A stretch of DNA of 63,903 bases, the filler included, from Raillietiella orientalis (Eukaryota): NCBI GenBank assembly GCA_036172245.1. It is 3 parts of 3 records of this genome, joined end to end, with 100 filler letters (N's around TTAATTAATTAA, not from the genome) between each part and the next. Parts side by side here need not be neighbours in the genome. Positions count along the whole stretch, not along the records: positions 1 to 22,243 come from JAYWIR010000230.1; positions 22,344 to 44,208 come from JAYWIR010000231.1; positions 44,309 to 63,903 come from JAYWIR010000236.1. The stretch is one strand, 5' to 3'. The notes below the pieces were generated by a model, which was not told the DNA's origin, searched no databases, and saw only the letters and a program-made list of their open reading frames with translations. Within the stretch, counting starts at the first letter, position 1; the number at the start of each line of letters is the position of its first letter. Of the stretch, positions 1 through 63,903 are shown piece after piece. The position numbers were made by a program, and so were the translations under genes.

Positions 1-205
1 GCACCGAACTTGGGATCCCCATCACGGAAGGCAGGACTTCCTTGCCACCGATGGACAACGGAGTACGGAGAAGACGCTGCACAAGTGCCGCGTTTTTACA
101 CCGTATCTTGGTGTATTCCATCCTGCCCGCAGGCATTTTCGCAAGGAGCTCCTCCTCCCGGACGCCGATCTGGACTAGATCATCGTTGAGCTCACGCCCG
201 GTCCT
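1..205 (-). mobile_element. Fragment of family E non-LTR retrotransposon ORF1
   Basis: Clearly similar to ~56300-56492 (e.g. GTACGGAGAAGxCGCTGCACAAGTGC...TATTCCATCCTGCC), which lies in the CCHC ORF1 at 55743-56534. Confidence 0.75.
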
Positions 206-2638
206 CGTTCGGTAAAGGTGCGACTTCTCCCTAAGGGAGGAGATCTGAGGAGCATAAACTGTCGTTCCATGACAATAGTGAATGCAAACGTCAAGTTGCT
301 AGCTAAGGTGTGAGCAGAGAGGTTGAGACCGGTTGCCAACATCTTCATCAGCCCGGAACAGACATATGCTGTTCTTGGGCGAAGCATAGAGGCGAACCTT
401 TTCTACGCTTGCACCTGGGTAGATCTCCGACAAGAAAGAAGCTTGGAGCGCAGCCGGAATTCCGGTGCGTGCGCCGGCAAGTAATTGGATAGTCGGGTGG
501 GGGAGGCAGCCCTTGCGGGCGCAATCGACTTGCGGAAAGCATTCGATTGCGTCGACCTGAATCTCCTTCTGGAGCTTCTGGAACGCTTGGGCTTCCCGGC
601 CTCATTAGTGGCCTATCTGCGCTTCTGCTGGCGCGACGCGCTCATCAACGTTACTTTCAGCGGGCAGACCGTGCACGGCATACCGTTGCGACGCGGCATA
701 CGGCAGGGAGACAGCCTAAGTCCCTTTCTCTTCAGTACCTACTTCGAGCTGATACTGAGAGCGTACAGGGTAACTCTAGCGCCCCTGCCGCGCGACTTTC
801 CCGGTATGCCCGCTCTGTCAGCATATGCCGACGACCTACTGCTGCTGCTCCCTATGTCCACCCCGGCATCGGCGGTCGAGGAGTACTTCGACCTGCTGCA
901 TCGGGAAACAGGACTTACGGTGAACAGTGTGAAGTCGTTCGTGATGCCAGCTGGTGCGGCGTGGGCAGGGCAGCAGGACTGGGTCCGTTTGGGGATTTCT
1001 ACGGTGAGGTACTTCCAGTACCTCGGCGTACCGATGGGGGATTATCTTCCTTCGGATGCGTGGTCCAGCTGCCTTCAAAAGGTAGAGACGGCGATCGGCT
1101 CGTTCCGAGGCCGCAGGTCTTTCCTGCCTAAACGAGCCGCGGTTTGGAATATGTTCGCGGCTCCTGTTCTCCGCCCCCTGCTTTTGTTTGCCCCCTCACA
1201 GAGAGGATTAAAAAGCGGACAAAGGACCTCCTCCGTATCGCCCTTTGGGACAACCGGAGTGCCCGAGTACGCGTAAAGGACTTGTGCGCTCCTTGTCGGG
1301 ACGGTGACCTGGGCCTCCTGACGCTGGAGCGGCTGGAGCTTCAGCTCCAGTTCCAAATGTCGGCACTTGTTCAAGAGTTGTGGTGCACCTGTTGGTGGGT
1401 CCGTGCACGTCTCCTTCTCCAGCAAGCCACCGGCAAGACAGGACTGACGTCGTTTCTTGCACTCCGTCGCCGCGTCAACCGATGCGGACTCCAGCTACGG
1501 AGGGTGGCTGCGCTGTAACGGAAAAACCCAGGATTGGTCACCTGTCTCCCTTTGAACGGTAGTGCCTGGTTGCAGGAAGCTGTTCGAACGTGGGGACAGT
1601 TCGGCATGCAACGCTCTTAACAGGAACGAAGGTTCCTGTTTAGGGGTTACAGAAGTTGCACGCTTCGCTAGATCCTGGAGGATCCAAAGAAGAGAGCGTG
1701 GGCAGGAAGAACCCCCCTCGCTGCTGCGCTACCCTCCCTGATGGAAGATCTAAACAGCGATGTTGCGGCGAAGTGGGAGGTTTCACTTACAATCTCCGGG
1801 AAGGAGAAGAAGATAGGAGAGTGTTATACGGGTCAGTTAACAGACGCTGCGTCCATGAGTACGTCTCCCAATGGACTTCTGCGCTGGGGCGCGCTGCTCG
1901 AAGTTCCCATTGAACATCTGAAGTGTTCCCCGGTGCTCATGAACACTTCCGCCCTACTCTTAAAATGGCAGGAGTCGGCTCTCCTGTTGCAGCACTGGGG
2001 ACTCCCATGCAACGCCCGCCGACACCACTGGACCTGGGGAGCGGTGGACCCCAATTGCGTCAGGTGTGGGGAACGGCATTCCCTCCCCCACCTGCTTGTG
2101 GATTGTGTTGCCCTTCGGCCCGTTTGGTTTCGCTTTGCCGCGGCCATCGGTATCCCCTGCGGCAACTTCAGAGACGCTCTGAAAGCTCTCTTCGTTGCCT
2201 ACGCCCTTCGGCCTGCGGCCTCGTTGGCAGCTTTGTGCTGCCTACGCGGGCTCGTGACCGCCTGGAGCAAGGCTACGGGGGGAAAACGCGTCCAGGGTGC
2301 CATCCAGCCAGCCTATTAGTTCCTGAGGAGGGCGTTCTTATGGCCTAACCTGGATCCAGGAATACAGAAGGAGCTTGCCGGCATCCTTCAAAGGATGCAA
2401 CGGCCCCACCAGCAACTGTGATCCCTTCCCTTACCCTCCCAACTTTTCTTTTCTTTTTTGTACTGTTTTTTGTTTTTCTTCCTTCCCCATGCTGCCGTGG
2501 TGGACCGTACCGGTCTGTGAACCGGTGACCCGGCAGGCTCTGTGTTTCTTCGTGCGTGGCTGGAGCAATGGTCCAGCCACTGCACGTCATTGTAAATGTT
2601 TATTAAACAATACACGCCTTGGCGAAATCAAAGTGGAA
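206..2638 (+). mobile_element. Tx1-like non-LTR retrotransposon, family A, 3' half (RT + CCHC + 3'UTR), degenerate
   Basis: RT motifs IDLRKAFD, GIRQGDSLSP, YADD and YLG (485-1276); CVRCGERHSLPHLLVDC (1741-2319); stops and frameshifts; ends in a degenerate hairpin terminus abutting ATCGAACGC at 2639. Confidence 0.92.
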
Positions 2639-5600
2639 ATCGAACGCTTTATGAAGATCAATTGCGATCACTAGGGCACCCTTACCCGTTCGGCTCTCCC
2701 CACTTTGACCAGCGCTCACCCTTTAATTGGGGTAGCCGAGAGATCTCTTGCGTTCTTTATTTCCTTGTTGCGCATGGAACCATGTGCTGGCGAGGAACAG
2801 GTTAGCCTCCATACTTCGCACGGGAACAGCGTATGTCTGTTCCGGGCTAATTATGGATTCGGCTAACTGTCCGAGCCGCGCAGCCCACAGTTTCGCCACC
2901 AACTTGACGTCCGTATTCACGACAGTGATCGGTTAGCTTACGGAGGTCTCCTCCCTTAGGAAGGAGCCTCATCCTAGCTGACCGGAACGAGACGGGAACA
3001 TCGCCTTCTTTCCGCATCAGCTGTGTCGATCTGTGCACCAAAGGGGTTTACTCTGCCGCGAAGCCTTAAAAAAACTCCGCGGGCAGGCCGTCCTTCCCTA
3101 GTTCCTTCCTCCTCTTGAGCCCTTTCATCGCGGTGACGATTTTACCGGTTGTAAAAGGCTCGTCGAGGCTTTCCTTCTCTTCCTCTCCTATGACCGGGGC
3201 TCCTTCCGGGAGCAACAGTCGCGAGGCGTCCTGCTCGGAAGGCCCCCTTTCATACAGGGAGGAATAAAATTTTCTCATAATGTGTCGAATCGCTGACGGG
3301 GCCGAGTGTTCGCGGTCTTGGTCGTCCAGCAGGGTGGGCGGCCCGGACTGCCAAGCTTGGCGCTCAGCCCCGGCTCGGTAGTCGGCCAGGCGACGGACGT
3401 TGGGGGTTCTCGCGTAACGACGTGCGTATAGAATAGCATTTTCGTTGCGAGTCCCTTCCTTCAACCCGGAAGGTAGGCGTCCCAGGGGAAACTCCTCACA
3501 GAACTCGCGGTCCGAACGCTCGAAAACGTCCCAATCCTCGAGATTCCGGTGGGTGACGCCTCTCAGGAATTGGCGAAGATGATCCGCCTCACCTGGGAGC
3601 CTCGTCCAATCTCCCGGTAGACGCCACGCCCTGGATGGGGGTCCCTTATTGCGTGGCCAGACATCGATCATCAGACGGAAATGGTCGGACAGCGTCGACA
3701 GGAGCCTTCCTCGTATACCGACACGAGTAGACATGTCGTGGTCGAGGAAGACGTGGTAGATGCTGTTCTCCATTCCCGGGTGTCCCTCCATCAAGTTGCG
3801 CGCGCGCATGGCGGAGCACAACTCGATCGGCACGTTGTTTTGAGTGCAGCACGCACCTGAGAGCAAGCAGATGTTAAAGTCCCCGGCTATCAGGTGGGCC
3901 TTGCGCACTCCTGCATCCGTCAGCCAGTCGCGCTTCAGGTACTGGAAGAACTGAGTTCTTCCTGAGTACCCTTTGCTGCCGCTCGGAGCATACACGTTCG
4001 TAACGATGAGATCGATCGTGTCAGACCAGCATAGTCATCTGTCCAACACGACCGTTGTCATCGAAGCGTACGTTCCTCACGGAGGCGTCGACGGCTGGCT
4101 TCAGGAAGAACGCGACACCGCAGGTGTTACGATCGCCGCATCGCCAATACAACCGAACCCCTGCGATCCTCTCGATCTCCTCGACTTCTCTTGCAGTGAT
4201 CACGTGGATCTCCTGCAAAAGCGCCAGGTCGAATTCTAGCAGGGTGTCAGCTGTATCTAGCCTGTTGCCGTCGTTGCGCAGCCCGTTGACATTCCAACAG
4301 GCGACGCGGATCCTTCGGCGACAGGCGAGCCCAGGGGTTATTCCTGAGAACGTGGCAGTGCGGTTCCCGCCACCTTATCGGGCGGGACGGATGGAGGAGG
4401 GGGTGCATCGAGCACCAGTTCTTCCTCCTCCATCGAGGCCGATTCGGATACAGGCCTCATCGCGGTGGGCAGGCAGGTATTTCCTACCTGCGCTTCCTCC
4501 TACATGAGGTCCAATTCGCCGGCTGGGACGGTCGGTGGAAGTGGGAGGTTGTCACCTACCTGCTCCCCCTCCTCCATCGGGGTTGACAGCTGCTCGGTCG
4601 CGGGGAGTGGAATATTAGCTCCCTCGTTACCGCGCTGTCGGCTCCCCCCCCGGCTGCCGGTGCGTCCTCATCCTCGTTCTTTGTCGGGAGTCGCTTTCTA
4701 GGATTCTTGGACTTGCGTTCCGTCTTCTTTGGAGGCGCCTTCGCGGAGAAGGACGCACTACAGGCATCCGGATCAGTATCACCTTCTTCAGGTGACTTCA
4801 CCGCGGCCGGCCTTCTCAAGGCTTTTCGCGCGGGGATCTCGTGGCCGACAAGTGCAGCCTTGAGCTCTTCCGCCGCCTGCTCGAGGGCGGCGTCCTCGAT
4901 TACGGACAGCGCGTCGTAAGGCTCCACCTCTGTTGTCAGAGAGGGTTCTCCTTCGGTGATCGCGGCTTCCACGCAAACGAGGCGGGGGATGTCTCCCCCG
5001 GTGGTGACCTCTAAGGCCTCCACTCCCTTCAAAGTGACCGAGCTTCCGCGGAGTAGTGCCCGGCGCTCTCTCCTATTCAGAGGTTTCTCCGCTGGCTCCG
5101 CTTTCGTGGCTACGGTTTTCTTTGGTTTCTTTTGCTTCACCGTCCGCCAGCCTTCCTCATCAGCGCCGTCGGGAGTTTTCTCGACCGGCGTTTGCTGTGA
5201 GGTTTCGAGGTCTGGCTTCTGGCTACGCCTTGCTGTAGCCTCCTTTGGATCCGAAGTTTTATCCGCGCGTGTCCCCTGAGCTTTCTTCAAAGCGGGGCGA
5301 CCCAAAGTTACGCGCTTTGGGCACACTTTCCGGAGGTGGCCCCTTTCTCCGCACGAGAAACACTAGATGTGGGGGCACCGTTTTTTCAGATGCCCTGTCG
5401 CATCGCAGTGTCCACAGAACTTGGGTTTCCCCACGTACCAGATATCGACCTTTTCGTTCGCGACGTCTAGCTTGTGGGGTGACGAACCGTTCTCATGCAC
5501 GGTTACACGCGCTGCGGCCATGACACTAAACAGCGTTCCATAGGACTGTAAGACGTTGGGCTTGCTCCAAAGCGCGTGAACCGTGCCGAACTTCCTGAGT

Positions 5601-6234
5601 TCCTCCTACACGCCCTTCGTCGACATGCGGAGGGTAACTCCCGTGAGGTGTGTCACTACCGAGCGGTCCTCAGTTACAGGGAAGAGCTTTCTGCCTTCCA
5701 GCGTAATGGGGGTGTTTAGCAGGCGTCGAGCCAGGCTTGCATCCTTACAAGTCAACTCCACCCGCTGACCACCGCTTAACACTGAAAGACCTTCCAACTC
5801 TTCTTTTTTAACATTAAGCCGCTGCAACGCCCTCTCAAAGTTGCGAGCGGTATTTCCAACAAAGATATTGCACCTTATAGATGAGGTACGCCTTGTACCC
5901 TTGTTCTTTATAGGCTCTTTGTTCGGCCAAGGCATCAGCGGATAGTGCTGCAGCCACTGCGCTTTAAGTCCTCATCGTTGCCGAGGATGGCTCCGAGGAC
6001 ACGCTTGCACGCTTTTTCAAGGAAAACGATGACCTCGCCTCTGTGTAGGCAATCGCCCGCTCCACCATGGGTTGGGGAAAGGCACTAGACTCTCCTACTC
6101 CAATCTCCATCGCGATGTCCGCTGGCATTTCTGCCATGGGACACCGACGATGGGCCACACACTCTCTCAAACGGAAAGAAATGAAGGAGACTTCCCAAGC
6201 TGAAGCGGTAAAAGTGCAGGATAAACACGTCCGA
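2639..6234 (-). mobile_element. Tx1-like element, family C, 5' part (ORF1, APE endonuclease, RT start), cut at the RT AFD motif
   Basis: ORF1 fragments 4556-6140; EN motifs WNVNG, QEIH, YAPS, AGDFN and SDH; RT runs to VIAIDLHKAFD at 2671-2639; 5' GGACGTG at 6232-6226. Confidence 0.9.
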
Positions 6235-9200
6235 ACAGTTCGACGAGAAAAGTCGTGTGGGCCAACTTGTCCTCAAGTGGTCCGAATCGATCGAACTGGT
6301 CGTAACGAACATCTACGCGCCTAGCGGCGGCCGGCATAACGCCCAGCGACTCGCATTCCTGGGTGGCCTGCGCAGCCGCTGACTCGCCGACTCCGGCTTT
6401 AACGTGGCGCACCTCCTTGCAGGAAACTTAAACGTCCACCTGCTAGCAGAGGAGAGATGCCGCTTGAGGGAGAAGCAACTGGTGAGCGAGGTTGCGCGTC
6501 CGTGCGCGTGCAAAACCTGCTTACTGGTGCGCCCGGGGTGGAGAGATCGCCGGACCATGCGTTCCTCGATGAACACCTGCTTTCACGAGTAGGTCGGAGA
6601 AGGCGCCTGCTGTCCGCGATTTCGGATCATCCGAGACGGGACTCCGAGCTCCTCCCGCCTGACAAAGGGCTTCCAATGAATGTCTGGAGGTTGCCAGCCG
6701 ACTGGATTAGCAATTCGGAGGCTGCGGAGCATTTCCTTCATCACCTCCGGGGCTTCGTCATCCGTGAACTCGAGGACTGGGACGATCTGAAAAAAACGGT
6801 CCGCGAGTTCTGCTGCCCTTTCCCCTTGCACCTGCTTCCCTGCGGCTTCAAGAAGGGTGTCACGAATAGCAGATCCTTTCTGCAGGCGCGAACCTTCTCT
6901 CGATGCCCAAACGTCCGGCGTTTGGCGGAGTACAAGGCCAGAGCCGAGCGCCAGGTTTGACACTCTAGAGCGGCTTGTCTGCTCGATCACGCTGGCCAGG
7001 AATGCTCGGCTGCAGCCGACGTACACCGCGTAGTCAAGCTTTTCTACTCCTCGTTGCACGCGGAGGAGCTCAAGGAACGCAGTCTCTCCGAGCTGCTTCT
7101 TCTGACGGGTAACCCTGCAATCGACGAGGAGGAAAGCGCCAGTTTGGATTGGCCCTTCACGGCGGAAGCAGTATCTTCCGCCATAGAGGGCCTGAAGAGG
7201 CGTGAGGCGCCTGGGGAGGATGGCCTGCCCGCGGAGTTCTTTCAGTGCTTCGCGGAGGAGCTCGTCATCCTGGCGCTAAGCCTTTCCTCGCTGATGCGTG
7301 AGACGGGAGATGTTCCCGCTTCTTTCCGCGCAGCAAAGGTGCGTCTCCTGCCGAAAGGTGGTGATTTGCGCCACCTCAGGAACTGGCGTCCGATCACCTT
7401 GGTGAATTCGGACGTCAAGTTGTTCTCCAAGCTATGGGTAGCGCGCCTGGGGAGAATCGCGGAGTCCTTGGTAAGTCCGGAGCAGAGGTATGCTGTTCCG
7501 GGGCGGGCCATGGACGCGAATCTCTTCTTCGCGCGAACATAGTTCGAGTTGCAGCAGCGCGTGGCGCAGCAGAGCCAGGCAGCCGAAATCGCCGCTGCCA
7601 AAAGTAAGCGGCGGTGTTCAAGGCACGATGGAACGACGGGGGCCTTAGCGGTCGCCGTCGATCTCTGGATAGCGTTTGACAGCGTAAACCAGCACCTCCT
7701 TCTGGAGCTTCTGGGACGCTTGGGCCTCCCGATGCACCTCATCTCTAACTTGCGCTCCTGCTGGCGCCACGCGTTATGCTGTATCTCTTTTAGCGGGCGC
7801 CACGTGTACGCCGTTCCCATGCGGCGGGGTATCAGGCAGGGAGACAGCTCAAGCCCCCTGCTCTTCAGCATCTTCTTTGAGTTACTGCTGAGGGCGTACA
7901 GGCTGACGCTGGCCAACCTGCCGAGCTCCTGTCCGGGAACTTCGGCCGTGGCCGCCTATGCTGACGGCCTTCTCCCGCTGCTGCCCATGTCCACCCCGGC
8001 GTCCAGACTCGAAGACTCCTTCGAGCTCATTCGTAGGGGAGCGGGCCTGAGCGTCAACAAGAGGAAATCAACCGTTGTACCGGTTGGCTCTACGTGGGAG
8101 CGGCAGTCCGACTGGATTTCCCTGGGGATCCCCACGGGCAGGTGCTTGAAGTACCTTGGCGTTCCCTTGGGCGCCTTCTGTGCATCAAAAGCGTGGTCGG
8201 ACTGCCTTCACAAGGCCGAGACTGCTCTGGGTCCGTTCCAACGCGGCAAGTTCCGTCTGTCGGAACGGGCCTTCGTGTGGAACATTTTCGTTGCCCCTTT
8301 CCTCCGTCCCCTCTTTTTTGTTTGTCCCCCTCCCTACTCGGCTAAGCGTCGGGCGCAACGACTGTTGCCAAACGCCTTGTGTTGACCGGCGAGGTCCAGG
8401 TTACGCCTCAAGGACTTGGGGGCTCCTCGGCGGGATGCAGGATTGGGCATCCTGACGCTGAAGCGGATCGGACTGCTAGTGGAGTTCCGCATGCTGGCAC
8501 ATTGCGCCCAGCTCTGGACTACTCCCTAATGTGCTCCAGCGCGGCTGCTGCTGCGGCGCTGCACGGGTGGCGACGGACTGCGTTCGTTGCACCTGCGCAG
8601 GGAGTGCGCTCAGAGAGGATTCGGCTTCCCAGTGAAGATGCTCTCCTCGCTTCTGGGAAAGCATGCTTGGATCTCCTGCCGGCCGACGAACCTCATCTCC
8701 TGCAGACTGGAAGCCTTATCGTCCTGGGCAGCGCAACAGGATGTGTCCCGTTTGGAGCTCCGTTGCGTGAACCTTTCCCCATACTGTCCAGTGGGTGAGG
8801 TGCTTGAAGACCAGGACCAGTGGACACGCCTAGCCGCCACGCCCCTCGCTGAAGCACTGTCTGCATTGATGGTGCGAGACGACAGTGACCTGCCGGCGAG
8901 GTGGGAGGTCGCTTCAGAAATCGCAGGCGAAACCCGACTTCTGGGCGGCAGGAGGACTTGCGAGCTGGCAGACGCTGCCACGCCTCGCCTTCGTGTTAAG
9001 GGACTTTTCCTGTGGAGTGAGCTCCTCGGGGTGCCCATCGAAGAACTTGTTATCCCTTCTGCGTGTTTGGACGCGACTGTCTTCCCCCTTCGGTGGAAAC
9101 AGGACGCTTTTCTGCTGGTGCATTGGGGTTTGTACTTCAACCAGCGGGTGCACCTGATTTCCGGGGGAGTTGCTTCCCCGAACTGTGCCGAATGCGGAGC

Positions 9201-9738
9201 GGTGGAATCGCTTCCGCATTTGCTGTTTGAGTGGGGTGCCCTCCAGGCGCTGTGGCGGCGGCTGTCATCAGCGCTCCTGCACCTTGGACACTCCGCACTG
9301 GATTGGATGCGTCGCTTCTAAACGCGTGGCGGTCTTTCTCTTGGAGCGGTCGTCGCAATCATCTTCTGCGTCCGCGCCATTGTCAGGGCCCGCCACTTAT
9401 TGCAGATGCGAGCGGTCCCAACATTGGTCCCCGACAGCGCAACCTGCTACCTGCAAATGGCTGCCGGGTGGCCACATCTGCGAGCATAAGTGAGGACGGA
9501 GATCGGCGGCATTCACCGCCGGTTCTGAGAATAGGAACGGTTAAACTGCATACCACTGTCCTCGCCCTTCCACCCTATTTATTTATTTATTGTACCCCCT
9601 TCTCCCGTTCCGAACTCTCAGTGTGCCCGGCCTACGTTCCGGAAAATCTACACCCCATCTTCTGTTCCCCTTCATGGGAACCCAATTTCAAGAAGATTTG
9701 ATTGTATTATTAAACGCCTCGGCGCAACCTGGTAATAA
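6235..9738 (+). mobile_element. Tx1-like element, family D, from mid-EN to 3' end, degenerate
   Basis: NIYAPSG, SDH, APGEDGLP, WRPITLVN, GIRQGDSSSP, YADG, YLG and CAECGAVESLPH motifs; 3' hairpin terminus 9709-9738. Confidence 0.9.
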
Positions 9739-10892
9739 ACAACGACGCTGTATTCTATGATTATCGCGCTTTCCTGGTCTTACTTCTTCTATTGGCAGGC
9801 GATTTTTTTCTCTAGCCTTCTGTCCTTCGATTTTTTGCCTGTTGCCACCTTCCATTCAGGCTCCTGACCGTTTCCCTCGACCTTTCCGGCGGTGTTTTCC
9901 GGGGTCTCGGGTGCGGATTGGGCCTTGGGCGCGAGTGGCACAGCCTTCGCGGCAGCTTTCGCTGCCAGCCCTTTTTGTATCAGGAGGGCGCGGTTTATGG
10001 ATTCCCCGCGGAAACCACGCGCACAGGGGCTTGTGGGCACACTTTCCTCCTGTTGCCCATTGTACCGCATACATGTCACTGTACGTTGGGGCACCTCTGT
10101 TTTAGGTATCGTGACCTATGGCAGAGGTCACAGTATTTCGGCTTTGCACACACCAGAGTTCGATAGTTTTGCCGCCGACTACCAGTTTGTGAGGAAGAGA
10201 ACTCCCTTCTGGGACGGTCATGCGTGAGGCTGCGAGACCTTATTGCATTCCGGTGTAGTGCTCGGAAGGACTAGGCTTGGTCGACATTGCATACGCGTCT
10301 CGTGTTCTTCCAACGCGTCGCGTACTTGTTATTACCGCATTCCCGCGGTGACTGCAAACAGTTGGATCACCATGCTGCTGTCCACCGTAATGGGTACAAT
10401 TCCGCGTTTAGCAATCTCTAGGATGGTTTTCAGCACACTTTGATACAGATCTGCCTGTTTGCAGATCAGCTCTACCTACTGCTCCACGCTGTGGATGGTC
10501 ATCGCCTAGGGTTCTTCCTTTTGTTCGTTGAGAGCGCACATCGCCTTCCAAAAGTCGCGCCCATTGTCGGGACAATAGAGATATCGTACCTTGAAGAGTA
10601 CTGAGAGTTTATAACCCTCCTCTTCATTGGCAGATAATTTCGCCGCGGCTGCAGGCGGTGGCGCCGCCACGACGGCGCTCCACGCCCGCGCTGCAGCGAG
10701 GACCGATTCTATATGGGACGGAAGCTCCCAACTCCATCGCCTCTGGGGCGACGTTGCCGCCGTCCACGAGCACTCACTGGTGGTCGTGTCAGACACCGCT
10801 CTCTGATCGACCACCGAACCACAGAACATTTCGCTCTAAGGGGAGGGTTTCCGGCACTGAGGAGCACCAAGAATACTTGTCCAAACCTCATC
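9739..10892 (-). mobile_element. Family A-like element, 5' part (ORF1 with CCHC knuckles), cut inside ORF1
   Basis: Homologous to 52699-53890 (AAARAWSAVV, KAAAKAV, WKVATGKKSK); degenerate. Confidence 0.85.
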
Positions 10893-10906
10893 AGCTAGGC
10901 ATTCCA

Positions 10907-11070
10907 ATTTCACACAGGTTTCGCCGGGGCGTTTACTCAAACAATAAACTTCAAGAAAGACGTGCAGTGGCTGGACCATTGCTCCAGCCTCGCACGAGAA
11001 ACACATAGCCTACCAGGTCACCGGTTCGCATACCGGTACGGTACACCACGGCAGCAGGGGGAAGGGGGAA
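10907..11070 (-). mobile_element. 164-bp 5'-truncated family A-like insertion (3'UTR only) with 14-bp TSD
   Basis: Family A 3'UTR plus hairpin terminus, flanked by AGCTAGGCATTCCA (10893-10906) and AGCTAGGCATTCGA (11071-11084). Confidence 0.85.
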
Positions 11071-11300
11071 AGCTAGGCATTCGACTGCGTGAATCAGGAT
11101 CTCTCTCTGGAGATCCTAGAACGCCTCGTTCTCTCGGTTCCCTCCGTAGCCTATTTGCAAACTCGCTGGCGCCTGGCGCTGATCTCCATCTCTTTCAGCG
11201 GCTGCCACGTGTACGGCGTGCCGCTATAACGAGGTATCAGGCAATGCGACAGTTCAATTACGTTGCACTTCAGCATTTTATTTGAGATGGCTATGAGGTT
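11071..11300 (+). mobile_element. RT fragment of a family D-like host element, beginning at the AFD motif
   Basis: Reads AFDCVNQDL...SFSGCHVYGVP..RGIRQ; similar to 7670-7890. Confidence 0.75.
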
Positions 11301-11699
11301 TTTATTGCGACATTCTCTGTTACATTTTTGTCCTATATAAAGTTCAGTATTCATTACAAACTTGCGAATTTCAATTTTACTGGAGCTGGAACTCTTTGAG
11401 TACATAGTTGTTAATGGAAAGTATTTTAATTAGTCTTTTGTATCTGAGTCGTCTTTAGAGGGCTGTTAGTACTCTTACTATTGGAAATGTAGTGGAGTCT
11501 TTGAAAAGATTGTCATCTGATGGCGGATCCATGCTGGGATCTGAGAGGATTTGTGTTTCCTCTCGAGATACAGAAAATGGCTCTGTGTGTGCTTGGTCCA
11601 GGTTCTTATGGTGAAGACAACCATCAAGGTTTTCCGTCGAATAATCAGGGGGGTTGGGTCCAGAGATGTGATTGAGGTATATGTCCCTGCAGAACTTTA

Positions 11700-13367
11700 T
11701 GATTTGGATGCATAGGTGTCAGGAAATCGAGGCGATTGTTCTGTGAGAGATGCCGAGTAATTTTGAGAGTTTGTCGTTTTCGGAATCCAATGACCCAAGC
11801 ACCCCGATCACAGAGGCTTGGTTGATGGTTCATAGGTCTTGTTGCCTAAGTGCCGCTTGGATCTCCGCATATTTAAGGATTTTGCCCACTCCTCCATGCT
11901 GTAGAGATGATCGACTATTTTGAAAAAAGGATACAACGTCAATTATCACAGATGTAGACGCATTTTGTAGGAAAATGTCGGGGCGGAGAGTGTAGCTCAG
12001 CACACGTTCCGGCGATCTTTCTGAGCCACAGGCCATCGAGGGGAGAGAATCTTGTACAGTGTGTCGACATCAAAGTCATGTATTCGGGTGATCGTTGTTC
12101 CAAGTTGGATTGGACAATGACACAGAACATGGGCCAATGTTTCTTTCACACCACCACAATTTCGATATTGTTCAAAGTCACACGTTTTTTTTGATTTCCG
12201 TTAAGAAATAATTGGTTTAGCAGGGTGCGGTGTATGAAACGCCAGACTGCAAAAAGGGAATCCATCACATGAGGGTGGGAATGACATGGAGACTTGGTGG
12301 AGGGCTACACATTCGATTGTCTTCTCTTGGTCTGGTTAGGCTTGAAGTGATAATCCTTTTTGCTCTTTAAACTGAGCACGTATCGTTTGTGCTACTTGTC
12401 TACGTTGTGGGAACGATAGATTTTTAAGGTTCTCATGCTCAGGAAAGGAAATAGAGAGCGTCACATTATTATCCTCAAAGTTTTACGTTATAGATAGAGG
12501 CTACTTTGCTTCCTGTAATGCGAACCGCATCGTGTGAAATCACCAATTGGGAGATCTAAAGGAGACGAAGAGCATCCATTGAGCTATAGCGCAAACAGCA
12601 GTAGCTCGTGTGGAGCGTGAGCCTTTCTACGTACAGCATTGGAAAGGGAAGAAAAGACAAGATCGGTCACTTGGGGGTCCGAGCATGTGAACAGCTTAAA
12701 CGCACAGACAGCTATCATAGTTCGTGCTTCTTCGACGAGGAGAATTATTCCAAGGTGACCATCACGGAAACCTTCGTGAAGGTATTCGTTGGATAAGCCT
12801 TGAGTAAGCGGTAGAATAGCTTGCTTGAACGCATTCCGTATTAATTTGTCAATCTTGGCCCAAGACGATATGGGTTTTGTACCGAGCCGTAAGTCGTGTA
12901 CTGAAGACGGCAGGAAAAAGGTTTAAAATGCATCTAGTCTCTGCCATTGAGCTAACGAGAAGTCTGCAATAATTTCGAAGCGCGTAATGAACCTATCTTC
13001 GTTTCCATCACACAAGAAGTTTATAAAACCAATCGGTTTTCCTAGATAGTTATACGTATCTTCGAGGGAAAGGGACGCAATTGGTGCACCAATCACAGAC
13101 AGAGATGTATTTTGCACATGCGTTGATACGAGCCGCATCTATTGGGGATTTGTAAGTTTGCAGCACGCGTTGCATCAGCAAATGTGGAGATCGCAAGCTG
13201 TGGCTCGTCTATGGAGCTTGCTAACAGCTCAACGTCATCTGCATATGCAAGTGGAGTGATAGAGGGGTAATGGTGCTTCAGGACAGCGGTGAACAGCGGA
13301 CATTGCAATGCCTAGCAGCATCTGCCTGAGCATTTGGTGCCACTTTGATGATCACAAAGTCCACGCT
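11700..13367 (-). mobile_element. Decayed RLE-type non-LTR retrotransposon (NeSL/Utopia-like), 3' part
   Basis: LAYADD, YLGKPIGF, LAQWQRLDAF, WRFIH, RNCGGVKETLAHVLCHC, LRPDI..VIIDV (PD-D/ExK nuclease) and VIGVLGSLDSEND. Confidence 0.8.
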
Positions 13368-13378
13368 CTGTAAAGGGT

Positions 13379-13921
13379 ACCGCCGGAAAGGTCGAGGGAA
13401 ATGGTCAGGAGCCTGAATGGAAGGTGGCAACAGGCAAAAAATCGAAGGACAGAAGGCTAGAGAAAGAAATCGCCTGCCAAAAGAAGAAGTAAGAGCAGGA
13501 AAGCGCGATAATCATAGAATACAGCGTCGTCGTTTAGTACCAGGTTGCGCCGAGACGTTTAATAAGAAAATCAAATCATCTGCGAACCGGGTTTCCATGA
13601 AAGGAGAACAGAAGATGGGGAGTAGATTTCCCGGAACGCAGGCCGGGCACACTGATAGTTCGGAACGGGAGAAGGGGGGACAACAAATAAATAAATTGGA
13701 TGGGAGTGTATGGATAGGGATCTGCAGTCCCGCCGTTCCTATTCTCAGAACCGTCGGTGAATGCCGGCAATCTCCGTCCTCCCTACTGCTTTAAGCTGTG
13801 GGCACCGGAAAGCCAGTTGCAGTTCGCAGGCTGCAGTGTCGGGGAACGATGTTGGGACCGCTTGCATCTGCAATACGTGGCGAGCCCTGAGAATGAGGTG
13901 GACGCAGCAGATGATTGCGAC
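13379..13921 (-). mobile_element. Diverged inverted copy of the family D 3' end / family A ORF1 junction
   Basis: Reverse complement aligns by eye with ~9352-9893, including the hairpin terminus and the same junction at ~13533. Confidence 0.85.
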
Positions 13922-14779
13922 AAGCTATCACTTGCTTTCAAATTCTTCACTGTCATGATTTCAGGCAATTATATTTTTCCACGGCATCGTATTGCATAGC
14001 ATCGTTTCTCAGCTCAATGTCCCATGCAACTCAGTTATCTTCTTCCACAGTATCTCCCAGTATGGCTTCTTCTAAGTGGATCAATGCTGAAGCAATCAGC
14101 TCCATTGCATGCACTTTCTGGACAGCACATGCGCGCGACCAGGATCGCGGAAAGCAATGATGCTCGTTGAATTCAAGTGTGGTTAGAATCCCGTTCGCTT
14201 CCAGTAAAGTGGATTGAGTTCTTAATGCTGGTCTCAAAAGCGAATTTCACGCGCAGAGAAGGGAATGCAATGCTGGGAAACCGATGTCAGTCGCCGCAGC
14301 TAGGAGTCCGAACGTTGAGGATTTCCACCAGATAGAAGTCAGATTTGCGTTCATTACTTTTGCTATTCCAAGCAGTGGCATTTGAACACCTCGAGCGATG
14401 CGTTCTTGCTGATTTAAAATGCATTGCAAACCTGAAATCACGCAAGCAGTGCTCTCATTGGATCTCGTTTGTCCCTCTTTCTCGGAATCCCGGGATACCA
14501 GAACTACGCACGCGCACTACCGCGATGTTCAACGCTGTTCTCTTTGCGCCCGTTTTCCTTCCAGTTTATCTCTCATAAGTGCGTCCATGCAGATCCACGT
14601 GCTCAGCCCCACACAGCTCGAAAAGAAGCGTACTCTTGAATTCTTGCTTGGATTTGTTTCCTTTCCTTCTTTCCTCTCAAGAGCAAGTGGACAGACGGAA
14701 GCCACGTTCTAACTTCTGGTGCCAGAACTGAGCTGTATGCGCAGTTTTTACTATCTCTGGCGCAGGCACACAGAAGCGT

Positions 14780-17700
14780 TTGCGCACTTAGAAATCTGCT
14801 GCAATTAGCTCCACCTGGATCCAGTAGTGAACAAAGGGGTTGCTGTCACCCTGAGCTGGTTCCAAGACAAAGGCGAAGAGCACTTTCATCTCTTTTCTTC
14901 ATCTGCTCAGTGTCCCATTGCATCCTCCTGAAAACAGACCGACGTGACAGAGACTAAATTATTCTGAACATTTTCTGTTTGACGCGAACTATCTCTCAAA
15001 CTTGTTTCCTTCTTTCCTTCGAAATTCCCGCGCCGGCGTGAGAGCTAAGGAAGCTGGGGGGACAGATTGCATATGCTGCGCCAAAAGTTGCGATCCAAAT
15101 TCATATTTTAGATGTTTTTCATCAATTCATTTTCTTTTCTAGTTTTCGAACAGCGACTATCTTCAACAAATATCGTACTAAAAGTGTGCAAAGGACTCAC
15201 GGATAATATTTGTTGAGAGATTAACAAGGGCTCGCTGGGAGTCTCACGATGTCTTCATGCTTCCATGAAAAATAGTGACGTTTTCTGGTTCTCCAGATCA
15301 AATAAACATCTTCAACCGAACTGGATAAAAGTTTTCTTCTGGCGTTCCATACTTTGCTCCCTAAAATAGGCAAACGAATTTGTAGGAATTCAGCTAGATG
15401 GTGTGCAAATGCTCACCTGATGCGGTACGAGCATGCACACGTGACAGTGCATCTATTTGTGCAAGGAATCCATGCATGCATCTCACGCTGGAAATGAATA
15501 TATTACGTGGGATGTCAAATCCAAATTGGAAATACTGGTATAATCTACGAGATCGAATAAGCCGAAGGAAATCATTTGGTGATTGCACAATTGCTTGTTG
15601 CTCAGACAAAGTGGCTGTTATAGCTGCGTCCCTGCAAATATTTCGACGTTTGGAATTTACGTATGTCAACCAAAGGGCATGCAAAACTTGGAGCAGCCGA
15701 AGGTTTCCAATACAGTTTTACCAATCTGATGCGTTTTGACAAGAACATAGGCTGCTATGGATAATAAGAATCCGTTGAAATCAAGACACATTGCTGAACA
15801 GAATGTTTATCACCATGTGAACTTTTCACTTCGTACATTAACAGGTTTTCTCGGAGCAATGTACGGAGGTTTCACAGTAGTGGTGACTATCTATTTGCAC
15901 AAATCGCATTCAGAAAGGTCGGGAAAGCTGCATCCACCCGGTAGCTAACAAATCTGTAGGGAAATCCAACACCCAGACGGCTTCGTCTTACAGAAGAGAT
16001 TTCCCTGATTGCTAGCATGCAATGCATCTATAGATCTGTGGAAGAGGAAATGTACACGCCGAATGCTGTGGTGCACACCCGAGAGCATGGGATGCCAGTT
16101 TGGAAACAGGCGACAATCCTGCTCCAAAGATCACATGTTTTTCGTGTTTTCAGAATGTGTTCGCTGCTTGGGAAGGAAATCTCTCAAGGCGGCTTCGTCG
16201 AAAGCGTCGCCACTGCTCTCTCGCAACAAGGAAACCTATATTCGAGTGTGAAACAGACGACGAAACACTAACTGCCTATGCTTTCGTTTTCGCAAGGACT
16301 TTATAGCGTTGTTCTGTTTGTGATTTGGAGAGCGTTTCCATGTGCCCTATGATTTATGCTGCATAGTTGGTGGACATCGACTCTTATGAGCGTTCTCTGA
16401 GAGCTAGCGGCACCTAAAACCAACCTGCGAAGGAAATCGATCTTCAGATACGGTAAAAGAACCACCTTTTTCTCAGAAGGATTGCTTTGTGTACCTTGGT
16501 GACCGCAAGGAGTTTCTCAATCCTGACTGAATGCCTCGGATTGGCATTCACAGTTGCATCGCTACCGACCTTGAAATAAGACTCTCACAATTCACTCTGA
16601 TTCCCGCAATGGATCTCAAACAATACACATCAATGTGTGGATAAAAGTAATTTTGTCTCCAGGCTTCCGATGACTGATGAGTGACTCTGAAGACAGCGAT
16701 GGAGACATCCGCATTTTCCAACGAGACTGGATGATAAGCTGAAACGACTGCTTTAGCTCGAGTGCCGTTACATCATCCAAGGACGACTGTCTGCGTGGGA
16801 ACGAGTTCAAATGCACAGGAAGGTACGCCATACTGCATGACACTATTTCAATAACAGATTTTTCGGGGTTTTGTGGGAACAGTTTTCATATCGCAAAGGG
16901 CGTCGTTATAAAAAGCGAATATCCCTTCTCGTCACCTCTTTTCCATAAGGATCATTGTCCGTTGTCTCTTGAGACCTTTTACACCATGCTGGAGTCGGTA
17001 AGAAGGAGAAACAAAAAAGAACTGAACCTTAACATAGTCATCCGGATGTAGCTTCACTGCCACGTGCTATGAACCTCGGTTTTTTCAAATCAGCAGCGAT
17101 GTGTCACCAATGATGTAAATAATGGCATTGATGCTAGTTGCGTTCCGAAGGAAGCAATACGATGACGGCGGCACAGCGAAATGTCGTCACATCCCATGCG
17201 CAGTAGAGAGGCCCCAATTGGATACGAGGTTTTTATTAGCGAAATATTGTCTTTAGCTCTCTTTACGTGCTTTGTTAATTTCGCTCTTCTTATTGCTTTT
17301 AGAAATTCAAGTTTATAGCAGTTGACCAAATCAGAAAAATGAAAATACGCATCAGTGCTACATCAAGGGCTTCTTCAGGCTCTCTGCTCCAGCTGTGATT
17401 CCCAGTTCGGGAAATACCTTAACCGGTTTTGGTATTGAAGAAGGCGTTTGGCAACGAAGCCCAACGCCTTTCGGGTAGGGCTCCACAATCCCTTACTTGC
17501 TGTAGGTATTTGCATGTCTCATGCTGGTACTTCTGAAGTGCGTCGAAATGCAAGTGACCTAATGGTCACATGTTTCTCTGAGGTGTCTCAAAGGCAATTC
17601 TTTTACTTCACACAAGCCTCTGTGTCTAGAAACAGATGAATACTGCGTTCGTTTTAAGCCAATGCCATCTCAATTCTGAATAAGCGGTTTAAGGAGAATG

Positions 17701-19450
17701 GAAAACTGTTTGTGGATTTTCCTAGAATATTTCCTTAAAGAGTATACCACACCTTTCGTTGGCAAAACATGCAGCTATGCGATGCATCCGCAAAGACGGA
17801 TGTCGTGTAATCACCATACCAGTCTGCTGGCTAAACGCATGCTCCAGAGATACTTCAACCAGTGACTTTCAGTGTTAGTAGTGAAAAGGATGACGATTTT
17901 CTTGTTTTGGAGAAGGGTTACACAATCAGCTGATGCCTGCGGTGGTTTTCCATCTTCACGTTTCTCTGGAGTGCGTGTTGTTGCCAACAACCTATTCTAA
18001 GCTTTGCGAAAAGAGGTCAGCGTAACCATTCTGCTCTTGAAACAGTGTACACTTTGGAGAGTATGCGCACTCGTTTCCGCGCACACGAATTGGAGGACCA
18101 ATGGCAACCCTGTAGTCGGAATCGTGGAGATGATGTTTTGGTACCCGAACGAGTTGATATACCATCCATATACTAGATAAATTTGAACCTAATGACTATA
18201 GAATGCAGGATTGACTGAAAACGAGAATCATCATCTGGAGATCAGGACTATCATCCAGAGGATCCTTTTTTCGATGGCAGGACGAAGATTGATGCTGCTT
18301 TCGAAGTTTGCGCGCTTTCAGAGATAACATTGTGGGCGTCGCAGTATTGGCGATTTCCCTTCAATGGGAAATTCCCATGAATGCTCCTGAATTCTTGCAC
18401 CAACAGCGAAGTCCAGTATCCTTGTTTTCACTTTTCCTGTTCTCTCACTGTCTGGACATCATACGCGTGTGATCCTTCGAGCAAAATCTGCGTCAAGAAG
18501 TCCGTATGCTAAATGGGAAAGAGGCGGATCTTGTGTGTGGAAAAAACTGGTTTCCATGTTTTTCTTGAATTTAATCCTAACGAACAGCAAAAGAAATCAG
18601 CGCCTTCTCACGATCTTCTGTGTACCATCCTCTCGAGTACATTGTTTTCGTCTTAGTTTCAAGCCAATTTACAATATGCAACCTGTCTTGCTATTCTCTT
18701 GTTTGTTGATGCGCCTGCACTGGTTGAGCAGAGAAGCTTCTTTCACTGCACAGTTCCTGGGAATAGACGGCTGGTAATTTTGCCACTATTCTTAAGTCCG
18801 TAGGATTCCGCGAAGATTAATCATCCGGGGTGAGACGATCAATGGCCGTGCCATGTGGATTCCATGCGTGCGAACCGTGTACCTCATTGTGATAGGAGAA
18901 ATCCTTTATATACTGGCAAGCAGGCGTTGCTTAGGTAAGCAGCATCTGCGAAAAGACATTCATTGTTAGTGAACCGAAATCGACAGAACTATTGAAGATG
19001 ATTCGCTATCTCCTAATGTCGCTTTTCATCATAGGGTCTTCTGCATGGACCGTTCAGCGTGGCCAGGAGCCAGTTAAAAACTGGATACATGGCATCAATC
19101 CTCCGAAGGTATCAGTTTTTTGGGAAATTTCCAATTTGAAGTCGGCTGGTTTGCGATGTAGCGATGGTGAAACAGTGTCTTCCGTTAGCAAGGGAGCGAA
19201 TTTCCCTGCTTCCTGTTCGATCCGTGACGCGATTGCCACTTGGAAAAATGCACTTGTGGCTTCAGGGGAGTCTCCAAAATTTGTTGCAGGATTAGCTATG
19301 TGTTGCGTTGAATGCAAGATGAATAGTGGGAACCGTGGAAAAGAGAATGATAGCAAGAATAAAAAGAGCATACTCAATGCAGTGGAACAATTCAACTAAA
19401 TGAACTTTGCTTCCAGAGTGACTTCTCCTTTGACAGTTGCAATCCGGAGA
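14780..19450 (-). mobile_element. Highly decayed Bel/Pao-like LTR retrotransposon gag-pol
   Basis: Remnants of an integrase HHCC region (WHPML..H..LHAS..WI..ECDLCK, ~15895-16100) and CLDFNG; weak RT remnants ~17030-17180; order RT-IN on the minus strand. No LTRs identified; boundaries approximate. Confidence 0.55.
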
Positions 19451-20499
19451 CGAGGGATGTTCTTGATGCATTTCTTCTGGTCGAACCAGATCCGATACAA
19501 GTCCCAGGAACTATTTACTTCCTGCTGAATAGCAACCAGAAAATTGAGATCAATAGTAGCTTATCGGTAAGCGTCACTTCATCTTCACGCATCCTCAATC
19601 CTTTCTGAATCGAGGCAACGATCAGAGTGCCCAGTTTGCTAAGCAAAAATCAGAGTGCAGTATGGGAGGCAGATTTCACTTATGCGTTCTTGATTACAGG
19701 TCGTTATATATGTGTCGAGATATGAAGTTGACCAACGGACTAATACAGCCTACAAGAATGACATCTTCATTTACCAATATGATGACGTCTGCACGTGGTT
19801 TTCACTACTGGGAGTCCTCGGAGAATGTCCTTCAGCACCTCACCACTTTGATCGCAAGTTTGAAATCGATGTGTCGTCAATCGCTTTTCCGGAAGGCGAT
19901 TATTTCGCTCTCCTGAATATCCAGCAGAACTCACAAACCATTGTGTGCTACGAGTCATATTTTAAAATTCAAGTTTCCTGAAGGCATTCCGTTAAATAAA
20001 GAGCAAACAAGGTTCAGCTCCCCGTTGATTATGACGCGTGAAAAGGGTACTTTGTGCTTCCCCAATTTTAGTTGTGCCAGTTTTAAACAGGTTTTAAATT
20101 CTCCTTTTTACTGAGTGAAATCGATTGCCCATTCATAGTGTATGAAAGCGACGAACGCAGCATCCCTGACTCCTGCCACATCTTCATTGTTTACAGAGAA
20201 GCGGCGTACTTGAGGTATCTTCTAGGAAAAGTGAAAAGTTCGACGATTTGCTTATGCGCTGGCATGACGCCTTGTGGTTCAATGACGTACACAACGAGCA
20301 TCCACGCTGGGTATCCTTGGTTACCTTTTCCGATGATAGCATCCTCTTCCTAAGATGAGAGCTGCTTGTGTTTGTCACTTCTACAGGTTTCCTGTTTGTG
20401 TGAATAGTGGTAAGGAATTTATCACGGTAGAACTGAATGCTGTTTGAGGGACGAGGCGCTACCAGGAAACTATGTCAATGGTATGCATTCTGTGAAGAG

Positions 20500-22240
20500 G
20501 CGACGACTCGGATGGGACCCCAGCTAAGGGAGTCCGCTCTCCGTTGTACGACCGGAAGGGGAACTCCCTACTCCTTGGATTCCTGGAAGGACCCGAAGGT
20601 CGACTTCCATTGTTCCGGCCTCCATCAGGGGCCTCCGGCTTAAACGACCACCGGTGCCACGCCCGAATGTCATCGGCCAACCAGCGCCATTGCAGGAGAA
20701 ACTCGGAACCCAACGACGCAGTGGCGTCAGTTTTTGCCAGAGTATTCGATCCCGCGACGCATGGTGCCACGCGCGGAGGCCTTAACCACAAAGCCTCCGA
20801 CGCGGGCATTATATGCATTGGCATGGCTGCCAAAAGTCACCCTATCTGATGTTTTCTTACGGTTTACCTGTTTGCTTCCTATTCTTCTGCGTTCAGAACC
20901 CGATTAAATAACCGAATGCGCCTCTCTTCTTGCGTGCCATCTAAAAATTGGGCTGATTTTGCGCCCGATGAGTGATTGCTTGAGCCTCTCCCACGACCTC
21001 TTCCTTTCGCCTTGTACAAAATTACCCCAGTCTTCTGCCGCCTAATGAGGGATATGCTCAACGAGCTTTCCTGTTAACAACCTCCCCGTCCACAACTACG
21101 CTTTCCTCATGTCCCATAGCAGCAGACTGGTATCAACGACACGCCAACTTTCGAAATTCTTTCGATTCCTGCTTAGCGTTTCCTAGAAACAGAGGTGGAC
21201 TTACAATCAAGCTTGTTCCGAAGCTCTCCACGATCACGTTGGAAGAAAAGAAGATTTCTGTTCCGCTTTTTCCGATAGGTCTGATTTGTACACGCCCGCA
21301 AACTCGGATAAAACCAAGCAGAGCACACATAGACAATGTTTGTTGGGAGATTGCAGAAGACTGACAGTGTATTCGACTACAACAGCTTCATGCTTTGAAG
21401 ATTGTTTTCAATTTCGGGCTCTCTAGATGAATAGGTCCACCTTCTTTGTGTTGACAGTTTCTTTTTGCAGACTGCGCGTGCGGGCAGCATGAGGTAAGGA
21501 TCTGCTCCGCGCTCGAATCGTGGGTGCGCTTTAGGGGCGATGGGGAGCTTCACAGTGCCTGGGGCATTGCTAACGCGTATTTAGAGCGATATCGGGAAGA
21601 GTCCACCTACATGCTGATGTAAAACTTCGTCAATGGGCAGTTTCGTCTGTGTCAGTCTTTTGGCACGCCTAGCGCCATCATCCTCAATCTGCTATGTGCA
21701 GTGGATAAAGTGCGTTTTCACGGAATTTTTCGGCGATGCAGCAGCATCAGCTAGTGTTTCTGTCCCCATGACGGAGGATTACCGCTGTGCTGCATCGCTG
21801 AAGATCACATGAGTCCTACGTGGAAATTCCCAAAAGCTCGCTGCATGAGAGAATTGCCTATGCAGGATTAACAACATTTGAGAGGCCGCTGGCATCCGTC
21901 TTGTGCGCTAGCTTGGAATTTTCATTGCTGCTGGAAACCTACATGTGCCTGCAGTGGAGGCTGGATTCAGGAGTTTCAACTCTTCTCCAAGTGTAGGCGC
22001 CTGTAGTTCACGAACAAGGACAGAAGTTGAAAGCATTTTGCTCGTGAAGGTGTGGATCTTTTGCAGGGACCGAGGACTGTCCTTGTCTTCCTAGATCGGC
22101 ATCTTTTAAGGACACTCTCCCAGCGTGGACTTTGTGATCATCAAAGTGGCACCAAATGCTCAGGCAGATGCTGCTAGGCATTGCAATGTCCGCTGTTCAC
22201 CGCTGTCCTGAAGCACCATTACCCCTCTATCACTCCACTT
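20500..22240 (+). mobile_element. Probable 5' part of the same RLE-type element (zinc-finger-like N-terminus, RT up to the GxxQG motif)
   Basis: RVF..GLNH-like segment ~20740-20790; GIF*GHSPS at ~22098-22124 runs into a 119-bp tract identical to the reverse complement of 13249-13367, which precedes YADD. Confidence 0.5.
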
Positions 22241-22243
22241 TAG

Positions 22244-22343
22244 NNNNNNNNNNNNNNNNNNNNNNNNNNNNNNNNNNNNNNNNNNNNTTAATTAATTAAN
22301 NNNNNNNNNNNNNNNNNNNNNNNNNNNNNNNNNNNNNNNNNNN
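22244..22343. other. Assembly gap with artificial TTAATTAATTAA spacer
   Basis: 44 N + TTAATTAATTAA (stops in all six frames) + 44 N. Confidence 0.98.
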
Positions 22344-23613
22344 TTGCCGTCACTTCTTGTGGTAGCAATAGAGCACGCTGTGTTTTAGAAACATTCGAAG
22401 AGCGGGAAGCTGGGTGAAAATCAGGAAACTTACCGTTACTAGTATTTCAAATATCAGCACAAAACTAAATCTATCAATGATTTCATAATCGAATCCCAAT
22501 AAAAAAGCATTCAACCCAAACTTCCAGACTAATGAAACCATCCCTTTACCCAATCGCAGCCTCCAATACACATTCAAGTGAGAGACCGTTCCAGCAGTCT
22601 TATCTCCATAGAGGTGCAAAAAATTGTAGTCAATTCGGTTTTTGCTTACACTTTTCAACCTTCTTGGTATTTCCGTTTGGTTGGATGCCGCTCACAGTTT
22701 TAGCAGGAATATCGGTTGAGAACTTTTTTCTGCACTTGCAAGAAGATAACATCCTAGTTGACTGCTATCTTTTTACGATTAATGAAACCGATCATCAACT
22801 CTTTTGCTTTTTGTGGATCCGTAGAAGCCAGAATTGGGGCAATTCTGGCTTCTTTCATTTGCTCCACAACATCCAGAAGCACAGCAGTTTGCATGTGATC
22901 AAAGATTCGCATGCGGCGTCAGATGGTTTCATATTTTCATGCAGCTTAACCAGTTTAGCATTCTTCGCTCTCTCATGATTACCATACTGCTGTAGAGAGG
23001 ATTGAAGATTTGTTTTTAGTTTTGTCAATGTGACAATTTTGGTTTCTAATTCCTGATTCAGCACATTGAGAGCATTTAACCTAAGCAACAACTCTTTCTC
23101 TCTACTTTCGAGCTCTTCTCTTCTTTGTTTTCACTCCTGCAGTACATCCAGAGTTATGGAGGAGAGGTCAGTAAATCTAGTGCATATCTCTTTTTGCTAC
23201 GAAGCATCTAGAAGCAAGTAGAACAGTGGCAGATATACCATCAGATTTTTCGTTGCATCTTTTGCACTGTAATTTTTCACCAGCGGATGATTGATCTGTC
23301 GCTTCTGAGGATACAGTAATATCCTCGATAATTTTTAATACATCGGAAAAATTGTTATTTGCATTTGCTAAAGAGACTTCATTACTCTATCCAGAAATTC
23401 GGCATTATCTTCTTTATCAGACTTCTCATTTGTTACAGCTGTAGGTTGTGCAATATTGGCGTTATAACTGTTATAACCCACTTGTGGGGTAGTCTCTTCC
23501 TTGATATTCGGTAGCCTTTCCATGAATGCAACAACCTGAACCAAGCTTCCAAACACTTTCTGTTCATTCCAGATCTGTGACTTGATAATACATATATCAT
23601 TACTTGTTGTGTT

Positions 23614-24295
23614 ACGAATCGAACCATGCAGTAGCTTGTTTCCTCCAAAGTTTCCCTCAGGATAGCGGGTACTCGCTGGGGCGGAAAAAGAAGGGAGTCT
23701 CACCCGGTAAAGCGAATGATTAGAGGATTCGGGGCCGAAATGACCTCAACCTATTCTCAAACTTTGAATAGGTGAGAAGTTTGGCTTGCTTGAAAGCTGA
23801 AGCATCTGTGACTGTCGGATCCATGAGCGCCCAGTGGACCAATTTTCGTAAGCAGAACGGGAGCTGTGGGATGAACCAAACGTTGGGTTACGGCGCCCGA
23901 TGCGACGCTCATCAGATCAAATAAAAGGTGTTGGTTGCTATGCCATGGAAGTCGGAATCCGCTAAAAAGTGTGTAACGACTTTCCTACCGAAGCAATTAG
24001 CCCTGAAAATGGATGGCGTTCAAGCGTCGAGCCTGTACCCAACCGCCGGGACACAGCCGTTCCTGCCTTCCGGGCGCGTTCCGGAGGACGGCACGTTCCT
24101 CAGGTTCGGGCGAGTGGGAGGGTCGCGACGATGCGCGCAGAAGGGTTTGGGCGCGAGCTCGCCTGGAGCCGCCGTCGGCGCAGATCTTGGTGGTAGTAGC
24201 AAATCCTCCAGTGAGATCCTGGAGGTCTGATGTGGAGAAGGGTTCCATTCAAACAGCGTTTGAGGATGGTTCAGTCGATCCCAAGTCCCCGGAGA
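23614..24295 (+). rRNA. Eukaryotic 28S rRNA internal fragment (pseudogene)
   Basis: Conserved LSU tracts AAGTTTCCCTCAGGATAGC, GGTAAAGCGAATGATTAGAGG, CCATGGAAGTCGGAATCCGCTAA, GCAGATCTTGGTGGTAGTAGCAAAT and GTGGAGAAGGGTTCC; core substitutions and a short deletion near 23940. Confidence 0.93.
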
Positions 24296-25799
24296 AATGG
24301 CGAACAGATAGAATGAGACTTTGAATCCAACTACCACCGCTTCTCTGTGGCCCTACCTGACATCGATGGTAACATGGAGGAAAGGATGACCACAGAGACC
24401 GATATTGCCCTCCCCGAAGAACGGAAATTGCCGGTCTAACTCCTTGTAGATGCCCAAGTTACCATGAAAACAGTTGCGGCGTCGGCCGTGGGTTGGGTGT
24501 ACAACACAAAATCCTGGAAGGATGCGGCCTTCACCGTAATGATTGATGGCATCTATGCTCTATGTACATATGACTTAATCCGGTACCGGAAGGTGAGCAA
24601 AGTGTTGATTTCCGATGGAGACTGGAAGCCCTCAGGAAAGCCATAGGAGATGAGAAATGCACAGCGAACAACTGGACTATCGCTCATTAATAAACAAACG
24701 GCCTATTCCTATTTATCTTGGTGGCTTACTAACCCCCATGTCGGAGTGAGAAAAGACCAAACAAAAGCAATAACTTGTCCGTGGGTCGCGAGTGTACATC
24801 TGAAGCAGCTGTCGATGATTGGCTATAACTGCTGCATGCTCGGTAAAATGCAACGCGACAGTGTGCTCAAAATGTGTATTAATTATTCATTGTAATAAAA
24901 TATTAATTTTATACCTGACATATAATATAATAATTATATTAAATTCTTAAAGCGAAAAAAAATACTCTTTGATTTATACATAATCCCAAATGTTTTATAT
25001 AATAATCATTTATTGTTATTACTATAAAATATAATGCTTTTTGTGGTCATTGACAATGAAATTTGACCACAAAGTGACCACATTTCGCTGTGGAGCTCAT
25101 GCAATCTGAGCTTGCATCGTGGTCAGATGTGGTCGAAATTTAGTGCTCAATCTCTATGCTTACTTGTGGTACAGCAGGCGTAGATGATTTTTGAGCCGAT
25201 TGATGAGCAGCAGTTGCTGTACTGAATGTCTTCTTCGAGCGAGCTGCAAACTCATTTTTGCTAATTTCTTGCGCTGCTATTACTTGGCTTAAGCTGATGG
25301 TTTTAGAGCGAATTATTGCCTCTATAAACAAATTCGCACCTTCACTATAGGTCATTGACGCTTCTTCCTTAGCAAAACCAAATTTTCATAGTTGAGTCAC
25401 TCAACTATCAAAATTAGATTAATTAGATTTGACACACAGACTTGTCTTGCGAAGCATATCTCTTATTTTAAGCGGCATGAGTTTTTCATGACTTCCTTAA
25501 GAGATGCTTGTCTCCTCTGTATCTTGTCTATAAAATAAGCCTCTAGGGATTCTACTATGCCTTCTTTTTCATTAATTTTGGCAATCTCAGGAGTGCCAAT
25601 CCGCTTTGCAAAATCTTGCATTGCACTGATGTCATAATGTCGACTAATCTCATCAAAACCTTCATGGAATGGGTCTTCAAATTCATGAAGAGGAATGGAA
25701 AGACGTTCCTGAGGAAGTATTTGTGGGTCCTCACTTCTACATCCAGATATCTGTTTTTCAGGAGTAGGAACATGGATTTGCCATTTGGTGCACTTCGGG

Positions 25800-26090
25800 A
25801 TTTCATACCATTTTCTGGATTGCATCTCTCCCATAGAATTGATGTTTAGCTCTGTTGGGTTACGAATTCCAAGTGCTTCGATTATAGAATCTGCCATAGC
25901 TGTTGTCTCAACGCCCAAAGCTACAGAATATGAAGCGAAAAATTCATAGCTGACTTTATTAAACTGTCTATTTCCTGCTTTCTGAGGCCTTTCATGTCTG
26001 AAGAGTGGGCCTACTGAGAACAATTTCAGTGGCAGATGTTGCAATGACTTATTCGATATTGCGGCTCTCACCATTGGAGCTGTTAATTCT
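25800..26090 (-). pseudogene. hisS: Bacterial histidyl-tRNA synthetase fragment
   Basis: ELTAPMVRAA..LPLKLFSVGPLFRHERPQKAG.RQF..LNINSMG (class II aaRS motif 2, alphaproteobacterial style). Confidence 0.85.
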
Positions 26091-26123
26091 ATATCACGTG
26101 ACCTTTTCTGCTGCTATGCTATT

Positions 26124-26874
26124 TATCACCCGGGAGCGCCGGGGCGTTTATTAAAAACTATCCGGGAACAGAGTTCCTGGACAAAGGGGAAAACAAGATA
26201 CGAAGGGGGTGGGATCCCCGACACGCAGGTCGGTATGGTGAAAGTCTGGAACGGGAGGGAGGGAGGGGACCACAAATAGACTACTATAAAAAAATAAAAA
26301 TAAAAATATGGTGGGCAGGGGACAGGGGTCTTTGGTGAGTCCGTTCCTTCCTTTCAAAACCGGCGATGGATGCCGGCGATCTCTCTCCTTACGTCCTGTG
26401 GCAGATGGGCCCACTCGGCAGCCGACGACTTGCTTGTGCTGGCTAATCCGGTGGGCTGACGAAGGATGGCCAGCTCCTCCAACTCTCGGTGGGCCTTGTC
26501 GATGGCGCGGGTGCAACACACGGTTGCAACGACAGCACCCAAAGACAGGCCGCCTGGCGGGAAGAAGCGGCGCATCAAGTCCCTCGCGGTGTCCCCCTGG
26601 TGCAGGTGAGCTGAGGCCAGCCTCCACCAAAGTCCTAGAAGGGCACTGCAGTCCAGGAGCAGGTGCGGGAGCGTTTCCACTTCGCCGCACCGCTTGCAGT
26701 TTGGGGAGACAACTCCCCCGGAAACACGGTTCGTCCGCTGGTTGGAGTGGAAACCCCAATGCACCAGCATGATGACGTCCTGCTTCCACGAAAGGGGGAA
26801 CACAGAAGTGTTCAAACAGAAGGGAGGGACCACAAGTTCTTCGGGGGGCACACTCAAGTGTACTTCGGGGGGCA
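26124..26874 (-). mobile_element. 5'-truncated family D-like Tx1 insertion with 13-bp TSD
   Basis: WKQD..LVHWG..CKRCGEVETLPHLLLDC; hairpin terminus 26124-26152; CTGCTATGCTATT at 26111-26123 and 26875-26887. Confidence 0.9.
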
Positions 26875-27589
26875 CTGCTATGCTATTGAAAATATGTGCA
26901 CCTCGTGATGCCATCGCACATGTGCTTATTGCTAGTATTCCATGAAATTTGAGCATTTTTAGGGTTTTTTATATAGAAATTAAAGTTGTTGAGTAGTATT
27001 CAAGTCTATAAGCATTTAATCAGCTTCATGTCGAGAGTGGAAGGAAGGCTTAAAGATAACAGCTGAATTCTCCAAAAAAGCTGATGAAACAATCGTAACA
27101 GACTAGGAGCTTATCTAAAAAATGTTATCATGAAAATTTATATAGCCATTGGCAAAGCAGTTGAGCTGCTAAATGCTTTGAAAGAGGTAAAAGTTGACAA
27201 AGATTGAATTCATATATTTGGTGGTACAGCAGGGTCAGTATTATAAAGCTGAATTGCAATGTGTACGGAAATGCGAAAGTTCTGGAAGATTTTGAAGCGT
27301 TTAAAATACTTACACAAAAAATAACAAACTTTGTTCCAGCTCAGGCATATCTCTGGAATGATTTGATATATTTTCCGCTCACAATACACATTCATCTGCA
27401 GCGGACAGATCACCATTGTAAACATAAATGTCTGCTGATTCTTGCTATTTTCCCCAAGTCTCAAAAGGGGCGGAGTGAATTTGTTTTCTTCTTTTTACAT
27501 TCATACTACATTCTCATTCATACAAAAACTGCAAAACACTTCACTAATGTTAGCTCGAAGACTGCTTCTTTGGATCACTGAAAAAGTGC

Positions 27590-30500
27590 ACTGCACCTGC
27601 CTAACTGTGCGTCGTTTGTGCCTGGATGCTGCCTTCCATCCTTCTCGGGATATGACGGTAGTTTTACGCCTGGACTCTTCTGCAGTTTCTGATGCCGATC
27701 TCCTTCTGGATAAGCCCTTTCTGGATTTCCATTGGAGATACGGCAGTCCTATTGGTCTTCATCTTCCACCACCGCACGCGAAAGGCGATGGTCATCCTTA
27801 CCATTGGATTATAGCAGGGAACATTTCATATGTTCTTTGGAACATCCCTGCCAAGATCGTCATCGATGATGTGTTGGGCAGTCCAATAACCCTTTGCAGG
27901 TTATGTCACTCTTGTTGCATCGTTGGACAGATCAAAGCATGAAGTCTTGTATCGATATCACGACCTGCTCTGCAGATTGCTTCTTCTCTTCTCCCCGTGA
28001 AGAGCTTCATCTGGATCCACTAAGGATGCCTCCATGGTAGAACATCAGGAGATTATCCAGAGTGTCCGGTGGCAGGTCACTCCTCCAGATCGCCGTTCCA
28101 ATCGCTAGTGGGTCGAATCCATTCATAGCGTAACGATCGTCGGCTCCTTGGAGGGCACTGGTATCATATTCTTCCACTATTCGTCGGCGTAGATTGCTCT
28201 TGGTTTCCCCGGACCACGCGAGGTCATTGTGGTTTTTCCACACTCCGCGGGTCCCATGGGTGAAACTGGCAGAGATCCTTTGGATGTAACGGAGCACCCG
28301 GGAATGGTGCAGGTCTTGCTGCCGTATCCGTGTATCGGTTGCTTTCAAAGTAACTTTGGACCGCTGGTTTATCCAGCTCCTCGTATTTTCAGGTACGTGG
28401 AGCATCCACGGGATAACCAGGATGGATTCCTACTGCCAGAGTTCGGGGAATCATCTTCAGTTGTTGCTTTTGTATTAATTGTTGGTTTCTTCGCCATGTT
28501 GGATCCACGGTTGACCATTCGCCCACTCGGCCGAGCGGCGCACTCATCAGACCTCTCGAGTTGTTTAACGCCGAGCACGTCGTGTGCGCTGCATACGGCC
28601 AGTCGTCCCAGTTGCCTGTCATGTCCAGGATTTGTCGCACGTCCATGATGTCCACAGCGTGTGGAAGCGACTTCATCCGGGTACCGCCTTCTTCCTTAGG
28701 ACGACATAGTGGATTGAGGCGTACTCTCGGTCTGTAACTTCGCCATAGTGTTTTCCTCTCAAGCTTTTCCACCTTTCTTTTCGTGTCTTTGTACATTCTG
28801 TAGAAGGCCGCTCCAAAGACTATCTTCGGAAGGAGTACTTCATTCCAAAGATTGGTCCTCTTCATGTAAAAGTCCGATAGGGTATACTTCGCTCCTTCTT
28901 GTGTTGTTTTCGCCAGGATTAACTTTCACAATAAATGGAACGCTGATGCTTCACCAATGTTCACACCCAGGTAAAAAAATTGATCGACCGCTCGGAATCC
29001 TTCTCTCGTGAGTGTGGAGAGGTCCAGGATTCCGACGGGCAAATATTCGCATTTTGGGGCATTGATTCTGAAGACCATTTCTTTTTCCATAAGCACCACC
29101 ACATCCAGAAATCCTCTCTGATTTCTCTCCCCTTTTAAGAAGAAGAGAAGATGGTCTGCATAGGCTAGATGGGTGAGTCGTTGGTCGTCCACTTTGATTC
29201 CGTGGGGGTACCCACTTCTCTCGATGGGTGATGAGAGGGCCTCCATGTAGATGGCAAACACCGTCGTACTGAGAGTATTGCCCTAGCGCACTCCGCGTTC
29301 CATCCCGATGGCTGTTGTCGTTTCCCCATTAATCCTCATGTAAAAGTGTTGCTCTTCAAGTACCAACTTCACAAAGTTGCTGAATTCTTTCAGCCTTCCT
29401 AAAAATCTTCAGCGGCATCCCATGATCCAACGTGTCGAAAGCCTTTTCCATGTCAGTGAAGCCCACTACCAAGTTCTCGCCGATATATCGGCTGAGTCCA
29501 ATGGTTGCGTGGGCACATTTGACATTGTCCAACATGTGGCGTCTGGGCACAGCGCATGTCTGGACCGAGATTGACCTCAATTTGGTCACCTGTTTTCTTA
29601 TCCTGCTCTCATAGAAGGATTCCGGTAGTCGTCCTTCTTGCCGGATGCAGAGCGTCAGCTGGTGGAACCAACGCTTGTTGGCATTCAGGTACCGCTGATA
29701 GTGTGAGATGGGCACACTATCAGGACCCGCTGCCACATCCTTGAGAAGATCCTTGGACACAGCTTTTACTTTTTCTTCGGAGATTTCCTCTTCCAGCATC
29801 TTCCGCTTTTTTTTGCCCGTTCTTCGTTCCTGGTGTTTCAGGAAGGTATCTTCATAGCACTGACACAGATGTCTGCGTCGGAAGTTTATCACGTAATGCC
29901 TTTGAAAGACTTCTGTGATGTCCTACAACGTGTGCCTGGTGCAGCCATCGTGCTGTCTACAGAAGATGTCTGTTTCCAGGTTCTTCTCCAGCACGCTGAC
30001 TTCCCCTTTGACGTTTTGGAAGACGTACTGACTCTCGTACAGTTTCCAATACTTCGAGAGGGAGCGATCTTGGATGTCCAGCTACTGGCACACTTTCTGC
30101 CTCAATGTCTTGTCACCAAATTGCATGTTGCAGAAGAGATGGACTCGATGTTTTAGGCCATCCTAGTCGGCGACTCTGCTGATGCTGGGCGTCTGCAGAA
30201 TCGCCTCTATAACTTCTTGGTGGTAGGGTAGCGTTTTGAACCAAGCGGGCATGCTGATGAGCGCCTTCTTTTGCCGGGGGTTTCCAGATCTCAGCGAAGA
30301 CCTCATCAACGGATGATCGGACAGAGTGTTGGGCCTGTCGTAAAACCCAAGGATGCGGTTCCCTATGTCGGAGCTGTAGAGGACGTGGTCGATCGGCTTG
30401 TGGCTGGCTGTTGCCCACAGCAATCCAAACTCGGCGGACAGCCTCCGATACGCCGTCGTGTTTCTAGCGGCACGGGAATAGATGACTTCATCCAGGACGT

Positions 30501-30835
30501 TGAAATCTTCCACGATGATTACGATGTCCTTCGGTGCGACCATTTGTCGAAGTGCTCCGTGGAGCGCCTACGCACACCGATGCTTCTGTTGATGAGATCC
30601 GTAAACATTCACCAGGAGCAGTTGAACGTTTGCGGACCAAGACATCCGTACTGCGACGACTCTTCCAGGCATGGGGCAGAATGTTTCGAGGATGGTGTGA
30701 GCGAGCTCGTTCTTGATTGAGATCGCCACACCCATGGTGCACCTCTGTCCCTCGCTGCAAACAGCTGTGAGTTTAGTCGTCTTTCCATGGTTTGAGTTCC
30801 TGATTCATGTAAAATGATGACAGTAAAAGTGAGAG
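27590..30835 (-). mobile_element. Divergent L1/Tx1-like non-LTR retrotransposon ORF2 (family F), degenerate
   Basis: EN (EDFN, IDHVL, LSDH), RT (AGPDS, DMEKAFD, GVR*G, YADH, YLG); 3' part homologous to 55030-55320. Confidence 0.85.
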
Positions 30836-31770
30836 GAGAATTTTTTTCTGGGGTAGTAGTGGGAAGATGGTAGGGTTGCATGTTTGAATATTGGTGGGGT
30901 GGTAAAAATAAAAATTGTGGGGATTAGGGCAATCACTCCTCCTAATCTTTTAGGGATTGTTCGTAGGATGGCATAAGCAGATAGGAAGTATCATTCGGGT
31001 TGAATGTGTGAGGGAGTTGTCAGGGGGTTGGAAAGTATGCCATTTTCTTCAGATAAGAATATGTAAGGGAAAAAGGTGGATGTAAGAAGGAGGAGTGTGG
31101 TGAGTGGTAGAAGGCTTGTTAAATGTTCAATGTTGAAGAATGGTCGGAAGGGTGGTATATCTGAGTTTCTTTTGGTTCCTAGAGGGTTTGAGGATAAGTT
31201 TTTGTGGAGGAAACATAGGTGTGATAGAGAGACGATCCCTCTAATGAAAGGCAGGATGGAGTGTAGGGAAAAGAATCGTGTGGGTTGGATACGAAGTAAT
31301 TTCCTCCTAAAAATGAAATGATGGGTTGTCCGATGAGGGAGATGGCGGAAAACAGGTTGGTGATGACCGTAGCGGCTCAAAAAGATATTTGTGCTTCCTT
31401 AAGGAAGGACATAACCTGGGAATGATGTCATTATTAGTAAGATGAGGAGTAGTAATCCTAATATTCATGTTATAGTGTTTTTATAGGAAAAGAAGTATAA
31501 TGTGCGGAAAGTGTGTGGGCAGATTGCTATGAAGAAGAAGGAGGCGGTGTTGGCGTGGAAGTATCGTACGAATCATCCGTTATTGGTGTTGTGCATTCTG
31601 TTGATGACTGATGAAAAGGCTTCTGAGGTATGGGGGGTGTAATGTATGGAGATGCTAATGCCTCCAAGTAGTTGGGTAATTAGGAAGATTCCATTAAAGA
31701 TTCCATTCCATTTGTCATTAAAGAAGGTAGCGGAGGGGTGTTTTTCTCTGTAAAATTTTGTATGGGATAA
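30836..31770 (-). pseudogene. cob: Numt: mitochondrial cytochrome b
   Basis: With the invertebrate mitochondrial code reads MHYTPH..GWFVRYFHANTASFFF..GYVLP..SFWAATVITNL..HIQPEWYFL.AYAILRTIP; contains frameshifts. Confidence 0.92.
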
Positions 31771-31779
31771 TGATGCATG

Positions 31780-32040
31780 TTAGTATTAGGAAGGATATGA
31801 GGAATCAGGTTACCGGGATGTTGAACAATGATAGTATGATTTTTGATGAGTAGGATGAAGAGGGGTAGGTGGGCTGAGGTGAATTGGGTAAGAGGAGTAA
31901 TAGGGGGGTGAAGATAAATGGGGTTTTGTTGAATGTGCATAATTCGTTGTATGTTGGAGATGCTATGTAAGGGAAGATGATTAGGATTCCTCCGACGTAG
32001 ACGAGCAATGTGATGATGCCATATCACGAGGTTACGGAGA
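31780..32040 (-). pseudogene. nad6: Numt: mitochondrial NADH dehydrogenase subunit 6 (partial)
   Basis: LVYVGGILIIF motif, directly upstream of cob on the same strand. Confidence 0.75.
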
Positions 32041-32056
32041 GGAGGCTGATGGTGAT

Positions 32057-32860
32057 TTGATGTTTCTATTATTCATGGTGATGGGTGTGGGGTTTGGTTG
32101 GGGAACGGTGGGTTCGAGAGTTGTGTTTTTCTGGGTTATGGGATGTTTATGTAAGGAACAATATTTGGGTGGGAGTGGTATGGTTGATGGGGTGAGATTT
32201 TGTTTATTATTGATTAGGATGGTGTTTTTCTTTTCGTGATGCAGTGTAGTGCAGGAGTTAATAGGAGAGTGCTACTGTGAGTAGTGAGATTGATTTTGGG
32301 TATATTAGTGATTTATAGGTTTATGAGAGTTAATTTTTTTATATTTTATGTATTTTTTGAGGGTAGGATGATTCCTATAGTGCTGATTGTTCTTTGGTGG
32401 GGGTATCAGAGGGAGCGATTTGGAGCTAACGTTTCTACATTTATTTATACGGTTTTTATGTCTTTGTGGTTTTCAATTGGTGCTATTAATTTCCTGGAGG
32501 ATGGGTTGTCTGTTAGAATGGTGGATGAGAGGATGGGAGTGGAAGGTTCAGTGCTCGTAGGAGTTTTTTTTGTAAAGTTGTCGGTTTACGGAGTTCATTT
32601 ATGGCTTCCAAAAGCTCATGTGGAGTCTATTTCTTATGGTTCTATAATTCTTGCTGGGGTTTTGTTAAAGTTAGTTAGGTATGGAATGGTGCGGTTGTTT
32701 GTGAAGGATAATTATGGACTTGTAAGGTTATGACTAGTAGGGGTGAGTATGGTAGGTGGAGTGGTGGGGGGATTGATGTGTTTTCGATAGGTAGATTATA
32801 AGGTAATTATGGCTTATTCGTCAATTGTAGGGAGGAGATTAATGGGGTGAGATGGGGTTG
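32057..32860 (+). pseudogene. nad4: Numt: mitochondrial NADH dehydrogenase subunit 4 (partial)
   Basis: FYVFFE..IP..WWGYQ.ER and HLWLPKAHVE..GS.ILAGVLLKL motifs; strongly G+T-rich strand. Confidence 0.92.
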
Positions 32861-33924
32861 ATAGGATGTGTTTTGATGATGTACAGAGTATACTAATCTT
32901 TCAGCAGTTTCTTCTTTCTTTACATTGCTGACAAATAGTTTATTGAAAAGATGATTAGAAAAAATAGTTTATTGATTTCCAATTTTTGTATGAAGCTCTT
33001 CTGTTCGTGCCATTTGAATTGCATCATGGCTATTTTCTTGAAGCTTTTTCAGCATTTTGTAGTTTTCTTCTATAGAAGCTATAGCATTTTGTATCAGCTA
33101 TTTGCTTAGTTTCCTCCATGGCAATTTTAACGCAGCTTGGAAGTAGCAAAGTGCTCTTTGTAGCACTGCCGAGTCTTTGATTGGCATTGGTATAACATTA
33201 TTTTTATCGAATTCATAATCAGAGTGCTTTTTTTGCTTCGCCAGCTTTGCTGGCTTTTTCCTTTATGTGTATTGAGTAGTGACGCTTGCTGGCATTGCAT
33301 GTTTTGCAATGTACTGCTTGCAAGATAGTTCTTTGCGATTGCAATGCAACAGCAGTATCTCATTGACGTTCTTTTATTAGCGTATTTATCTTCGTGACAG
33401 CCGCACAGAATACTCTGGATGAGACTCTTTGATCATCTGGCACAACAAGGTCTTCATCTAGGAATGCACTGGGATCAAATTTCCGCACCCCATTCTCTCT
33501 TGCCTCGACGATACCCAAACTCCATTTGGCCCAACAACTTGCTTTTTGACAGCTTCCCTGTACCTTTCATTAAATTTTGCCAGCTCACCAGATGATTCAT
33601 ACCTAATCAGACTCGACTCGATCACAAGTAAAAGATGAGGTTCAGAAATTCAGAAAAATGTATTGCCATGATGATCTAAATTAGTAGAATTTCCAAGCTC
33701 TTCCTATTCGGAGACGCGGAAGGGTCACTTGGAATCTCAGGGTTTGAATCAGCAAATGAAGTCACCTTTGCCATCCTGTCTGGTGATATTCCATCTCTTA
33801 CCAGTTCTCGTCCTGCTGAATTTGCCCTGTCTGCTCATAACTCCCAGTTACTATAATCTGCAAATAAATTCTCAGGATTCTTTTCTGTATATCCACCTAT
33901 CTCCACAGTATTAGGTATAGCAAA

Positions 33925-34365
33925 ATTCAGCATGCTCTGGTTTCTAGGCGTGATGCAGAAGAATTAATATTAGGCGGGAAAGTAAGACCAAACGGTCAAC
34001 TTGTAGTACATCCTACAACCCTTGTATCTGGCCAGGAAACCATCAAAGTTGATGGCAAAAAGCTAGGCGCGATCCCAAAGGCAAGAATATGGTTGTATAA
34101 GAAGCCAAGAGATCTCATTACTTCACACAAAGATACTAAGGGTAGAAAAACAGCTTTCGAATCTCATCCAGAGTACCTGCCAAGAGTTATTTCAGTAGGC
34201 AGGCTTGATTATAACACAAAAGGTTCTTTATTACTCACCATTGGTGTAGGTCTAGAGAGAAGGCTTGAGCTCCCTGTAAATCAATTGACACGCTGCGTGT
34301 TCATTGGCAGAATAGTCGGCTGTATAGAGGATGCACGAATTAAAGCTCCGAGTGATGGTACCACT
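33925..34365 (+). pseudogene. Bacterial RluB/RsuA-family pseudouridine synthase fragment
   Basis: S4-like RRDAEELI..GKV..NG and YKKPR.LITSHKD.KGRKT...RVISVGRLDYNT.G.LLLT. Confidence 0.88.
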
Positions 34366-34618
34366 GTCGAATTCTATATATTTCGAGTGCTGTTGGTATG
34401 AAATATGTTACATCATGTGGTAGTTTTGCTTATTTTTAGGATTTTATTTGTCAATTCTGATTTTTTATTTGTTACATGATGTTAAATGTATACGTATGTA
34501 ATGCTTAAGCCACAACTCAATAGCTATAATGATGAATGATTAGGTATTAGATACTCGTAATCATAAGGCTTGAGTCCTATATCGATTGCAAAAGGGCAAG
34601 GTCTTAAGAAACTTTCAG

Positions 34619-35125
<507 letters not shown>

Positions 35126-35744
35126 GCAAAGCAAAATTTAACTATACCAGCAAATTGCCACATGAGCAGGCAAAGAGCCATTTTATTTTAATGCAATTTT
35201 GACTAATATGTGGGTCATCTAATGAAACGTCAGCCAACTTAATCAATGTCTTTGTGAATTTTGTTTCCATATAACAGCCAGTATGGAATGCTAAACAGCA
35301 ATTCCAAAAACCTCAACCATACGCTAACATACACAATGTGATTAGAGGTACATATCAATTGTCATGACATTATTAAGCTATTTGAAAGAAATGATCTTGG
35401 TCTTCAGAAACATAATAGTAAGAGAGATTTTATACATTCGATAAGGTCATCATCGCAATATTTGTCAGAGTAAAGCTGAGAGGTCTGCAGGAAAGTTGGA
35501 AGGTATGTTCCATGGCAAAGAGCAGTGTCGAGGTGTTATTAAGCATCATCCACATATGGAAAAGGGCAAGGTTCAGGTTCAATTTGCTAAAAGCACAATC
35601 TGCATCCTGTGGAAAAAATCAAGGGAAGGGGCGTTAGTAGCTCGAATAGTTGCGATAAAAATGTTCTGTTTGACGTTTTTGTCTTTCCAATGTGAAGCAG
35701 AAAGTATTTGCTTTCTTTCTGGCCTTTACTTTACAGAATATCAA

Positions 35745-35985
35745 GCTTGCGTAATTGCTTCACAAGTCTAATATGAAACCCCGGAGAATCTATTGCGATG
35801 ATCATATCGGGCTTCGATTCTAATATGAAGTGCACGGTTTGCTGCAGCCTCTTCAGTATAGTAGAAATCCTTGGGCTTGCTTCTAAAAATCCAATAACTG
35901 AAAGCTCATGCATAGAGAACAAGCTTTTCGTTCCAGGTTCTTCCATTTCAAATCCGCCTATACCGCAGAACTCTATTGGTATGTC
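35745..35985 (-). pseudogene. lpxB: Bacterial lipid-A-disaccharide synthase fragment
   Basis: IEFCGIGG.EM...SLFSMHELSVIGFLE....KPDMIIAIDSPGFHIRLVKQLRK. Confidence 0.88.
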
Positions 35986-36267
35986 TTAGTCTTCTGCTGC
36001 TTGGCAAGCTGACATACCAGAAGTATAACTAAGTCTGTTGGTGAATCTTTGCGATCTTTTGCTGTAATATTAGCGGATTGGCCGCGTATAGCCATCATAA
36101 GCTTAGAGCCAGGCAAATCGCCTGCAGTTTCGGTTTTTGAAGTCGCCTTCTTTGGTTAAGCCCCGCGGGTGCGACCTTTTCGTGCCCGCTTTTGTCTTCA
36201 CGTAGTCGTTTTTGGGCAGCGAGCGATCGCCAGTGGAATCGTGGGGTGCGGCAATGCTCTTTCACAC

Positions 36268-36466
36268 CAGCAAGATGTAAGGGAAATGGACTTAAAAGAC
36301 CATCCAAACACTTTGCATTTGTTAGCCTCAAAAAGTGGCCAATGCAGAGTTAAAGTCTCAACTCAAGACTTGATAGGAGCATGCTTAAGACTTGGGCCAG
36401 ATCGAATACTAGTTGGAGAATTAAGAGGTGCTGAAGCCTTTAGCTTCCGGCGTGCCATTAATACGG
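36268..36466 (+). pseudogene. virB11: P-type T4SS ATPase VirB11 fragment
   Basis: DVRE....HPN.LHLLASKSGQ....VSTQDLI.ACLRL.PDRILVGELRGAEAFSF.RAINT. Confidence 0.88.
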
Positions 36467-36559
36467 TACAATTTCTGAAATTTAGAATTTATAGACGACG
36501 ACTGCAAAAATATCGCAGGCCAACTTGCAAAAACATAATTAATATATGAAATGGAGCGT

Positions 36560-36800
36560 CACTCTAGATGCAATAGTAGTAAGTGAATATGCTGATCGTA
36601 AAGTAATTAAGGGAGCACCTTTGCAGGGTGCATTTACTGCTGCTGCAACGCATATGTTTCGGCCGATCTTGACATCCACATTGGTGAAAATCATAGTATT
36701 TTCTCCTCTTCTATTTTGGCCTGGAGTTCTTTAGCAATTTACGCACCACTTGCCAATTACTGCTATTTTCATATTAGGCAACTCTGCTTTTTGCTCTCTT
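36560..36800 (+). pseudogene. AcrB/AcrD/AcrF RND permease fragment
   Basis: DAIVVSEYADRK...MFRPILTSTL...VFSPLLFWPGV...LPIT. Confidence 0.78.
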
Positions 36801-36993
36801 TTTCCAACTTGGTCCATTATTTGGAAAGAGCAATGCAATACATCAAGATGACGTAGCTGCGATGAAAGCATCAGAAGAAGGAGACTTTGAGAATTAAGGC
36901 ACATTCTCCAAGTTGTATACAAAGTGCCTATTGTATGTCTTGGATCGTGCTAACGTTTCTGCATATGCGGTAATTGCTGCGATCATTGCAGTG

Positions 36994-37161
<168 letters not shown>

Positions 37162-37934
37162 TGATTAGTTACTATACAGTGCATATTAAATATACATGAG
37201 CAAAGCATGCAAACAACTGAGTGAATAACGTTCTATTGTAAACTATGAACACCTGCACAATTCCTGAGTATATCCAAACACCAGACTGTCTAGAACACAA
37301 TTGTCAGACAATCTTCCACGCCTGGTAATAGAGGCCATCGAGCAGTTGTACAGAATGTCGCGAGCAATCTGAAAGGAAGGCCGTTGGGAAATCGTAGCTG
37401 GAAAGCTGCGTGCTCAGGGTTTAGAGCTAATCACGGGTTTCCAGAAAAACATGAAAGATTCAGACAGCCGCAGGGCAACTTAAGCAGATCTGCCACATAC
37501 AGCACACAAGACCTAGATCAGCAACCAATTTCTTGGCAAACCTATTTGCTAAGGAAGTAGTTCTAAAAAATCTTTCTGACCCAATGTTATCAGTGCTTCT
37601 GCCAGAAACTGCTGGAGTGAAAACCGTGCTCTTGACAACTGACACAGCAAGTGAAGATTCAGTTTCTAAGAGAAGAAGAACAATTGCGGAAAACAGAACG
37701 TACCTTATGATGATGATAAAGGCACTAGCAAATATACAGATAGTAAATAGTACCTTGTCAATGCAAAATGTAGTCCCTCTGCACGAAGGAAGTATGAAAT
37801 TCTATAATGAAAATCCATTGTATTGGAGCAGATAATTGAGCTCAGATCCGACAATACAACAATTCATGCAAAGTGCTGATTCTTCCTCTGTACATAAAAA
37901 GTTCCACCTGGTAATTGCTCTAAAGATGGATGAC

Positions 37935-38205
37935 ATGAAGGTTTCAAGTAAAGTGACGTTGCGATGGGTCTTGTTGGCTGCAGCTTTTTGCTATGGCACA
38001 TACCTTCAACATGGGCAGAAGGATGCACTGCTGTTTCTTACAAGGTATGTCATAGAGCTTGCACAGCGTTCTGACAATGTATGTATTGTTATGTATGTAA
38101 TGTATTCATATTGTTATTCGAAATCTGCAAGACTAAGAAACAATTTCAACATAAGGTCTTGTTTATAGGAATCTTGAGCGCAATTGTAATGCGACTTTGG
38201 TTTGG
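37935..38205 (+). pseudogene. TerC/Alx-family membrane protein fragment
   Basis: ALLFLT.YVIE...S.DNV....FQHKVLFIGILSAIVMR. Confidence 0.78.
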
Positions 38206-39060
38206 GATATTCTACTTTGGTAGGATTTCACGTCGGAAGATCAAAAAGATCCATAGCAAAAGACTGGAGAACCCACTTCCAGGAGCCTTGAAACGGCTAG
38301 AGAGGAAGGGGATGTGGTGACTTCCAGAGAAACTATTACCTTTCTGTTATTTACGTTTTTTACTGTGTCTCTCTACTTTGGAATGCGTCTGATTATGAAG
38401 AGTGCTACAAAAATATTAGCTCCATACACGTGTAATATCTCAGCTGCTAAAGAGTAAAGGGCTGACGCGGGCAAGCGCTCAGAATATTCTTTGTGCGGTC
38501 AACCAGCAAGAAGGCTGCCTGACATTAAAAGGTAACATTGGAGAGAGAGAAATTTCTGCAGAGCACGTGAGAAGTATATTGATCTCAGTACTCTGAGGAC
38601 ACTTTACGTCATACTCTCAAGGGCAAAGCATGAAGCATTTCTTGTTACTGTTAGTGTCGAAAAATTAATTAAAGCTTTAGGCATCAAAACTGGTGCCAAG
38701 TATTCTGCACTCGAGCATCAAAAGCCTTCTAATGTGACAGACTTAAAAGAGTTAGCAAGCACCAGAAGAGAACATTGGATGGAAAAGCAGGGTTCTGCCA
38801 ACTTCTACAGTATAGATCATGGGGGAGGAGAAAAGAATATAAGAATCCAGAATAAGCATAATTAAGTATGCAAGAACTTCATATGCAGTCCTGATTTAAT
38901 TAGACAAGTATGGGTTTTGATCAAATTGGCAGAACTGATCTAAAAACACGCTTTCATCAAACCAAGGAGCGCCACCAAAGAAATTTTCAATGTCCGCATC
39001 CATAATGCTCGCAACTGGACGACTGTTATAAAAGTTGGTGTTGATGTACAATCTGTATCT

Positions 39061-39243
39061 GTAATTGCGGTAGAGAACCCCGAGAGATTCGGGCTTGTGC
39101 AGCTTCATCAATTAAGAGGTAGAGCTGGTAGAAATGATGTGCAGTGCTATTGCGTGCTGCTTTATGGAAATGCACTTTCTGAAGCTTCTCCTCAGCGTTT
39201 GAAGATACTAAAAAATTGTGATGACGGTTTTAAGATTGCAAGT
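39061..39243 (+). pseudogene. recG: ATP-dependent DNA helicase RecG fragment
   Basis: VENPERFGLVQLHQLRGRAGR....YCVLLY.....RLKIL...DDGFKIA. Confidence 0.9.
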
Positions 39244-40239
39244 AAAAGTTATTGGTATGTTGATAAAATGTAGTGGATAGATTGGCATAACACGTATTGT
39301 AAATCGAGAACTATACTAGAACAACATGCGCAGTGATCTACAAGTTTAGCAGAATATGTAGAGTACAAGTTCAAAGAGTAGGAATTATAAAAACAAGATC
39401 TTTATGCAATAAACATGAATTTGAAATGATTTTCCTTTGATATAATTAAGAATCGGTTTCAATCAAGGCATCTTACCGCATAGTAAATGCGTTATTACTT
39501 ATAATATGGCAGATATTCACATCTGCATGAAATACACCAAGCTGTTGATAGTTATTGTGCAAAGTAAAAGATTGCCTTCAAAATAGTGGCAATTATATAA
39601 GGATACTACTGGTGTTTGAAAAAAAGGCAATAGCATTATGAAAAGGCATCAATAGCTTGAATAGTGCATTTCCATAAATAAAAAATTACAGCATCTGTGT
39701 AAGGATTTGATCCTATCGCTATTCTGTAAATGCAGAACAAGAACATGCTGCATCTACTAAGGTACTCTCACTTGGCAAATTGATACATAACAAACTGTCT
39801 ACTACCTTGAAATTCTTCATTCTCATGTAAATCATTAAATGAATTGGGTATTATATCACTAAGAACTTCCTGGCATTCATCATTACTTACAACAAAATCC
39901 TGAGCAACTCTTATGGCATCAGTTGACATCTTAGATTCCAACTCCTTCAACTGAGGAGTACGTTGGGAAAACCCAGTAATTGCTTAAATTCTTCAGTTTT
40001 ACAGAGAAAACCAACTGAAACAAGCTTTTCGGCCACAAAAAAAGCTTCCTTTCTTTCTTCACTAATGGTAAGGCTTTTATTGTAGAACCTTGTTTGGTTC
40101 CAGCTGGTACTTTTATCTCACCTACATTCCTTAACTGAATCAGCTAACAACCCTCTCTTGCTTCCCTATTATCCGAGATTTGCTTTCTATTCATGATGCA
40201 ATTGCTCCACTATTTTTTAGCCATTTTTCTTCACTGTTA

Positions 40240-40355
40240 TTGTTGCTGACTTTTTCTTTTTCAACCTCACCTTTACTGCTGATGGTCAGTTTGTTATTGA
40301 TTACAGAAACATCAAGTTCATGCCGATGATAGCCAGGAACTGAAACAGTTGGCTC
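40240..40355 (-). pseudogene. Possible Hsp20 small heat-shock protein fragment
   Basis: VSVPGY...ELDVSVINNKLTIS; a short DnaJ-like EIKVPAGT lies nearby (~40095-40125). Confidence 0.45.
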
Positions 40356-41729
40356 AAGTTTTTCTTACAAAACTAAAACTACACAGAATATAAAAGAAGT
40401 AAATCTAATAAAAACATCTACAATACTGAGATCCCCCATACGAAATTCTATTATAGATGGCGATTTATGATAGAACTTCGGACGAAATGCAATTATGGTA
40501 GCAATTATTTTATAATAAAATATCAATATGCACAAGTACGTTTACATATTCTCTAATTGATTGCCAAGAGTACATAATAAAGACAGATCACTCTATGTGT
40601 CTGCAATACACATTTCAAAGGGCTTTTAATTTTATTTATAGAAATTGCCGAATTCCTTCTATTCAATCACTAATAATTGCACAATTGCTTTATGAACTTC
40701 CAAATACTAGTCTTATAGTTCCAAAATGCAAAACAACCAAAACTTGTTCCATCTCTTTGGAAGACAAGCGACACCTTCTCCACCTAAAGATCCCAATTGC
40801 TTACCAACATCAACAACCGACATACTTTGAAATTATCTCCAGGGTGAGCCAACAAGTACAACATTTACAGTCATTATGGCTGAATTTGCGCTGAGGAAAT
40901 TTAGCAAAAAGGGTGATTTGCGCGTTAAGGCGCCAGGATTGCTGCTTCGATGAACATTTTTTGGGTACTTTTTTAATCTTACTTTCATATTTCGAAATTG
41001 CCACGGTGAGTATTGCTCCAGAAAATGTGATCATCCATGGCTTGAGCGCTGCTAAAGGCTTTGCAGAAGATGAATCCTCTGGTGATCACGTCCCTGGGTT
41101 TTCGGTAGGGACCGCTGCAGCCTTGGGCAATCAAACGAGCGAAATGGATGCTGGTCGATCAAAGAGCGGGGAGTACCAGAAGATGCTAAGACGATGCATC
41201 GGCAGGCTCAGTTATCATGAAAGACCGCTTACTGAATGAAGGTCTTGAAAATCACTCAGTGTTTCAAAGAGCTGAAGAGATTGGCAAAATCCGATACTTG
41301 AGATTGTTGCTAATCATCCTAGTAAGGAAAAATACTGCTACCGGACTAAGGAAAAGCTGGAAAAAGGTCCAGAAATATGGTTAGAACAAGCTAAAGAGTG
41401 TAAAGGTTCTCGGTGGGATGATCGGCTGTTATGGATGCAAAAGCATCAACTTCTTCAGATGCGACGAAACGACGAGTTTTAAACAAATTTTTGTAATATC
41501 TTGTTTGTGATTTTACATCAATCAAATATCATTGTATCAAGAGATTCGAGAGAGTCAAAATTGTGAGCTGTAGGGTTTCGTATGAAACGTTTCCTTCGTT
41601 GAAAAATAGATACAGTTTAGAAATACATCGAAATTTTGATCAATGTGCTGATTGCTGATTGTAAGGAAAAATAGATTTGTCAAAGATTCATTTATATGGT
41701 GATGTTAGATTGATTGCCAAGAATTGGTC

Positions 41730-41885
41730 ATTAGACACTAAATCTTACCACCCTGCTATTATTTCTTTTACGAGAGATCAGGAAGGAACAATCGCAGCTG
41801 CGCAGACCATTCTTTTAGACGCAAAACCCGCGGATAAACATAAAAATCTAGAAGTTACAAAAACAACTTTTCGTTCTCGAAGGCA
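41730..41885 (+). pseudogene. Conjugative TraA-like primase-associated region fragment
   Basis: YHPAIISFTRDQEGTI.AAQTILLD....K......KTTF resembles the C-terminal region of rickettsial TraA proteins (from recall, not searched). Confidence 0.5.
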
Positions 41886-41934
41886 AGCCTTGTACAACTG
41901 ACGAAGAATGAGCATTCTGAAGTCATAATTATAG

Positions 41935-42245
41935 CGGGCGCTGCAAACATCTATGTGAGCTTGATTTCGTCAAATGAAGGAATGGTCTCCTGAATACATC
42001 ATCCAAAGGTAGTTCTGTAATTTTCCTGAAAGCAACTATTGCCTCCTCTTCAGCTTCAGAAAGTACTGTGGATTTGATCTTTTTCGGCCCCATCCAAAGA
42101 TCTTTTGTGTCTTCTCTTTTTTCACATTTCGTAACGGTTTTTGGGTTAACATGAAATCTTTTTGCTGTTTTTATCGTGCTCTCTTTACAATTACGTATCT
42201 CTCTACGCATTGCCTCTGTTGTTCTGGCATTAGCATGCAGTACTC
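41935..42245 (-). mobile_element. IS481-family transposase N-terminal fragment
   Basis: LHANARTTEAMRREI...AKRFHVNPKTV.K..KR....MGPK...STVLS.AEE.AIVAFRK.T.LPLDD...SS.HRCLQR. Confidence 0.85.
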
Positions 42246-42829
42246 GTCCCGCAGACTTTTCATCCATGAATTGCTACAAAATTCGTCTAAATAGTCAAAC
42301 CAATCTGTTTCTATGACAGAATAGCAGCGGCCAGTTAGTGCAAACTAAAGAGTAATGAGCAGCATATCCTAACTGAAATGAACCTCCGATTGCTTTTTGT
42401 GCTTAGCACATCTACCTTTTAACATACTAATCGCCCTCTGTGTTATTCTCCTCGGGTCAAAAATCCACCCAGTCTTATGTGCATTAATTGTTTGCAGATG
42501 ATTTATTGGAGCAAAAAATTGAAAGCAGAAAATGGTTTCAGAATCCTATCATGGCTTGGAAAAAACAGATATCATATTGTTCAGAATCTAAAATTAAGAG
42601 AGCTATTTGCTTTTTGGAAAGCATGGTTTCATTATCTCACGCAAAATGTCTGTCGAGAAATGCAAAAACACTAAATGGTATTACGTAGTTGAAGAGGAAG
42701 TAATCTCTTTTTTTAGAGAAATACATTACAGCAACAATATATCGTCTAGAAACGTAATAAATGCATCAATTTTCCAGCATCAAGAAGCGGAAATATAACT
42801 GCAGGTAGTGAAGGCATAACAAATTCGTT

Positions 42830-43195
42830 AACTTCGTGCTGCCCGTTGATTACCAGCGCCTGACGGGCTGAAACTATGGCGCGAACGTAACCGACGGTAG
42901 CAATCCTTTGGCTTGTAGACAGCCCGATAGGCGTAAAGAACCGTTGCAGAAGGTATCTTGCGGTATCCTCCGGGTGCGATGGTGCTGTTGCCAGCCTCCG
43001 CCAGGGTCACCTTGTGGGACACCGCAGTCCAGAAGCAAGTCCCCCCGGAAACACGATGCCATCGCTCGTTACACTGAAAACGCCAGTGAACGAAGAGCCA
43101 CACGGCTTGTTTCCAAGCAAGGGGGAGCAGCGAACTGTCCACACACTGTGAAGGGACTACAAGTAATTCGGGGGTGACTCTAGGTTCTTCTCCCC
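42830..43195 (-). mobile_element. Family D-like ORF2 C-terminal fragment
   Basis: LPLAWKQAVWLFVHW..NERWHRVSGG; similar to 9080-9260 and 26640-26830. Confidence 0.75.
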
Positions 43196-43199
43196 ACCT

Positions 43200-43921
43200 C
43201 ACCCAGCGACGGAAAGAATTTCGCGCAGGCGGCGGAGGAAGTGTCGGCCAGCTTCAAGCAGCCCCTCAAGGCTGTCAAGAAGGCGGTGAGGCGGCCGGCG
43301 GAAGCCAAAGGCCCGGAAACACCCGAGTCCGAAGCGGAAGCCGGAAGCGCTCCCTCCATTGCCCTCCCGAAAAGGAAGGCGGGGCGGAAGTCCCAGAACT
43401 CTGGGCGCGTCGTTCCCCCTCAGGTGGAGGAGGAAATGCCCTCAGAGAACGAGGAGGCAATGTCCGCGAGGTCACGCGACTCCTCGGTTGAAAAAAGGGC
43501 CTCGCCAGAGGATACTGGTGTACAACGTCCAGGAACCGACGAGACACCTTTAGCCGAAGCGATGCCCGCCGACCAGGACAACGACCATCCGCCTCCCGAA
43601 CAGGAGACGGCAACAAAATCGCCACCACCATCAACAGAGTGATGCGTGGAATCGCCACTTGCCGGCACTTACGCATAGCCTGTTGGAATGTCAACGGGCT
43701 GCGTGACCAAGGCAAGAGGCGCGGCGTGGCCGACACCCTGCGACCTTTCGACCTGGCTCTTCTCCAGGAGACGCACGCGCTCAGAGGAGAGGACGTCCAG
43801 GAGATCGAGAGGATCACAGGGGGGAGGCTACTTTACCGATTAGTCGGGAATCACTCCCGTGGAGTGGCCTTCCTGCTGAAGCCAGCCGTCGAAAATGCGC
43901 TGCGCAACGTACAGTTCGACG
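43200..43921 (+). mobile_element. Tx1-like host fragment: ORF1 tail + EN start, cut at the QFD motif
   Basis: KAVKKAVRRPA ORF1 tail; TGATG overlap 43640-43644; LRIACWNVNG..LLQETH..NVQFD. Confidence 0.88.
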
Positions 43922-44208
43922 TTTTCACCCGGTCAAGCCGGGGCGTTTATGAAAAAAAACTAACAGTCTTCGCAGTACAAGGCCCCGCTGCGGCCAATAG
44001 TTCTCTGGAGATGTCGGGTGGTCGGTGCTTAGACCTACTTGACACTCCACGGCAACGGATGGGATTGGGGGAAAAAACAAAAAGAAAAATTAAACAAAAA
44101 GTACAAACACTTGTCAATTGGAGGGCCGGGAAGGGATCACTGCCCGTTACGTGGAGCTTCCATCCTTTGCAGGATGCCGACGAGGTCCTGGTACTGATTT
44201 CCCAGTTG
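43922..44208 (-). mobile_element. 3' end of an element inserted at the EN QFD site (inferred family C)
   Basis: Hairpin terminus 43922-43950; ORF2-end sequence similar to 46516-46580; runs into the gap. Confidence 0.8.
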
Positions 44209-44308
44209 NNNNNNNNNNNNNNNNNNNNNNNNNNNNNNNNNNNNNNNNNNNNTTAATTAATTAANNNNNNNNNNNNNNNNNNNNNNNNNNNNNNNNNNNN
44301 NNNNNNNN
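44209..44308. other. Assembly gap with artificial TTAATTAATTAA spacer
   Basis: 44 N + TTAATTAATTAA + 44 N. Confidence 0.98.
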
Positions 44309-44368
44309 CAGGTACCGCAATTGTAGAGTTTTTTATAAATAAACTCCCCTGGCGTACCCGGGTGGCAA
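44309..44368 (+). mobile_element. 3' terminus of a family B-type element inserted at a GFG site
   Basis: AATAAACTCCCCTGGCGTACCCGGGTGGCAA followed by the reverse complement of host LPWGFG. Confidence 0.75.
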
Positions 44369-46298
44369 CGCCGAATCCCCAGGGCAGACGTTGCACAGGG
44401 AACTGTTCGCAGAACTCCCGGACCAAGTCCTTAAATAGGACCCAATACGCGAGAATATGGAGGCTGACGCCTCGCAGGAATTCGCGAAGATGTTCTTTCG
44501 CTCCTTACAGGCGCGTCCAGTCCCCTGGCATACGCCAATCCCTGGATGGCGGTCCCTTGTAGCGCGGGCGCAACTCGAAAACTAACCGGGAATGGTCCGA
44601 CAGCGTCGATCCAAGTGTCCCTCGTTTTCCGACCCGTGTGCACAGGTATTCGTCGAGGAAGACGTGGTGCAGGCTGCTGACCATCCCGCTCATTTCTGTC
44701 AACCAGTTGCGCGCGCGCATGGCGGCGCACAACTCGTTGATCGCGTTAATCTGTGCTCCGGGCTGATCTGCGAGCAGACGGACGTTGAAATCCCTGCTAT
44801 CAGATGCGCCTTTCGCACGTCCGCGTCCACCAGCCATTCGCGCTTCAAGGTTTCCAGTAACGCGTTGCGCTGCTGGTATCCCTGTTTACCGCTAGGAGCG
44901 TACACATTGGTGACGATGAGGTCGATCGATTCGGACGATCTGAGAATCAGTTGGCCGATCCGTCCGTCGTCCCCAAATCGCACGTCCTTGGTTTCGGCGA
45001 GTTTGTCGTCCGGATGACCCTCTTCCCAAGCAGGGGGTGGGTTTTCACGCGCATTCGTCGCGGCAGGAAAATCGATCGAAGGCGTATCGCCTCCGCTGGT
45101 GTTGGCGGGAACGTCAATGTGCTCCAGCGTAACCGTACATTCTCGGAGAGTTTTTATGCGCGACACGGATTGAGCTTTTGTTCCGGCCGCCATCTCCACT
45201 CGTTTCTTCGAGACATGCTTGTCCTTTTTCTCTTTTTTGGCTTTGACTAGCTGCCAGCCCTGTTCTCCCTCTGCGGTTTCGGGAAGATTTTTCTCCGATG
45301 CCGCGCTTGGAGCTTGGGATATTGGCAGCTTTTCTGAGCCAGTTTCCCGGTTTTCCAATTTTTCTTTCCCCGCGGGTTTCCCTTGCGCTTTTTTGGCGGC
45401 CGAGGGAATCGGGGTGCGGCGTTTAGAACACACACGACGGACGTGTCCCTTCTCTGCGCACAAGTGGCATACGATGTTTGGGCACTTTTCTCGGATGTGT
45501 CCGACCGCATCGCAGTAACCGCAATACCGTGGCTCTCCCGCATACCAGAGGTCTACCGATTCTCCCGCGACCTCAAGTTTGTGGGGAAGCTCCGCTTCGT
45601 CTTTTGGTGTTACACGTGCCGCGGCGAGGCCCTTGAAGTGGCATCCGTAGCCCTCATATATTGTAGGCTTCGGCCACAGCGCGTGTACGTCCCCGTATTT
45701 ACTTAATTCCTCTTTCACGGCAGAGCGCGTCATGCGCTTAGATATTCCCGTCAAGTGGACCACTACCGAGTTGTCCATTGGGAAGATCTTACGGCCGTTC
45801 ATGATCAGCGGGGTATTTATTAGGCGATCGGCTAGGCTGATGCTCTTGCACACCAGCTCAAACCGCTGCGCCCCGCTGAGCACGCACAGACCGTCCAGAT
45901 CTTCCTCACGGACATTAGCATTTTGTAGCGCTCTGCTGAAAGAGCGCGCCGTGTTTCCTTCAAACAAAGGGCCTACCTTGTATACAAACGATGGCTTGTA
46001 TTCAGGGGCCCGATAGGCGGCTTTCTCGGTAATGTCCTCCGCACTGGAGGCGACGACCATTTCACTCCAAGTCTTCTTTGGCTGCGAAGACGTTCCAGGA
46101 ACCCATAGTTGCCCCCATAGATGTAGGTCCTGTGGTAGGACTTGCCTTCCCCACAACCACATCCATCGCGGTGTCCTCTGGCAAGGCTGCCATCAAACAC
46201 CGACGACCCACACTTAACACCTGACTACACTAAATAAACTCCGGTTTCTTCCCACACAGGCGCTGGCGGAGCGACCAAAAAACACGTCCACCCATACC
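44369..46298 (-). mobile_element. Family B element, 5' part with an internal deletion (ORF1 fused to mid-EN)
   Basis: CGYCDAVGHIREKC and CHLCAEKGHVRRVC knuckles; EN NVYAPSG and SDH; 5' GGACGTG at 46289-46283. Confidence 0.9.
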
Positions 46299-46310
46299 GG
46301 GTTTCGGCGA

Positions 46311-47515
46311 TTCCACCCGGATACGCCGGGACGTTTATTAAAAACATTTCAACGGTCAATACAGAACGTGGTACAAGGCCCCACTGACGACCACGGAATG
46401 CCGGAACTGCCGGGACACCGGGACGCAGCCCTGTGTGGCTCTCTTCAACAGTGGAGGGGGATGGGGGAAAAAACAAGAATAAAATAAAATAGAAAAACAA
46501 ACCACAAAAAAAAGTTTGGAGGGCCGGGAAGGGATCACAGAAAACTGCTGGGAGCGCCCATCCTTTGCAGGATGCCTTCTAGTTCCATTTTCAGCTTTCC
46601 TAGATGGGGCCATCCGGTAGCTTTCTGCAGGAAGCGCGAAGCATACTCGATGACGTCCCTCACGATGCAGTCTTCATCTTCGCCATCACTCCAAGCCGCC
46701 ACGATACCACGAATGCAGCAAAGTGCTGCCAGGGCTGCGGCTGGACTGAGGGCGTCCCGCACGAAGACAAGACTGAAGATACATTCAACATTGCCACCAT
46801 CCGGTATCCGGAGGGCCGTTTTCAGACGATCCCAAAGAATCTGGACGGCAGGGCATTCAAATAAGAGGTGGGGGAGCGACTCTCGCTCCCCACACCTGGC
46901 ACACGCAGGATTTACTCTTCCCCGCGTCCAGTGGAAGCGGCGCGCGTTAAAGGGTAGACCCCAATGCAGCCACAGAAGCGCCGATTCTTGCGACTCCAGG
47001 GGGAGAATCCTGGATCCAAGTAGAACCGGGGGCCACTTCAGGTCATCCAATCGAATGCCGAGCAGCTCGCCCCATCTTCTTAATCCACGCGGCTGGAGAC
47101 TAGGGGTCGTTGCATCCGTCAACTCTCCCATGGTCCAGCCGCTCATCATCTTCTCTCTGCCTGCGATACGGCAGCGGACTTGCCATTTTGGCTTCCGGCT
47201 TCCGTGAAGCGTTCTTTGGAGGAAGGGCATCGCCGTAACAAGGGGTGTGCCTTCCGCCTACGTGCAACTCTCTGGAAATTCAAGAATTTCACGGAGAGTG
47301 CGGCGGGCGAATAAGCCGACTCGCAGGCAGTTCATGCGGTCTTCGCACCTTTAGTTCTGCTTAGTCCAGGTGCAAGCAGTCTTTTCCAGCCAAGGGGAGG
47401 AGTTGGCAGGGCCACTAACCATCCAGTCGTTCTCCTTTGCCAGGGTTGCCATGCGGCCGAGCATTAGACCGCATCTTCGAATCTTCCGGCCAGGGCACAG
47501 AAGAAACGATGCGAA
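46311..47515 (-). mobile_element. 5'-truncated family B insertion with perfect 12-bp TSD
   Basis: CARCGERESLPHLLFEC (46535-47230); hairpin terminus; GGGTTTCGGCGA at 46299-46310 and 47516-47527. Confidence 0.92.
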
Positions 47516-48353
47516 GGGTTTCGGCGAGGGTGTCAGGAACGAGCGGGCGTACCTCCTGGCGCGCGGTTATTCCCAGCGTCCCGACGTCCGTCGCCTGGCT
47601 GAATTCAAGGCTGAGGCGGAGAAGCAGGCCTGGCAGTCAGGCTCGGCCTGCCTGTTGGATTATCAGGGCCAAGAACGCGTACGCCCAGCCCAGGTAAGCC
47701 GAATCGTGCGGGAGTTTTATTCCTCCTTGTACGCGCCACTAACACCTGAGCGCCATTTCGCGCAGCGCCTGCTGCCGGATGGTGCTCCCGCGCTCAAGGA
47801 GGAGGACCGTTCCAGATTGGCGGAACCGTTCACGATGGCGCAGATCATCTCCGCCATCAACAGGCTCAATAAAAGGAAGGCACCAGGGGAGGACGGCCTG
47901 CCCGCGGAGTGTCACCATCGCTTCGCGCCAGAGCTGGCACCCCTAGTGCTCAGGTCAAGTGCGCTGATCCGCGAACACGGCGAAGTTCCCGCCTCGTTCC
48001 GGTCAGCAAAAGTAAGTGTCCTGCCGAAGTCAGGAGACTTACGCAACATTGGCAACTGGCGTCCCATCTCAGTAGTGAATGCGGACACAAAGTTGTATGC
48101 CAAGTTGTGGGCTGATCGTTTGGGGCGTGTGGCCGCTTCCGTGGTAAGTCCCGAGCAGACCTACGCTGTTCCCGGACGAATCATGGAGGCCAAAATGCTC
48201 CTCGCCAGCTCATGGTGGCACTTGCGACAACGCGTTGCTCAGGACGGTCAAGGGAGCCTCGCGCCCCCCTCTCACCAAGGAGATCGGGCAGAGGGTGGGA
48301 TGGACTCGGCGGGAGCCTTTGCTGTCGCTGTCGATTTGCACAACGCATTCGAT
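47516..48353 (+). mobile_element. Host ORF2 segment bounded exactly by the GFG and AFD target sites
   Basis: GFGEGVRNE...APGEDGLP...WRPISVVN...VAVDLHNAFD. Confidence 0.9.
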
Positions 48354-51300
48354 TTTCACCCGGATTTCGCCGGAGCGTTTATTGGAAAATTAACTTTTAC
48401 AAAGACGTGCGGTGGCTGGACCATTGCTCCAGCCACGCACGAAGAAACACAGAGCCTGTCAAGTCACCGGTTCCCAGACCGATACGGTCCACCACGTTAG
48501 CAGGGGGAAGGGGGGAAAACAAAAAACAAAACATAAAAGAAAAGAAAAGTTGGGAGGGTAAGGGAAGGGATCGCAGTTGCTGGTGGGGCCGTTGCATCCT
48601 TTGCAGGATGCCGGCAAGCTCCTTCTGTATTCCTGGATCCAGGTAGGGCCATCGACACGCCCTCTTCAGAAACTGGGAGGCTGGCTGAAAGGTACGTTGT
48701 CCTCCCGTAGCCTTGCTTCAAGCGGTGACGATCCCGCGTAGGCAGCTCAAAGCTGCTAACGAGCTCGCTGGCCGAAGGGCGTCGGCAACGAAGAGGGCTT
48801 TCAGTGCGTCCCTGGGGTTGCCGCAGGAAATTCCGATGGCCGCTGCAAAGCGAAACCAAAGGGGCCGAAGGGCAACACAATCCAATAGCAAGTGGGGGAG
48901 GGATTCCCGTTCCCCACACCTGACGCAATTGGGGACCACCGCTCCCCATGTCCAGTGGTGTCGGCGGGCGTTGCAGGGGAGTCCCCAGTGCTGCAACAGG
49001 AGAGCCGACTCCTGCCATTTTAAGGGAAGGGCGGAAGTGTTCATGAGCACCGGGGGCCACTTCAGATGTTCAATGGGAACATCGAGCAGCGCGTCCCAGC
49101 GCAGAAGTCCATTGGGAGGCGTACTCGGGGTCGCAGCGTCTGTTAACTGGCCTGTCATCCACTCTCCTATCGTCTTCTGCTTTCTGGAGATTGTTACTGT
49201 AACAACTCACTTCGCCACAGCATTGCTGTCCAGATCTTCCATCAGGGAGGGCAGCGCAGCAGCAAGGGGGGTTCCTCCTGCCCACGTTCTCTTCATTGGA
49301 TCCTCCAGGATCTCGCAGAGCGTTCAACTTCTGTAACCCCCAAACAGGAACCTTCGTTCCTGTTGGGAGCGTTGCATGCCGAACTGTCCCCACGTTCGAA
49401 CGGTTTCCTGCAACCAGGCCCTACCGTTAAACGGGCGACAGGTGAGCAATCCTGGGTTTTTCCGATACAGCGCAGCCACCCACCGTAGCTGGAGTCCGCA
49501 TCGGTTGAGGCGGCGACGGAGTTCAAGAAACGACGTCAGTCTCGTCTTGCCGGTGTCTTGCTGGAAAAGGAGACGTGCAGGGACGCACCAACATGTGCAC
49601 CACAACTCTGAAACGAGTGCCGACAAGCGAAACTGGAGCTGAAGCTCCAGCCGCTCCAGCGTCAGGAGGCCCAGACCACCATCCCGACGAGGAGCGCACA
49701 AGTCCTTTAAGCGGAATCGGGCCCTCCCGTTGCCCCAAATGGCGATACGGAGGAGGTCCTTTGTCCTCGTTTTAATCCTCTCTGTGGGGGGGCAAACAAA
49801 AAGCAGGGGGCAGAGGAGAGGAGCCGCTAACGTGTTCCAAACCGCGGCCCGTTCAGGCAGGAAAAACCTGCCGCCTCGGAACGGGCCGATCGCCGTCTCT
49901 ACTTTTTGAAGGCAGCCGGACCACGCTTCCGCAGGGGAGTAGTCCCCCAACTGCACACCAAGGTACTTGAAGTACCTCACCGTGGGGATCCCTAAACGGA
50001 CCCAGTCCTGCTGCCCTGTCCACGCCGCACAAACTGGCATCACGGACGACTTCGCCCTGTTCACCGTAAGTCCGGTTCCCCGATGCAGCAGGTCGAAGAA
50101 CTCCTCGACCGCCCCAGCCGGGGTAGACATAGGGAGCAGCAGCAGAAGGTCGTCCGCGTATGCTGAAACAGCCGGCGTATCGGCACAGTCGTGCGGCAGG
50201 TGCGCCAGAGTTCCCCTGTACGCTCTCAGTACCAACTCAATGTAGGTACTGAAGAGCAAGGGGCTCAGGATGTCTCCCTGCCGGATCCCACGCCGTGCAC
50301 GGTCTGCCAGCTGAAAGTAACATTGATGAGCGCGTCGCGCCAGCAGGAGCGCAGATAGGCCACTAATGAGGCCGGGAATCCCAATCGTTCCAGAAGCTCC
50401 AGAAGGAGATTCTGGTCGACGCAATCGAATGCTTTTCGCAAGTCGATTGCGACCGCAAGGGCTCTCTCCCCCTCCCGACCATCCAACCCCTTGCCGGCGC
50501 ACGCACCGGAATTCCTTCTGCGCAATAAGCTCCTTTCATGTTGGAGCTCTAGCCAGGTGGAAGCGTGGAACAGGTTCGCCTCCATGCTCCGCCTGGGAAC
50601 AGCATATGTCTGTTCCAGGCTGATGAAGATGTTGGCAACCCGTCTCAGGCGCTCTGCCCAAACCTTAGCCAGCAACTTGGCGTCCGCATTCAATATTGTG
50701 ATAAGACGCCAGTTGTTCATGCTCCTCAGATCTCCTCCCTTAGGTAGGAGCCGCACCTTTGCCGAACGAAACGAGGCGGGAACGTCACCTGTTTCGCGTA
50801 TCAGCAAGGTGAGTTGCTGTACCAGGGTGGTAAGCTCAGCGCGGAAGTTTGATAAAACTCCGCGGGCAGGCCGTCCTCCCCTGGAGCCTTTAGCCTCTTA
50901 AGCTTTCCGATGGCCGAGAGGATCTCGTCCATTGTGAGAGGCTCGTCGAGGGTCTTTCTCTGCTCCTCTCCGATCGCTGGAGCGCCTTTTGGAAGCAGGA
51001 GTCGTGAGACGTTCCTCTCCGGAGGTGCCCTGGCATACAGGGAGGAGTAGTAACTCCGCAGCAGGCCCCGGATTGGGGCAGGTGCCGAGTGCTCCTGGCC
51101 CTGATCGTCCAGTAAGCTGGCCGATCCGGACTGCCAGGCTTGCCTCTCGGCTCCCGCTTTGTATTCCGCCAGCTTGCGGATGTTGGGGGTCCTGGCGTAA
51201 CGACGGACCTGGAAGTAGGCTCGTTTGTTTCGGACCCCGGTCCCAAAACCCGTAGGTAGGCGGTGCAGAGGGAACTGGTCGCAGAACTCTCAGACCGACC

Positions 51301-53897
51301 GCTTGTAGCGGTCCCAATCTTGGAGTGTCCGTAGCCTGAAGCTCCGTATGAACGTGTGGAGATGTTCCGATGCGTCCGGGAGCTTCAGCCAGTCCTCTGG
51401 GAGACGCCACGCTGACGAGGGGGGTCCCCTGTCGCGCGGATGGATCTCGAGGACTAGCGGGCGATGGTCGGACAGCTCGCACGGTAACTTGCCGCGCCTG
51501 CCCACGCGATGGCACAGGTGCTCGTCAAGAAACACGTGGTCAATGCTGTCTTCCATGCCCGGTGCACTGGCGAACAGATTACTGATGTGCACCGCCATGC
51601 ACACCTCGTTGACCAGGGCACGCTCGAGATTCTGCTCATCTGGTTTCAGGCTCACGTTGAAATCGCCTGCAACCAGATGGTCATTCCGCACGCCTGCTTC
51701 GGTCAGCCAGTCTCGCCGGAGGGCAAGGAAAAACTCTTTCCTCTCCCTCCTGTTTATCAGGTCCTTGCCGCTCGGTGCGTACACGTTCGTGAGGATCAGA
51801 TCGATCGAGTCGGACCACCTGAGAGTCAGCTGGCCGACACGACCGTGATCGTCGAACCGCACGCCCCGAGCCGCGGCCTCGACGGCTGACCGATGCAGGT
51901 AGGCGACACCGCAACTTTTCGCTCTCCCACACCTGTACCATAGCCGCCCTCCGGAGATCCGTTCAATCTCTTGCGCTTGCTCTGCAGAGATCACGTGGAT
52001 CTCCTGCAGCAGCGCAAGGTCGTAGGACTCGAGAAGGGCGGCCATGTCTCGTCTCCTGCCGGCGTCTGTCATGCCGTTCACGTTCCAAACGGCGATGCGC
52101 AGACGACGGCGGGAGGAGATTCTCGGCATTACTGCTGGGAAGATTAAGGTGTGGGGGAGCCCTCCTCTTGGGAGGCGGGCGGGATGTCCATGGAGGTTTC
52201 GGCCTTCTTAGGCACCTGAGGCACCTGTTCGGCCTCCACCCCCTTCATCCCCTCCGTGTCCGTGCGTGGGAGTCTCTCGGGCGACGGGTCCCGGGAGTTT
52301 CCCACGCTCATGGCACCCTCGCTTGCGGAAGCCATCTCTTCCCCTTCGACGGGGGAGACGAGCTTCCTTGGCTTTGTAGTCTTACGTCCAGCCTTCTTGC
52401 GCGGTGCCGTGGAAACGGAGGCTGCGCTTCCGGCCTCCTCCTCGGGGTCGGAAGTGGGGTCTCCTGAGGGGAGGCCGGACGCCTTACGGCCTTCTTGCCA
52501 GCCTTGGAGGGTTCTGGCTGCAACGAAGCGGCCAGCTCCTCCGCGGCTCGCGCAAAGGCTACGTCATCGATGGTGGTGTCGATGACGGACGCCGCCGCCG
52601 GCTCGCTACCCTCGCTGTTGACTGTGTCAACTGAGGGGAGGTCGTCGGTAGCGGCGAGTTCTTTCCGGCAGCGTTCGGCAACATCGAGAACGCGTTCGAC
52701 AACGACGCTGCACTCTTCAATTCTCGCGCTACCCTGCTCTTTCTTCTTCTGTTGGTAGGCGATTTTCTTTTCCATCCTCCTCTCCTTCTTTGATTTTTTG
52801 GCCGTTGCCACTTGCCAACCAGTCTCCTGGCCGGCTCCCTCAACTTTTTCGACGTTGGTCGCCGGGGTCTCGGGTGTGGCCTGGGTCTTGGGCGCGGGTG
52901 ACACAGCCTTCGCGGCAGCTTTCGCCGTCAGCCTTTTCTGCAGAAGCCGGGCGCGTTTTTCAAGGTTTCACTTGGAAACCACCCGCACTGCCTCTTTTGG
53001 GCACACCTCCCTCGTGTTGCCCCTTGTGCCGCATACTTGGCACTGCACATTGGCACACCTCTTTTTGAGGTGGCCCGACGTATTGCAGAAGCCACAGTAT
53101 TTCGGCTTCCCCACATACCAGAGGTCGACGGTTTCGCCCTCGACCACCAGTTTGTGGGGAAGAGTGCAGCCCTCCCGAACGGTCACGCGCGCAGCAGTGA
53201 GGCCGTGTTGCAGCCCCGTGTAGTCCTCGGAAGGACTTACTTTCGTCCACTGCGCGTGTACCGTTCCAAACTGTTCCAAAGCGGCGCGAACCTGTTCTTT
53301 GCGCATTCGCGCGGTCACGCCTAACAGGTGGACCACCATGCTGCGGTCCGCCGTAGTGGGGAGTAGCCTGCGCCTCTTCATCACAACGGGGGTTTTAAGC
53401 AGTCGTTGGGCCAGCTCTGCATGTTTGCAGATGACCTCAACGTACTGACCCCCGCTGCGGATGGTCATAGCGCTGAGCTCCTCCAATTTCACATCGAGAG
53501 CGCGCATGCCCTTCGAGAAGGCGCGCGCGCTCTCTAAAGAATATAAATTGCCTACCTTGTAGAACAATGAGGGGTTGTACCCCTCTTCTACATAGGCCGA
53601 CAATTCCGCCGCGGCTGCAAGCGATGGCACCGACACAACGGCGCTCCACGCCCGCGCTGCAGCGGGGACCGATTCTGTGGGGACGGATGCCCTCACCTCC
53701 ATCGCCTCCTAAGATGACGTTGCCGCCGCCCCAAGGCTCTCCATCGCTTCTGGGGGCGGCGTTTCCGCTGCCCAATAGCCATCCCTGGTGGTTGCGTCAG
53801 GCATTGCTGCCTGATCGACCACCGAATCACACGACGCTTGCACTGGGGGAGACTTCCTGGCACGAGGAGCACCGAGAAAACACGTCCACCCTGGAGC
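48354..53897 (-). mobile_element. Full-length (~5.54 kb) family A Tx1-like retrotransposon, frameshifted
   Basis: ORF1 ~53702-52129 (CGFCNTSGHLKKRC); ORF2 from ATG 52129 (EN, RT YADD, CCHC); hairpin 3' end; flanked by GCACAACGCATTCGAT (48338-48353) and GCACAGAGCGTTCGAT (53898-53913). Confidence 0.95.
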
Positions 53898-53913
53898 GCA
53901 CAGAGCGTTCGAT

Positions 53914-54927
53914 TTTCACCAGGATTTCGCCGGGGCGTTTATTGTAAAATAAACTCTTACAAAGACGTGCGGTGGCTAGACCATTGCTCCAGCCACGCAC
54001 GAAGAAACACAGAGCCTGCAGGGTCACCGGTTTGCGGACCGGTACGGTCCACCACGGCAGCATGGGGAAGGGGGAGAAACAAAAAACAAAACAAAAAAAG
54101 AAAAGAAAAGTAGGGAGGGTAAGGGAAGGGATCACAGTTGCTGGTGGGGCCGTTGCATCCTTTGCAGGATGCCGGCCAGCTCCTTCTGTATTCCTGGATC
54201 CAGGTGGGGCCATCGGGACGCCCTCTTCAGAAACTGGGAGGCTGGCTGGATGGCACCCTGGTCGCGTTGTCCTCCCGTAACCTTGCTTCAAGCGGTGACG
54301 ATCCCGCGTAGGAAACACAAAGCTGCTAACGAGGCTGCTGGCCGAAGGGCGTCGGCAACGAAGAGGGCTTTCGTTCCTCTTGGTAGCGTTGCATGCCGAA
54401 CTGTCATCACGTTCGAACGGTTTCCTGCAACCAGGCACTACCGTTAAACAGGCGACAGGTAAGCAATCCTGGGTTTTTCCGATAGAGCGCAGCCACCCTC
54501 CGTAGCTGGAGTCCGCATCGGTTGAAGCGGCGACGGAGTGCAAGAAGCGACGTCAGTCCCGTCTTTGCCGGTGGCTTGCTGGAGAACGAGACGTGCAGGG
54601 ACGCACCAACAGGTGCACCACAACTCTGGAACGAGTGCCGACAAGCGAAACTGGAGCTGAAGCTCCAGCTGCTCCAGCGTCAGGAGGCCCAGACCACCAT
54701 CCCGACGAGGAGCGCACAAGTCCTTTAAGCGGACTCGGGCCCTCCCGTTGCCCCAAAGGGAGATACGGAGGAGGTCCTTTGTCCGCTTTTTAATCCTCTC
54801 TGTGGGGGGGCAAACAAAAAGCAGATGGCGGAGGAAAGGAGCCGCGAACGTGTTCCAAACCGCGGCCCGTTCAGGCAGGAAAAACCTGCCGCCTCGGAAC
54901 GGGCCGATCGCCGTCTCTACTTTTGAC
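53914..54927 (-). mobile_element. Tandem family A copy, 5'-truncated, with internal deletion
   Basis: Highly similar to 48354-48800 joined at ~54371 to the equivalent of 49354-49908. Confidence 0.92.
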
Positions 54928-55442
54928 ACTTGAACACCCAGACTGCGCAGCATGTGGAGACACCGAAACGAGACTTCACGTTTTGACGTGTCCCAGATCG
55001 CTGCATGACTGGCTGATACTGAGAAGGATCAGCGGACTCACGAACACATCCGTAATGGAGATCCTCGCCGGGATGTTTCACGGGGATGGTAATGTTCCCT
55101 GTTACAATCCCAAGGTGAGGACGATCATAGCCCTATTCCTCACCGCCATACTTGTGCGGTGGTGAAAAATGAGAAAAGCAAAGTGAGCTGCACCACCGAT
55201 GGAGATCCTACAACGGTTTCTGAAGGTGGAAATCGGTATTGGGAACTGCGGGAAGTTCCACGTCTGGACGTACCGATTCATCCTGAAGAGGATCGAGGAC
55301 GACGCCCGGGACCATCCAGCTAGATTCCCCACCCGAAAAGCAGAACTCCAGTGCAACCCAAGGACTTCCAAGTGCAAAGTGTTTGTATTGAGCAAATGAG
55401 AGTGTGAATGTAAAAACTGTATTTTTATCGAAAAATAAATTT
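54928..55442 (+). mobile_element. 3' end of a family F element
   Basis: CAACGDTETRLHVLTC; homologous to 27600-27890; AATAAA at ~55434-55439; no hairpin. Confidence 0.78.
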
Positions 55443-56828
55443 ACCGAACCCCTTGTGGGACATGGGGAAATTGCCGAGACGGCTATGGAGCGACTGCATG
55501 CAGCGTGCTTTTGCTCGTCGCAACGCTGCTTTTCACGGCTTTCGTAGCCTTTGCAGAGCCACCTGCGCTGCAGTGGAGCAGTCCGGAACTCGAAAGAAAC
55601 AACGGAACGGGGCAAGAAGTCTTCGCACTGTTGCGTTCTTCCTGCTTTCCTACCTTTCCCTCCAGGGTGTTACGGAGATTCCCTGATTCCTGGCTCGGAG
55701 AGGTGCCTGCGAGTTGGGCTGCGAGGGAGGGCACGGCACTCGTCAAACCCGCGCGGGCCTTTTAATTGGCTTCCCCGTCGCAACTTTCCCCTTTCGTCGC
55801 GTTGCGGACGGGGATGCTTTCTTTTCATGCGCGGATCGCTCGTTGTTTTTTTCGAGTTTTCGCGGACGACGTTTTTTATTTGCGGCTGCGGCTATTCGTG
55901 CAGTGGTCTCTTGAACCCGACAAATTTTTCCTGAAGCTCTTTTTCTTGCAAGTACCCGGCACTTTTTGATTTTCGGCCCGGAATCTGTGCAATAGCGGCA
56001 TCTTGGAGAAAGGCACTCATTAATTCGGTGCTCATCCTTACCGCACTGCTCGCACGCGCGAGTCTGACCTACGAACCACAGGTGAACGACCGTGCCGTTC
56101 ACCTGCAGTTGCTCAGGGACAAAACGCCTGTTCGCGACGGTGATCTGCGCTGAGGCTTGTCCGATTTGAACAGAGGAGAAATCCGTCGAAGTGTTTATAC
56201 ACCTCCACAGGGCGTGCACGGTGGCAAACTTCGCCACCACGCTTACAACATTGCGGTCGGAGATTTCCGGTTCGATGTCGCACCATTGGACGACAAAAGA
56301 GTCGTCCATCGCGGTTGTTAGGACTTCCTTGCCATTGATTGGCAACGGCGTACGGAGAAGGCGCTGCACAAGTGCTGCGTTCTTGCACCGAATCTTCGTA
56401 TATTCCATCCTGCCAGCAGGCATTATGGCAACGAGTACCTCCTCGCAAACGCCGATCCGGACGAGCTCATCATTGAGCTCAGGTCCGATTCTCCCGTTAA
56501 GGGTTCCACTGATCTTATAACAGAGTGCAGGCATGTATCCTCATGACACATATGCCTAAAACTCCGCATCGCAGAGTCCTAGTCTTTGGGAGGTAAAGGC
56601 GGCGTAACTCCTCACCGGGGCAAGGAAACCATTACGGAGGATGCGGCCGCTTCAAGTGCAGCTGAAGTGCATCCAGTGGCTTGCTCCTCCACACTATCCT
56701 GTGTACTGGCCATGTTGCACTAAGCTACTTGGCAGATTGCACAGGAACCCACAAGTGCGAGCGAAAACGCAGGCACAAAGTTGGCCGATCGTTGGCGCGG
56801 GTAGACGCCGAAACACGTCTGTACTGTA
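55443..56828 (-). mobile_element. Family E element, 5' part (divergent ORF1)
   Basis: ORF 55743-56534 with VHLWFVGQTRACEQCGKDEHRINEC; 5' AGACGTGTTT at 56820-56811. Confidence 0.78.
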
Positions 56829-57564
56829 CGAGCGCAAGAGATCGCACGGATCTCGGGTGGGCGGCTGTTGTGGCGTGGCAACACCGCGAAATCAAGCAGC
56901 GTCGCCTTCCGGCTTCGGCCAGCCATCGAGACCGCAATGAAGGACCTTCGGTTCGATGACGCAGGTCGCGTCGGTCAGCTGACTCTCAGCTGGTCCGACT
57001 ATTTCGACCTGGTCGTCAGCAACCTATACGCTCCTAGCGGAAACTCCGCGTTGTGGGCGAAGGCACGAAGGGAGTTCTACCTTGTCTTGAAACGCAATTG
57101 GCTGACCGATGCAGCAGTTCGCAAAGCGCACCTGATCGCAGGTGATTTCAACCTGCGCCTGCTTTCAGGTGCGCCGGATACACTGAACGACCGCGTGAAC
57201 GAGTTGGGCGCACAAATAAACGCGCAACTTGTTGGCCGGGGATACGGCCATGGAACGCAGCATCGATCACGTGTACCTTGACTAGCACCTATGCTCTCGG
57301 GTGGGCAGGTGCGGCAAGGTACAATCCGAGCTGTCAGATCATGGTCGGATCATGTTCGAAGTGCGTTTGCGCGACAAGTGCCTTCCATCGTCAGCGTGGC
57401 GTCTGTCAGGGGACTGGCTAAAGTTCCCGACGCGGCGGAGCACCTCCGCGCGTTTATTCGGAGCTTCAGGATGCAGACACTTCAGGACTGGGACCGCTTC
57501 AAGCGGTCGGTCCAGGAGTTCTGCGACCAGTTCCACCTGCATCGCCTACCTGCGGGATTTGGGG
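56829..57564 (+). mobile_element. Family A-like host EN segment (left part)
   Basis: AQEIARISGGRL..RFDD..NLYAPSG..AGDFN..SDH..TLQDWDRFKRSV..LPAGFG. Confidence 0.9.
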
Positions 57565-60500
57565 TTGTCACCCGGGTACGCCCGAAGCGTTTATTGAGAA
57601 AAACTCTACATAAACGTCGTACGAGGCCCCACTAACGGCCACACAACGCCGGACCTGCCGCAACGCCGGGACGCATCCCATTGTGACGCTCCTCGGCAGT
57701 GGAGGGGGATAATGATCAAAACAAAAAGAAAAATAAAGATGAGGAGAACAAAAAAAAGTTTGGAGGAAGGGAAAGGGATCACAATCCACTAGAAGAAAAA
57801 TCCGTTCCTTCGCAAGATGCCCTCCAGGTCCATCTTCATGCTTCCCAGAAGGGGCCATCTCGCAGCTCTCCGCATGAAGCAGACCGCATACGGGATGACA
57901 TCTTTCGCGTTGGCATCCACTCCTTCGTCGCGAATGTCGCTCCAGGCTGCCACGATGCCCCGAATGCAGCCGAGGGCTGCGAGGGCTGCGGCGGGCTGCA
58001 GGGCGTCGCGCATGAAGAGGGACCGAAGAACGTCTCTGTGCGCGCTGCCCTTTGGGAGCCCGAGGGTCGTTCCGAACCGTTCCCACAGGGGTCGGAGGGC
58101 AGCACAGTCAACAAGTAGGTGGGGGAGCGAATCCCGCTCCCCTCACCTGGCACACTCAGGCCTTACACTTCCCCGCGTCCAGTGGAAGCGGCGCGCGTCG
58201 CAGGGTAGACCCCAGGGCAACAGCAGCAGCGCCGAATCTTGCCACTTCGTTGGAAGAAGCTTGGAGCCAATTAATATTGTGGGCCACTTCATGTCATCCG
58301 TCGGGATGCCGAGCAGCTCGCCCCATCTTCAAAGTTCACACGGGAGGGCACTCGGGGTCGTGGCACCTGCCAGTTTTTCCAAGGTCCAAACGCTGTTCTT
58401 CTTTTCCTTGCCTGCGATTCGGCAAGAGACTTGCCACTTTGGAGTACGGCCGCTGGTTAAAGCCGTTCGTAGGAAGGGCAGGTTCGAATCTAGAGGGGTA
58501 GTCTTCGCTCACGTGCTCCTGGCGGGACACTCCAGACTAGTCCGCAGTGTGCAGCAGGCGTTGGGGCCGGATCGCAGGCGGTTTTATTCCGAAGAAGTCT
58601 GGAGGTTTAGCTTGGCCCACGTCGCAACGGATTCCTCCAGCCAGGCGGAGGATTTGGCGGAGCTGCATACCGTCCAGCCGTTGTCTCTCAACAGGGCTTC
58701 CATGCGCTCAAGGAGAGAGCCGCATCTTCTGACCTTCCTGCCAGAGCACAGAAGGTACTACGCGTGTCATTGCGTCCTGGAGACACGGCTGGCGAGGATA
58801 CTAGCCGGACCTCACCAAGGGGTGCTCCATGAATTCACTGCGATGGCGGTGGTGCGCCATCGCAACTGTATGTCCAGGCGATCCAGCGTCAGGATGCCGA
58901 GACCGCCGTCCCGACGAGGAGCGCATAAGTCATCTAGAGGCACACGTGGCCTCCCGCTGCCCCGAAGGGCGATGTGGAGTAGGTCGTTGGTCCTCTTTTT
59001 TATGTCACGGGGGACGGGGCAAACAAAAAGCAGTGAGCGGAGGATGAAAGCCGCAAACGCGTTCCACACCGCGGCCCGTTCAGGCAGAAGGAACTTGCCT
59101 TCCAGGAACGGGCCGATTGGCAACTCTACATTCTGGAGACTTCCTGACCAGGCTTCTTAGAGGCAGAAGTCCTTCAACGGGACACCCAGGTCCTTCAGGT
59201 ACCTGGCCACGGAAATCCACAAGCTAATGCAGACAGGCCGTCCGACCCACGTCGCACCCACCGGTACGACCGACGACTTCGCCTTGTTTACCCGAAGTCC
59301 AGCCCCACGACTTAGCAGGTCGAAGAAATCCTCGACTGCGGCTGCCGGGGCGGACATGGGCAACATGAGCAGAAGGTCGTCGGCGTATGCTTCTACGGCG
59401 GGAGTGCCGGGGCACAAGCTGGTCAGAACAGCCAAAGTCACCCTGTACGATCTCAGCACCAACTCAAAGTAGGTGCTAAAGAGCAGGGGACTGAGGCAAT
59501 CGCCTTGCCGTATGACACGCCGCACCGGCACGCCGTACACCTGTTGGCTGGAGAAAGTGATGTTAATTATGGCGTTGCGCCAGCAGGAGCGCAGAAAGGA
59601 GAGAAGGTAGGGTGGGAAGCCCATGTGACCCAGAAGCTCCAACAGTAGCTTCTGGTCAACGCAGTCGAACGCCTTATGGAGATCGACCGCGATCGCTATG
59701 GCCTTCTTCCCAGCCCAGGTGTCCATTCGCAGCCCAGCTGGCGGCCCCAAAGTGGGGTTGTCAATCTTACCGCTAGTGTCATTTAGGCAGTGCTGCACAT
59801 GGAACCATGTGCACGCGAAGTACAGGTTGGCATCCATACTTACGCTCTGGAACAGCGTATGTCGGCTCCAGGCTAATTATAGAGTCTGCCACCTGTCCTA
59901 GACGCGAAGCCCACATTCCAGCGACCAGTTAGGCGTCCGTATTCACAATTGTGATCGGACGCAAATTGCCTAAGAATTTAATGTCTCCTCCCTTAGGGAG
60001 GAGCCTCACACGGGCTGACCAAATTGAAGCGGGAACGTCATCTCGGATCAGCCCTTTCAACTGGAGCACCACGGGGGCCAGCTCCGCCGCGAAGCATTGA
60101 AAAAATTCCGCAGGCAGGCCGTCGCCCCCTGGCGCCTCACGCCTCTTGAGCCTTTTAATACCGGGGATAATTTCACCGGTAGAAAAAGGCTCGTCGAGGC
60201 TAACCCTCTCCTCCTCCTCTATTGCTGGTGCTCCGTCCGGAAGCAGGAGCCGCGATGCGTCCCGCTCTAGGGGTGCCCTAGCGTAGAGGGAGGAATACTA
60301 ATGCCGCACAAGGTGCCTGATCGCAATTGGGGCCCATCGCTCCCGGCCCTTGTCGTCCAGCAAGCTGGCCTACCCGGAGTGCCAGGCTTGGCGCTTGGCC
60401 CCGGCTCGATATTCGGCCAGGCGACGGACATTGGTGGTCCTGCGTACTGGCGGGCCTGTAAATAGGCCGTATGGTTCCAAGCCCCTTCTAAAAATCCGGG

Positions 60501-63227
60501 GGACAGGCGGTGCAGGGGGAAATCCTCGCAGAACTCGCATACCGAGGCCTTGAAGAGGTCCCAATCTATGAGACTGCTGAGGGTGACGCCTCTCAGGAAT
60601 TCGCGAAGGTGATCCTTCGCACCTAAGAGCCGCGTCCAGTCCCCAGGCAGCCGCCACGCTTTGGACGGGGGTCCTCTTTCGCGCGGGCAAACCTCGGCGA
60701 TTATCCTGAAATCGTCCGACAGCGTCGACGCAACTTTCACCCGTTTACCGACCCTTAAGCACAGGTCGGCATCCAGGAAGAAATGGTCGATGCTGCGGTC
60801 CATTCACTTCGCATCCGCCAACGAGGTGTGCGTGCGCATGACAGCGCAAAACTCGTTGACCGTGCGTTCTTTTGCTTCGGGCTCACCTGACAGCAGTCGC
60901 AGATTAAAGTCTCCAGCTATCAGGTGTGCCTTTTGTACATTCGTGTCGGCCAGCCATTCGGGGTTAGGGGTTTCCAGCAGCCTGGTACGGTCGCTGTATC
61001 CCTTTTTTCCGCTAAGTGCGTACATTTTCGTGACGACCAGATCGATCGAATCGGACCAGCTGAGAGGCAGCTGACCTACCCAACCGTCGCCATCGAAGCG
61101 TACGCCCTTCACAGCAGCGTCGATGGCCGGCTTTACGGAAAACGCTACCCCACAGGTGTTCCGGGCGCCGCATCGCCAGTACAGCCGACCCCCCGCGATC
61201 GTTTCCATCTCCTGGACGTCTGCCGCAGAGATCACGTCGATCTCATGCAGCAGGGTTAGGTCGAACTCACGCAGGGTGTCGGCCGTATCTCGTCTGTTGC
61301 GTCGTCGCGCAGCCCGCTGACGTTCCAACTGGCCACGCGGATTCGACGGCGACAGGCGAGCCCAGGTGTTATTCCTGGGTAATCGGATCTGCGGCGTCCG
61401 CCACCTGTTGGGGCATGACGTTAGATGGAGAAGGAGAGGGACAGGTGCTGAAGGCACCTGGTCCTCCTCCTCCATAAGTACCGTAGCGTCGAGCTGCTCC
61501 CTATCCGGTGGGGTCGCGCCTACCTGTTGGCCCTCCTCCATAGGGGTGGGCTGTCCAGATTTCGCGAAGGCAAGGAACACCACGCCTCCCTGCTCACCCT
61601 TCTCGATGGAAGTGGCCGACTCGACGACTTCCGCGCGTGGGATTTCCCCATCCGGGATTCCCACGCTGCCGTCGGCTTCCTCCTTCTCCTCCTCGCTCGT
61701 GGAGGGGAGGCGCCTCCTCGGCTTTTGGGACCTGCGTCCGCTCTTCCGGAGGTTGCCTCCGACGAGGAGGATGCACTTCCGGCCCCCAGGTCGCACTCAC
61801 CTGCGGGGGCTTTCTTCGCGGAAACCGGCCTTCGCACGGCCTTGCGCGAGGGGTTCTCACGCTCGACCAGCGTGGCCGCGAGCTCCTCCGCCGCCTGAGC
61901 GAACGCGGCGTCCTCGCTTTCGGCGCTCGCTTCGCGCGGCTCACCCTCTGATCAACCAGTGGGTTCGCCGTCGCGAACCTCGGGCGCGGCGCAAACGGCG
62001 AGGGGAGGCTCGTCGCCCCGGGTGGCAACCTCGGGAACGGCAACCCGTTCGATTGCCAGCGTGCACTCGCGAAGAGTTTTCGAGCGCGGACCGGATTTTT
62101 TCGGTTACGCGCTCTTTTCTTTCTTCGCTCTCGCAGGTTCCACGGGGGGAACTTTTTTCTCCTTCCTGGCCTTAACCAGCTTTCATCCTTCTTCCTCTCT
62201 TGCGTCTTCAGTGGGGTTTTCCTCCGACGCCTGGTTGGGTGGAACAGGAGATGGCGGCTGGGGCCGGCCAGTATCGCGCACTGGTCTTTCCTCCAGCTTG
62301 GCTCCTTTGCCCTGTGCCTTTCTGGCTGCAGGGGGAACCGGGGAGGGGCGTTTTAAACACACGCGCCGAACGTGGCCGCGCTTCCCGCACAGGTGCTAAT
62401 GGATGTTTGCACATCGTCTGCGAACGTGTGCTACGGCATCTTTGTAGCCGCAATACCATGGCTTCCCCACGTACCAGAGGTCGACCGATTCTCTGGCAAC
62501 CTCCAGCTTGTGCGGGAGCCCACAATCCTCATTGACGGTGACTCGCGCCGCAGTCTGGCCCCCGGAAAGGTTATTGTAGCCTTCAAGGATCGTTGGTTTA
62601 GGCCACAGCGCGTGCACATCGCCGTATTCTTTTAATGCCTCACTCACTGCAGAGCGAGACATGCGGTTCTTGATTCCGGTTAAATACACCACAACGGAGC
62701 GGTCCATTGTAACCGTATAGATCTTGTGGCCTTCTACCGTCAGTGGGTTATTTATCAAGCGCTGTGTCGAAGTGATGTCTTTGCACACCACCTCAACTTG
62801 GTGACCCCTGCTGAGGACGGAGAGGCCGTCAAGATCTTCTTGATTAACAGTCGCTGACTGCAGCGCCCTCGTTAAGGCACGTGCAGTCTTCCAGTCGAAC
62901 AGGTTGCCTATGTTGTATACAAGCGATGGCTTCTACCCGACGGCCTTGTACGTTGCTTGTTCAGCCAAGGTTTACGCGCTAGGCGCGAAAACCATGGCGC
63001 TTAAGCTCCTCGTCTTGGGCGACCAGGGCGATTCCAGGGAGGATGCCCCTGATTCTATAGTTCTCGGGGGGGGTTAGCCTCTTCCACTCCTACCTCCATC
63101 GTGGTGTCCTCTGGCAGCGATGCCATCAAAAACAAACGATGTGAAACAGCACACACTTAACCAAAGAAAACCGCTTTCCAGTACTCGTACTTAGAGCGCC
63201 GGAAGAACACGTCCACTCTCGGAAAGA
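57565..63227 (-). mobile_element. Full-length (~5.66 kb) family B Tx1-like retrotransposon nested in the family A-like host
   Basis: ORF1 from ATG ~63126, EN, RT (DLHKAFD, YADD), CCHC and hairpin end; flanked by GGGATTTGGGG (57554-57564) and GGGAGTTGGGG (63228-63238); host resumes collinearly. Confidence 0.93.
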
Positions 63228-63903
63228 GGGAGTTGGGGAGAGGCCAAGTAACGAAAGGTGCTATCTTCAGGCCCGACGTTACGCAAGAACCCCCGACATG
63301 CGCAGGTTAGCGAAATACCGAGCGAGAGCCGAGAGGCATGCCTGGAAATCCGGGTTGGCCAGCTTGCTGGGTGACCAGCGTCTGGAGCACTCGGTTCCGG
63401 CTCAGAAACGCAGGATAGTGAGGAAATTTTACTGTTCCCTGTACGTCACTTCGCCTTTGGAGCAGGATATTTTACGACTCCTGCTTCCGGAAGGTGCTCC
63501 AGCGATTGGGGAGGTGGAGAAAAGGAAACTCGACGAGCCTTTCACGATGGGCGAGATCATCTCGGCCATCGGAAAGCTCAAAAGGCGAACGGTTCCAGGG
63601 GAGGAAGGATTGCCTGCGGACTTTTATCAAACTTTCGCATCAGACGTTACCCCCTTGGTACATCAGCTCACCTTGCTGATCCGCGAAACAGGTGACGTTC
63701 CCACCTCGTTTCGTTCGGCAAAGGTGCGTCTCCTCCATAATGGAGGAGACCTTAGGAGCATGAACATCTGACGTCCTATCACAATAGTGAATGCGGACGC
63801 CAAGTTGCCAGCCAAGCTGTAAGCAGAGCGCCTGGGACGGTTCGCCAGCATCTTCATCAACTCGGAACAGACATATGCTGTTCCCGGGCGAAGTATGGAA
63901 GCG
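63228..63903 (+). mobile_element. Family A-like host ORF2 (right part, linker + RT start)
   Basis: RRLAKYRA...PGEEGLPADFYQ...SFRSAKVRLL; continues 56829-57564. Confidence 0.9.

Follow-up and report, generated by a model that had tools for sequence, protein, structure and literature searches.

Related APE-type non-LTR retrotransposons inserted antisense into one another at recurrent coding sites in two GC-rich islands of Raillietiella orientalis

Two GC-rich islands of Raillietiella orientalis DNA raise the question of why the ends of so many retrotransposon inserts fall at the same few coding motifs of other, related retrotransposons. The window analysed here, meaning the whole stretch of 63,903 nt, contains these islands at 1–13.9 kb and 43.2–63.9 kb, where GC is 57.5–57.9 % versus 39–45 % in the surroundings. 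Fragments of rRNA, organelle-like and bacterial-like sequence form a mosaic in the middle of the window.

The elements are related APE-type non-LTR retrotransposons in a degraded state. They encode an APE endonuclease (Exo_endo_phos, E 2.4e-13 at 51293–52207, minus strand), which resembles ExoIII/APE1 and human L1 EN in a PDB search, an RT (RVT_1, eight frames at E ≤1e-7, down to 5.6e-16), a weak zf-RVT (E 1.8e-4, under the Pfam cut-off) and an ORF1 with CCHC knuckles of the pattern CX2CX4HX4C. The APE-like endonuclease is N-terminal in ORF2 and is followed by the RT, as in APE-type LINEs, and reading frames are broken in every copy in the window. There are no LTRs, 5′ truncation is frequent and target-site duplications are variable, which is the footprint of TPRT; inserts as different as 163, 388 and 1204 nt have full 3′ ends in common. 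Rfam and tRNA scans found no ribozyme and no tRNA at the element ends.

A preliminary description of this DNA had listed eleven 3′ termini, and all of them are real, at 1–2 nt or less from the positions given. A profile of the last 45 nt, built from these termini and run on the window, recovers all 11 of them, by construction, with E values between 8e-11 and 3.6e-6. E rises to 6 at the next match, so no terminus has been missed in the window. A 28-nt terminal sequence is conserved between copies, which finish in two to four A after ...GGGTG, and a hexamer (AATAAA, ATTAAA, AGTAAA or CATAAA) is present in 11/11, its end 19–32 nt before the terminus. The pattern proposed for these ends, AATAAACGCCCCGG-N5-6-CCGGGTG, matches exactly at one terminus out of 11 (26127–26152), and is thus too strict for a genome-wide scan. 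The terminal 'hairpin' proposed with it amounts to a short CCGG...CCGG palindrome, with a consensus fold of four pairs at ~0 kcal/mol, one pair with a compensatory change, and single-sequence z of -1.05 to -2.41. A conserved 3′ RNA hairpin recognised by the RT is the mark of stringent-type LINEs. A metagenome scan with AAACGCCCCGG-N4-7-CCGGGTG returned 119 loci, rejected as chance GC-rich palindromes: none is window-like by blastn, and tblastx gave trivial matches only.

Site coordinates are given on FL1, the sole A-type full-length copy used as a map (48355–53890, minus strand, 5536 nt). As first described, 10 of the 11 termini adjoin a related element at one of four positions. These are AFD (FL1 ~3467; 3′ junctions 2639, 10907, 48354 and 53914), GFG (FL1 ~2646; 44368, 46311 and 57565), QFD (FL1 ~2043; 43922) and the ECSVV site in ORF1 (FL1 ~1199; 9738 and 13533), and the eleventh terminus (26127) is within non-repeat DNA. 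The 5′ junctions named alongside them (6235, 11071, 47516 and 63228) are confirmed at QFD, AFD, GFG and GFG, respectively. Besides the 3′ junctions, eight 5′ junctions, three of truncated and five of full-length ends, fall at these sites or at a fifth one. This fifth site, AQEI in the endonuclease (FL1 ~1926), is represented in the window by a 5′ junction only (56826/56827). Support for QFD comes from a single 3′ junction and a single 5′ junction, whose 11-nt cores are identical and which could stem from one event or two. At 10907, 46311 and 53914 the flanks are mere 17–24-nt motif remnants, directly followed by the 5′ end of another element.

In all ten repeat-directed 3′ junctions the insert is antisense to the coding strand of its target, in agreement with the earlier claim; this rule rests on five independent site specificities and would arise by chance about once in 16. 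The site used also tracks the 3′UTR family, with A at AFD in 4/4, G at GFG in 3/3, E at the ORF1 site in 2/2 and Q at QFD in 1/1. Unoccupied site copies are present in FL1 and in four other copies mapped below (A205, T1, U6a and U7). The AFD site is empty in both A-type copies (2/2), and one G-type copy has taken a G-type insert. The motifs themselves are less uniform than had been suggested. ECSVV is the reading in FL1 only, whereas both occupied targets read EYSVV, and the remnant at 10907 reads AFQ. The suggestion that indispensable conserved motifs are chosen is borne out at AFD, which is RT motif A, but not at the ORF1 site, found in A-type copies only, or for the G-type core, found at occupied sites only. 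That the insertions disrupt competitors, as was also suggested, is a speculative adaptive reading.

In island 1 an A-type element lies in a Q-type, in an E-type, in an A-like element. A minus-strand ORF1 fragment of a U5x-like element (1–204; 82 % to 56306–56493) adjoins, at none of the five sites, the truncated 5′ end of A205 (205–2639, plus strand), an A-type copy running from FL1 3122 to the end, with a degraded 3′ terminus at AFD of T1. T1 (2640–6235, minus strand) is the 5′ part (FL1 ~3470 to 1) of an element interrupted by A205 at AFD; it reaches a full-length 5′ end at QFD of T2, and it is called Q-type because of this 5′ junction. T2 (6236–9738, plus strand) is E-type and extends from QFD (FL1 2034) to a 3′ terminus at the ORF1 site of T3 (9739–10890, minus strand), an A-like 5′ part (FL1 1192 to 1) with 75 % identity to FL1. 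The 5′ end of T3 adjoins an AFD remnant (10891–10907, plus strand), the upstream duplicated copy of T4, and this is followed by a 163-nt 5′-truncated A-type insert (10908–11070, minus strand) and by T4 itself, the target from AFD on (11071–~11300, plus strand; FL1 3455–3680), with an approximate right-hand limit. A 155-nt ORF1 fragment (13379–13533, plus strand; 150/155 identical to the T3 part) ends at the ORF1 site, where it is joined to a 388-nt E-type 3′ end (13534–13921, minus strand) that is 84 % like that of T2; the outer limits of this composite are within non-repeat DNA. At 26128–30700 (minus strand, 5′ limit approximate) a relative of lower GC (49 %) that shares the 3′ terminus sits in non-repeat DNA beside an aaRS-like ORF. 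Its terminus is the sole one of the 11 off a repeat motif, and no duplication was found around its approximate limits.

In island 2 an element fragment, U1 (43196–43922, plus strand; FL1 ~1300–2040), ends at QFD and is joined there to a Q-type 3′ end with the loop CTTGA (Q43923; 43923–44208, minus strand), which runs into the N run at 44209–44308. Downstream of the N run, the last 60 nt of a G-type element (44309–44368, plus strand) are joined to GFG of U2 (44369–46294, minus strand), a G-type 5′ part (FL1 2645 to 1) that carries an internal deletion; two CCHC knuckles lie in its 497-aa ORF1-derived frame. The 5′ end of U2 adjoins the GFG remnant of U4 (46295–46311, plus strand; ATACCGGGTTTCGGCGA), then comes U3, a 1204-nt 5′-truncated G-type insert (46312–47515, minus strand), and then U4, the target between GFG and AFD (47516–48354, plus strand), which is a family of its own, 61–63 % identical to the others. 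FL1 has its 3′ end in AFD of U4, frames broken in many places and empty copies of all five sites. Its 5′ end adjoins a different AFD remnant of 24 nt (53891–53914, plus strand), which by eye agrees with the U4 site at 15/24 positions and is therefore not FL1's duplication of U4; since the two flanks of FL1 disagree, recombination or another rearrangement must be invoked. Beyond it are U5 (53915–54926, minus strand), an A-type 3′ part that lacks FL1 5089–4538 through an internal deletion and has its 5′ junction off the known sites, and a fragment (54932–55523, plus strand) like the C-terminal region of the lower-GC relative (27396–27986). U5x (55959–56826, minus strand), a 5′ part (ORF1), then adjoins AQEI in the endonuclease of U6 by its 5′ end. 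U6 is the target from AQEI to GFG (U6a, 56827–57565, plus strand; FL1 1914–2645), is interrupted at GFG by U7, a full-length G-type element of 5663 nt (57566–63228, minus strand), and resumes past GFG (U6b, 63229–63903, plus strand; 79 % to FL1) until it runs off the window.

Element-in-element nesting reaches up to five deep. The boundaries without a clean-nest fit are 204/205, 54926/54927, ~11300, 13378/13379, 13921/13922 and the N run. U1 and T2 might be halves of one element, with Q43923 as the missing 3′ part of T1, but their arrangement in the window does not fit simple nesting. Three inserts have two flanks that share one target, and all three carry target-site duplications: the 163-nt insert (AGCTAGGCATTC, 12/12 nt), U3 (GGGTTTCGGCGA, 12/12 nt) and U7 (GGGATTTGGGG / GGGAGTTGGGG, 10/11 nt, read by eye from the flanks).

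Chance cannot account for five separate A-type copies that share one position of a 5.5-kb element, and of the nine occurrences of the 9-mer GCRTTCGAY on both strands of the 63.9 kb, four are at occupied AFD sites or the duplicated copy. Short cores are common in the window (TTCGAT 37, TTCGACG 14, TTCGGCG 11), and given the 37 occurrences of TTCGAT the recognition sequence must exceed the short core. The longer cores of the five sites occur 9, 4, 2, 3 and 2 times, nearly all at homologous positions. Although TCG lies 1–4 nt before the nick in four of the five sites, a fixed TCG-N3-nick rule for all families had to be dropped, with the A-type nick right after TTCGA, from the empty site described below, and the Q and G nicks after TTCG plus 3 nt.

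Outside the window, one public sequencing run (X1), holding 7 % of the words of the window's non-repeat stretch, yielded 364 contigs at least 80 % like the FL1 region. Two of its contigs contain a U4-like copy whose AFD site is uninterrupted and empty, and one joins another terminus, with the loop CGTGA, antisense at FL1 ~1926, the fifth site. This junction evidence consists of two informative loose ends among six listed of 254; the joints listed for X1 were set aside, being explained by cross-alignment of homologous copies.

From the sequences of the window, it is likely that the islands are nests of at least five sibling autonomous APE-type non-LTR families, each integrating by TPRT at its own short coding sequence in relatives. 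This reading builds on the junctions, duplications, orientation, family–site correlation and independence of events observed here. The endonuclease of each element would recognise a family-specific sequence longer than ~9 nt and nick the target's coding strand there; the sequences are predicted as ...GCRTTCGA^ in RT motif A, ...TTCGGCG^ in the EN–RT linker, AGCGTCGTYGT^ in ORF1, and CAGTTCGACG^ and GCGCAAGAGAT(Y)^ within the endonuclease. The freed 3′-OH would then prime cDNA synthesis where the element RNA ends, 19–25 nt downstream of the AAUAAA-type hexamer and with just two to four A. A second nick, probably 11–14 nt off in most cases, would generate the target-site duplication, and the 17–24-nt remnants may be longer duplications. 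The proposed nick on the coding strand would account for every insert being antisense, and a duplicated site that stays usable would account for second inserts landing beside the first. Endonuclease specificity is the probable cause of site choice, as judged from the analogous Tx1L, R1 and further site-specific LINEs of the APE type; the advantage gained may be a target that exists in many copies and does the host no harm.

One other origin for the recurrent junctions, already named as the refuting case in the preliminary description, is that segmental duplication, or amplification as higher-order repeats, multiplied a few original nested insertions, one event per site. Repeat arrays make up both islands, insert and flank fall within a single BLAST HSP (205–3140 versus 50769–47844), and the flanks at the ORF1 site are 97 % alike (150/155). 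In every testable pair, however, insert and flank differ in divergence. At the ORF1 site the inserts are only 84 % alike (321/384), whereas at AFD the inserts are 88 % and the targets 61 % alike; overall, targets at one site belong to families 55–71 % alike and their inserts are 84–89 % alike. Across the GFG–AFD stretch, which is absent from T4, U2 and the 24-nt AFD remnant, identity is 61 % between T1 and U4 (AFD targets) and 63 % between U4 and U6 (GFG targets). This mismatch shows the events to be independent and not copies of one junction, and with each complete insert also having its own duplication, amplification is very unlikely. An origin of the pattern in faulty assembly, with repeats collapsed or joined into chimeras, is extremely unlikely: the N run does break one junction region and the middle of the window is a mosaic, but mis-assembly does not yield precise duplications and a consistent orientation, and the same kind of junction is found in independent X1 contigs.

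Targeting might instead reside in the chromatin, with insertion into a centromere-like or silenced island, as proposed for Zepp, combined with a short TTCGA preference, so that the recurrent sites are merely the best local matches. The TCG shared by most sites fits this, as do elements clustered in GC-rich (58 %) DNA amid AT-richer sequence, a setting described likewise for Zepp (PMC3446292, in part). This is nevertheless unlikely, given that the short cores are frequent and nearly all unoccupied, that one position has been used by five A-type copies and that each family holds to its own site although the same targets carry all the sites. Were targeting assisted by homology, with element RNA or cDNA pairing with related target DNA and displacing the coding strand for nicking, all sites would lie in relatives and all inserts would be antisense. 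The targets are indeed all homologous elements, and the nick is on the coding strand in all five site classes. Yet the families are just 59–71 % identical around the sites, inspection revealed no complementarity of the 3′ tails or loops to the targets, the shared orientation of all five has the 1 in 16 chance noted above, and known APE-type site-specific LINEs use protein recognition (established knowledge; PMC1919474, in part). Homology-assisted targeting is therefore unlikely too.

The elements form a variant of the target-specific LINEs, of which Zepp, Cnl1 and Tx1L are the closest known systems. The Zepp 3′ end carries a poly(A) tail, a feature that the two to four A here do not reproduce. 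A single cluster on each chromosome is another trait of Zepp and ZeppL. Zepp (Chlorella/Coccomyxa) and ZeppL (Chlamydomonas) are described in the relevant passages of PMC8226300 and PMC3446292 as L1-type LINEs that insert into their own copies, forming nested clusters and GC-rich genome peaks. Nested self-insertion, many 5′-truncated 3′ ends and localized GC-rich clusters are common to those elements and the islands here. Unlike Zepp, there are here at least five sibling families, each using a different defined sequence, in copies of its own and of other families, always antisense and without a long poly(A); the same passages name no defined sequence or orientation for Zepp, which is set apart on those descriptions. 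Cnl1 of Cryptococcus is described, in the part of PMC9942834 consulted, as a non-LTR element that prefers insertion in itself, in nested arrays of mostly 5′-truncated copies; that account has one family in tandem orientation near telomeres, whereas here several families are antisense at five sites. Where elements stand head to tail here, two inserts share one site of a third element that is antisense to them.

R1/R2 inserts are in sense orientation, for co-transcription. Their target is a host gene, whereas here it is the element's own kin and the inserts are antisense. R1/R2-type rDNA LINEs resemble the elements in that the target is multi-copy and subject to purifying selection, each family has one fixed nick site, a target unit is shared by several families at different positions and the same site is used repeatedly (established knowledge; PMC1919474 and PMC5035012, in part). 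Like Tx1L, Keno, Kibi and Koshi of the Tx1 clade, the elements are APE-type LINEs with strict target sequences. Tx1 itself is described as inserting into another transposon, Tx1D, and its clade as a group found in animals (PMC4494074, in part). The target of Tx1L is an unrelated DNA transposon and the other Tx1-clade targets are snRNA genes or microsatellites, in contrast to the coding motifs of related LINEs here; the target preference shared with the clade (10/11 termini at four sites) is a likeness in targeting, separate from clade placement by RT phylogeny, and the 'Tx1-like' label first given to the elements is a tentative one. The open-access literature, as distinct from Repbase and Dfam, yielded no account of multiple LINE families that target one another's coding motifs.

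A wider reading, for which one window and the two informative X1 loose ends are the base, can be put forward tentatively. Sibling LINE families may have split the coding sequence of their kin into at least five integration niches, always nicking the coding strand, so that members of the guild are the only abundant landing pads and each is both parasite and host. Mutual insertion would build and renew GC-rich islands that may serve as centromere-like domains, and the target motifs could not mutate away because active targets need them. Most known site-specific LINEs target host multi-copy genes, telomeres or microsatellites, and such elements are natural models for programmable, RNA-templated gene insertion. 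The islands would clearly exemplify transposons that live on other transposons, with a bearing on how repeat islands, possibly centromeres, are built and maintained, and close APE-type relatives that differ in target would be a natural experiment on small-step shifts in endonuclease/RT specificity. If true genome-wide, at least five matched pairs of enzyme and 10–12-nt site would be directly testable.

Database relatives of these elements are few. A 98-aa peptide across junction 48354, compared with 1.84 billion representative proteins, had two matches, both unrelated repeat proteins, and a 403-aa RT piece had just two weak R2 matches in the PDB. In the protein search the same piece gave nine 'longer' matches at 25–31 % identity, with 28 % for the best of them, and one 'near' match, all unnamed, the latter being the sole close protein relative, a 619-aa RT with 68 % identity. 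The Atlas clusters nearest to the elements are labelled Chordata and Bacillariophyta.

Two GC-rich blocks are present in the window, at 1-11.3 kb (57.5% GC) and 43.2-63.9 kb (57.9% GC), and the middle of the window between them is 39-45% GC. When stop-to-stop frames were compared with Pfam, the blocks showed RVT_1 matches (E down to 5.6e-16), an Exo_endo_phos match (E 2.4e-13), and a zf-RVT match under the Pfam cut-off. Based on the RVT_1 and Exo_endo_phos matches, the likeness of the endonuclease frame to ExoIII/APE1 and the human L1 endonuclease in a search of solved structures, and the one or two CX2CX4HX4C knuckles in each ORF1 frame, the elements are, by their domain content, APE-type non-LTR retrotransposons. 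Frames are broken in every element copy of the window. The 619-aa protein P0010 (JGI source, 2870-nt contig) is an uninterrupted reverse transcriptase, 68% identical to the broken one of the full-length A-type element FL1, with an intact RVT_1 and a DLRKAFDCVDQ motif in common with it; therefore intact A-type relatives exist elsewhere. In the 3′ third of the G-type element U7, where sense frames are broken, the antisense strand holds a 455-aa open frame (57793-59157 (+)) for which no Pfam match was found; such a frame may have arisen by chance in GC-rich sequence.

FL1 (48355-53890 (-), 5536 nt) is the only full-length A-type copy without an insertion and served as the ruler to which all element fragments were mapped, extended by tblastx. 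The preliminary description had placed 10 of 11 3′ termini at four motifs of related elements, antisense to the target, and both statements are borne out. Flank mapping onto FL1 puts four 3′ junctions at the reverse transcriptase AFD site (FL1 ~3467), three at the linker GFG site (~2646), one at the endonuclease QFD site (~2043), and two at the ORF1 site, ECSVV/EYSVV (~1199). In all 10 repeat-directed termini, insert and target flank are on opposite strands; the 11th terminus, at 26128, is in non-repeat DNA. Full-length 5′ ends adjoin QFD (T1, 6235), AFD remnants (T3, 10890; FL1, 53890), a GFG remnant (U2, 46294), the GFG of U6 (U7, 63228), and, for U5x (56826), a fifth target site in the endonuclease, AQEI (GCGCAAGAGAT(Y)^, FL1 ~1926). 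In all, 13-14 separate insertions into repeat motifs are counted, against one elsewhere; QFD may represent one event or two.

Island 1 can be read as a nest five deep with alternating strands: A205 (+) lies in the AFD of T1 (-), T1 in the QFD of T2 (+), T2 in the ORF1 site of T3 (-), and T3 in the AFD of T4 (+), and next to T3 the duplicated AFD copy holds a 163-nt A-type insert (shortA). In island 2, U2 and then U3 entered U4 (+) at GFG, and FL1 entered it at AFD; U6 (+) received U5x at AQEI and the full-length U7 at GFG; a further G-type element went into the GFG of U2, and U1 (+) was struck at QFD. Three inserts whose two flanks are one target have target-site duplications: AGCTAGGCATTC (12/12), GGGTTTCGGCGA (12/12), and GGGATTTGGGG/GGGAGTTGGGG (10/11, counted by eye). 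Motif remnants of 17-24 nt divide three 'head-to-tail' pairs, shortA-T3, U3-U2, and U5-FL1, and the sequences of the first two pairs are consistent with a later element having entered the target copy that an earlier insertion had duplicated. The two flanks of FL1 disagree (15/24 identical, counted by eye), which points to recombination among copies. Boundaries at no known site are the 5′ junctions of A205 and U5, the limits of T4, and a 543-nt composite at 13379-13921; an N mask covers one junction region.

Short cores are common in the window and nearly all unused (TTCGAT 37 times, TTCGACG 14, TTCGGCG 11); the longer cores common to occupied sites are rare. GCRTTCGAY has nine copies, of which four are occupied sites or the duplicated copy, three are the empty AFD sites of A205, FL1, and U7, and two, also empty, are elsewhere. 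All four copies of the G-type 11-mer are occupied sites or their duplicated copy, and both copies of CAGTTCGACG are at junctions. The ORF1 11-mer is found at two occupied sites and at the empty one of FL1, and the AQEI 12-mer in the island 2 fragment U6a and, empty, in FL1. The ORF1 site was seen only in A-type copies, and CAGTTCGACG is common to the QFD-occupied targets, whereas other families have CGSTTCGAYG; therefore some families effectively target particular relatives, and A-type elements a motif common to several families.

The terminus pattern of the preliminary description matches only once as written; looser scans and direct reading find the conserved terminus at all 11 places claimed. 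It takes the form (A/C/T)AT/GTAAACGYCCCGG, a 4-6-nt loop, CCKGGTG, then 2-4 A, and when the window is searched with a profile built from the final 45 nt, these 11 are recovered and no others (next match, E = 6). AATAAA, ATTAAA, AGTAAA, or CATAAA ends 19-25 nt before the end in all 11 (32 nt at 2639, a degraded copy), which suggests that the mRNA is cleaved at the terminus, with reverse transcription beginning at the first few A residues. The 'hairpin' reported at this end is a conserved palindrome and only putatively an RNA structure: a consensus fold made from all 11 termini retains four pairs, one of them compensatory, with an energy of about 0 kcal/mol, and single-sequence folds are unremarkable (z between -1.05 and -2.41). 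Element 5′ ends have GGACGTGTT in common, within about 5-20 nt of the junction. Those at 53890, 46294, and 63228 start GGGTGGACGTG, and the 3′ ends at 46312 and 48355 finish ...CCGGGTGGAA or ...CCGGGTGAAA; GGGTGRA is therefore common to both termini. A well-conserved stem-loop with a 9-bp stem, GTGGCTGGAGCAATGGTCCAGCCAC, is predicted in the minimum-energy fold of A-type 3′UTRs, at 48440-48475 (-) and the corresponding positions of A205, U5, and shortA; the remaining families carry a different element at this point.

It is most likely that family-specific nicking by the APE-type endonuclease, followed by TPRT, accounts for the insertions. The endonuclease, possibly aided by other parts of ORF2, would nick the coding strand of the target; TPRT would proceed from the freed 3′-OH, and a second nick 11-14 nt away would generate the target-site duplication. 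Wider nick spacing may explain the 17-24-nt remnants. The scheme is modelled on what is established for Tx1L (Tx1 targets, PMC4494074) and for R1 and related elements (R1Bm endonuclease, PMC1919474). A homology-guided variant of the targeting is a rival explanation. With nicking and TPRT, the antisense rule would result from which strand is nicked; antisense placement in five site classes is expected about 1 in 16 by chance, so for now the rule calls for none beyond this.

Segmental duplication, the alternative source of shared junctions raised in the preliminary description, would leave insert and flank equally diverged. Such equality is absent from the AFD and ORF1-site pairs. The GFG-AFD stretch is kept in only two of the four AFD targets, T1 and U4, which are 61% alike there in a multiple alignment (49-71% per 100 columns), and among A-type 3′ ends the identity is 84-89%. 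With free end gaps, the flanks of 2639 and 48354 give 74% over their initial 500 nt, but the multiple-alignment figure is better. The ORF1 site shows the converse, its inserts matching at 321/384 (84%) and its flanks at 150/155 (97%). Of the three GFG targets, U2 lacks the GFG-AFD stretch, and U4 and U6 reach 63% identity over it; in the single GFG pair compared, the figures for insert and flank are close (inserts 44/57, flanks 410/570).

Of the words in the window's non-repeat stretch, 7% occur in the public run X1, and 364 contigs of this run match the FL1 region at 80% or more. Among the loose ends listed (6 of 254, not a census), two contigs pass through the AFD of U4-like sequence without an insert, ...GCATTCGA then CTGCGTCGACCAGGATCT, and this empty site gives a predicted A-type nick directly after TTCGA. 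In another, a terminus with a sixth loop type, …AATAAACGCCCCGGCGTGACCGGGTGAGA, is joined antisense at FL1 ~1926, the AQEI site known in the window as a 5′ junction. These ends are supportive of the site pattern.

Zepp/ZeppL LINEs likewise nest into their own copies and build GC-rich clusters (PMC8226300, PMC3446292). Cnl1 self-inserts in tandem orientation (PMC9942834), whereas the elements here are antisense, and Tx1 inserts into the DNA transposon Tx1D (PMC4494074), rather than into coding motifs of related LINEs. No report of several sibling LINE families that each use a fixed site of their own within the coding sequence of the others was found in a search of the open-access full-text literature, including passages on Zepp/ZeppL, Cnl1, and Tx1. 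The sharing of each other's coding sequence as sites by several sibling target-specific LINE families is therefore rated as new, and the kind of element itself is not; these LINEs are no more than candidate members of the Tx1 clade.

Other features are present in the window. An isolated eukaryotic large-subunit rRNA fragment at 23639-24180 (+) (Rfam RF02543, model 955-1444 of 3401, 333 bits) lies in the AT-richer middle, remote from rDNA units. At 30000-34400, where the GC skew is very strong (+0.25 to +0.33), there are organelle-like gene fragments, part of cytochrome b (30994-31398 (-)) and part of a Proton_antipo_M/NADH dehydrogenase gene (32281-32730 (+)), and this region looks like an organelle-DNA insertion. 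Weak bacterial-type domain matches are PseudoU_synth_2 (33868-34398), T2SSE (36160-36546), and NMT1_3 (37455-37832), and among these only NMT1_3, at 34.4 bits, clears the Pfam cut-off set for it (27 bits). A class II aminoacyl-tRNA synthetase-like frame at 25466-26113 (-) starts 14 nt past the 3′ terminus of X, the lower-GC relative ending at 26128, on the same strand (tRNA-synt_2b 6.7e-6, tRNA-synt_His 1.4e-4, both under Pfam cut-offs). An exact 119-nt inverted repeat is found at 13249-13367 and 22122-22240, the latter copy stopping 3 nt short of the N run at 22244-22287.

What the first reader, a model, noticed from the sequence alone, without database searches (positions are those of the whole stretch)
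206..11300. Apparent rock-paper-scissors cycle A>C>D>A in one contiguous chain
Seen: A(+) ends at the AFD of C(-) at 2639. C's 5' end sits at the EN QFD of D(+) at 6235. D's 3' end sits in ORF1 of an A-like(-) element at 9739. That element's 5' end sits at the AFD site of a D-like(+) RT (10893/11071). Strand alternates at each step. Inference: non-transitive targeting could stabilise coexistence of the families.
Basis: partly seen in the sequence, partly recalled or inferred. Interest (0 to 1): 0.8.

Follow-up and report, generated by a model that had tools for sequence, protein, structure and literature searches.

The report
Site-specific LINEs nested inside each other
The chain is a Russian-doll stack of related jumping genes (LINEs), each inserted backwards at one fixed short sequence inside the coding region of the previous one, so it shows precise targeting of other LINEs but not a rock-paper-scissors relationship.

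Summary
From 1 to 11286 the window is an unbroken chain of degraded APE+RT LINE pieces on alternating strands, with junctions at 204/205, 2639/2640, 6235/6236, 9739/9740 and 10895-11084.

The junctions are not chance. All families end in one conserved 3' hairpin without poly(A), and each inserts antisense at its own short site inside sibling LINE coding sequence:
- A type: TCGAAYGC, the RT 'KAFD' codons, hit in three mutually diverged targets.
- A second type: GTCGAACTG, the endonuclease 'QFD' codons.
- A third type: SCCRAAWCCC, the linker 'GFG' codons.
- D type: an ORF1 site.

All four elements with both ends visible carry 11-15-bp duplications. A-type inserts are 86-95% identical while their targets are only 50-70% identical, so the events are independent.

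The rock-paper-scissors reading fails. Targeting is by site, not by family. The chain itself has arrows both ways between A-type and D-type. A three-label chain closes a cycle 25% of the time by chance.

This is a new variant of LINEs that target existing LINE copies (Zepp, Cnl1). No genome or reads were available.

The parts
1..204 (-). E: 5'-truncated LINE, ORF1 (RRM-like) fragment. Its 5' break abuts A1.
   Evidence: tblastn ORF1a residues 54-118 at 26-220. Translation resembles C ORF1. 82% identical to 56306-56493.
205..2639 (+). A1: A-family LINE from about RT residue 43 to its true 3' end (hairpin plus tail GTGGAAA).
   Evidence: 87% identical to the full-length A element over 2467 bp. 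RVT_1 E 5.6e-16. 3' end alignment.
2640..6235 (-). C: LINE with true 5' end (GGACGTGTTT motif), ORF1, APE endonuclease, linker and RT N-terminus, cut exactly after the K-A-F-D codons by A1.
   Evidence: AFD codons at 2639-2647. TCGAACGC at 2640-2647 follows the A1 tail.
6236..9739 (+). D1: LINE beginning exactly at the endonuclease Q-F-D codons (CAGTTCGAC, 6236-6244) and running to its true 3' end (hairpin plus tail TGGTAATAAA).
   Evidence: GTCGAACTG occurs only twice in the window, and both copies are at LINE junctions.
9740..10894 (-). A-like: 5' UTR and ORF1 of an A-related LINE, cut at about ORF1b residue 90 by the D1 3' end. Positions 10884-10894 are 11 nt of filler or target between its 5' motif and the repeat.
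   Evidence: 73% identical to the A reference 5' 1.2 kb. tblastn ORF1a/ORF1b. 5' flank.
10895..11084 (-). A4: 166-bp 5'-truncated A-type 3' end (10907-11072) flanked by the 12-bp target-site duplication TGGAATGCCTAG / TCGAATGCCTAG (10895-10906 and 11073-11084).
   Evidence: 84% identical to the A reference 3' end. Duplication coordinates, 11 of 12 identical.
11073..11286 (+). 'D-like' RT fragment that starts at the A-F-D codons (11077-11085). It is the oldest visible target of the chain.
   Evidence: tblastn RT residues 156-203. 69% to D1 and 65% to A.
13380..13921 (.). Second copy of the D | A-like ORF1 junction: A-like fragment (+) 13380-13532 and D2 3' end (-) 13533-13921.
   Evidence: The D parts are 321/383 identical and the flanks 153/159, Fisher p 2.6e-5.
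43639..44208 (.). H endonuclease (+) 43639-43920, ending at the Q-F-D codons, abutted by the 3' end of another LINE (-) 43921-44208 (tail GGGTGAAAAC).
44309..47515 (.). Three elements. X 3' end (+) 44309-44368 is inserted at the linker GFG codons of G. G (-) is 44369-46291. F (-) is 46311-47515, flanked by the exact 12-bp duplication TCGCCGAAACCC (46299-46310 and 47516-47527). G lies head-to-tail behind F.
47516..48352 (+). P: LINE piece from the linker GFG codons to the RT N-A-F-D codons, hit at both sites.
   Evidence: 61-64% identical to every other family.
48353..54929 (-). refA: full-length A element, 48353-53897, flanked by the 15-bp duplication TCGAAYGCKYTGTGC (48338-48352 and 53898-53912). 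It lies head-to-tail behind A3 (53913-54929).
   Evidence: Pfam hits for Exo_endo_phos, RVT_1 and zf-RVT. Duplication 13 of 15 identical..
56825..63903 (.). T (+), an A-related LINE split at its linker GFG codons into 56825-57564 and 63228-63903 by C2 (-). C2 is full length, 57565-63227, and is flanked by the 11-bp duplication CCCCAAATCCC / CCCCAACTCCC.
   Evidence: 10 of 11 identical.

Best explanation
The chain is a nest of successive target-primed reverse-transcription insertions by several related families of one L1-like LINE lineage. The lineage has ORF1 with an RRM-like part and a zinc knuckle, and ORF2 with APE endonuclease, RT and a zf-RVT-like C-terminus. It has no poly(A). Every family ends in AATAAACGCCCCGGCG-loop-CCGGGTG, a 5-bp hairpin, plus a short family-specific tail.

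Each family nicks one short sequence that lies on the antisense strand of a conserved coding segment of sibling LINEs:
- A type: immediately 5' of TCGAAYGC, the RT motif-A codons K-A-F-D.
- A second type (C, and the element at 43921): at GTCGAACTG, the endonuclease Q-F-D codons.
- A third type (C2, F, X, G): at SCCRAAWCCC, the linker G-F-G codons.
- D type: at AACRACGACGCTG in ORF1.

Insertion leaves 8-15-bp (possibly up to 19-bp) target-site duplications. Because the duplication regenerates the site, a second element can enter behind the first, which gives head-to-tail pairs. Because every new element brings fresh sites on its own antisense strand, the next insertion is again inverted, which gives the alternating strands.

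Order in the chain, oldest first: D-like, A4, A-like, D1, C, A1, E.

Shown: the junctions, the duplications, the recurrence of the sites and the independence of the events. Inferred: that the specificity resides in the endonuclease, that the hairpin is the RT recognition signal, and that the unseen halves lie beyond the contig start.
For: 1. Shared 3' end. The motif AAACGCCYCGGCGMAAYC (up to 3 mismatches) occurs 9 times against 0.28 expected, with 0 of 100 shuffles reaching 9. The predicted 5-bp stem is present in all 11 aligned ends, with GC invariant at one pair.

2. 3' flanks.
- All 4 A-type ends are followed by TCGAAYGC or TGGAATGC, the RT KAFD codons in antisense. The targets are three different elements, plus one re-insertion.
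- 3 ends of the C2/F/X type are followed by the linker GFG site, in three different targets.
- 2 D ends are followed by the same ORF1 site.

3. Duplications. 4 of 4 elements with both ends visible are flanked by them: 15 bp (13/15), 12 bp (11/12), 11 bp (10/11) and 12 bp (12/12).

4. Independence.
- A1 and refA are 86-95% identical per 100 bp up to the junction. Their targets are 50-70% identical beyond it.
- The D1 and D2 inserts are 321/383 identical while their flanks are 153/159, p 2.6e-5.

5. Occupancy of homologous sites found by tblastn:
- KAFD: 3 of 8 hit.
- GFG: 3 of 7 hit.
- RFD/QFD: 2 of 7 hit, and those two are the only ones that read GTCGAACTG.

6. Motif counts in the whole window:
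- TCGAAYGC: 4 of 9 lie next to an A end.
- GTCGAACTG: 2 of 2 at junctions.
- SCCRAAWCCC: 4 of 5 flank inserts.

7. Orientation. In every one of the junctions listed, the insert's 3' end meets the upstream part of the target and its 5' end meets the downstream part.

8. 5' ends. C, C2, G, refA and E2 share (GT)GGACGTGTTT, so these are true termini.
Against: - Only one window is available. No genome and no reads could be used, so the numbers of events per site are 2 to 4.
- In the chain itself, every interrupted element shows only one half.
- Two junctions do not fit simply. The A3 5' end (54929) abuts the zf region of an unrelated LINE Z(+), not the expected rest of P. The D2 block (13380-13921) is not continued by A-like sequence on either side.
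- One D-related element (3' end about 26125) sits in non-LINE DNA.
- C is 71-72% identical to C2 yet uses a different site. The 3' end of C is not visible, so its site rests on the 5' junction alone.
- That the endonuclease determines the specificity is not tested.
Confidence: 0.8

Rival explanations
1. Rock-paper-scissors: family A can only disrupt C, C only D, and D only A. This non-transitive targeting would stabilise coexistence.
For: The chain does read A1 in C, C in D1, and D1 in A-like. The sites of some families differ from the site in their own copies. The C2 own linker site reads TAAAAATCCG, not SCCRAAWCCC. The C own endonuclease site reads ATCGAAGCG, not GTCGAACTG.
Against: - A hits C, P and D-like, which are mutually 59-69% identical.
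- The GFG type hits an A-related element, P, and its own relative G.
- D1 in A-like and A-like/A4 in D-like are opposite arrows.
- The A own site has the same core as hit sites.
- Each arrow is seen once, and a cycle is expected in 25% of such chains (inference).
Confidence: 0.03
2. Assembly artefact: the junctions are chimeric joins made by the assembler at short sequences shared between LINE copies.
For: - The window is made of contigs that end inside LINE nests.
- The last 119 bases of contig 1 (22122-22240) are a perfect inverted copy of 13249-13367, which shows unresolved repeat structure.
- No reads could be laid.
Against: - Misjoins do not create 11-15-bp direct duplications at both ends of four elements.
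- Misjoins do not place true 3' termini (hairpin plus tail) and true 5' termini (GGACGTGTTT) at the joins.
- The sequences shared at the joins are under 20 nt, and the copies are at least 5-15% diverged.
Confidence: 0.03
3. One ancestral nest was copied by segmental duplication or ectopic recombination. The recurrence of junction types would then reflect copying, not repeated site-specific insertion.
For: blastn first reported 205-3140 against 50769-47844 as one 2957-bp alignment at 84% running through the A|C junction, and 9352-9893 against 13921-13379 at 87% through the D|A-like junction.
Against: - The identity profile breaks at the junction: 0.86-0.95 in the A part and 0.50-0.70 in the target part.
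- For D the contrast is reversed: 0.84 against 0.96, p 2.6e-5.
- The inserts have different 5' truncation points (full length, RT residue 209, 166 bp), and each has its own duplication.
Confidence: 0.06
4. There is only a weak preference for a very short motif (TCGA or TCGAA-like) plus chance. The coincidence with FD codons would have no further meaning.
For: - The A-type and Q-type sites both contain TCGAA.
- 5 of 9 TCGAAYGC copies are unoccupied.
- One D-related element lies outside LINEs.
Against: - All occupied TCGAAYGC copies are at the same RT codons, while 2 other copies (47051, 52692) are free.
- The GFG and ORF1 sites contain no TCGA.
- Three families show distinct sites, each hit 2-4 times at the same nucleotide and in the same orientation.
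Confidence: 0.08

Closest known systems
Zepp / Zepp-like (ZeppL) L1-clade LINEs of green algae
   Same: [quoted passage not shown] Here too the LINEs sit almost only inside other copies, form head-to-tail pairs (A3-refA, A4-A-like, F-G) and lie at contig ends.
   Different: Here several families coexist, each with its own defined site in coding sequence. Insertion is antisense, so nests alternate in strand instead of forming mainly tandem arrays. There is no poly(A), only a conserved 3' hairpin. Relationship to Zepp by sequence was not tested because no reference sequence was available from a tool. The Zepp target-site details in Higashiyama 1997 were not read.
Cnl1 of Cryptococcus
   Same: [quoted passage not shown]
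   Different: Cnl1 is one family that targets itself in tandem orientation at subtelomeres. Here there are cross-family hits at codon-level sites in inverted orientation, and the chromosomal location is unknown.
Target-specific APE-type LINEs (Tx1 and R1 clades: R1, TRAS/SART, Keno, Mutsu and others)
   Same: These encode an APE-type endonuclease, insert at one defined sequence in a multicopy target in a fixed orientation, and occasionally insert in tandem. The known targets include 'transposons' (introduction read in PMC4640811). That Tx1L targets the Tx1D transposon is my recollection, not taken from a call.
   Different: The targets here are the conserved catalytic-motif codons of sibling LINEs themselves (RT motif A, an endonuclease FD motif, the EN-RT linker). 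At least three to four specificities occur side by side. Clade membership was not tested by phylogeny.
Tandem dimers from double insertion at one site
   Same: Re-use of the site regenerated by the target-site duplication explains the head-to-tail pairs. The topic appeared only in the search listing for PMC5932611; that paper was not read.
   Different: Here the process is part of a multi-family nest, not the seed of a satellite.

Membership tests
APE-type non-LTR retrotransposon, L1-like superfamily | ORF2 with an N-terminal apurinic/apyrimidinic-like endonuclease | tested here: met
   PF03372 E 2.4e-13 over the whole profile for 51293-52207(-). PDB hits to human L1 endonuclease 1vyb at E 3.4e-6. 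No R1Bm or TRAS1 endonuclease chain appeared among the 50 hits at E<=1.
APE-type non-LTR retrotransposon, L1-like superfamily | Reverse transcriptase domain | tested here: met
   PF00078 E 5.6e-16 (A1), 2.8e-12 (D1) and 1.6e-15 (C2).
APE-type non-LTR retrotransposon, L1-like superfamily | C-terminal zf-RVT type cysteine motif, and ORF1 with a CCHC knuckle | tested here: inconclusive
   PF13966 E 1.8e-4 to 0.02 and PF00098 E 0.0019, all below the Pfam gathering scores. The distant full-length homologues carry PF00078+PF03372+PF13966.
APE-type non-LTR retrotransposon, L1-like superfamily | Poly(A) or A-rich 3' tail | tested here: not met
   All 11 aligned 3' ends finish in a hairpin plus a 4-10-nt family-specific tail and have no poly(A).
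Sequence-specific LINE (as in the Tx1/R1 clades) | Same 3' flank and same orientation in independent copies | tested here: met
   A type: 4 of 4 ends. GFG type: 3 of 3 3' ends. D type: 2 of 2. Independence shown.
Sequence-specific LINE (as in the Tx1/R1 clades) | Phylogenetic placement of the RT in the Tx1 or R1 clade | not tested
   No named reference sequences were obtainable. The nearest database proteins are 25-31% identical and unnamed.
Sequence-specific LINE (as in the Tx1/R1 clades) | Endonuclease that nicks the target sequence specifically | not testable with these tools
   Needs an in vitro nicking assay.
Self-targeting nested LINE clusters (Zepp/ZeppL, Cnl1) | New copies insert into existing copies of LINEs | tested here: met
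   Insertions into sibling LINEs, each listed with coordinates in the full report. One D-related copy, near 26125, is outside LINEs.
Self-targeting nested LINE clusters (Zepp/ZeppL, Cnl1) | Arrays in tandem orientation, at centromeres or subtelomeres | tested here: inconclusive
   Three head-to-tail pairs exist, but the dominant pattern is inverted nesting. The chromosomal position is unknown because no genome is held.
Non-transitive (rock-paper-scissors) targeting network | Asymmetric arrows: X hits Y but Y does not hit X | tested here: not met
   D1 lies in A-like, and A-like/A4 lie in D-like, within the chain itself.
Non-transitive (rock-paper-scissors) targeting network | Choice of target by family, not by a site shared among families | tested here: not met
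   The same site is hit in elements 50-70% identical to each other. The A own site has the same core.

The most novel reading that the evidence does not exclude
A guild of LINE families has diversified its endonuclease specificities onto the codon-constrained catalytic motifs of its own relatives: RT motif A (K-A-F-D), the endonuclease (Q/R)-F-D motif, and the EN-RT linker. Each insertion would then both find a harmless landing place and inactivate a competitor at a site the competitor cannot easily mutate away. Divergence of a family's own copy of its site (seen for C2 and C, not for A) would act as partial self-immunity. The result would be self-growing, strand-alternating LINE islands.
Probability: 0.3. 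Interest if true: 0.8.

Novelty: new variant of a known kind. Interest (0 to 1): 0.6.

Why it matters
Site-specific LINEs are known for rDNA, small-RNA genes, telomeric and microsatellite repeats and a few transposons. LINEs that pile into their own copies are known from Zepp and Cnl1.

Here one 64-kb window shows at least three, probably four, distinct nucleotide-level specificities. All are aimed at conserved coding motifs of sibling LINEs and all are antisense. If it holds genome-wide, three things follow:
- It gives a natural series of closely related APE endonucleases with different, readable target sequences, which is useful for understanding and re-engineering LINE targeting.
- It gives a simple mechanism for how LINE islands grow without hitting host genes.
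- It gives a concrete system for asking whether transposon families compete by mutual insertion.

Tried and rejected
- Whole genome: none is held for this window, so no genome-wide matrix could be built.
- Sequencing runs for 2000-11999: none was listed, so the long-read check could not be run.
- Metagenome scan with the 16-mer of the A 3' end: 120 loci returned, and 0 of 120 gave any blastn match to the window.
- First protein search used a long frame (57793-59157+) that Pfam later showed to be non-coding. It gave no hits.
- Second protein search: 9 unnamed relatives at 25-31% identity. It gave no host or family name.
- Protein atlas: generic RT clusters only.
- Earlier findings of this scan: nothing by place, sequence or words.
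- Rfam: no ribozyme or other family at LINE 5' ends. The only hit was an LSU rRNA fragment elsewhere in the window.
- Twin priming or inversion of one element as the origin of A1(+)|C(-): rejected. The two are different families (about 67% identical). Also the A 3' end, not its 5' end, meets the inverted piece.
- 3' transduction of 500 bp of C by A: rejected, because identity collapses at the junction.
- Host identification through a bacterial-type LpxB fragment: best relative 49% identical, in a Rhodobacteraceae MAG. This was not informative.
- Four full-text literature searches found no description of LINEs aimed at coding motifs of sibling LINEs. Subscription-journal papers, such as the original Zepp and Cnl1 descriptions, were not available to read.

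Full report
WHAT THE WINDOW IS

The window is eukaryotic. It consists of three contigs joined by linkers of 44 N + TTAATTAATTAA + 44 N, at 22244-22343 and 44209-44308. GC is 57-62% in two LINE-rich blocks (1-11.3 kb and 43-63.9 kb) and 37-50% between them. No whole genome is held and no sequencing run was listed. Everything below therefore rests on this window.

CHECK OF THE OBSERVATION

Pfam finds reverse transcriptase, APE-type endonuclease, zf-RVT-like and zinc-knuckle pieces on alternating strands in 1-11.3 kb. The window also holds one full-length element, called refA here (minus strand, 48353-53897). It has ORF1, endonuclease (PF03372, E 2.4e-13), RT and a zf-RVT-like part. I used its DNA and its translated pieces as a ruler. 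The chain reads:

- E (-), 1-204: ORF1 fragment.
- A1 (+), 205-2639: 87% identical to refA, from RT residue about 43 to the 3' end.
- C (-), 2640-6235: 5' end, ORF1, endonuclease, linker, and RT N-terminus ending at K-A-F-D.
- D1 (+), 6236-9739: from the endonuclease Q-F-D codons to the 3' end.
- A-like (-), 9740-10883: 5' end and ORF1, 73% identical to refA.
- A4 (-), 10907-11072: a 166-bp A-type 3' end, between 12-bp repeats at 10895-10906 and 11073-11084.
- An RT fragment (+), 11073-11286, that begins at A-F-D.

THE ENDS ARE TRUE TERMINI

All families share a 3' end, AATAAACGCCCCGGCG-loop-CCGGGTG, followed by a short tail and no poly(A). The motif occurs 9 times against 0.28 expected. Two further ends, C2 and X, were found by eye. 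The alignment of 11 ends predicts a 5-bp stem.

The tails are family-specific:
- A: GTGAAAA.
- C2/X/F: GGGTGACAA, GGGTGGCAA, GGGTGGAA.
- D: TGGTAATAAA, TGGTACTAAA.
- The element at 43921: GGGTGAAAAC.

The 5' ends of C, C2, G, refA and E2 share (GT)GGACGTGTTT.

THE JUNCTIONS FALL AT FIXED SITES

Read in the sense of the inserted element, the 3' flanks are as follows.

A type:
- A1: TCGAACGCTTTATG.
- refA: TCGAATGCGTTGTG.
- A3: TCGAACGCTCTGTG.
- A4: TGGAATGCCTAG.

These are the antisense of the RT codons K-A-F-D, in C, in P (47516-48352) and in the D-like fragment.

C2/X/F type:
- C2: CCCCAAATCCCGC.
- X: CGCCGAATCCCCA.
- F: TCGCCGAAACCCGG.

These are the antisense of the linker codons G-F-G, in T, G and P.

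D type:
- D1: CAACGACGCTGTATTC.
- D2: CGACGACGCTGTATTC.

Both are the same ORF1 site of two A-like copies.

The element at 43921 is followed by GTCGAACTG, the antisense of Q-F-D in the endonuclease of H. The 5' end of C meets the identical 9-mer in D1. That 9-mer occurs only at these two places in the window.

TARGET-SITE DUPLICATIONS

All four elements whose two ends are visible are flanked by direct repeats:
- refA: 15 bp, 13 of 15 identical.
- A4: 12 bp, 11 of 12.
- C2: 11 bp, 10 of 11.
- F: 12 bp, 12 of 12.

C2 splits an A-related element T into 56825-57564 and 63228-63903. This is a complete nested insertion with both target halves in view.

The head-to-tail pairs A3-refA, A4-A-like and F-G have the second element sitting directly behind the duplicated site of the first. 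This is what re-use of a regenerated site predicts. It also implies that recognition lies mainly 3' of the nick (inference).

INDEPENDENCE OF THE EVENTS

blastn at first joined 205-3140 with 50769-47844 into one 84% alignment, which could have meant a duplicated composite. The identity profile shows otherwise. Identity is 0.86-0.95 per 100 bp in the A part up to 2599. It is 0.64 in the block containing the junction and 0.50-0.70 in the target part. Closely related A elements therefore entered the same site of two very different LINEs.

For D the contrast is reversed. The inserts are 321/383 identical and the flanks 153/159, p 2.6e-5. That also excludes simple copying of a composite.

P is 61-64% identical to every other family. 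The D-like fragment is 69% identical to D1 and 65% to A.

OCCUPANCY

Among homologous sites found by tblastn:
- KAFD: 3 of 8 interrupted (C, D-like, P). The intact ones are in A1, D1, refA, C2 and the divergent LINE at 29.4 kb.
- GFG: 3 of 7 interrupted (G, P, T). The intact ones are in C, D1, refA and C2.
- Endonuclease (R/Q)FD: 2 of 7 interrupted (D1, H).

Motif counts in the whole window:
- TCGAAYGC: 4 of 9 copies lie next to an A end.
- GTCGAACTG: 2 of 2 copies are at LINE junctions.
- SCCRAAWCCC: 4 of 5 copies flank inserts.

ORIENTATION RULE AND THE NEST

In every junction listed, the insert's 3' end meets the upstream part of the target and its 5' end meets the downstream part, always inverted. 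Applied to the chain, this gives a Russian-doll order:
1. The D-like element was hit at KAFD by A4.
2. It was then hit at the same site by A-like.
3. A-like was hit in ORF1 by D1.
4. D1 was hit at QFD by C.
5. C was hit at KAFD by A1.
6. A1 was hit by E.

Each element shows one true terminus and one break at a defined site. The missing halves should lie in mirrored order to the left, beyond the start of the contig. This last step is inference.

THE ROCK-PAPER-SCISSORS READING

Targeting is real, but it is by site.
- A hits three diverged families.
- The GFG type hits an A-related element, P and its own relative G.
- The chain contains both D in A-like and A-like/A4 in D-like, so the arrows are not asymmetric.
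- The A family's own KAFD site has the same core (ATCGAATGC) as a hit site.
- With three labels, one four-step chain in four closes a cycle by chance (inference).
With 2-4 events per site this cannot be evaluated.

WHAT IT RESEMBLES

The endonuclease matches human L1 endonuclease structures (E 3.4e-6). It matches no R1Bm or TRAS1 chain at E<=1. Distant database relatives (25-31% identity) have the L1-type architecture RT + APE + zf-RVT. The absence of poly(A) and the conserved hairpin differ from typical L1.

The closest known kinds are:
- Zepp/ZeppL, whose clusters arise from nested insertion that targets existing copies (passage in PMC8226300).
- Cnl1, which inserts within itself in tandem arrays (passage in PMC9942834).
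- The target-specific APE LINEs of the Tx1 and R1 clades (introduction of PMC4640811).

Four full-text searches found no description of several LINE families aimed, in antisense, at the catalytic-motif codons of sibling LINEs. The original Zepp and Cnl1 papers were not available to me.

UNRESOLVED POINTS

- The A3 5' end (54929) abuts the zf region of an unrelated LINE Z(+) (about 54930-55470), not the rest of P.
- The D2 block (13380-13921) ends on both sides in non-LINE sequence. It may be a 3'-transduced or rearranged piece.
- A D-related element ending near 26125 lies in non-LINE DNA.
- The site of C rests on its 5' junction only.
- The organism is unknown.

VERDICT

The non-transitive cycle is not supported. 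The window most likely shows a multi-family system of site-specific LINEs that nest inside each other. This is a new variant of a known kind and needs genome-wide confirmation.

Noticed in passing
25466-39270: Short, broken fragments of bacterial-type genes lie in the low-GC middle of the window. They include His/class II tRNA synthetase, cytochrome b, an NADH dehydrogenase chain, pseudouridine synthase, LpxB (E 1.7e-22), T2SSE/VirB11-like, NMT1_3, TerC and Helicase_C. They look like a decayed insert of endosymbiont or other bacterial DNA in a eukaryotic genome. The best LpxB relative is 49% identical, in a Rhodobacteraceae MAG.
   Followed up: partly
23639-24180 (+): An isolated fragment of eukaryotic large-subunit rRNA (Rfam RF02543, model positions 955-1444, 333 bits) lies outside any rDNA unit.
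   Followed up: no
22244-22343 and 44209-44308: N runs of 44 + TTAATTAATTAA + 44 are contig-joining linkers, so the window is three contigs. All three contigs hold LINE nests; the first starts in one, the second ends in one and the third starts and ends in one.
   Followed up: yes
13249-13367 and 22122-22240: A 119-bp perfect inverted repeat, with one copy at the very end of contig 1. This is probably an unresolved assembly-graph overlap.
   Followed up: no
28665-30666 (-) and 54930-55470 (+): These are more distant LINE lineages, with about 25% RT identity to refA. The second has a different 3' end and a classic C-x2-C...H-x4-C zf-RVT motif. They are intermingled with the nests.
   Followed up: no
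13380-13921: A 542-bp block made of an A-like ORF1 fragment plus a D 3' end is embedded in non-LINE DNA. It may be a 3'-transduction product or a rearranged piece of a nest.
   Followed up: partly
53881-53889, 63208-63216, 46283-46291, about 6219-6233, about 56811-56820: A shared 5'-terminal motif (GT)GGACGTGTTT occurs in five LINE copies of different families, preceded by 0-11 extra nucleotides after the duplication. No Rfam ribozyme was found at the refA 5' end.
   Followed up: partly
44906-44998 (-), element G: The endonuclease of G aligns only from about residue 111, just upstream of its R-F-G codons. The N-terminal part seems to be missing between 44998 and 45401, so a deletion breakpoint lies close to the FD site.
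   Followed up: no

Follow-up and report, generated by a model that had tools for sequence, protein, structure and literature searches.

Known site-specific LINEs and their targets

Site-specific LINEs are known to target rDNA, snRNA and tRNA genes, telomeres, microsatellites and one DNA transposon, and the target-site duplication of R1 is 14 bp long. Homing endonuclease genes, group I and II introns and inteins in active-site codons are selfish elements whose recognition site is protected by constraint on the host gene. Apart from early-branched elements, the Tx1 and R1 clades are the two APE-encoding groups with most of the reported target-specific families, and target-specific LINEs have been likened to homing endonuclease genes (both PMC4640811). 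A review cites Tx1L and Tx2L as the example of transposable elements that target transposable elements (PMC6719617).

The window analysed here is the whole stretch of 63,903 nucleotides, filler included, from Raillietiella orientalis. It contains a LINE family, A, that we read as a new variant of site-specific LINE, aimed at sibling LINEs. The literature searched, with subscription journals and Repbase Reports outside its coverage, contained no description of a LINE that targets a coding motif of other LINEs. Tx1L and Tx2L (Xenopus laevis, Tx1 clade, L1 superfamily) are, like family A, APE LINEs with one specific site inside another transposable element, and the endonuclease (EN) of A is L1-like. 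The target of Tx1L is however the DNA transposon Tx1D, whereas that of family A would be a coding motif of sibling LINEs, within a multi-site, multi-lineage system. R1 (28S rDNA, R1 clade) is, like A, an APE-type LINE that inserts with exact junctions and in a fixed orientation into a multicopy target that is functionally conserved, and the duplications of A (14–15 bp) are similar in length to those of R1, but R1 is directed at rDNA and A apparently at a transposon gene. Tandems of 3' parts and LINE-only islands, known from Zepp and ZeppL of green algae, are also found here, which is a likeness of architecture; the sites in the window, apparently in contrast to Zepp and ZeppL, are nucleotide-exact inside ORF2, and the insertions are antisense, cross-family and without poly(A). 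Compared with homing endonuclease genes, introns and inteins, family A would use target-primed reverse transcription without splicing, and the "host gene" would itself be selfish.

Anatomy and class of family A

Judged by its sequence, family A is an L1-like, APE-endonuclease non-LTR retrotransposon (L1 superfamily). One copy in the window is full length:

48353..53897, minus strand: full-length A LINE (5545 bp) with ORF1, APE endonuclease, RT and zf-RVT-like C-terminal domain; 5' end set by comparison with the 5' ends of elements B and D

The APE-like endonuclease domain is N-terminal to a LINE-type RT with motif A (D..AFD). In Pfam, Exo_endo_phos (PF03372) matches at 51293–52207 on the minus strand (E 2.4e-13) and RVT_1 (PF00078) matches both RT pieces (E 4.8e-9 and 1.9e-8), while PF13966 (zf-RVT) reaches 22.5 bits on the C-terminus, under the cut-off of 27.5. 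Among solved structures the endonuclease gives a full-length match to the human L1 endonuclease 1vyb (E 3.4e-6); its 50 matches (E up to 1) include L1 endonucleases and cellular APE/ExoIII enzymes, and the endonucleases of R1Bm and TRAS1 are absent from these 50. The RT aligns with human L1 ORF2p (8c8j, E 9.4e-11) so that DLRKAFD stands opposite IDAEKAFD and falls on residues 600–606; we take D600 to be a catalytic aspartate. In protein databases the RT finds only nine proteins among longer proteins, at 25–31% identity, and no close relative. ORF1 comprises an RRM-like region and CCHC knuckles; it has no Pfam match, CX2CX4HX4C is visible in the translation, and its look-alikes in the protein atlas are metazoan CCHC proteins (score 0.95). 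The 3' UTR ends in ...AATAAACGCTCCGGCGAAATCCGGGTGAAAA without poly(A). ORF2 of the full copy is distributed across several frames, and frame changes leave no A copy with an intact ORF2, which counts against the best explanation given below.

Insertions at the Ala-Phe-Asp codons

The further copies of the A lineage, the duplications at the full copy and the LINEs that were hit are as follows.

205..2639, plus strand: A copy 1, 5'-truncated; identity to the full copy 87.6%; 3' end (...GTGGAAA) adjoining host H1
53913..54929, minus strand: A copy 2, head-to-tail with the full copy, 5'-truncated, with an internal deletion of about 550 bp; 89.7–94.6% identical to the full copy
10907..11070, minus strand: A 3' fragment of 164 bp, 5'-truncated, with 14-bp duplications at 10893–10906 and 11071–11084
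9739..10892, minus strand: A2, a relative of A at 75% identity, represented by its 5' part and in tandem with the A fragment; its 5' end adjoins the duplicated AFD segment of that fragment
48338..48352, no strand: left target-site duplication of the full copy, GCACAACGCATTCGA, covering H3 codons (L)HNAF plus bases 1 and 2 of the D codon; 12/15 identical to 53898–53912
53898..53912, no strand: right target-site duplication of the full copy, the regenerated target GCACAGAGCGTTCGA, bounded by the full copy (5' end) on one side and by copy 2 (3' end) on the other
47512..48352, plus strand: host LINE H3, a fragment running exactly from GFG codons to AFD codons, with VDLHNAFD at 48333–48353 and an insertion at each end
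2640..6232, minus strand: host LINE H1, with ORF1, EN and RT up to IDLHKAFD (2639–2659), hit antisense by copy 1; its 5' end adjoins QFD codons of element E
11071..11225, plus strand: host LINE H2, downstream RT half from (SK*)AFDCVNQDLSLEILERL, with the upstream-side target copy; 56% identity to the A RT (E 5e-11)

The window has four 3' ends of family A, each of which terminates in ...GTGRAAW without poly(A). TCGAAYGC comes next, replaced by TGGAATGC in the short fragment; this sequence is the reverse complement of codons for Ala-Phe-Asp. The four 3' ends and the 5' junction of A2 sit on GCRTTCGA or a regenerated copy of it (degenerate at the A fragment, GCATTCCA). The same nucleotide has been used, always antisense, in three host LINEs, H3 (VDLHNAFD), H1 (IDLHKAFD) and H2 (AFDCVNQDL, upstream side), by five A-lineage insertions. 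The sequence-only reading had proposed that the AFD codons of RT motif A are used repeatedly as the insertion site, and within the window this holds.

The full copy adjoins VDLHNAFD, as that reading had it: a plus-strand ORF (47370–48500) contains ...AVAVDLHNAFD at 48333–48353 and then runs into the reverse complement of the A 3' end. The part of the ORF at 47355–48497 that spans this junction (residues 300–381) has no match in protein databases at E up to 10. The 16-bp repeat noticed around the element is confirmed, with 13 of 16 positions matching between 48338–48353 (GCACAACGCATTCGAT) and 53898–53913 (GCACAGAGCGTTCGAT). As it consists of the 15-nt duplication (12/15) and a T that is the last base of each element, the element proper is 48353–53897; the element earlier placed at 48338..53943 therefore stands while its bounds do not, position 53943 reaching 31 nt into the next copy. 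The second copy, head-to-tail at the regenerated site, was also recognised correctly.

Both junctions are available for two A copies, with duplications of 14–15 bp (12/15 at the full copy and 13/14 at the fragment, between AGCTAGGCATTCCA and AGCTAGGCATTCGA). The duplicated segment is host sequence and not A, as the middle repeat carries AGCTAG of H2 at H2 and GCACA of H3 at H3. In 20,000 trials with random 15-mer pairs and an offset of ±3 nt, at least 11 of 15 matches arose in 0.12% and at least 12 in 0.03%. The three mismatches in 15 at the full copy count against the best explanation. Head-to-tail A tandems on a regenerated site occur twice, and nested-insertion tandems are found at 53898–53912, 10893–10906 and 46295–46309.

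It had further been proposed that IDLHKAFD at 2639 lies in a different host and supports independent events. The motif is on the minus strand and adjoins the 3' end of the plus-strand copy 1. Between hosts H1 and H3 identity is 70% over 373 nt, as against 87.6% over 2429 nt between copy 1 and the full copy (85–92% among A copies in general), the similarity of H1 runs on through EN and ORF1 for 3.2 kb, and H2 belongs to a third family (68.6% identity, to E only). By this divergence the insertions in H1, H2 and H3 are independent events in three host families.

On the 5' sides of copies 1 and 2, where host sequence should continue, a search for it and for a third duplicate found neither. Copy 1 adjoins a J-like ORF1 fragment there and copy 2 the C-terminal part of a plus-strand LINE, N, and deletions or other events must be invoked, a point against the best explanation. 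LINE N was also considered as a candidate for the missing 3' part of H3; a query with the A C-terminus does not detect N, and the RTs of H3 and A share 52% identity.

Sister lineages at the GFG and QFD sites

Host H2 had escaped the sequence-only reading, as had the recurrence of LINE-in-LINE insertion at no fewer than three sites in the window, AFD included. Two further ORF2 targets recur, with insertions again antisense: GFG, between EN and RT (GGNTTYGGSG^), and QFD, in the endonuclease (ACAGTTCGACG^).

57565..63223, minus strand: sister LINE D, full length, antisense at GFG codons of host K (56814–57564) plus M (63239–63903); duplications 57550–57564 and 63224–63238, 11/15 identical
46310..47511, minus strand: sister LINE G, 5'-truncated, at GFG codons of H3; 70.6% identical to D; duplications 46295–46309 and 47512–47526
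44309..44368, plus strand: element S, 3' end, the rest hidden by the N run; adjoins antisense ...RLPWGFG codons of B
43922..44208, minus strand: element C, 3' end; adjoins antisense ...NVQFD codons (the QFD target, 43911–43921) in the endonuclease of host F (43208–43921, plus strand)

The two G duplications have 11 contiguous identical nt in common (GGGTTTCGGCG), and the 5' end of element B (44369–46294) adjoins the left one. Only two positions in the window match the QFD target exactly and each is a junction, the second lying at 6235–6245 between the 5' end of H1 and the endonuclease of E. In a tree of 162 C-terminal amino acids (6 rows), G and D are not resolved as sisters. The second endonuclease piece of D, 60807–61796, has no match among solved structures. 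Near the terminus of eight 3' UTR ends, AATAAACG and CCGG-loop-CCGG are conserved; the consensus fold of these ends is weak (-4.9 kcal/mol, 11 pairs), with some sequences cut short by the chosen ranges.

LINE islands dominate the window and are nested at 1–12 kb and 42–64 kb. In our main reading family A is one member of a guild, and it probably built the two islands together with the sister lineages at GFG and QFD. It is tempting to speculate, at a likelihood that we put a little below even, that the lineages of this guild are sibling L1-like LINEs that live by homing into each other. Each would nick the sense strand of a different constrained ORF2 motif (QFD, GFG, or AFD), insert antisense, disable the resident and regenerate its own target, and this LINE-on-LINE hyperparasitism would confine the superfamily to nested islands and pit target conservation against escape.

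Probable target specificity and proposed mechanism

It is likely that family A is a sequence-specific L1-superfamily APE-type LINE whose target is the DNA for Ala-Phe-Asp within the D-L-x-x-A-F-D motif (RT motif A) of related LINEs; the evidence is one 64-kb window with five A-lineage insertions in three hosts. The break in the sense strand of the resident LINE follows GCRTTCGA and separates the second from the third base of the Asp codon; there A is joined by its exact 3' terminus (...CCGGGTGAAAA, without poly(A)), so that it is always antisense to the host. The 14–15 bp left of the break occur twice, once at either edge of the insert. Every insertion thus regenerates the target, and later insertions at the regenerated copy give head-to-tail tandems.

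Target-primed reverse transcription is established for R1, Tx1L and L1. By analogy with these, the endonuclease of A may make a sequence-specific first nick, AATAAACG and the CCGG-loop-CCGG hairpin just before the terminus may be the entry site of the RT, and a second nick staggered by 14–15 bp would lead to the duplication. RNA that reads through into the 3' flank (UCGAAYGC...) may assist by base pairing to the target once this is nicked.

It is conceivable, but in our view rather unlikely, that this pairing is what chooses the site. The endonuclease would then be loosely specific (about TTCG-purine), the nicked target would pair with read-through RNA carrying the earlier duplication (UCGAAYGC...), and specificity would be inherited via the flank and not via the protein. 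A TTYGR core beside the nick is indeed common to the three recurrent sites (GCATTCGA^, GGTTTCGGCG^, and CAGTTCGACG^), G and D have one target yet are not resolved as sisters, and a copy of the target is necessarily behind every element copy. In R1Bm, read-through pairing contributes to precise initiation. On the other hand the terminal nucleotide before the duplicate is fixed, as expected if the RT starts at a defined 3' structure, and A and its 75% relative A2 use the same site, which protein-encoded specificity fits equally well.

A still less probable alternative is that there is no real specificity. Insertion would be broad or guided by a short motif, only insertions into dead LINEs would survive, and the AFD position would be the coincidence of a short motif that is common in RT genes. 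The window is indeed mostly LINE islands, and GCRTTCGA is nearly confined to RT genes here (six distinct RT sites and one regenerated copy among nine occurrences), which makes a preference for 8 bp indistinguishable from targeting of an RT motif. LINE flanks are not merely the sole context available, though, since the 3' end of P, a relative of E, sits in AT-rich non-LINE DNA at 26123. Counted over both strands, the two LINE islands contain the pentamer TTCGA 65 times, and none of the non-AFD occurrences carries an A 3' end; only six are distinct RT AFD sites, so that even for an element limited to TTCGA within the islands three hosts would be hit at AFD about once in 1000. The use of an identical nucleotide and orientation across three hosts and five events, and the equal precision of two sister lineages at other sites, also speak against this alternative.

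That the recurring host-plus-A junctions descend from a single ancestral composite, copied by segmental duplication, 3' transduction or gene conversion/recombination at a conserved motif, is highly improbable: the E 3' end and its flank do look duplicated (9352–9893 and inverted 13379–13921, uniformly 87.3% identical), but the H1 and H3 flanks are only 70% identical over hundreds of nucleotides when the adjoining A copies are 87.6% identical, the H1 similarity spans EN and ORF1 over 3.2 kb, H2 is a third family, and target-site duplications with exact termini are hallmarks of retrotransposition and not of recombination.

Sequence-specific insertion by family A itself has to accommodate sites that are empty. 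Of the nine GCRTTCGA occurrences, three have an A 3' end behind them and a fourth represents the upstream duplicate at H2; five sites with the core are unoccupied, A's own two and that of D among them, which counts against this explanation. Family A thus carries its own target:

50424..50444, minus strand: A's own DLRKAFD codons, unhit, with core GCATTCGAT; likewise in copy 1 at 527–547 (plus strand)

The RT sites in the window that are not hit number five. Three have the identical 8-nt core (the two A copies with GCATTCGA, and D with GCGTTCGA), and the core differs in E (GCGTTTGA) and in a distant LINE (GCTTTCGA). The earlier suggestion that hosts can escape only through synonymous change is not upheld by these sites, most of which keep the core; five sites are far too few for a test of escape.

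If the preferred reading is correct, LINE targets would gain a new class, the sequence that encodes the active site of other LINEs. Conflict between transposons would at the same time be seen here in a clean natural form, as the victim cannot freely alter the site without harming its own reverse transcriptase. The finding would account for LINE-only islands that grow without damage to host genes. The three related but distinct targets would offer a natural series on specificity change in APE-type endonucleases or in RNA-target pairing, which bears on the retargeting of retrotransposon machinery.

Related sequences outside the window

A metagenome scan with a degenerate motif of the A 3' end returned three loci, all of them chance matches in bacterial-looking coding sequence otherwise dissimilar to the window. 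Among public runs only one, X1, shared words with the 3' kb of A (share 0.13); it gives short contigs of related LINE copies, with no usable A flank among the loose ends listed. At least two contigs of X1 match H3 up to position 48352 and then continue with CTGCGTCGACCAGGATCT, i.e., (AFD)CVDQDL, and are uninterrupted H3-like RT paralogues.

Family A at the AFD codons of motif A

Within this window it is well supported that family A, an L1-like LINE, targets the AFD codons in motif A of the reverse transcriptase (RT) gene of other LINEs. The sequence-only reading had proposed this, with repeated use of the same site, and the analysis confirmed and extended the proposal to three hosts (H1, H2, and H3), all struck in antisense and at the same break. 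The setting is two GC-rich blocks (57–62% GC, about 1–12 kb and 42–64 kb), almost wholly made up of related non-LTR retrotransposons, and an AT-richer middle (37–50% GC) with ordinary-looking gene fragments that gave weak Pfam matches to class II tRNA synthetase and pseudouridine synthase. When ORF pieces of the full family A copy were used as tblastn queries, LINE protein segments were found across both blocks and on both strands; among 56 long ORFs Pfam detected RVT_1 in seven, Exo_endo_phos in two and, weakly, zf-RVT in two. There are four runs of N, 44 nt each, as two pairs at 22244–22343 and 44209–44308. The 119 bp directly before the first pair (22122–22240) are an inverted copy of 13249–13367 at 100% identity, suggestive of an artefact of assembly or masking.

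Family A copies (BLAST of the element against the window) and host H1
48353–53897, minus strand, full copy
205–2639, plus strand, copy 1, 5′-truncated, 87.6% identical to the full copy
53913–54929, minus strand, copy 2, 5′-truncated, with an internal deletion
10907–11070, minus strand, 3′ fragment of 164 bp
9739–10892, minus strand, A2, 5′ part of a 75% relative of A
2640–6232, minus strand, host H1, with endonuclease (EN) and ORF1 upstream of IDLHKAFD

ORF1 of the full copy contains CCHC knuckles besides an RRM-like region. The copy further has an APE-type EN (PF03372, E 2.4e-13), an RT whose alignment to human L1 ORF2p sets DLRKAFD against IDAEKAFD (residues 600–606), and a zf-RVT-like C-terminal domain. 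The EN matches the human L1 endonuclease 1vyb over its full length (E 3.4e-6), and the R1Bm and TRAS1 endonucleases are absent among its 50 matches. Database relatives are distant (nine proteins, 25–31% identity). As ORF2 is spread over several frames, this copy is full-length yet defective.

All four family A 3′ ends read, in element orientation, ...AATAMACGCY-YYGGCGAAAYC-NNN-GTGRAAW without poly(A), and are followed by TCGAAYGC, or by TGGAATGC in the case of the 164-bp fragment. Past this octamer the full copy continues with GTTGTGCAAATCGAC, completing the antisense VDLHNAFD of H3 (plus strand), and copy 1 with TTTATGAAGATCAAT, completing the antisense IDLHKAFD of H1. Past the octamer of copy 2 and of the fragment comes a further A-lineage element, 5′ end first, i.e., both form head-to-tail tandems, as had been noted for copy 2. 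H1 and H3 are 70% identical and the A copies 85–92% identical among themselves; the junctions therefore stem from distinct insertions into different families of LINE, as the earlier reading had held for IDLHKAFD, and neither from one composite nor from a 3′ transduction.

The third host, H2 (plus strand), was found at the fragment, whose flanks AGCTAGGCATTCCA (10893–10906) and AGCTAGGCATTCGA (11071–11084) match at 13/14 positions. The right flank continues CTGCGTGAATCAGGATCTC..., translating to AFDCVNQDLSLEILERL, the downstream half of an RT that is 56% identical to that of A (E 5e-11), and the left flank comes after the 5′ end of A2. AGCTAG is present in both flanks and belongs to neither A nor A2, so that the repeated segment is duplicated host sequence, a target-site duplication. 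The 16-bp repeat (13/16) previously seen around the full copy was likewise borne out as a 12/15 duplication, GCACAACGCATTCGA and GCACAGAGCGTTCGA, with the His codon of H3 in both. Random pairs of 15-mers, with a slack of ±3 nt, reached at least 11/15 in 0.12% of 20,000 trials.

Words in common with the element were found in one public run only; compared across 47300–55200, this run gave no usable family A flanks. Two of its contigs, 95 and 84% like H3, match the window to 48352 and then diverge into CTGCGTCGACCAGGATCT, i.e., the rest of AFD and CVDQDL, which places the boundary between host and insert at 48352/48353 and demonstrates that uninterrupted relatives of H3 exist.

The truncated 5′ ends of copies 1 and 2 lie head-to-head with fragments of oppositely oriented, unrelated LINEs, at 205/206 and 54929/54930, respectively, and the expected remainder of the host was not found at either end. 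The neighbour of copy 1 is a J-like ORF1 (19–206, 82% identical to 56306–56493), and that of copy 2 is the LINE N, whose C-terminal domain begins ...EHPDCAACGD. A deletion at the time of insertion, or two different RNAs primed from both nicks, are possible origins of these junctions.

Occupancy and codon usage of the AFD target

GCRTTCGA occurs nine times in the window: a family A 3′ end follows it in three cases, one is the upstream duplicate at H2, and five are unoccupied (the two RT sites of A itself, the RT site of the LINE D, and two non-RT sites). The codons at struck sites are GCA/GCG TTC GA.

Unhit RT sites
Family A (two copies), GCA TTC GAT
D, GCG TTC GAC
E, a further LINE, GCG TTT GAC
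Distant LINE at 29434, GCT TTC GAC

In this small sample of five unhit RT sites, the suggestion that hosts escape only through synonymous change found no support: the same core is retained at three of the five, and A bears its own target.

Two further targets in ORF2

Family A appears to belong to a set of lineages homing into each other's ORF2. At the 3′ end the A-related elements have a signature in common, made up of AATAAACG, a hairpin of the CCGG type, and GGGTGNNAW; at the 5′ end they carry GTGGACGTGTTYTT 7–8 nt from the terminus. The second recurrent LINE-in-LINE target is the G-F-G codons between EN and RT, GGNTTYGGSG^ (^, break), struck in antisense in three hosts: by D in K/M, by G in H3, and by S in B.

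Elements at GFG codons
57565–63223, minus strand, D, full length, splitting an A-like plus-strand host into K (...FHLHRLPAGFG) and M (...GERPSNERCYL)
46310–47511, antisense to H3, G, 5′-truncated, 70.6% identical to D
44309–44368, plus strand, S, adjoining the antisense ...RLPWGFG of B (44369–44378)

The duplications of D (57550–57564 and 63224–63238) are CTGCGGGATTTGGGG and AAGAGGGAGTTGGGG, with 11/15 matching. Those of G (46295–46309 and 47512–47526), TACCGGGTTTCGGCG and CGAAGGGTTTCGGCG, also match at 11/15, in one uninterrupted stretch of 11; the right copy runs on into GFGEGVRNERAYL of H3, and the left copy is adjoined by the 5′ end of B, in tandem with G. The surviving piece of H3 (47512–48352) spans exactly the GFG site to the AFD site, so that one resident LINE was struck at two specific sites by two lineages. 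The second pair of N runs (44209–44308) conceals how B is linked to the LINE C, along with the body of S.

The third recurrent target is the Q-F-D codons of the EN, ACAGTTCGACG. It has only two exact occurrences in the window, each of them at a junction: that at 43911–43921 separates the EN of host F (...NVQFD) from the 3′ end of C, at 43922, and that at 6235–6245 separates the EN of E (QFD-EKSRVGQL) from the 5′ end of H1. With at most one mismatch four were seen against 0.86 expected in the window. Unhit homologous sites are unlike struck ones, e.g., CGGTTCGAYG at QFD. Past their 3′ ends, elements of the D/G/S/B lineage would be expected to show CGCCRAAWCC and those of the C/H1 lineage CGTCGAACTGT.

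Mechanism and alternatives

Target-primed reverse transcription by sequence-specific APE-type LINEs is established for R1 and Tx1L. The anatomy of family A fits this process: an exact 3′ terminus, fixed orientation, a constant duplication of 14–15 bp, 5′ truncation and tandems. The sense strand of a resident RT gene would be broken within the Asp codon, just past GCRTTCGA, the family A 3′ terminus would be joined at the break, and the 14–15 bp to the left would be duplicated, the target being GCATTCGA^CTGCGTCGAC. As each insertion would regenerate GCRTTCGA on both sides, later insertions would yield tandems. In this window family A behaves like a site-specific LINE of the L1 superfamily with a new kind of target.

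There is room for a contribution to site choice by pairing of the nicked target with read-through RNA that bears the previous duplicate: TTYGR beside the nick is common to the AFD, GFG, and QFD sites, and a tree of six rows and 162 aa, which supports the pairing of the two A copies (99/98) and that of E with the element P (100/100), does not resolve G and D as sisters. Survivorship combined with a short motif preference fares worse, keeping some small weight in a single window. TTCGA occurs 65 times in the LINE islands (both strands), and a preference for this pentamer alone would not account for three hosts struck at AFD. For P (26123–26900), whose closest relative is E, the 3′ terminus (...CCCGGGTGATAA, at 26123) lies in AT-rich DNA that is not LINE, immediately next to a minus-strand ORF (25466–26113) with weak class II tRNA-synthetase Pfam matches; LINE flanks are therefore not merely the sole context on offer, and not all lineages reside in LINEs. 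Duplication, transduction or recombination also fares worse than RNA pairing and conflicts with both the host divergence and the target-site duplications.

Sequence-specific LINE targets are known to include transposons (PMC4640811), and the cases of transposable elements targeting transposable elements named in reviews include Tx1 into Tx1D and Tourist into Tourist (PMC6719617). Descriptions of Zepp have it target copies already present and build tandem arrays of 3′ ends (PMC8226300), and in Chlamydomonas the putative centromeres are marked by ZeppL clusters (PMC9940879). The poplar centromeric LINE Celine is often inside other elements, with unique duplications of 15 bp on average (PMC11288735). 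A LINE with a coding motif of other LINEs as its site was not found in the literature searched, which left most subscription journals outside its scope.

Shared 3′ structure and other junctions

The 3′ UTRs of all lineages (48353–48480 and equivalents) carry AATAAACG, then a palindromic hairpin (CCGG/CCCGG-loop-CCGG/CCGGG) 7–9 nt before the terminus, and family A has an extra 9-bp stem, GTGGCTGGA...TCCAGCCAC (48406–48441). This is probably the structure recognized by the RT; covariation was uninformative. The 3′ end of E is present twice, inverted, at 9352–9893 and 13379–13921 (uniform 87.3% identity), each time with some 155 nt of antisense A2-like ORF1-linker sequence; this may reflect duplication of a composite or a fourth specific site. 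The 5′ end of J (minus strand) adjoins the EN of K (plus strand) at ...VRAQEIARISG (56790–56830), a single case of this antisense LINE-in-LINE junction. In B, one open frame of 497 codons (44702–46192, minus strand) covers ORF1 (RRM/CCHC) and part of the EN along with a lysine-rich linker, which suggests a single fused ORF in some lineages, or a deletion.
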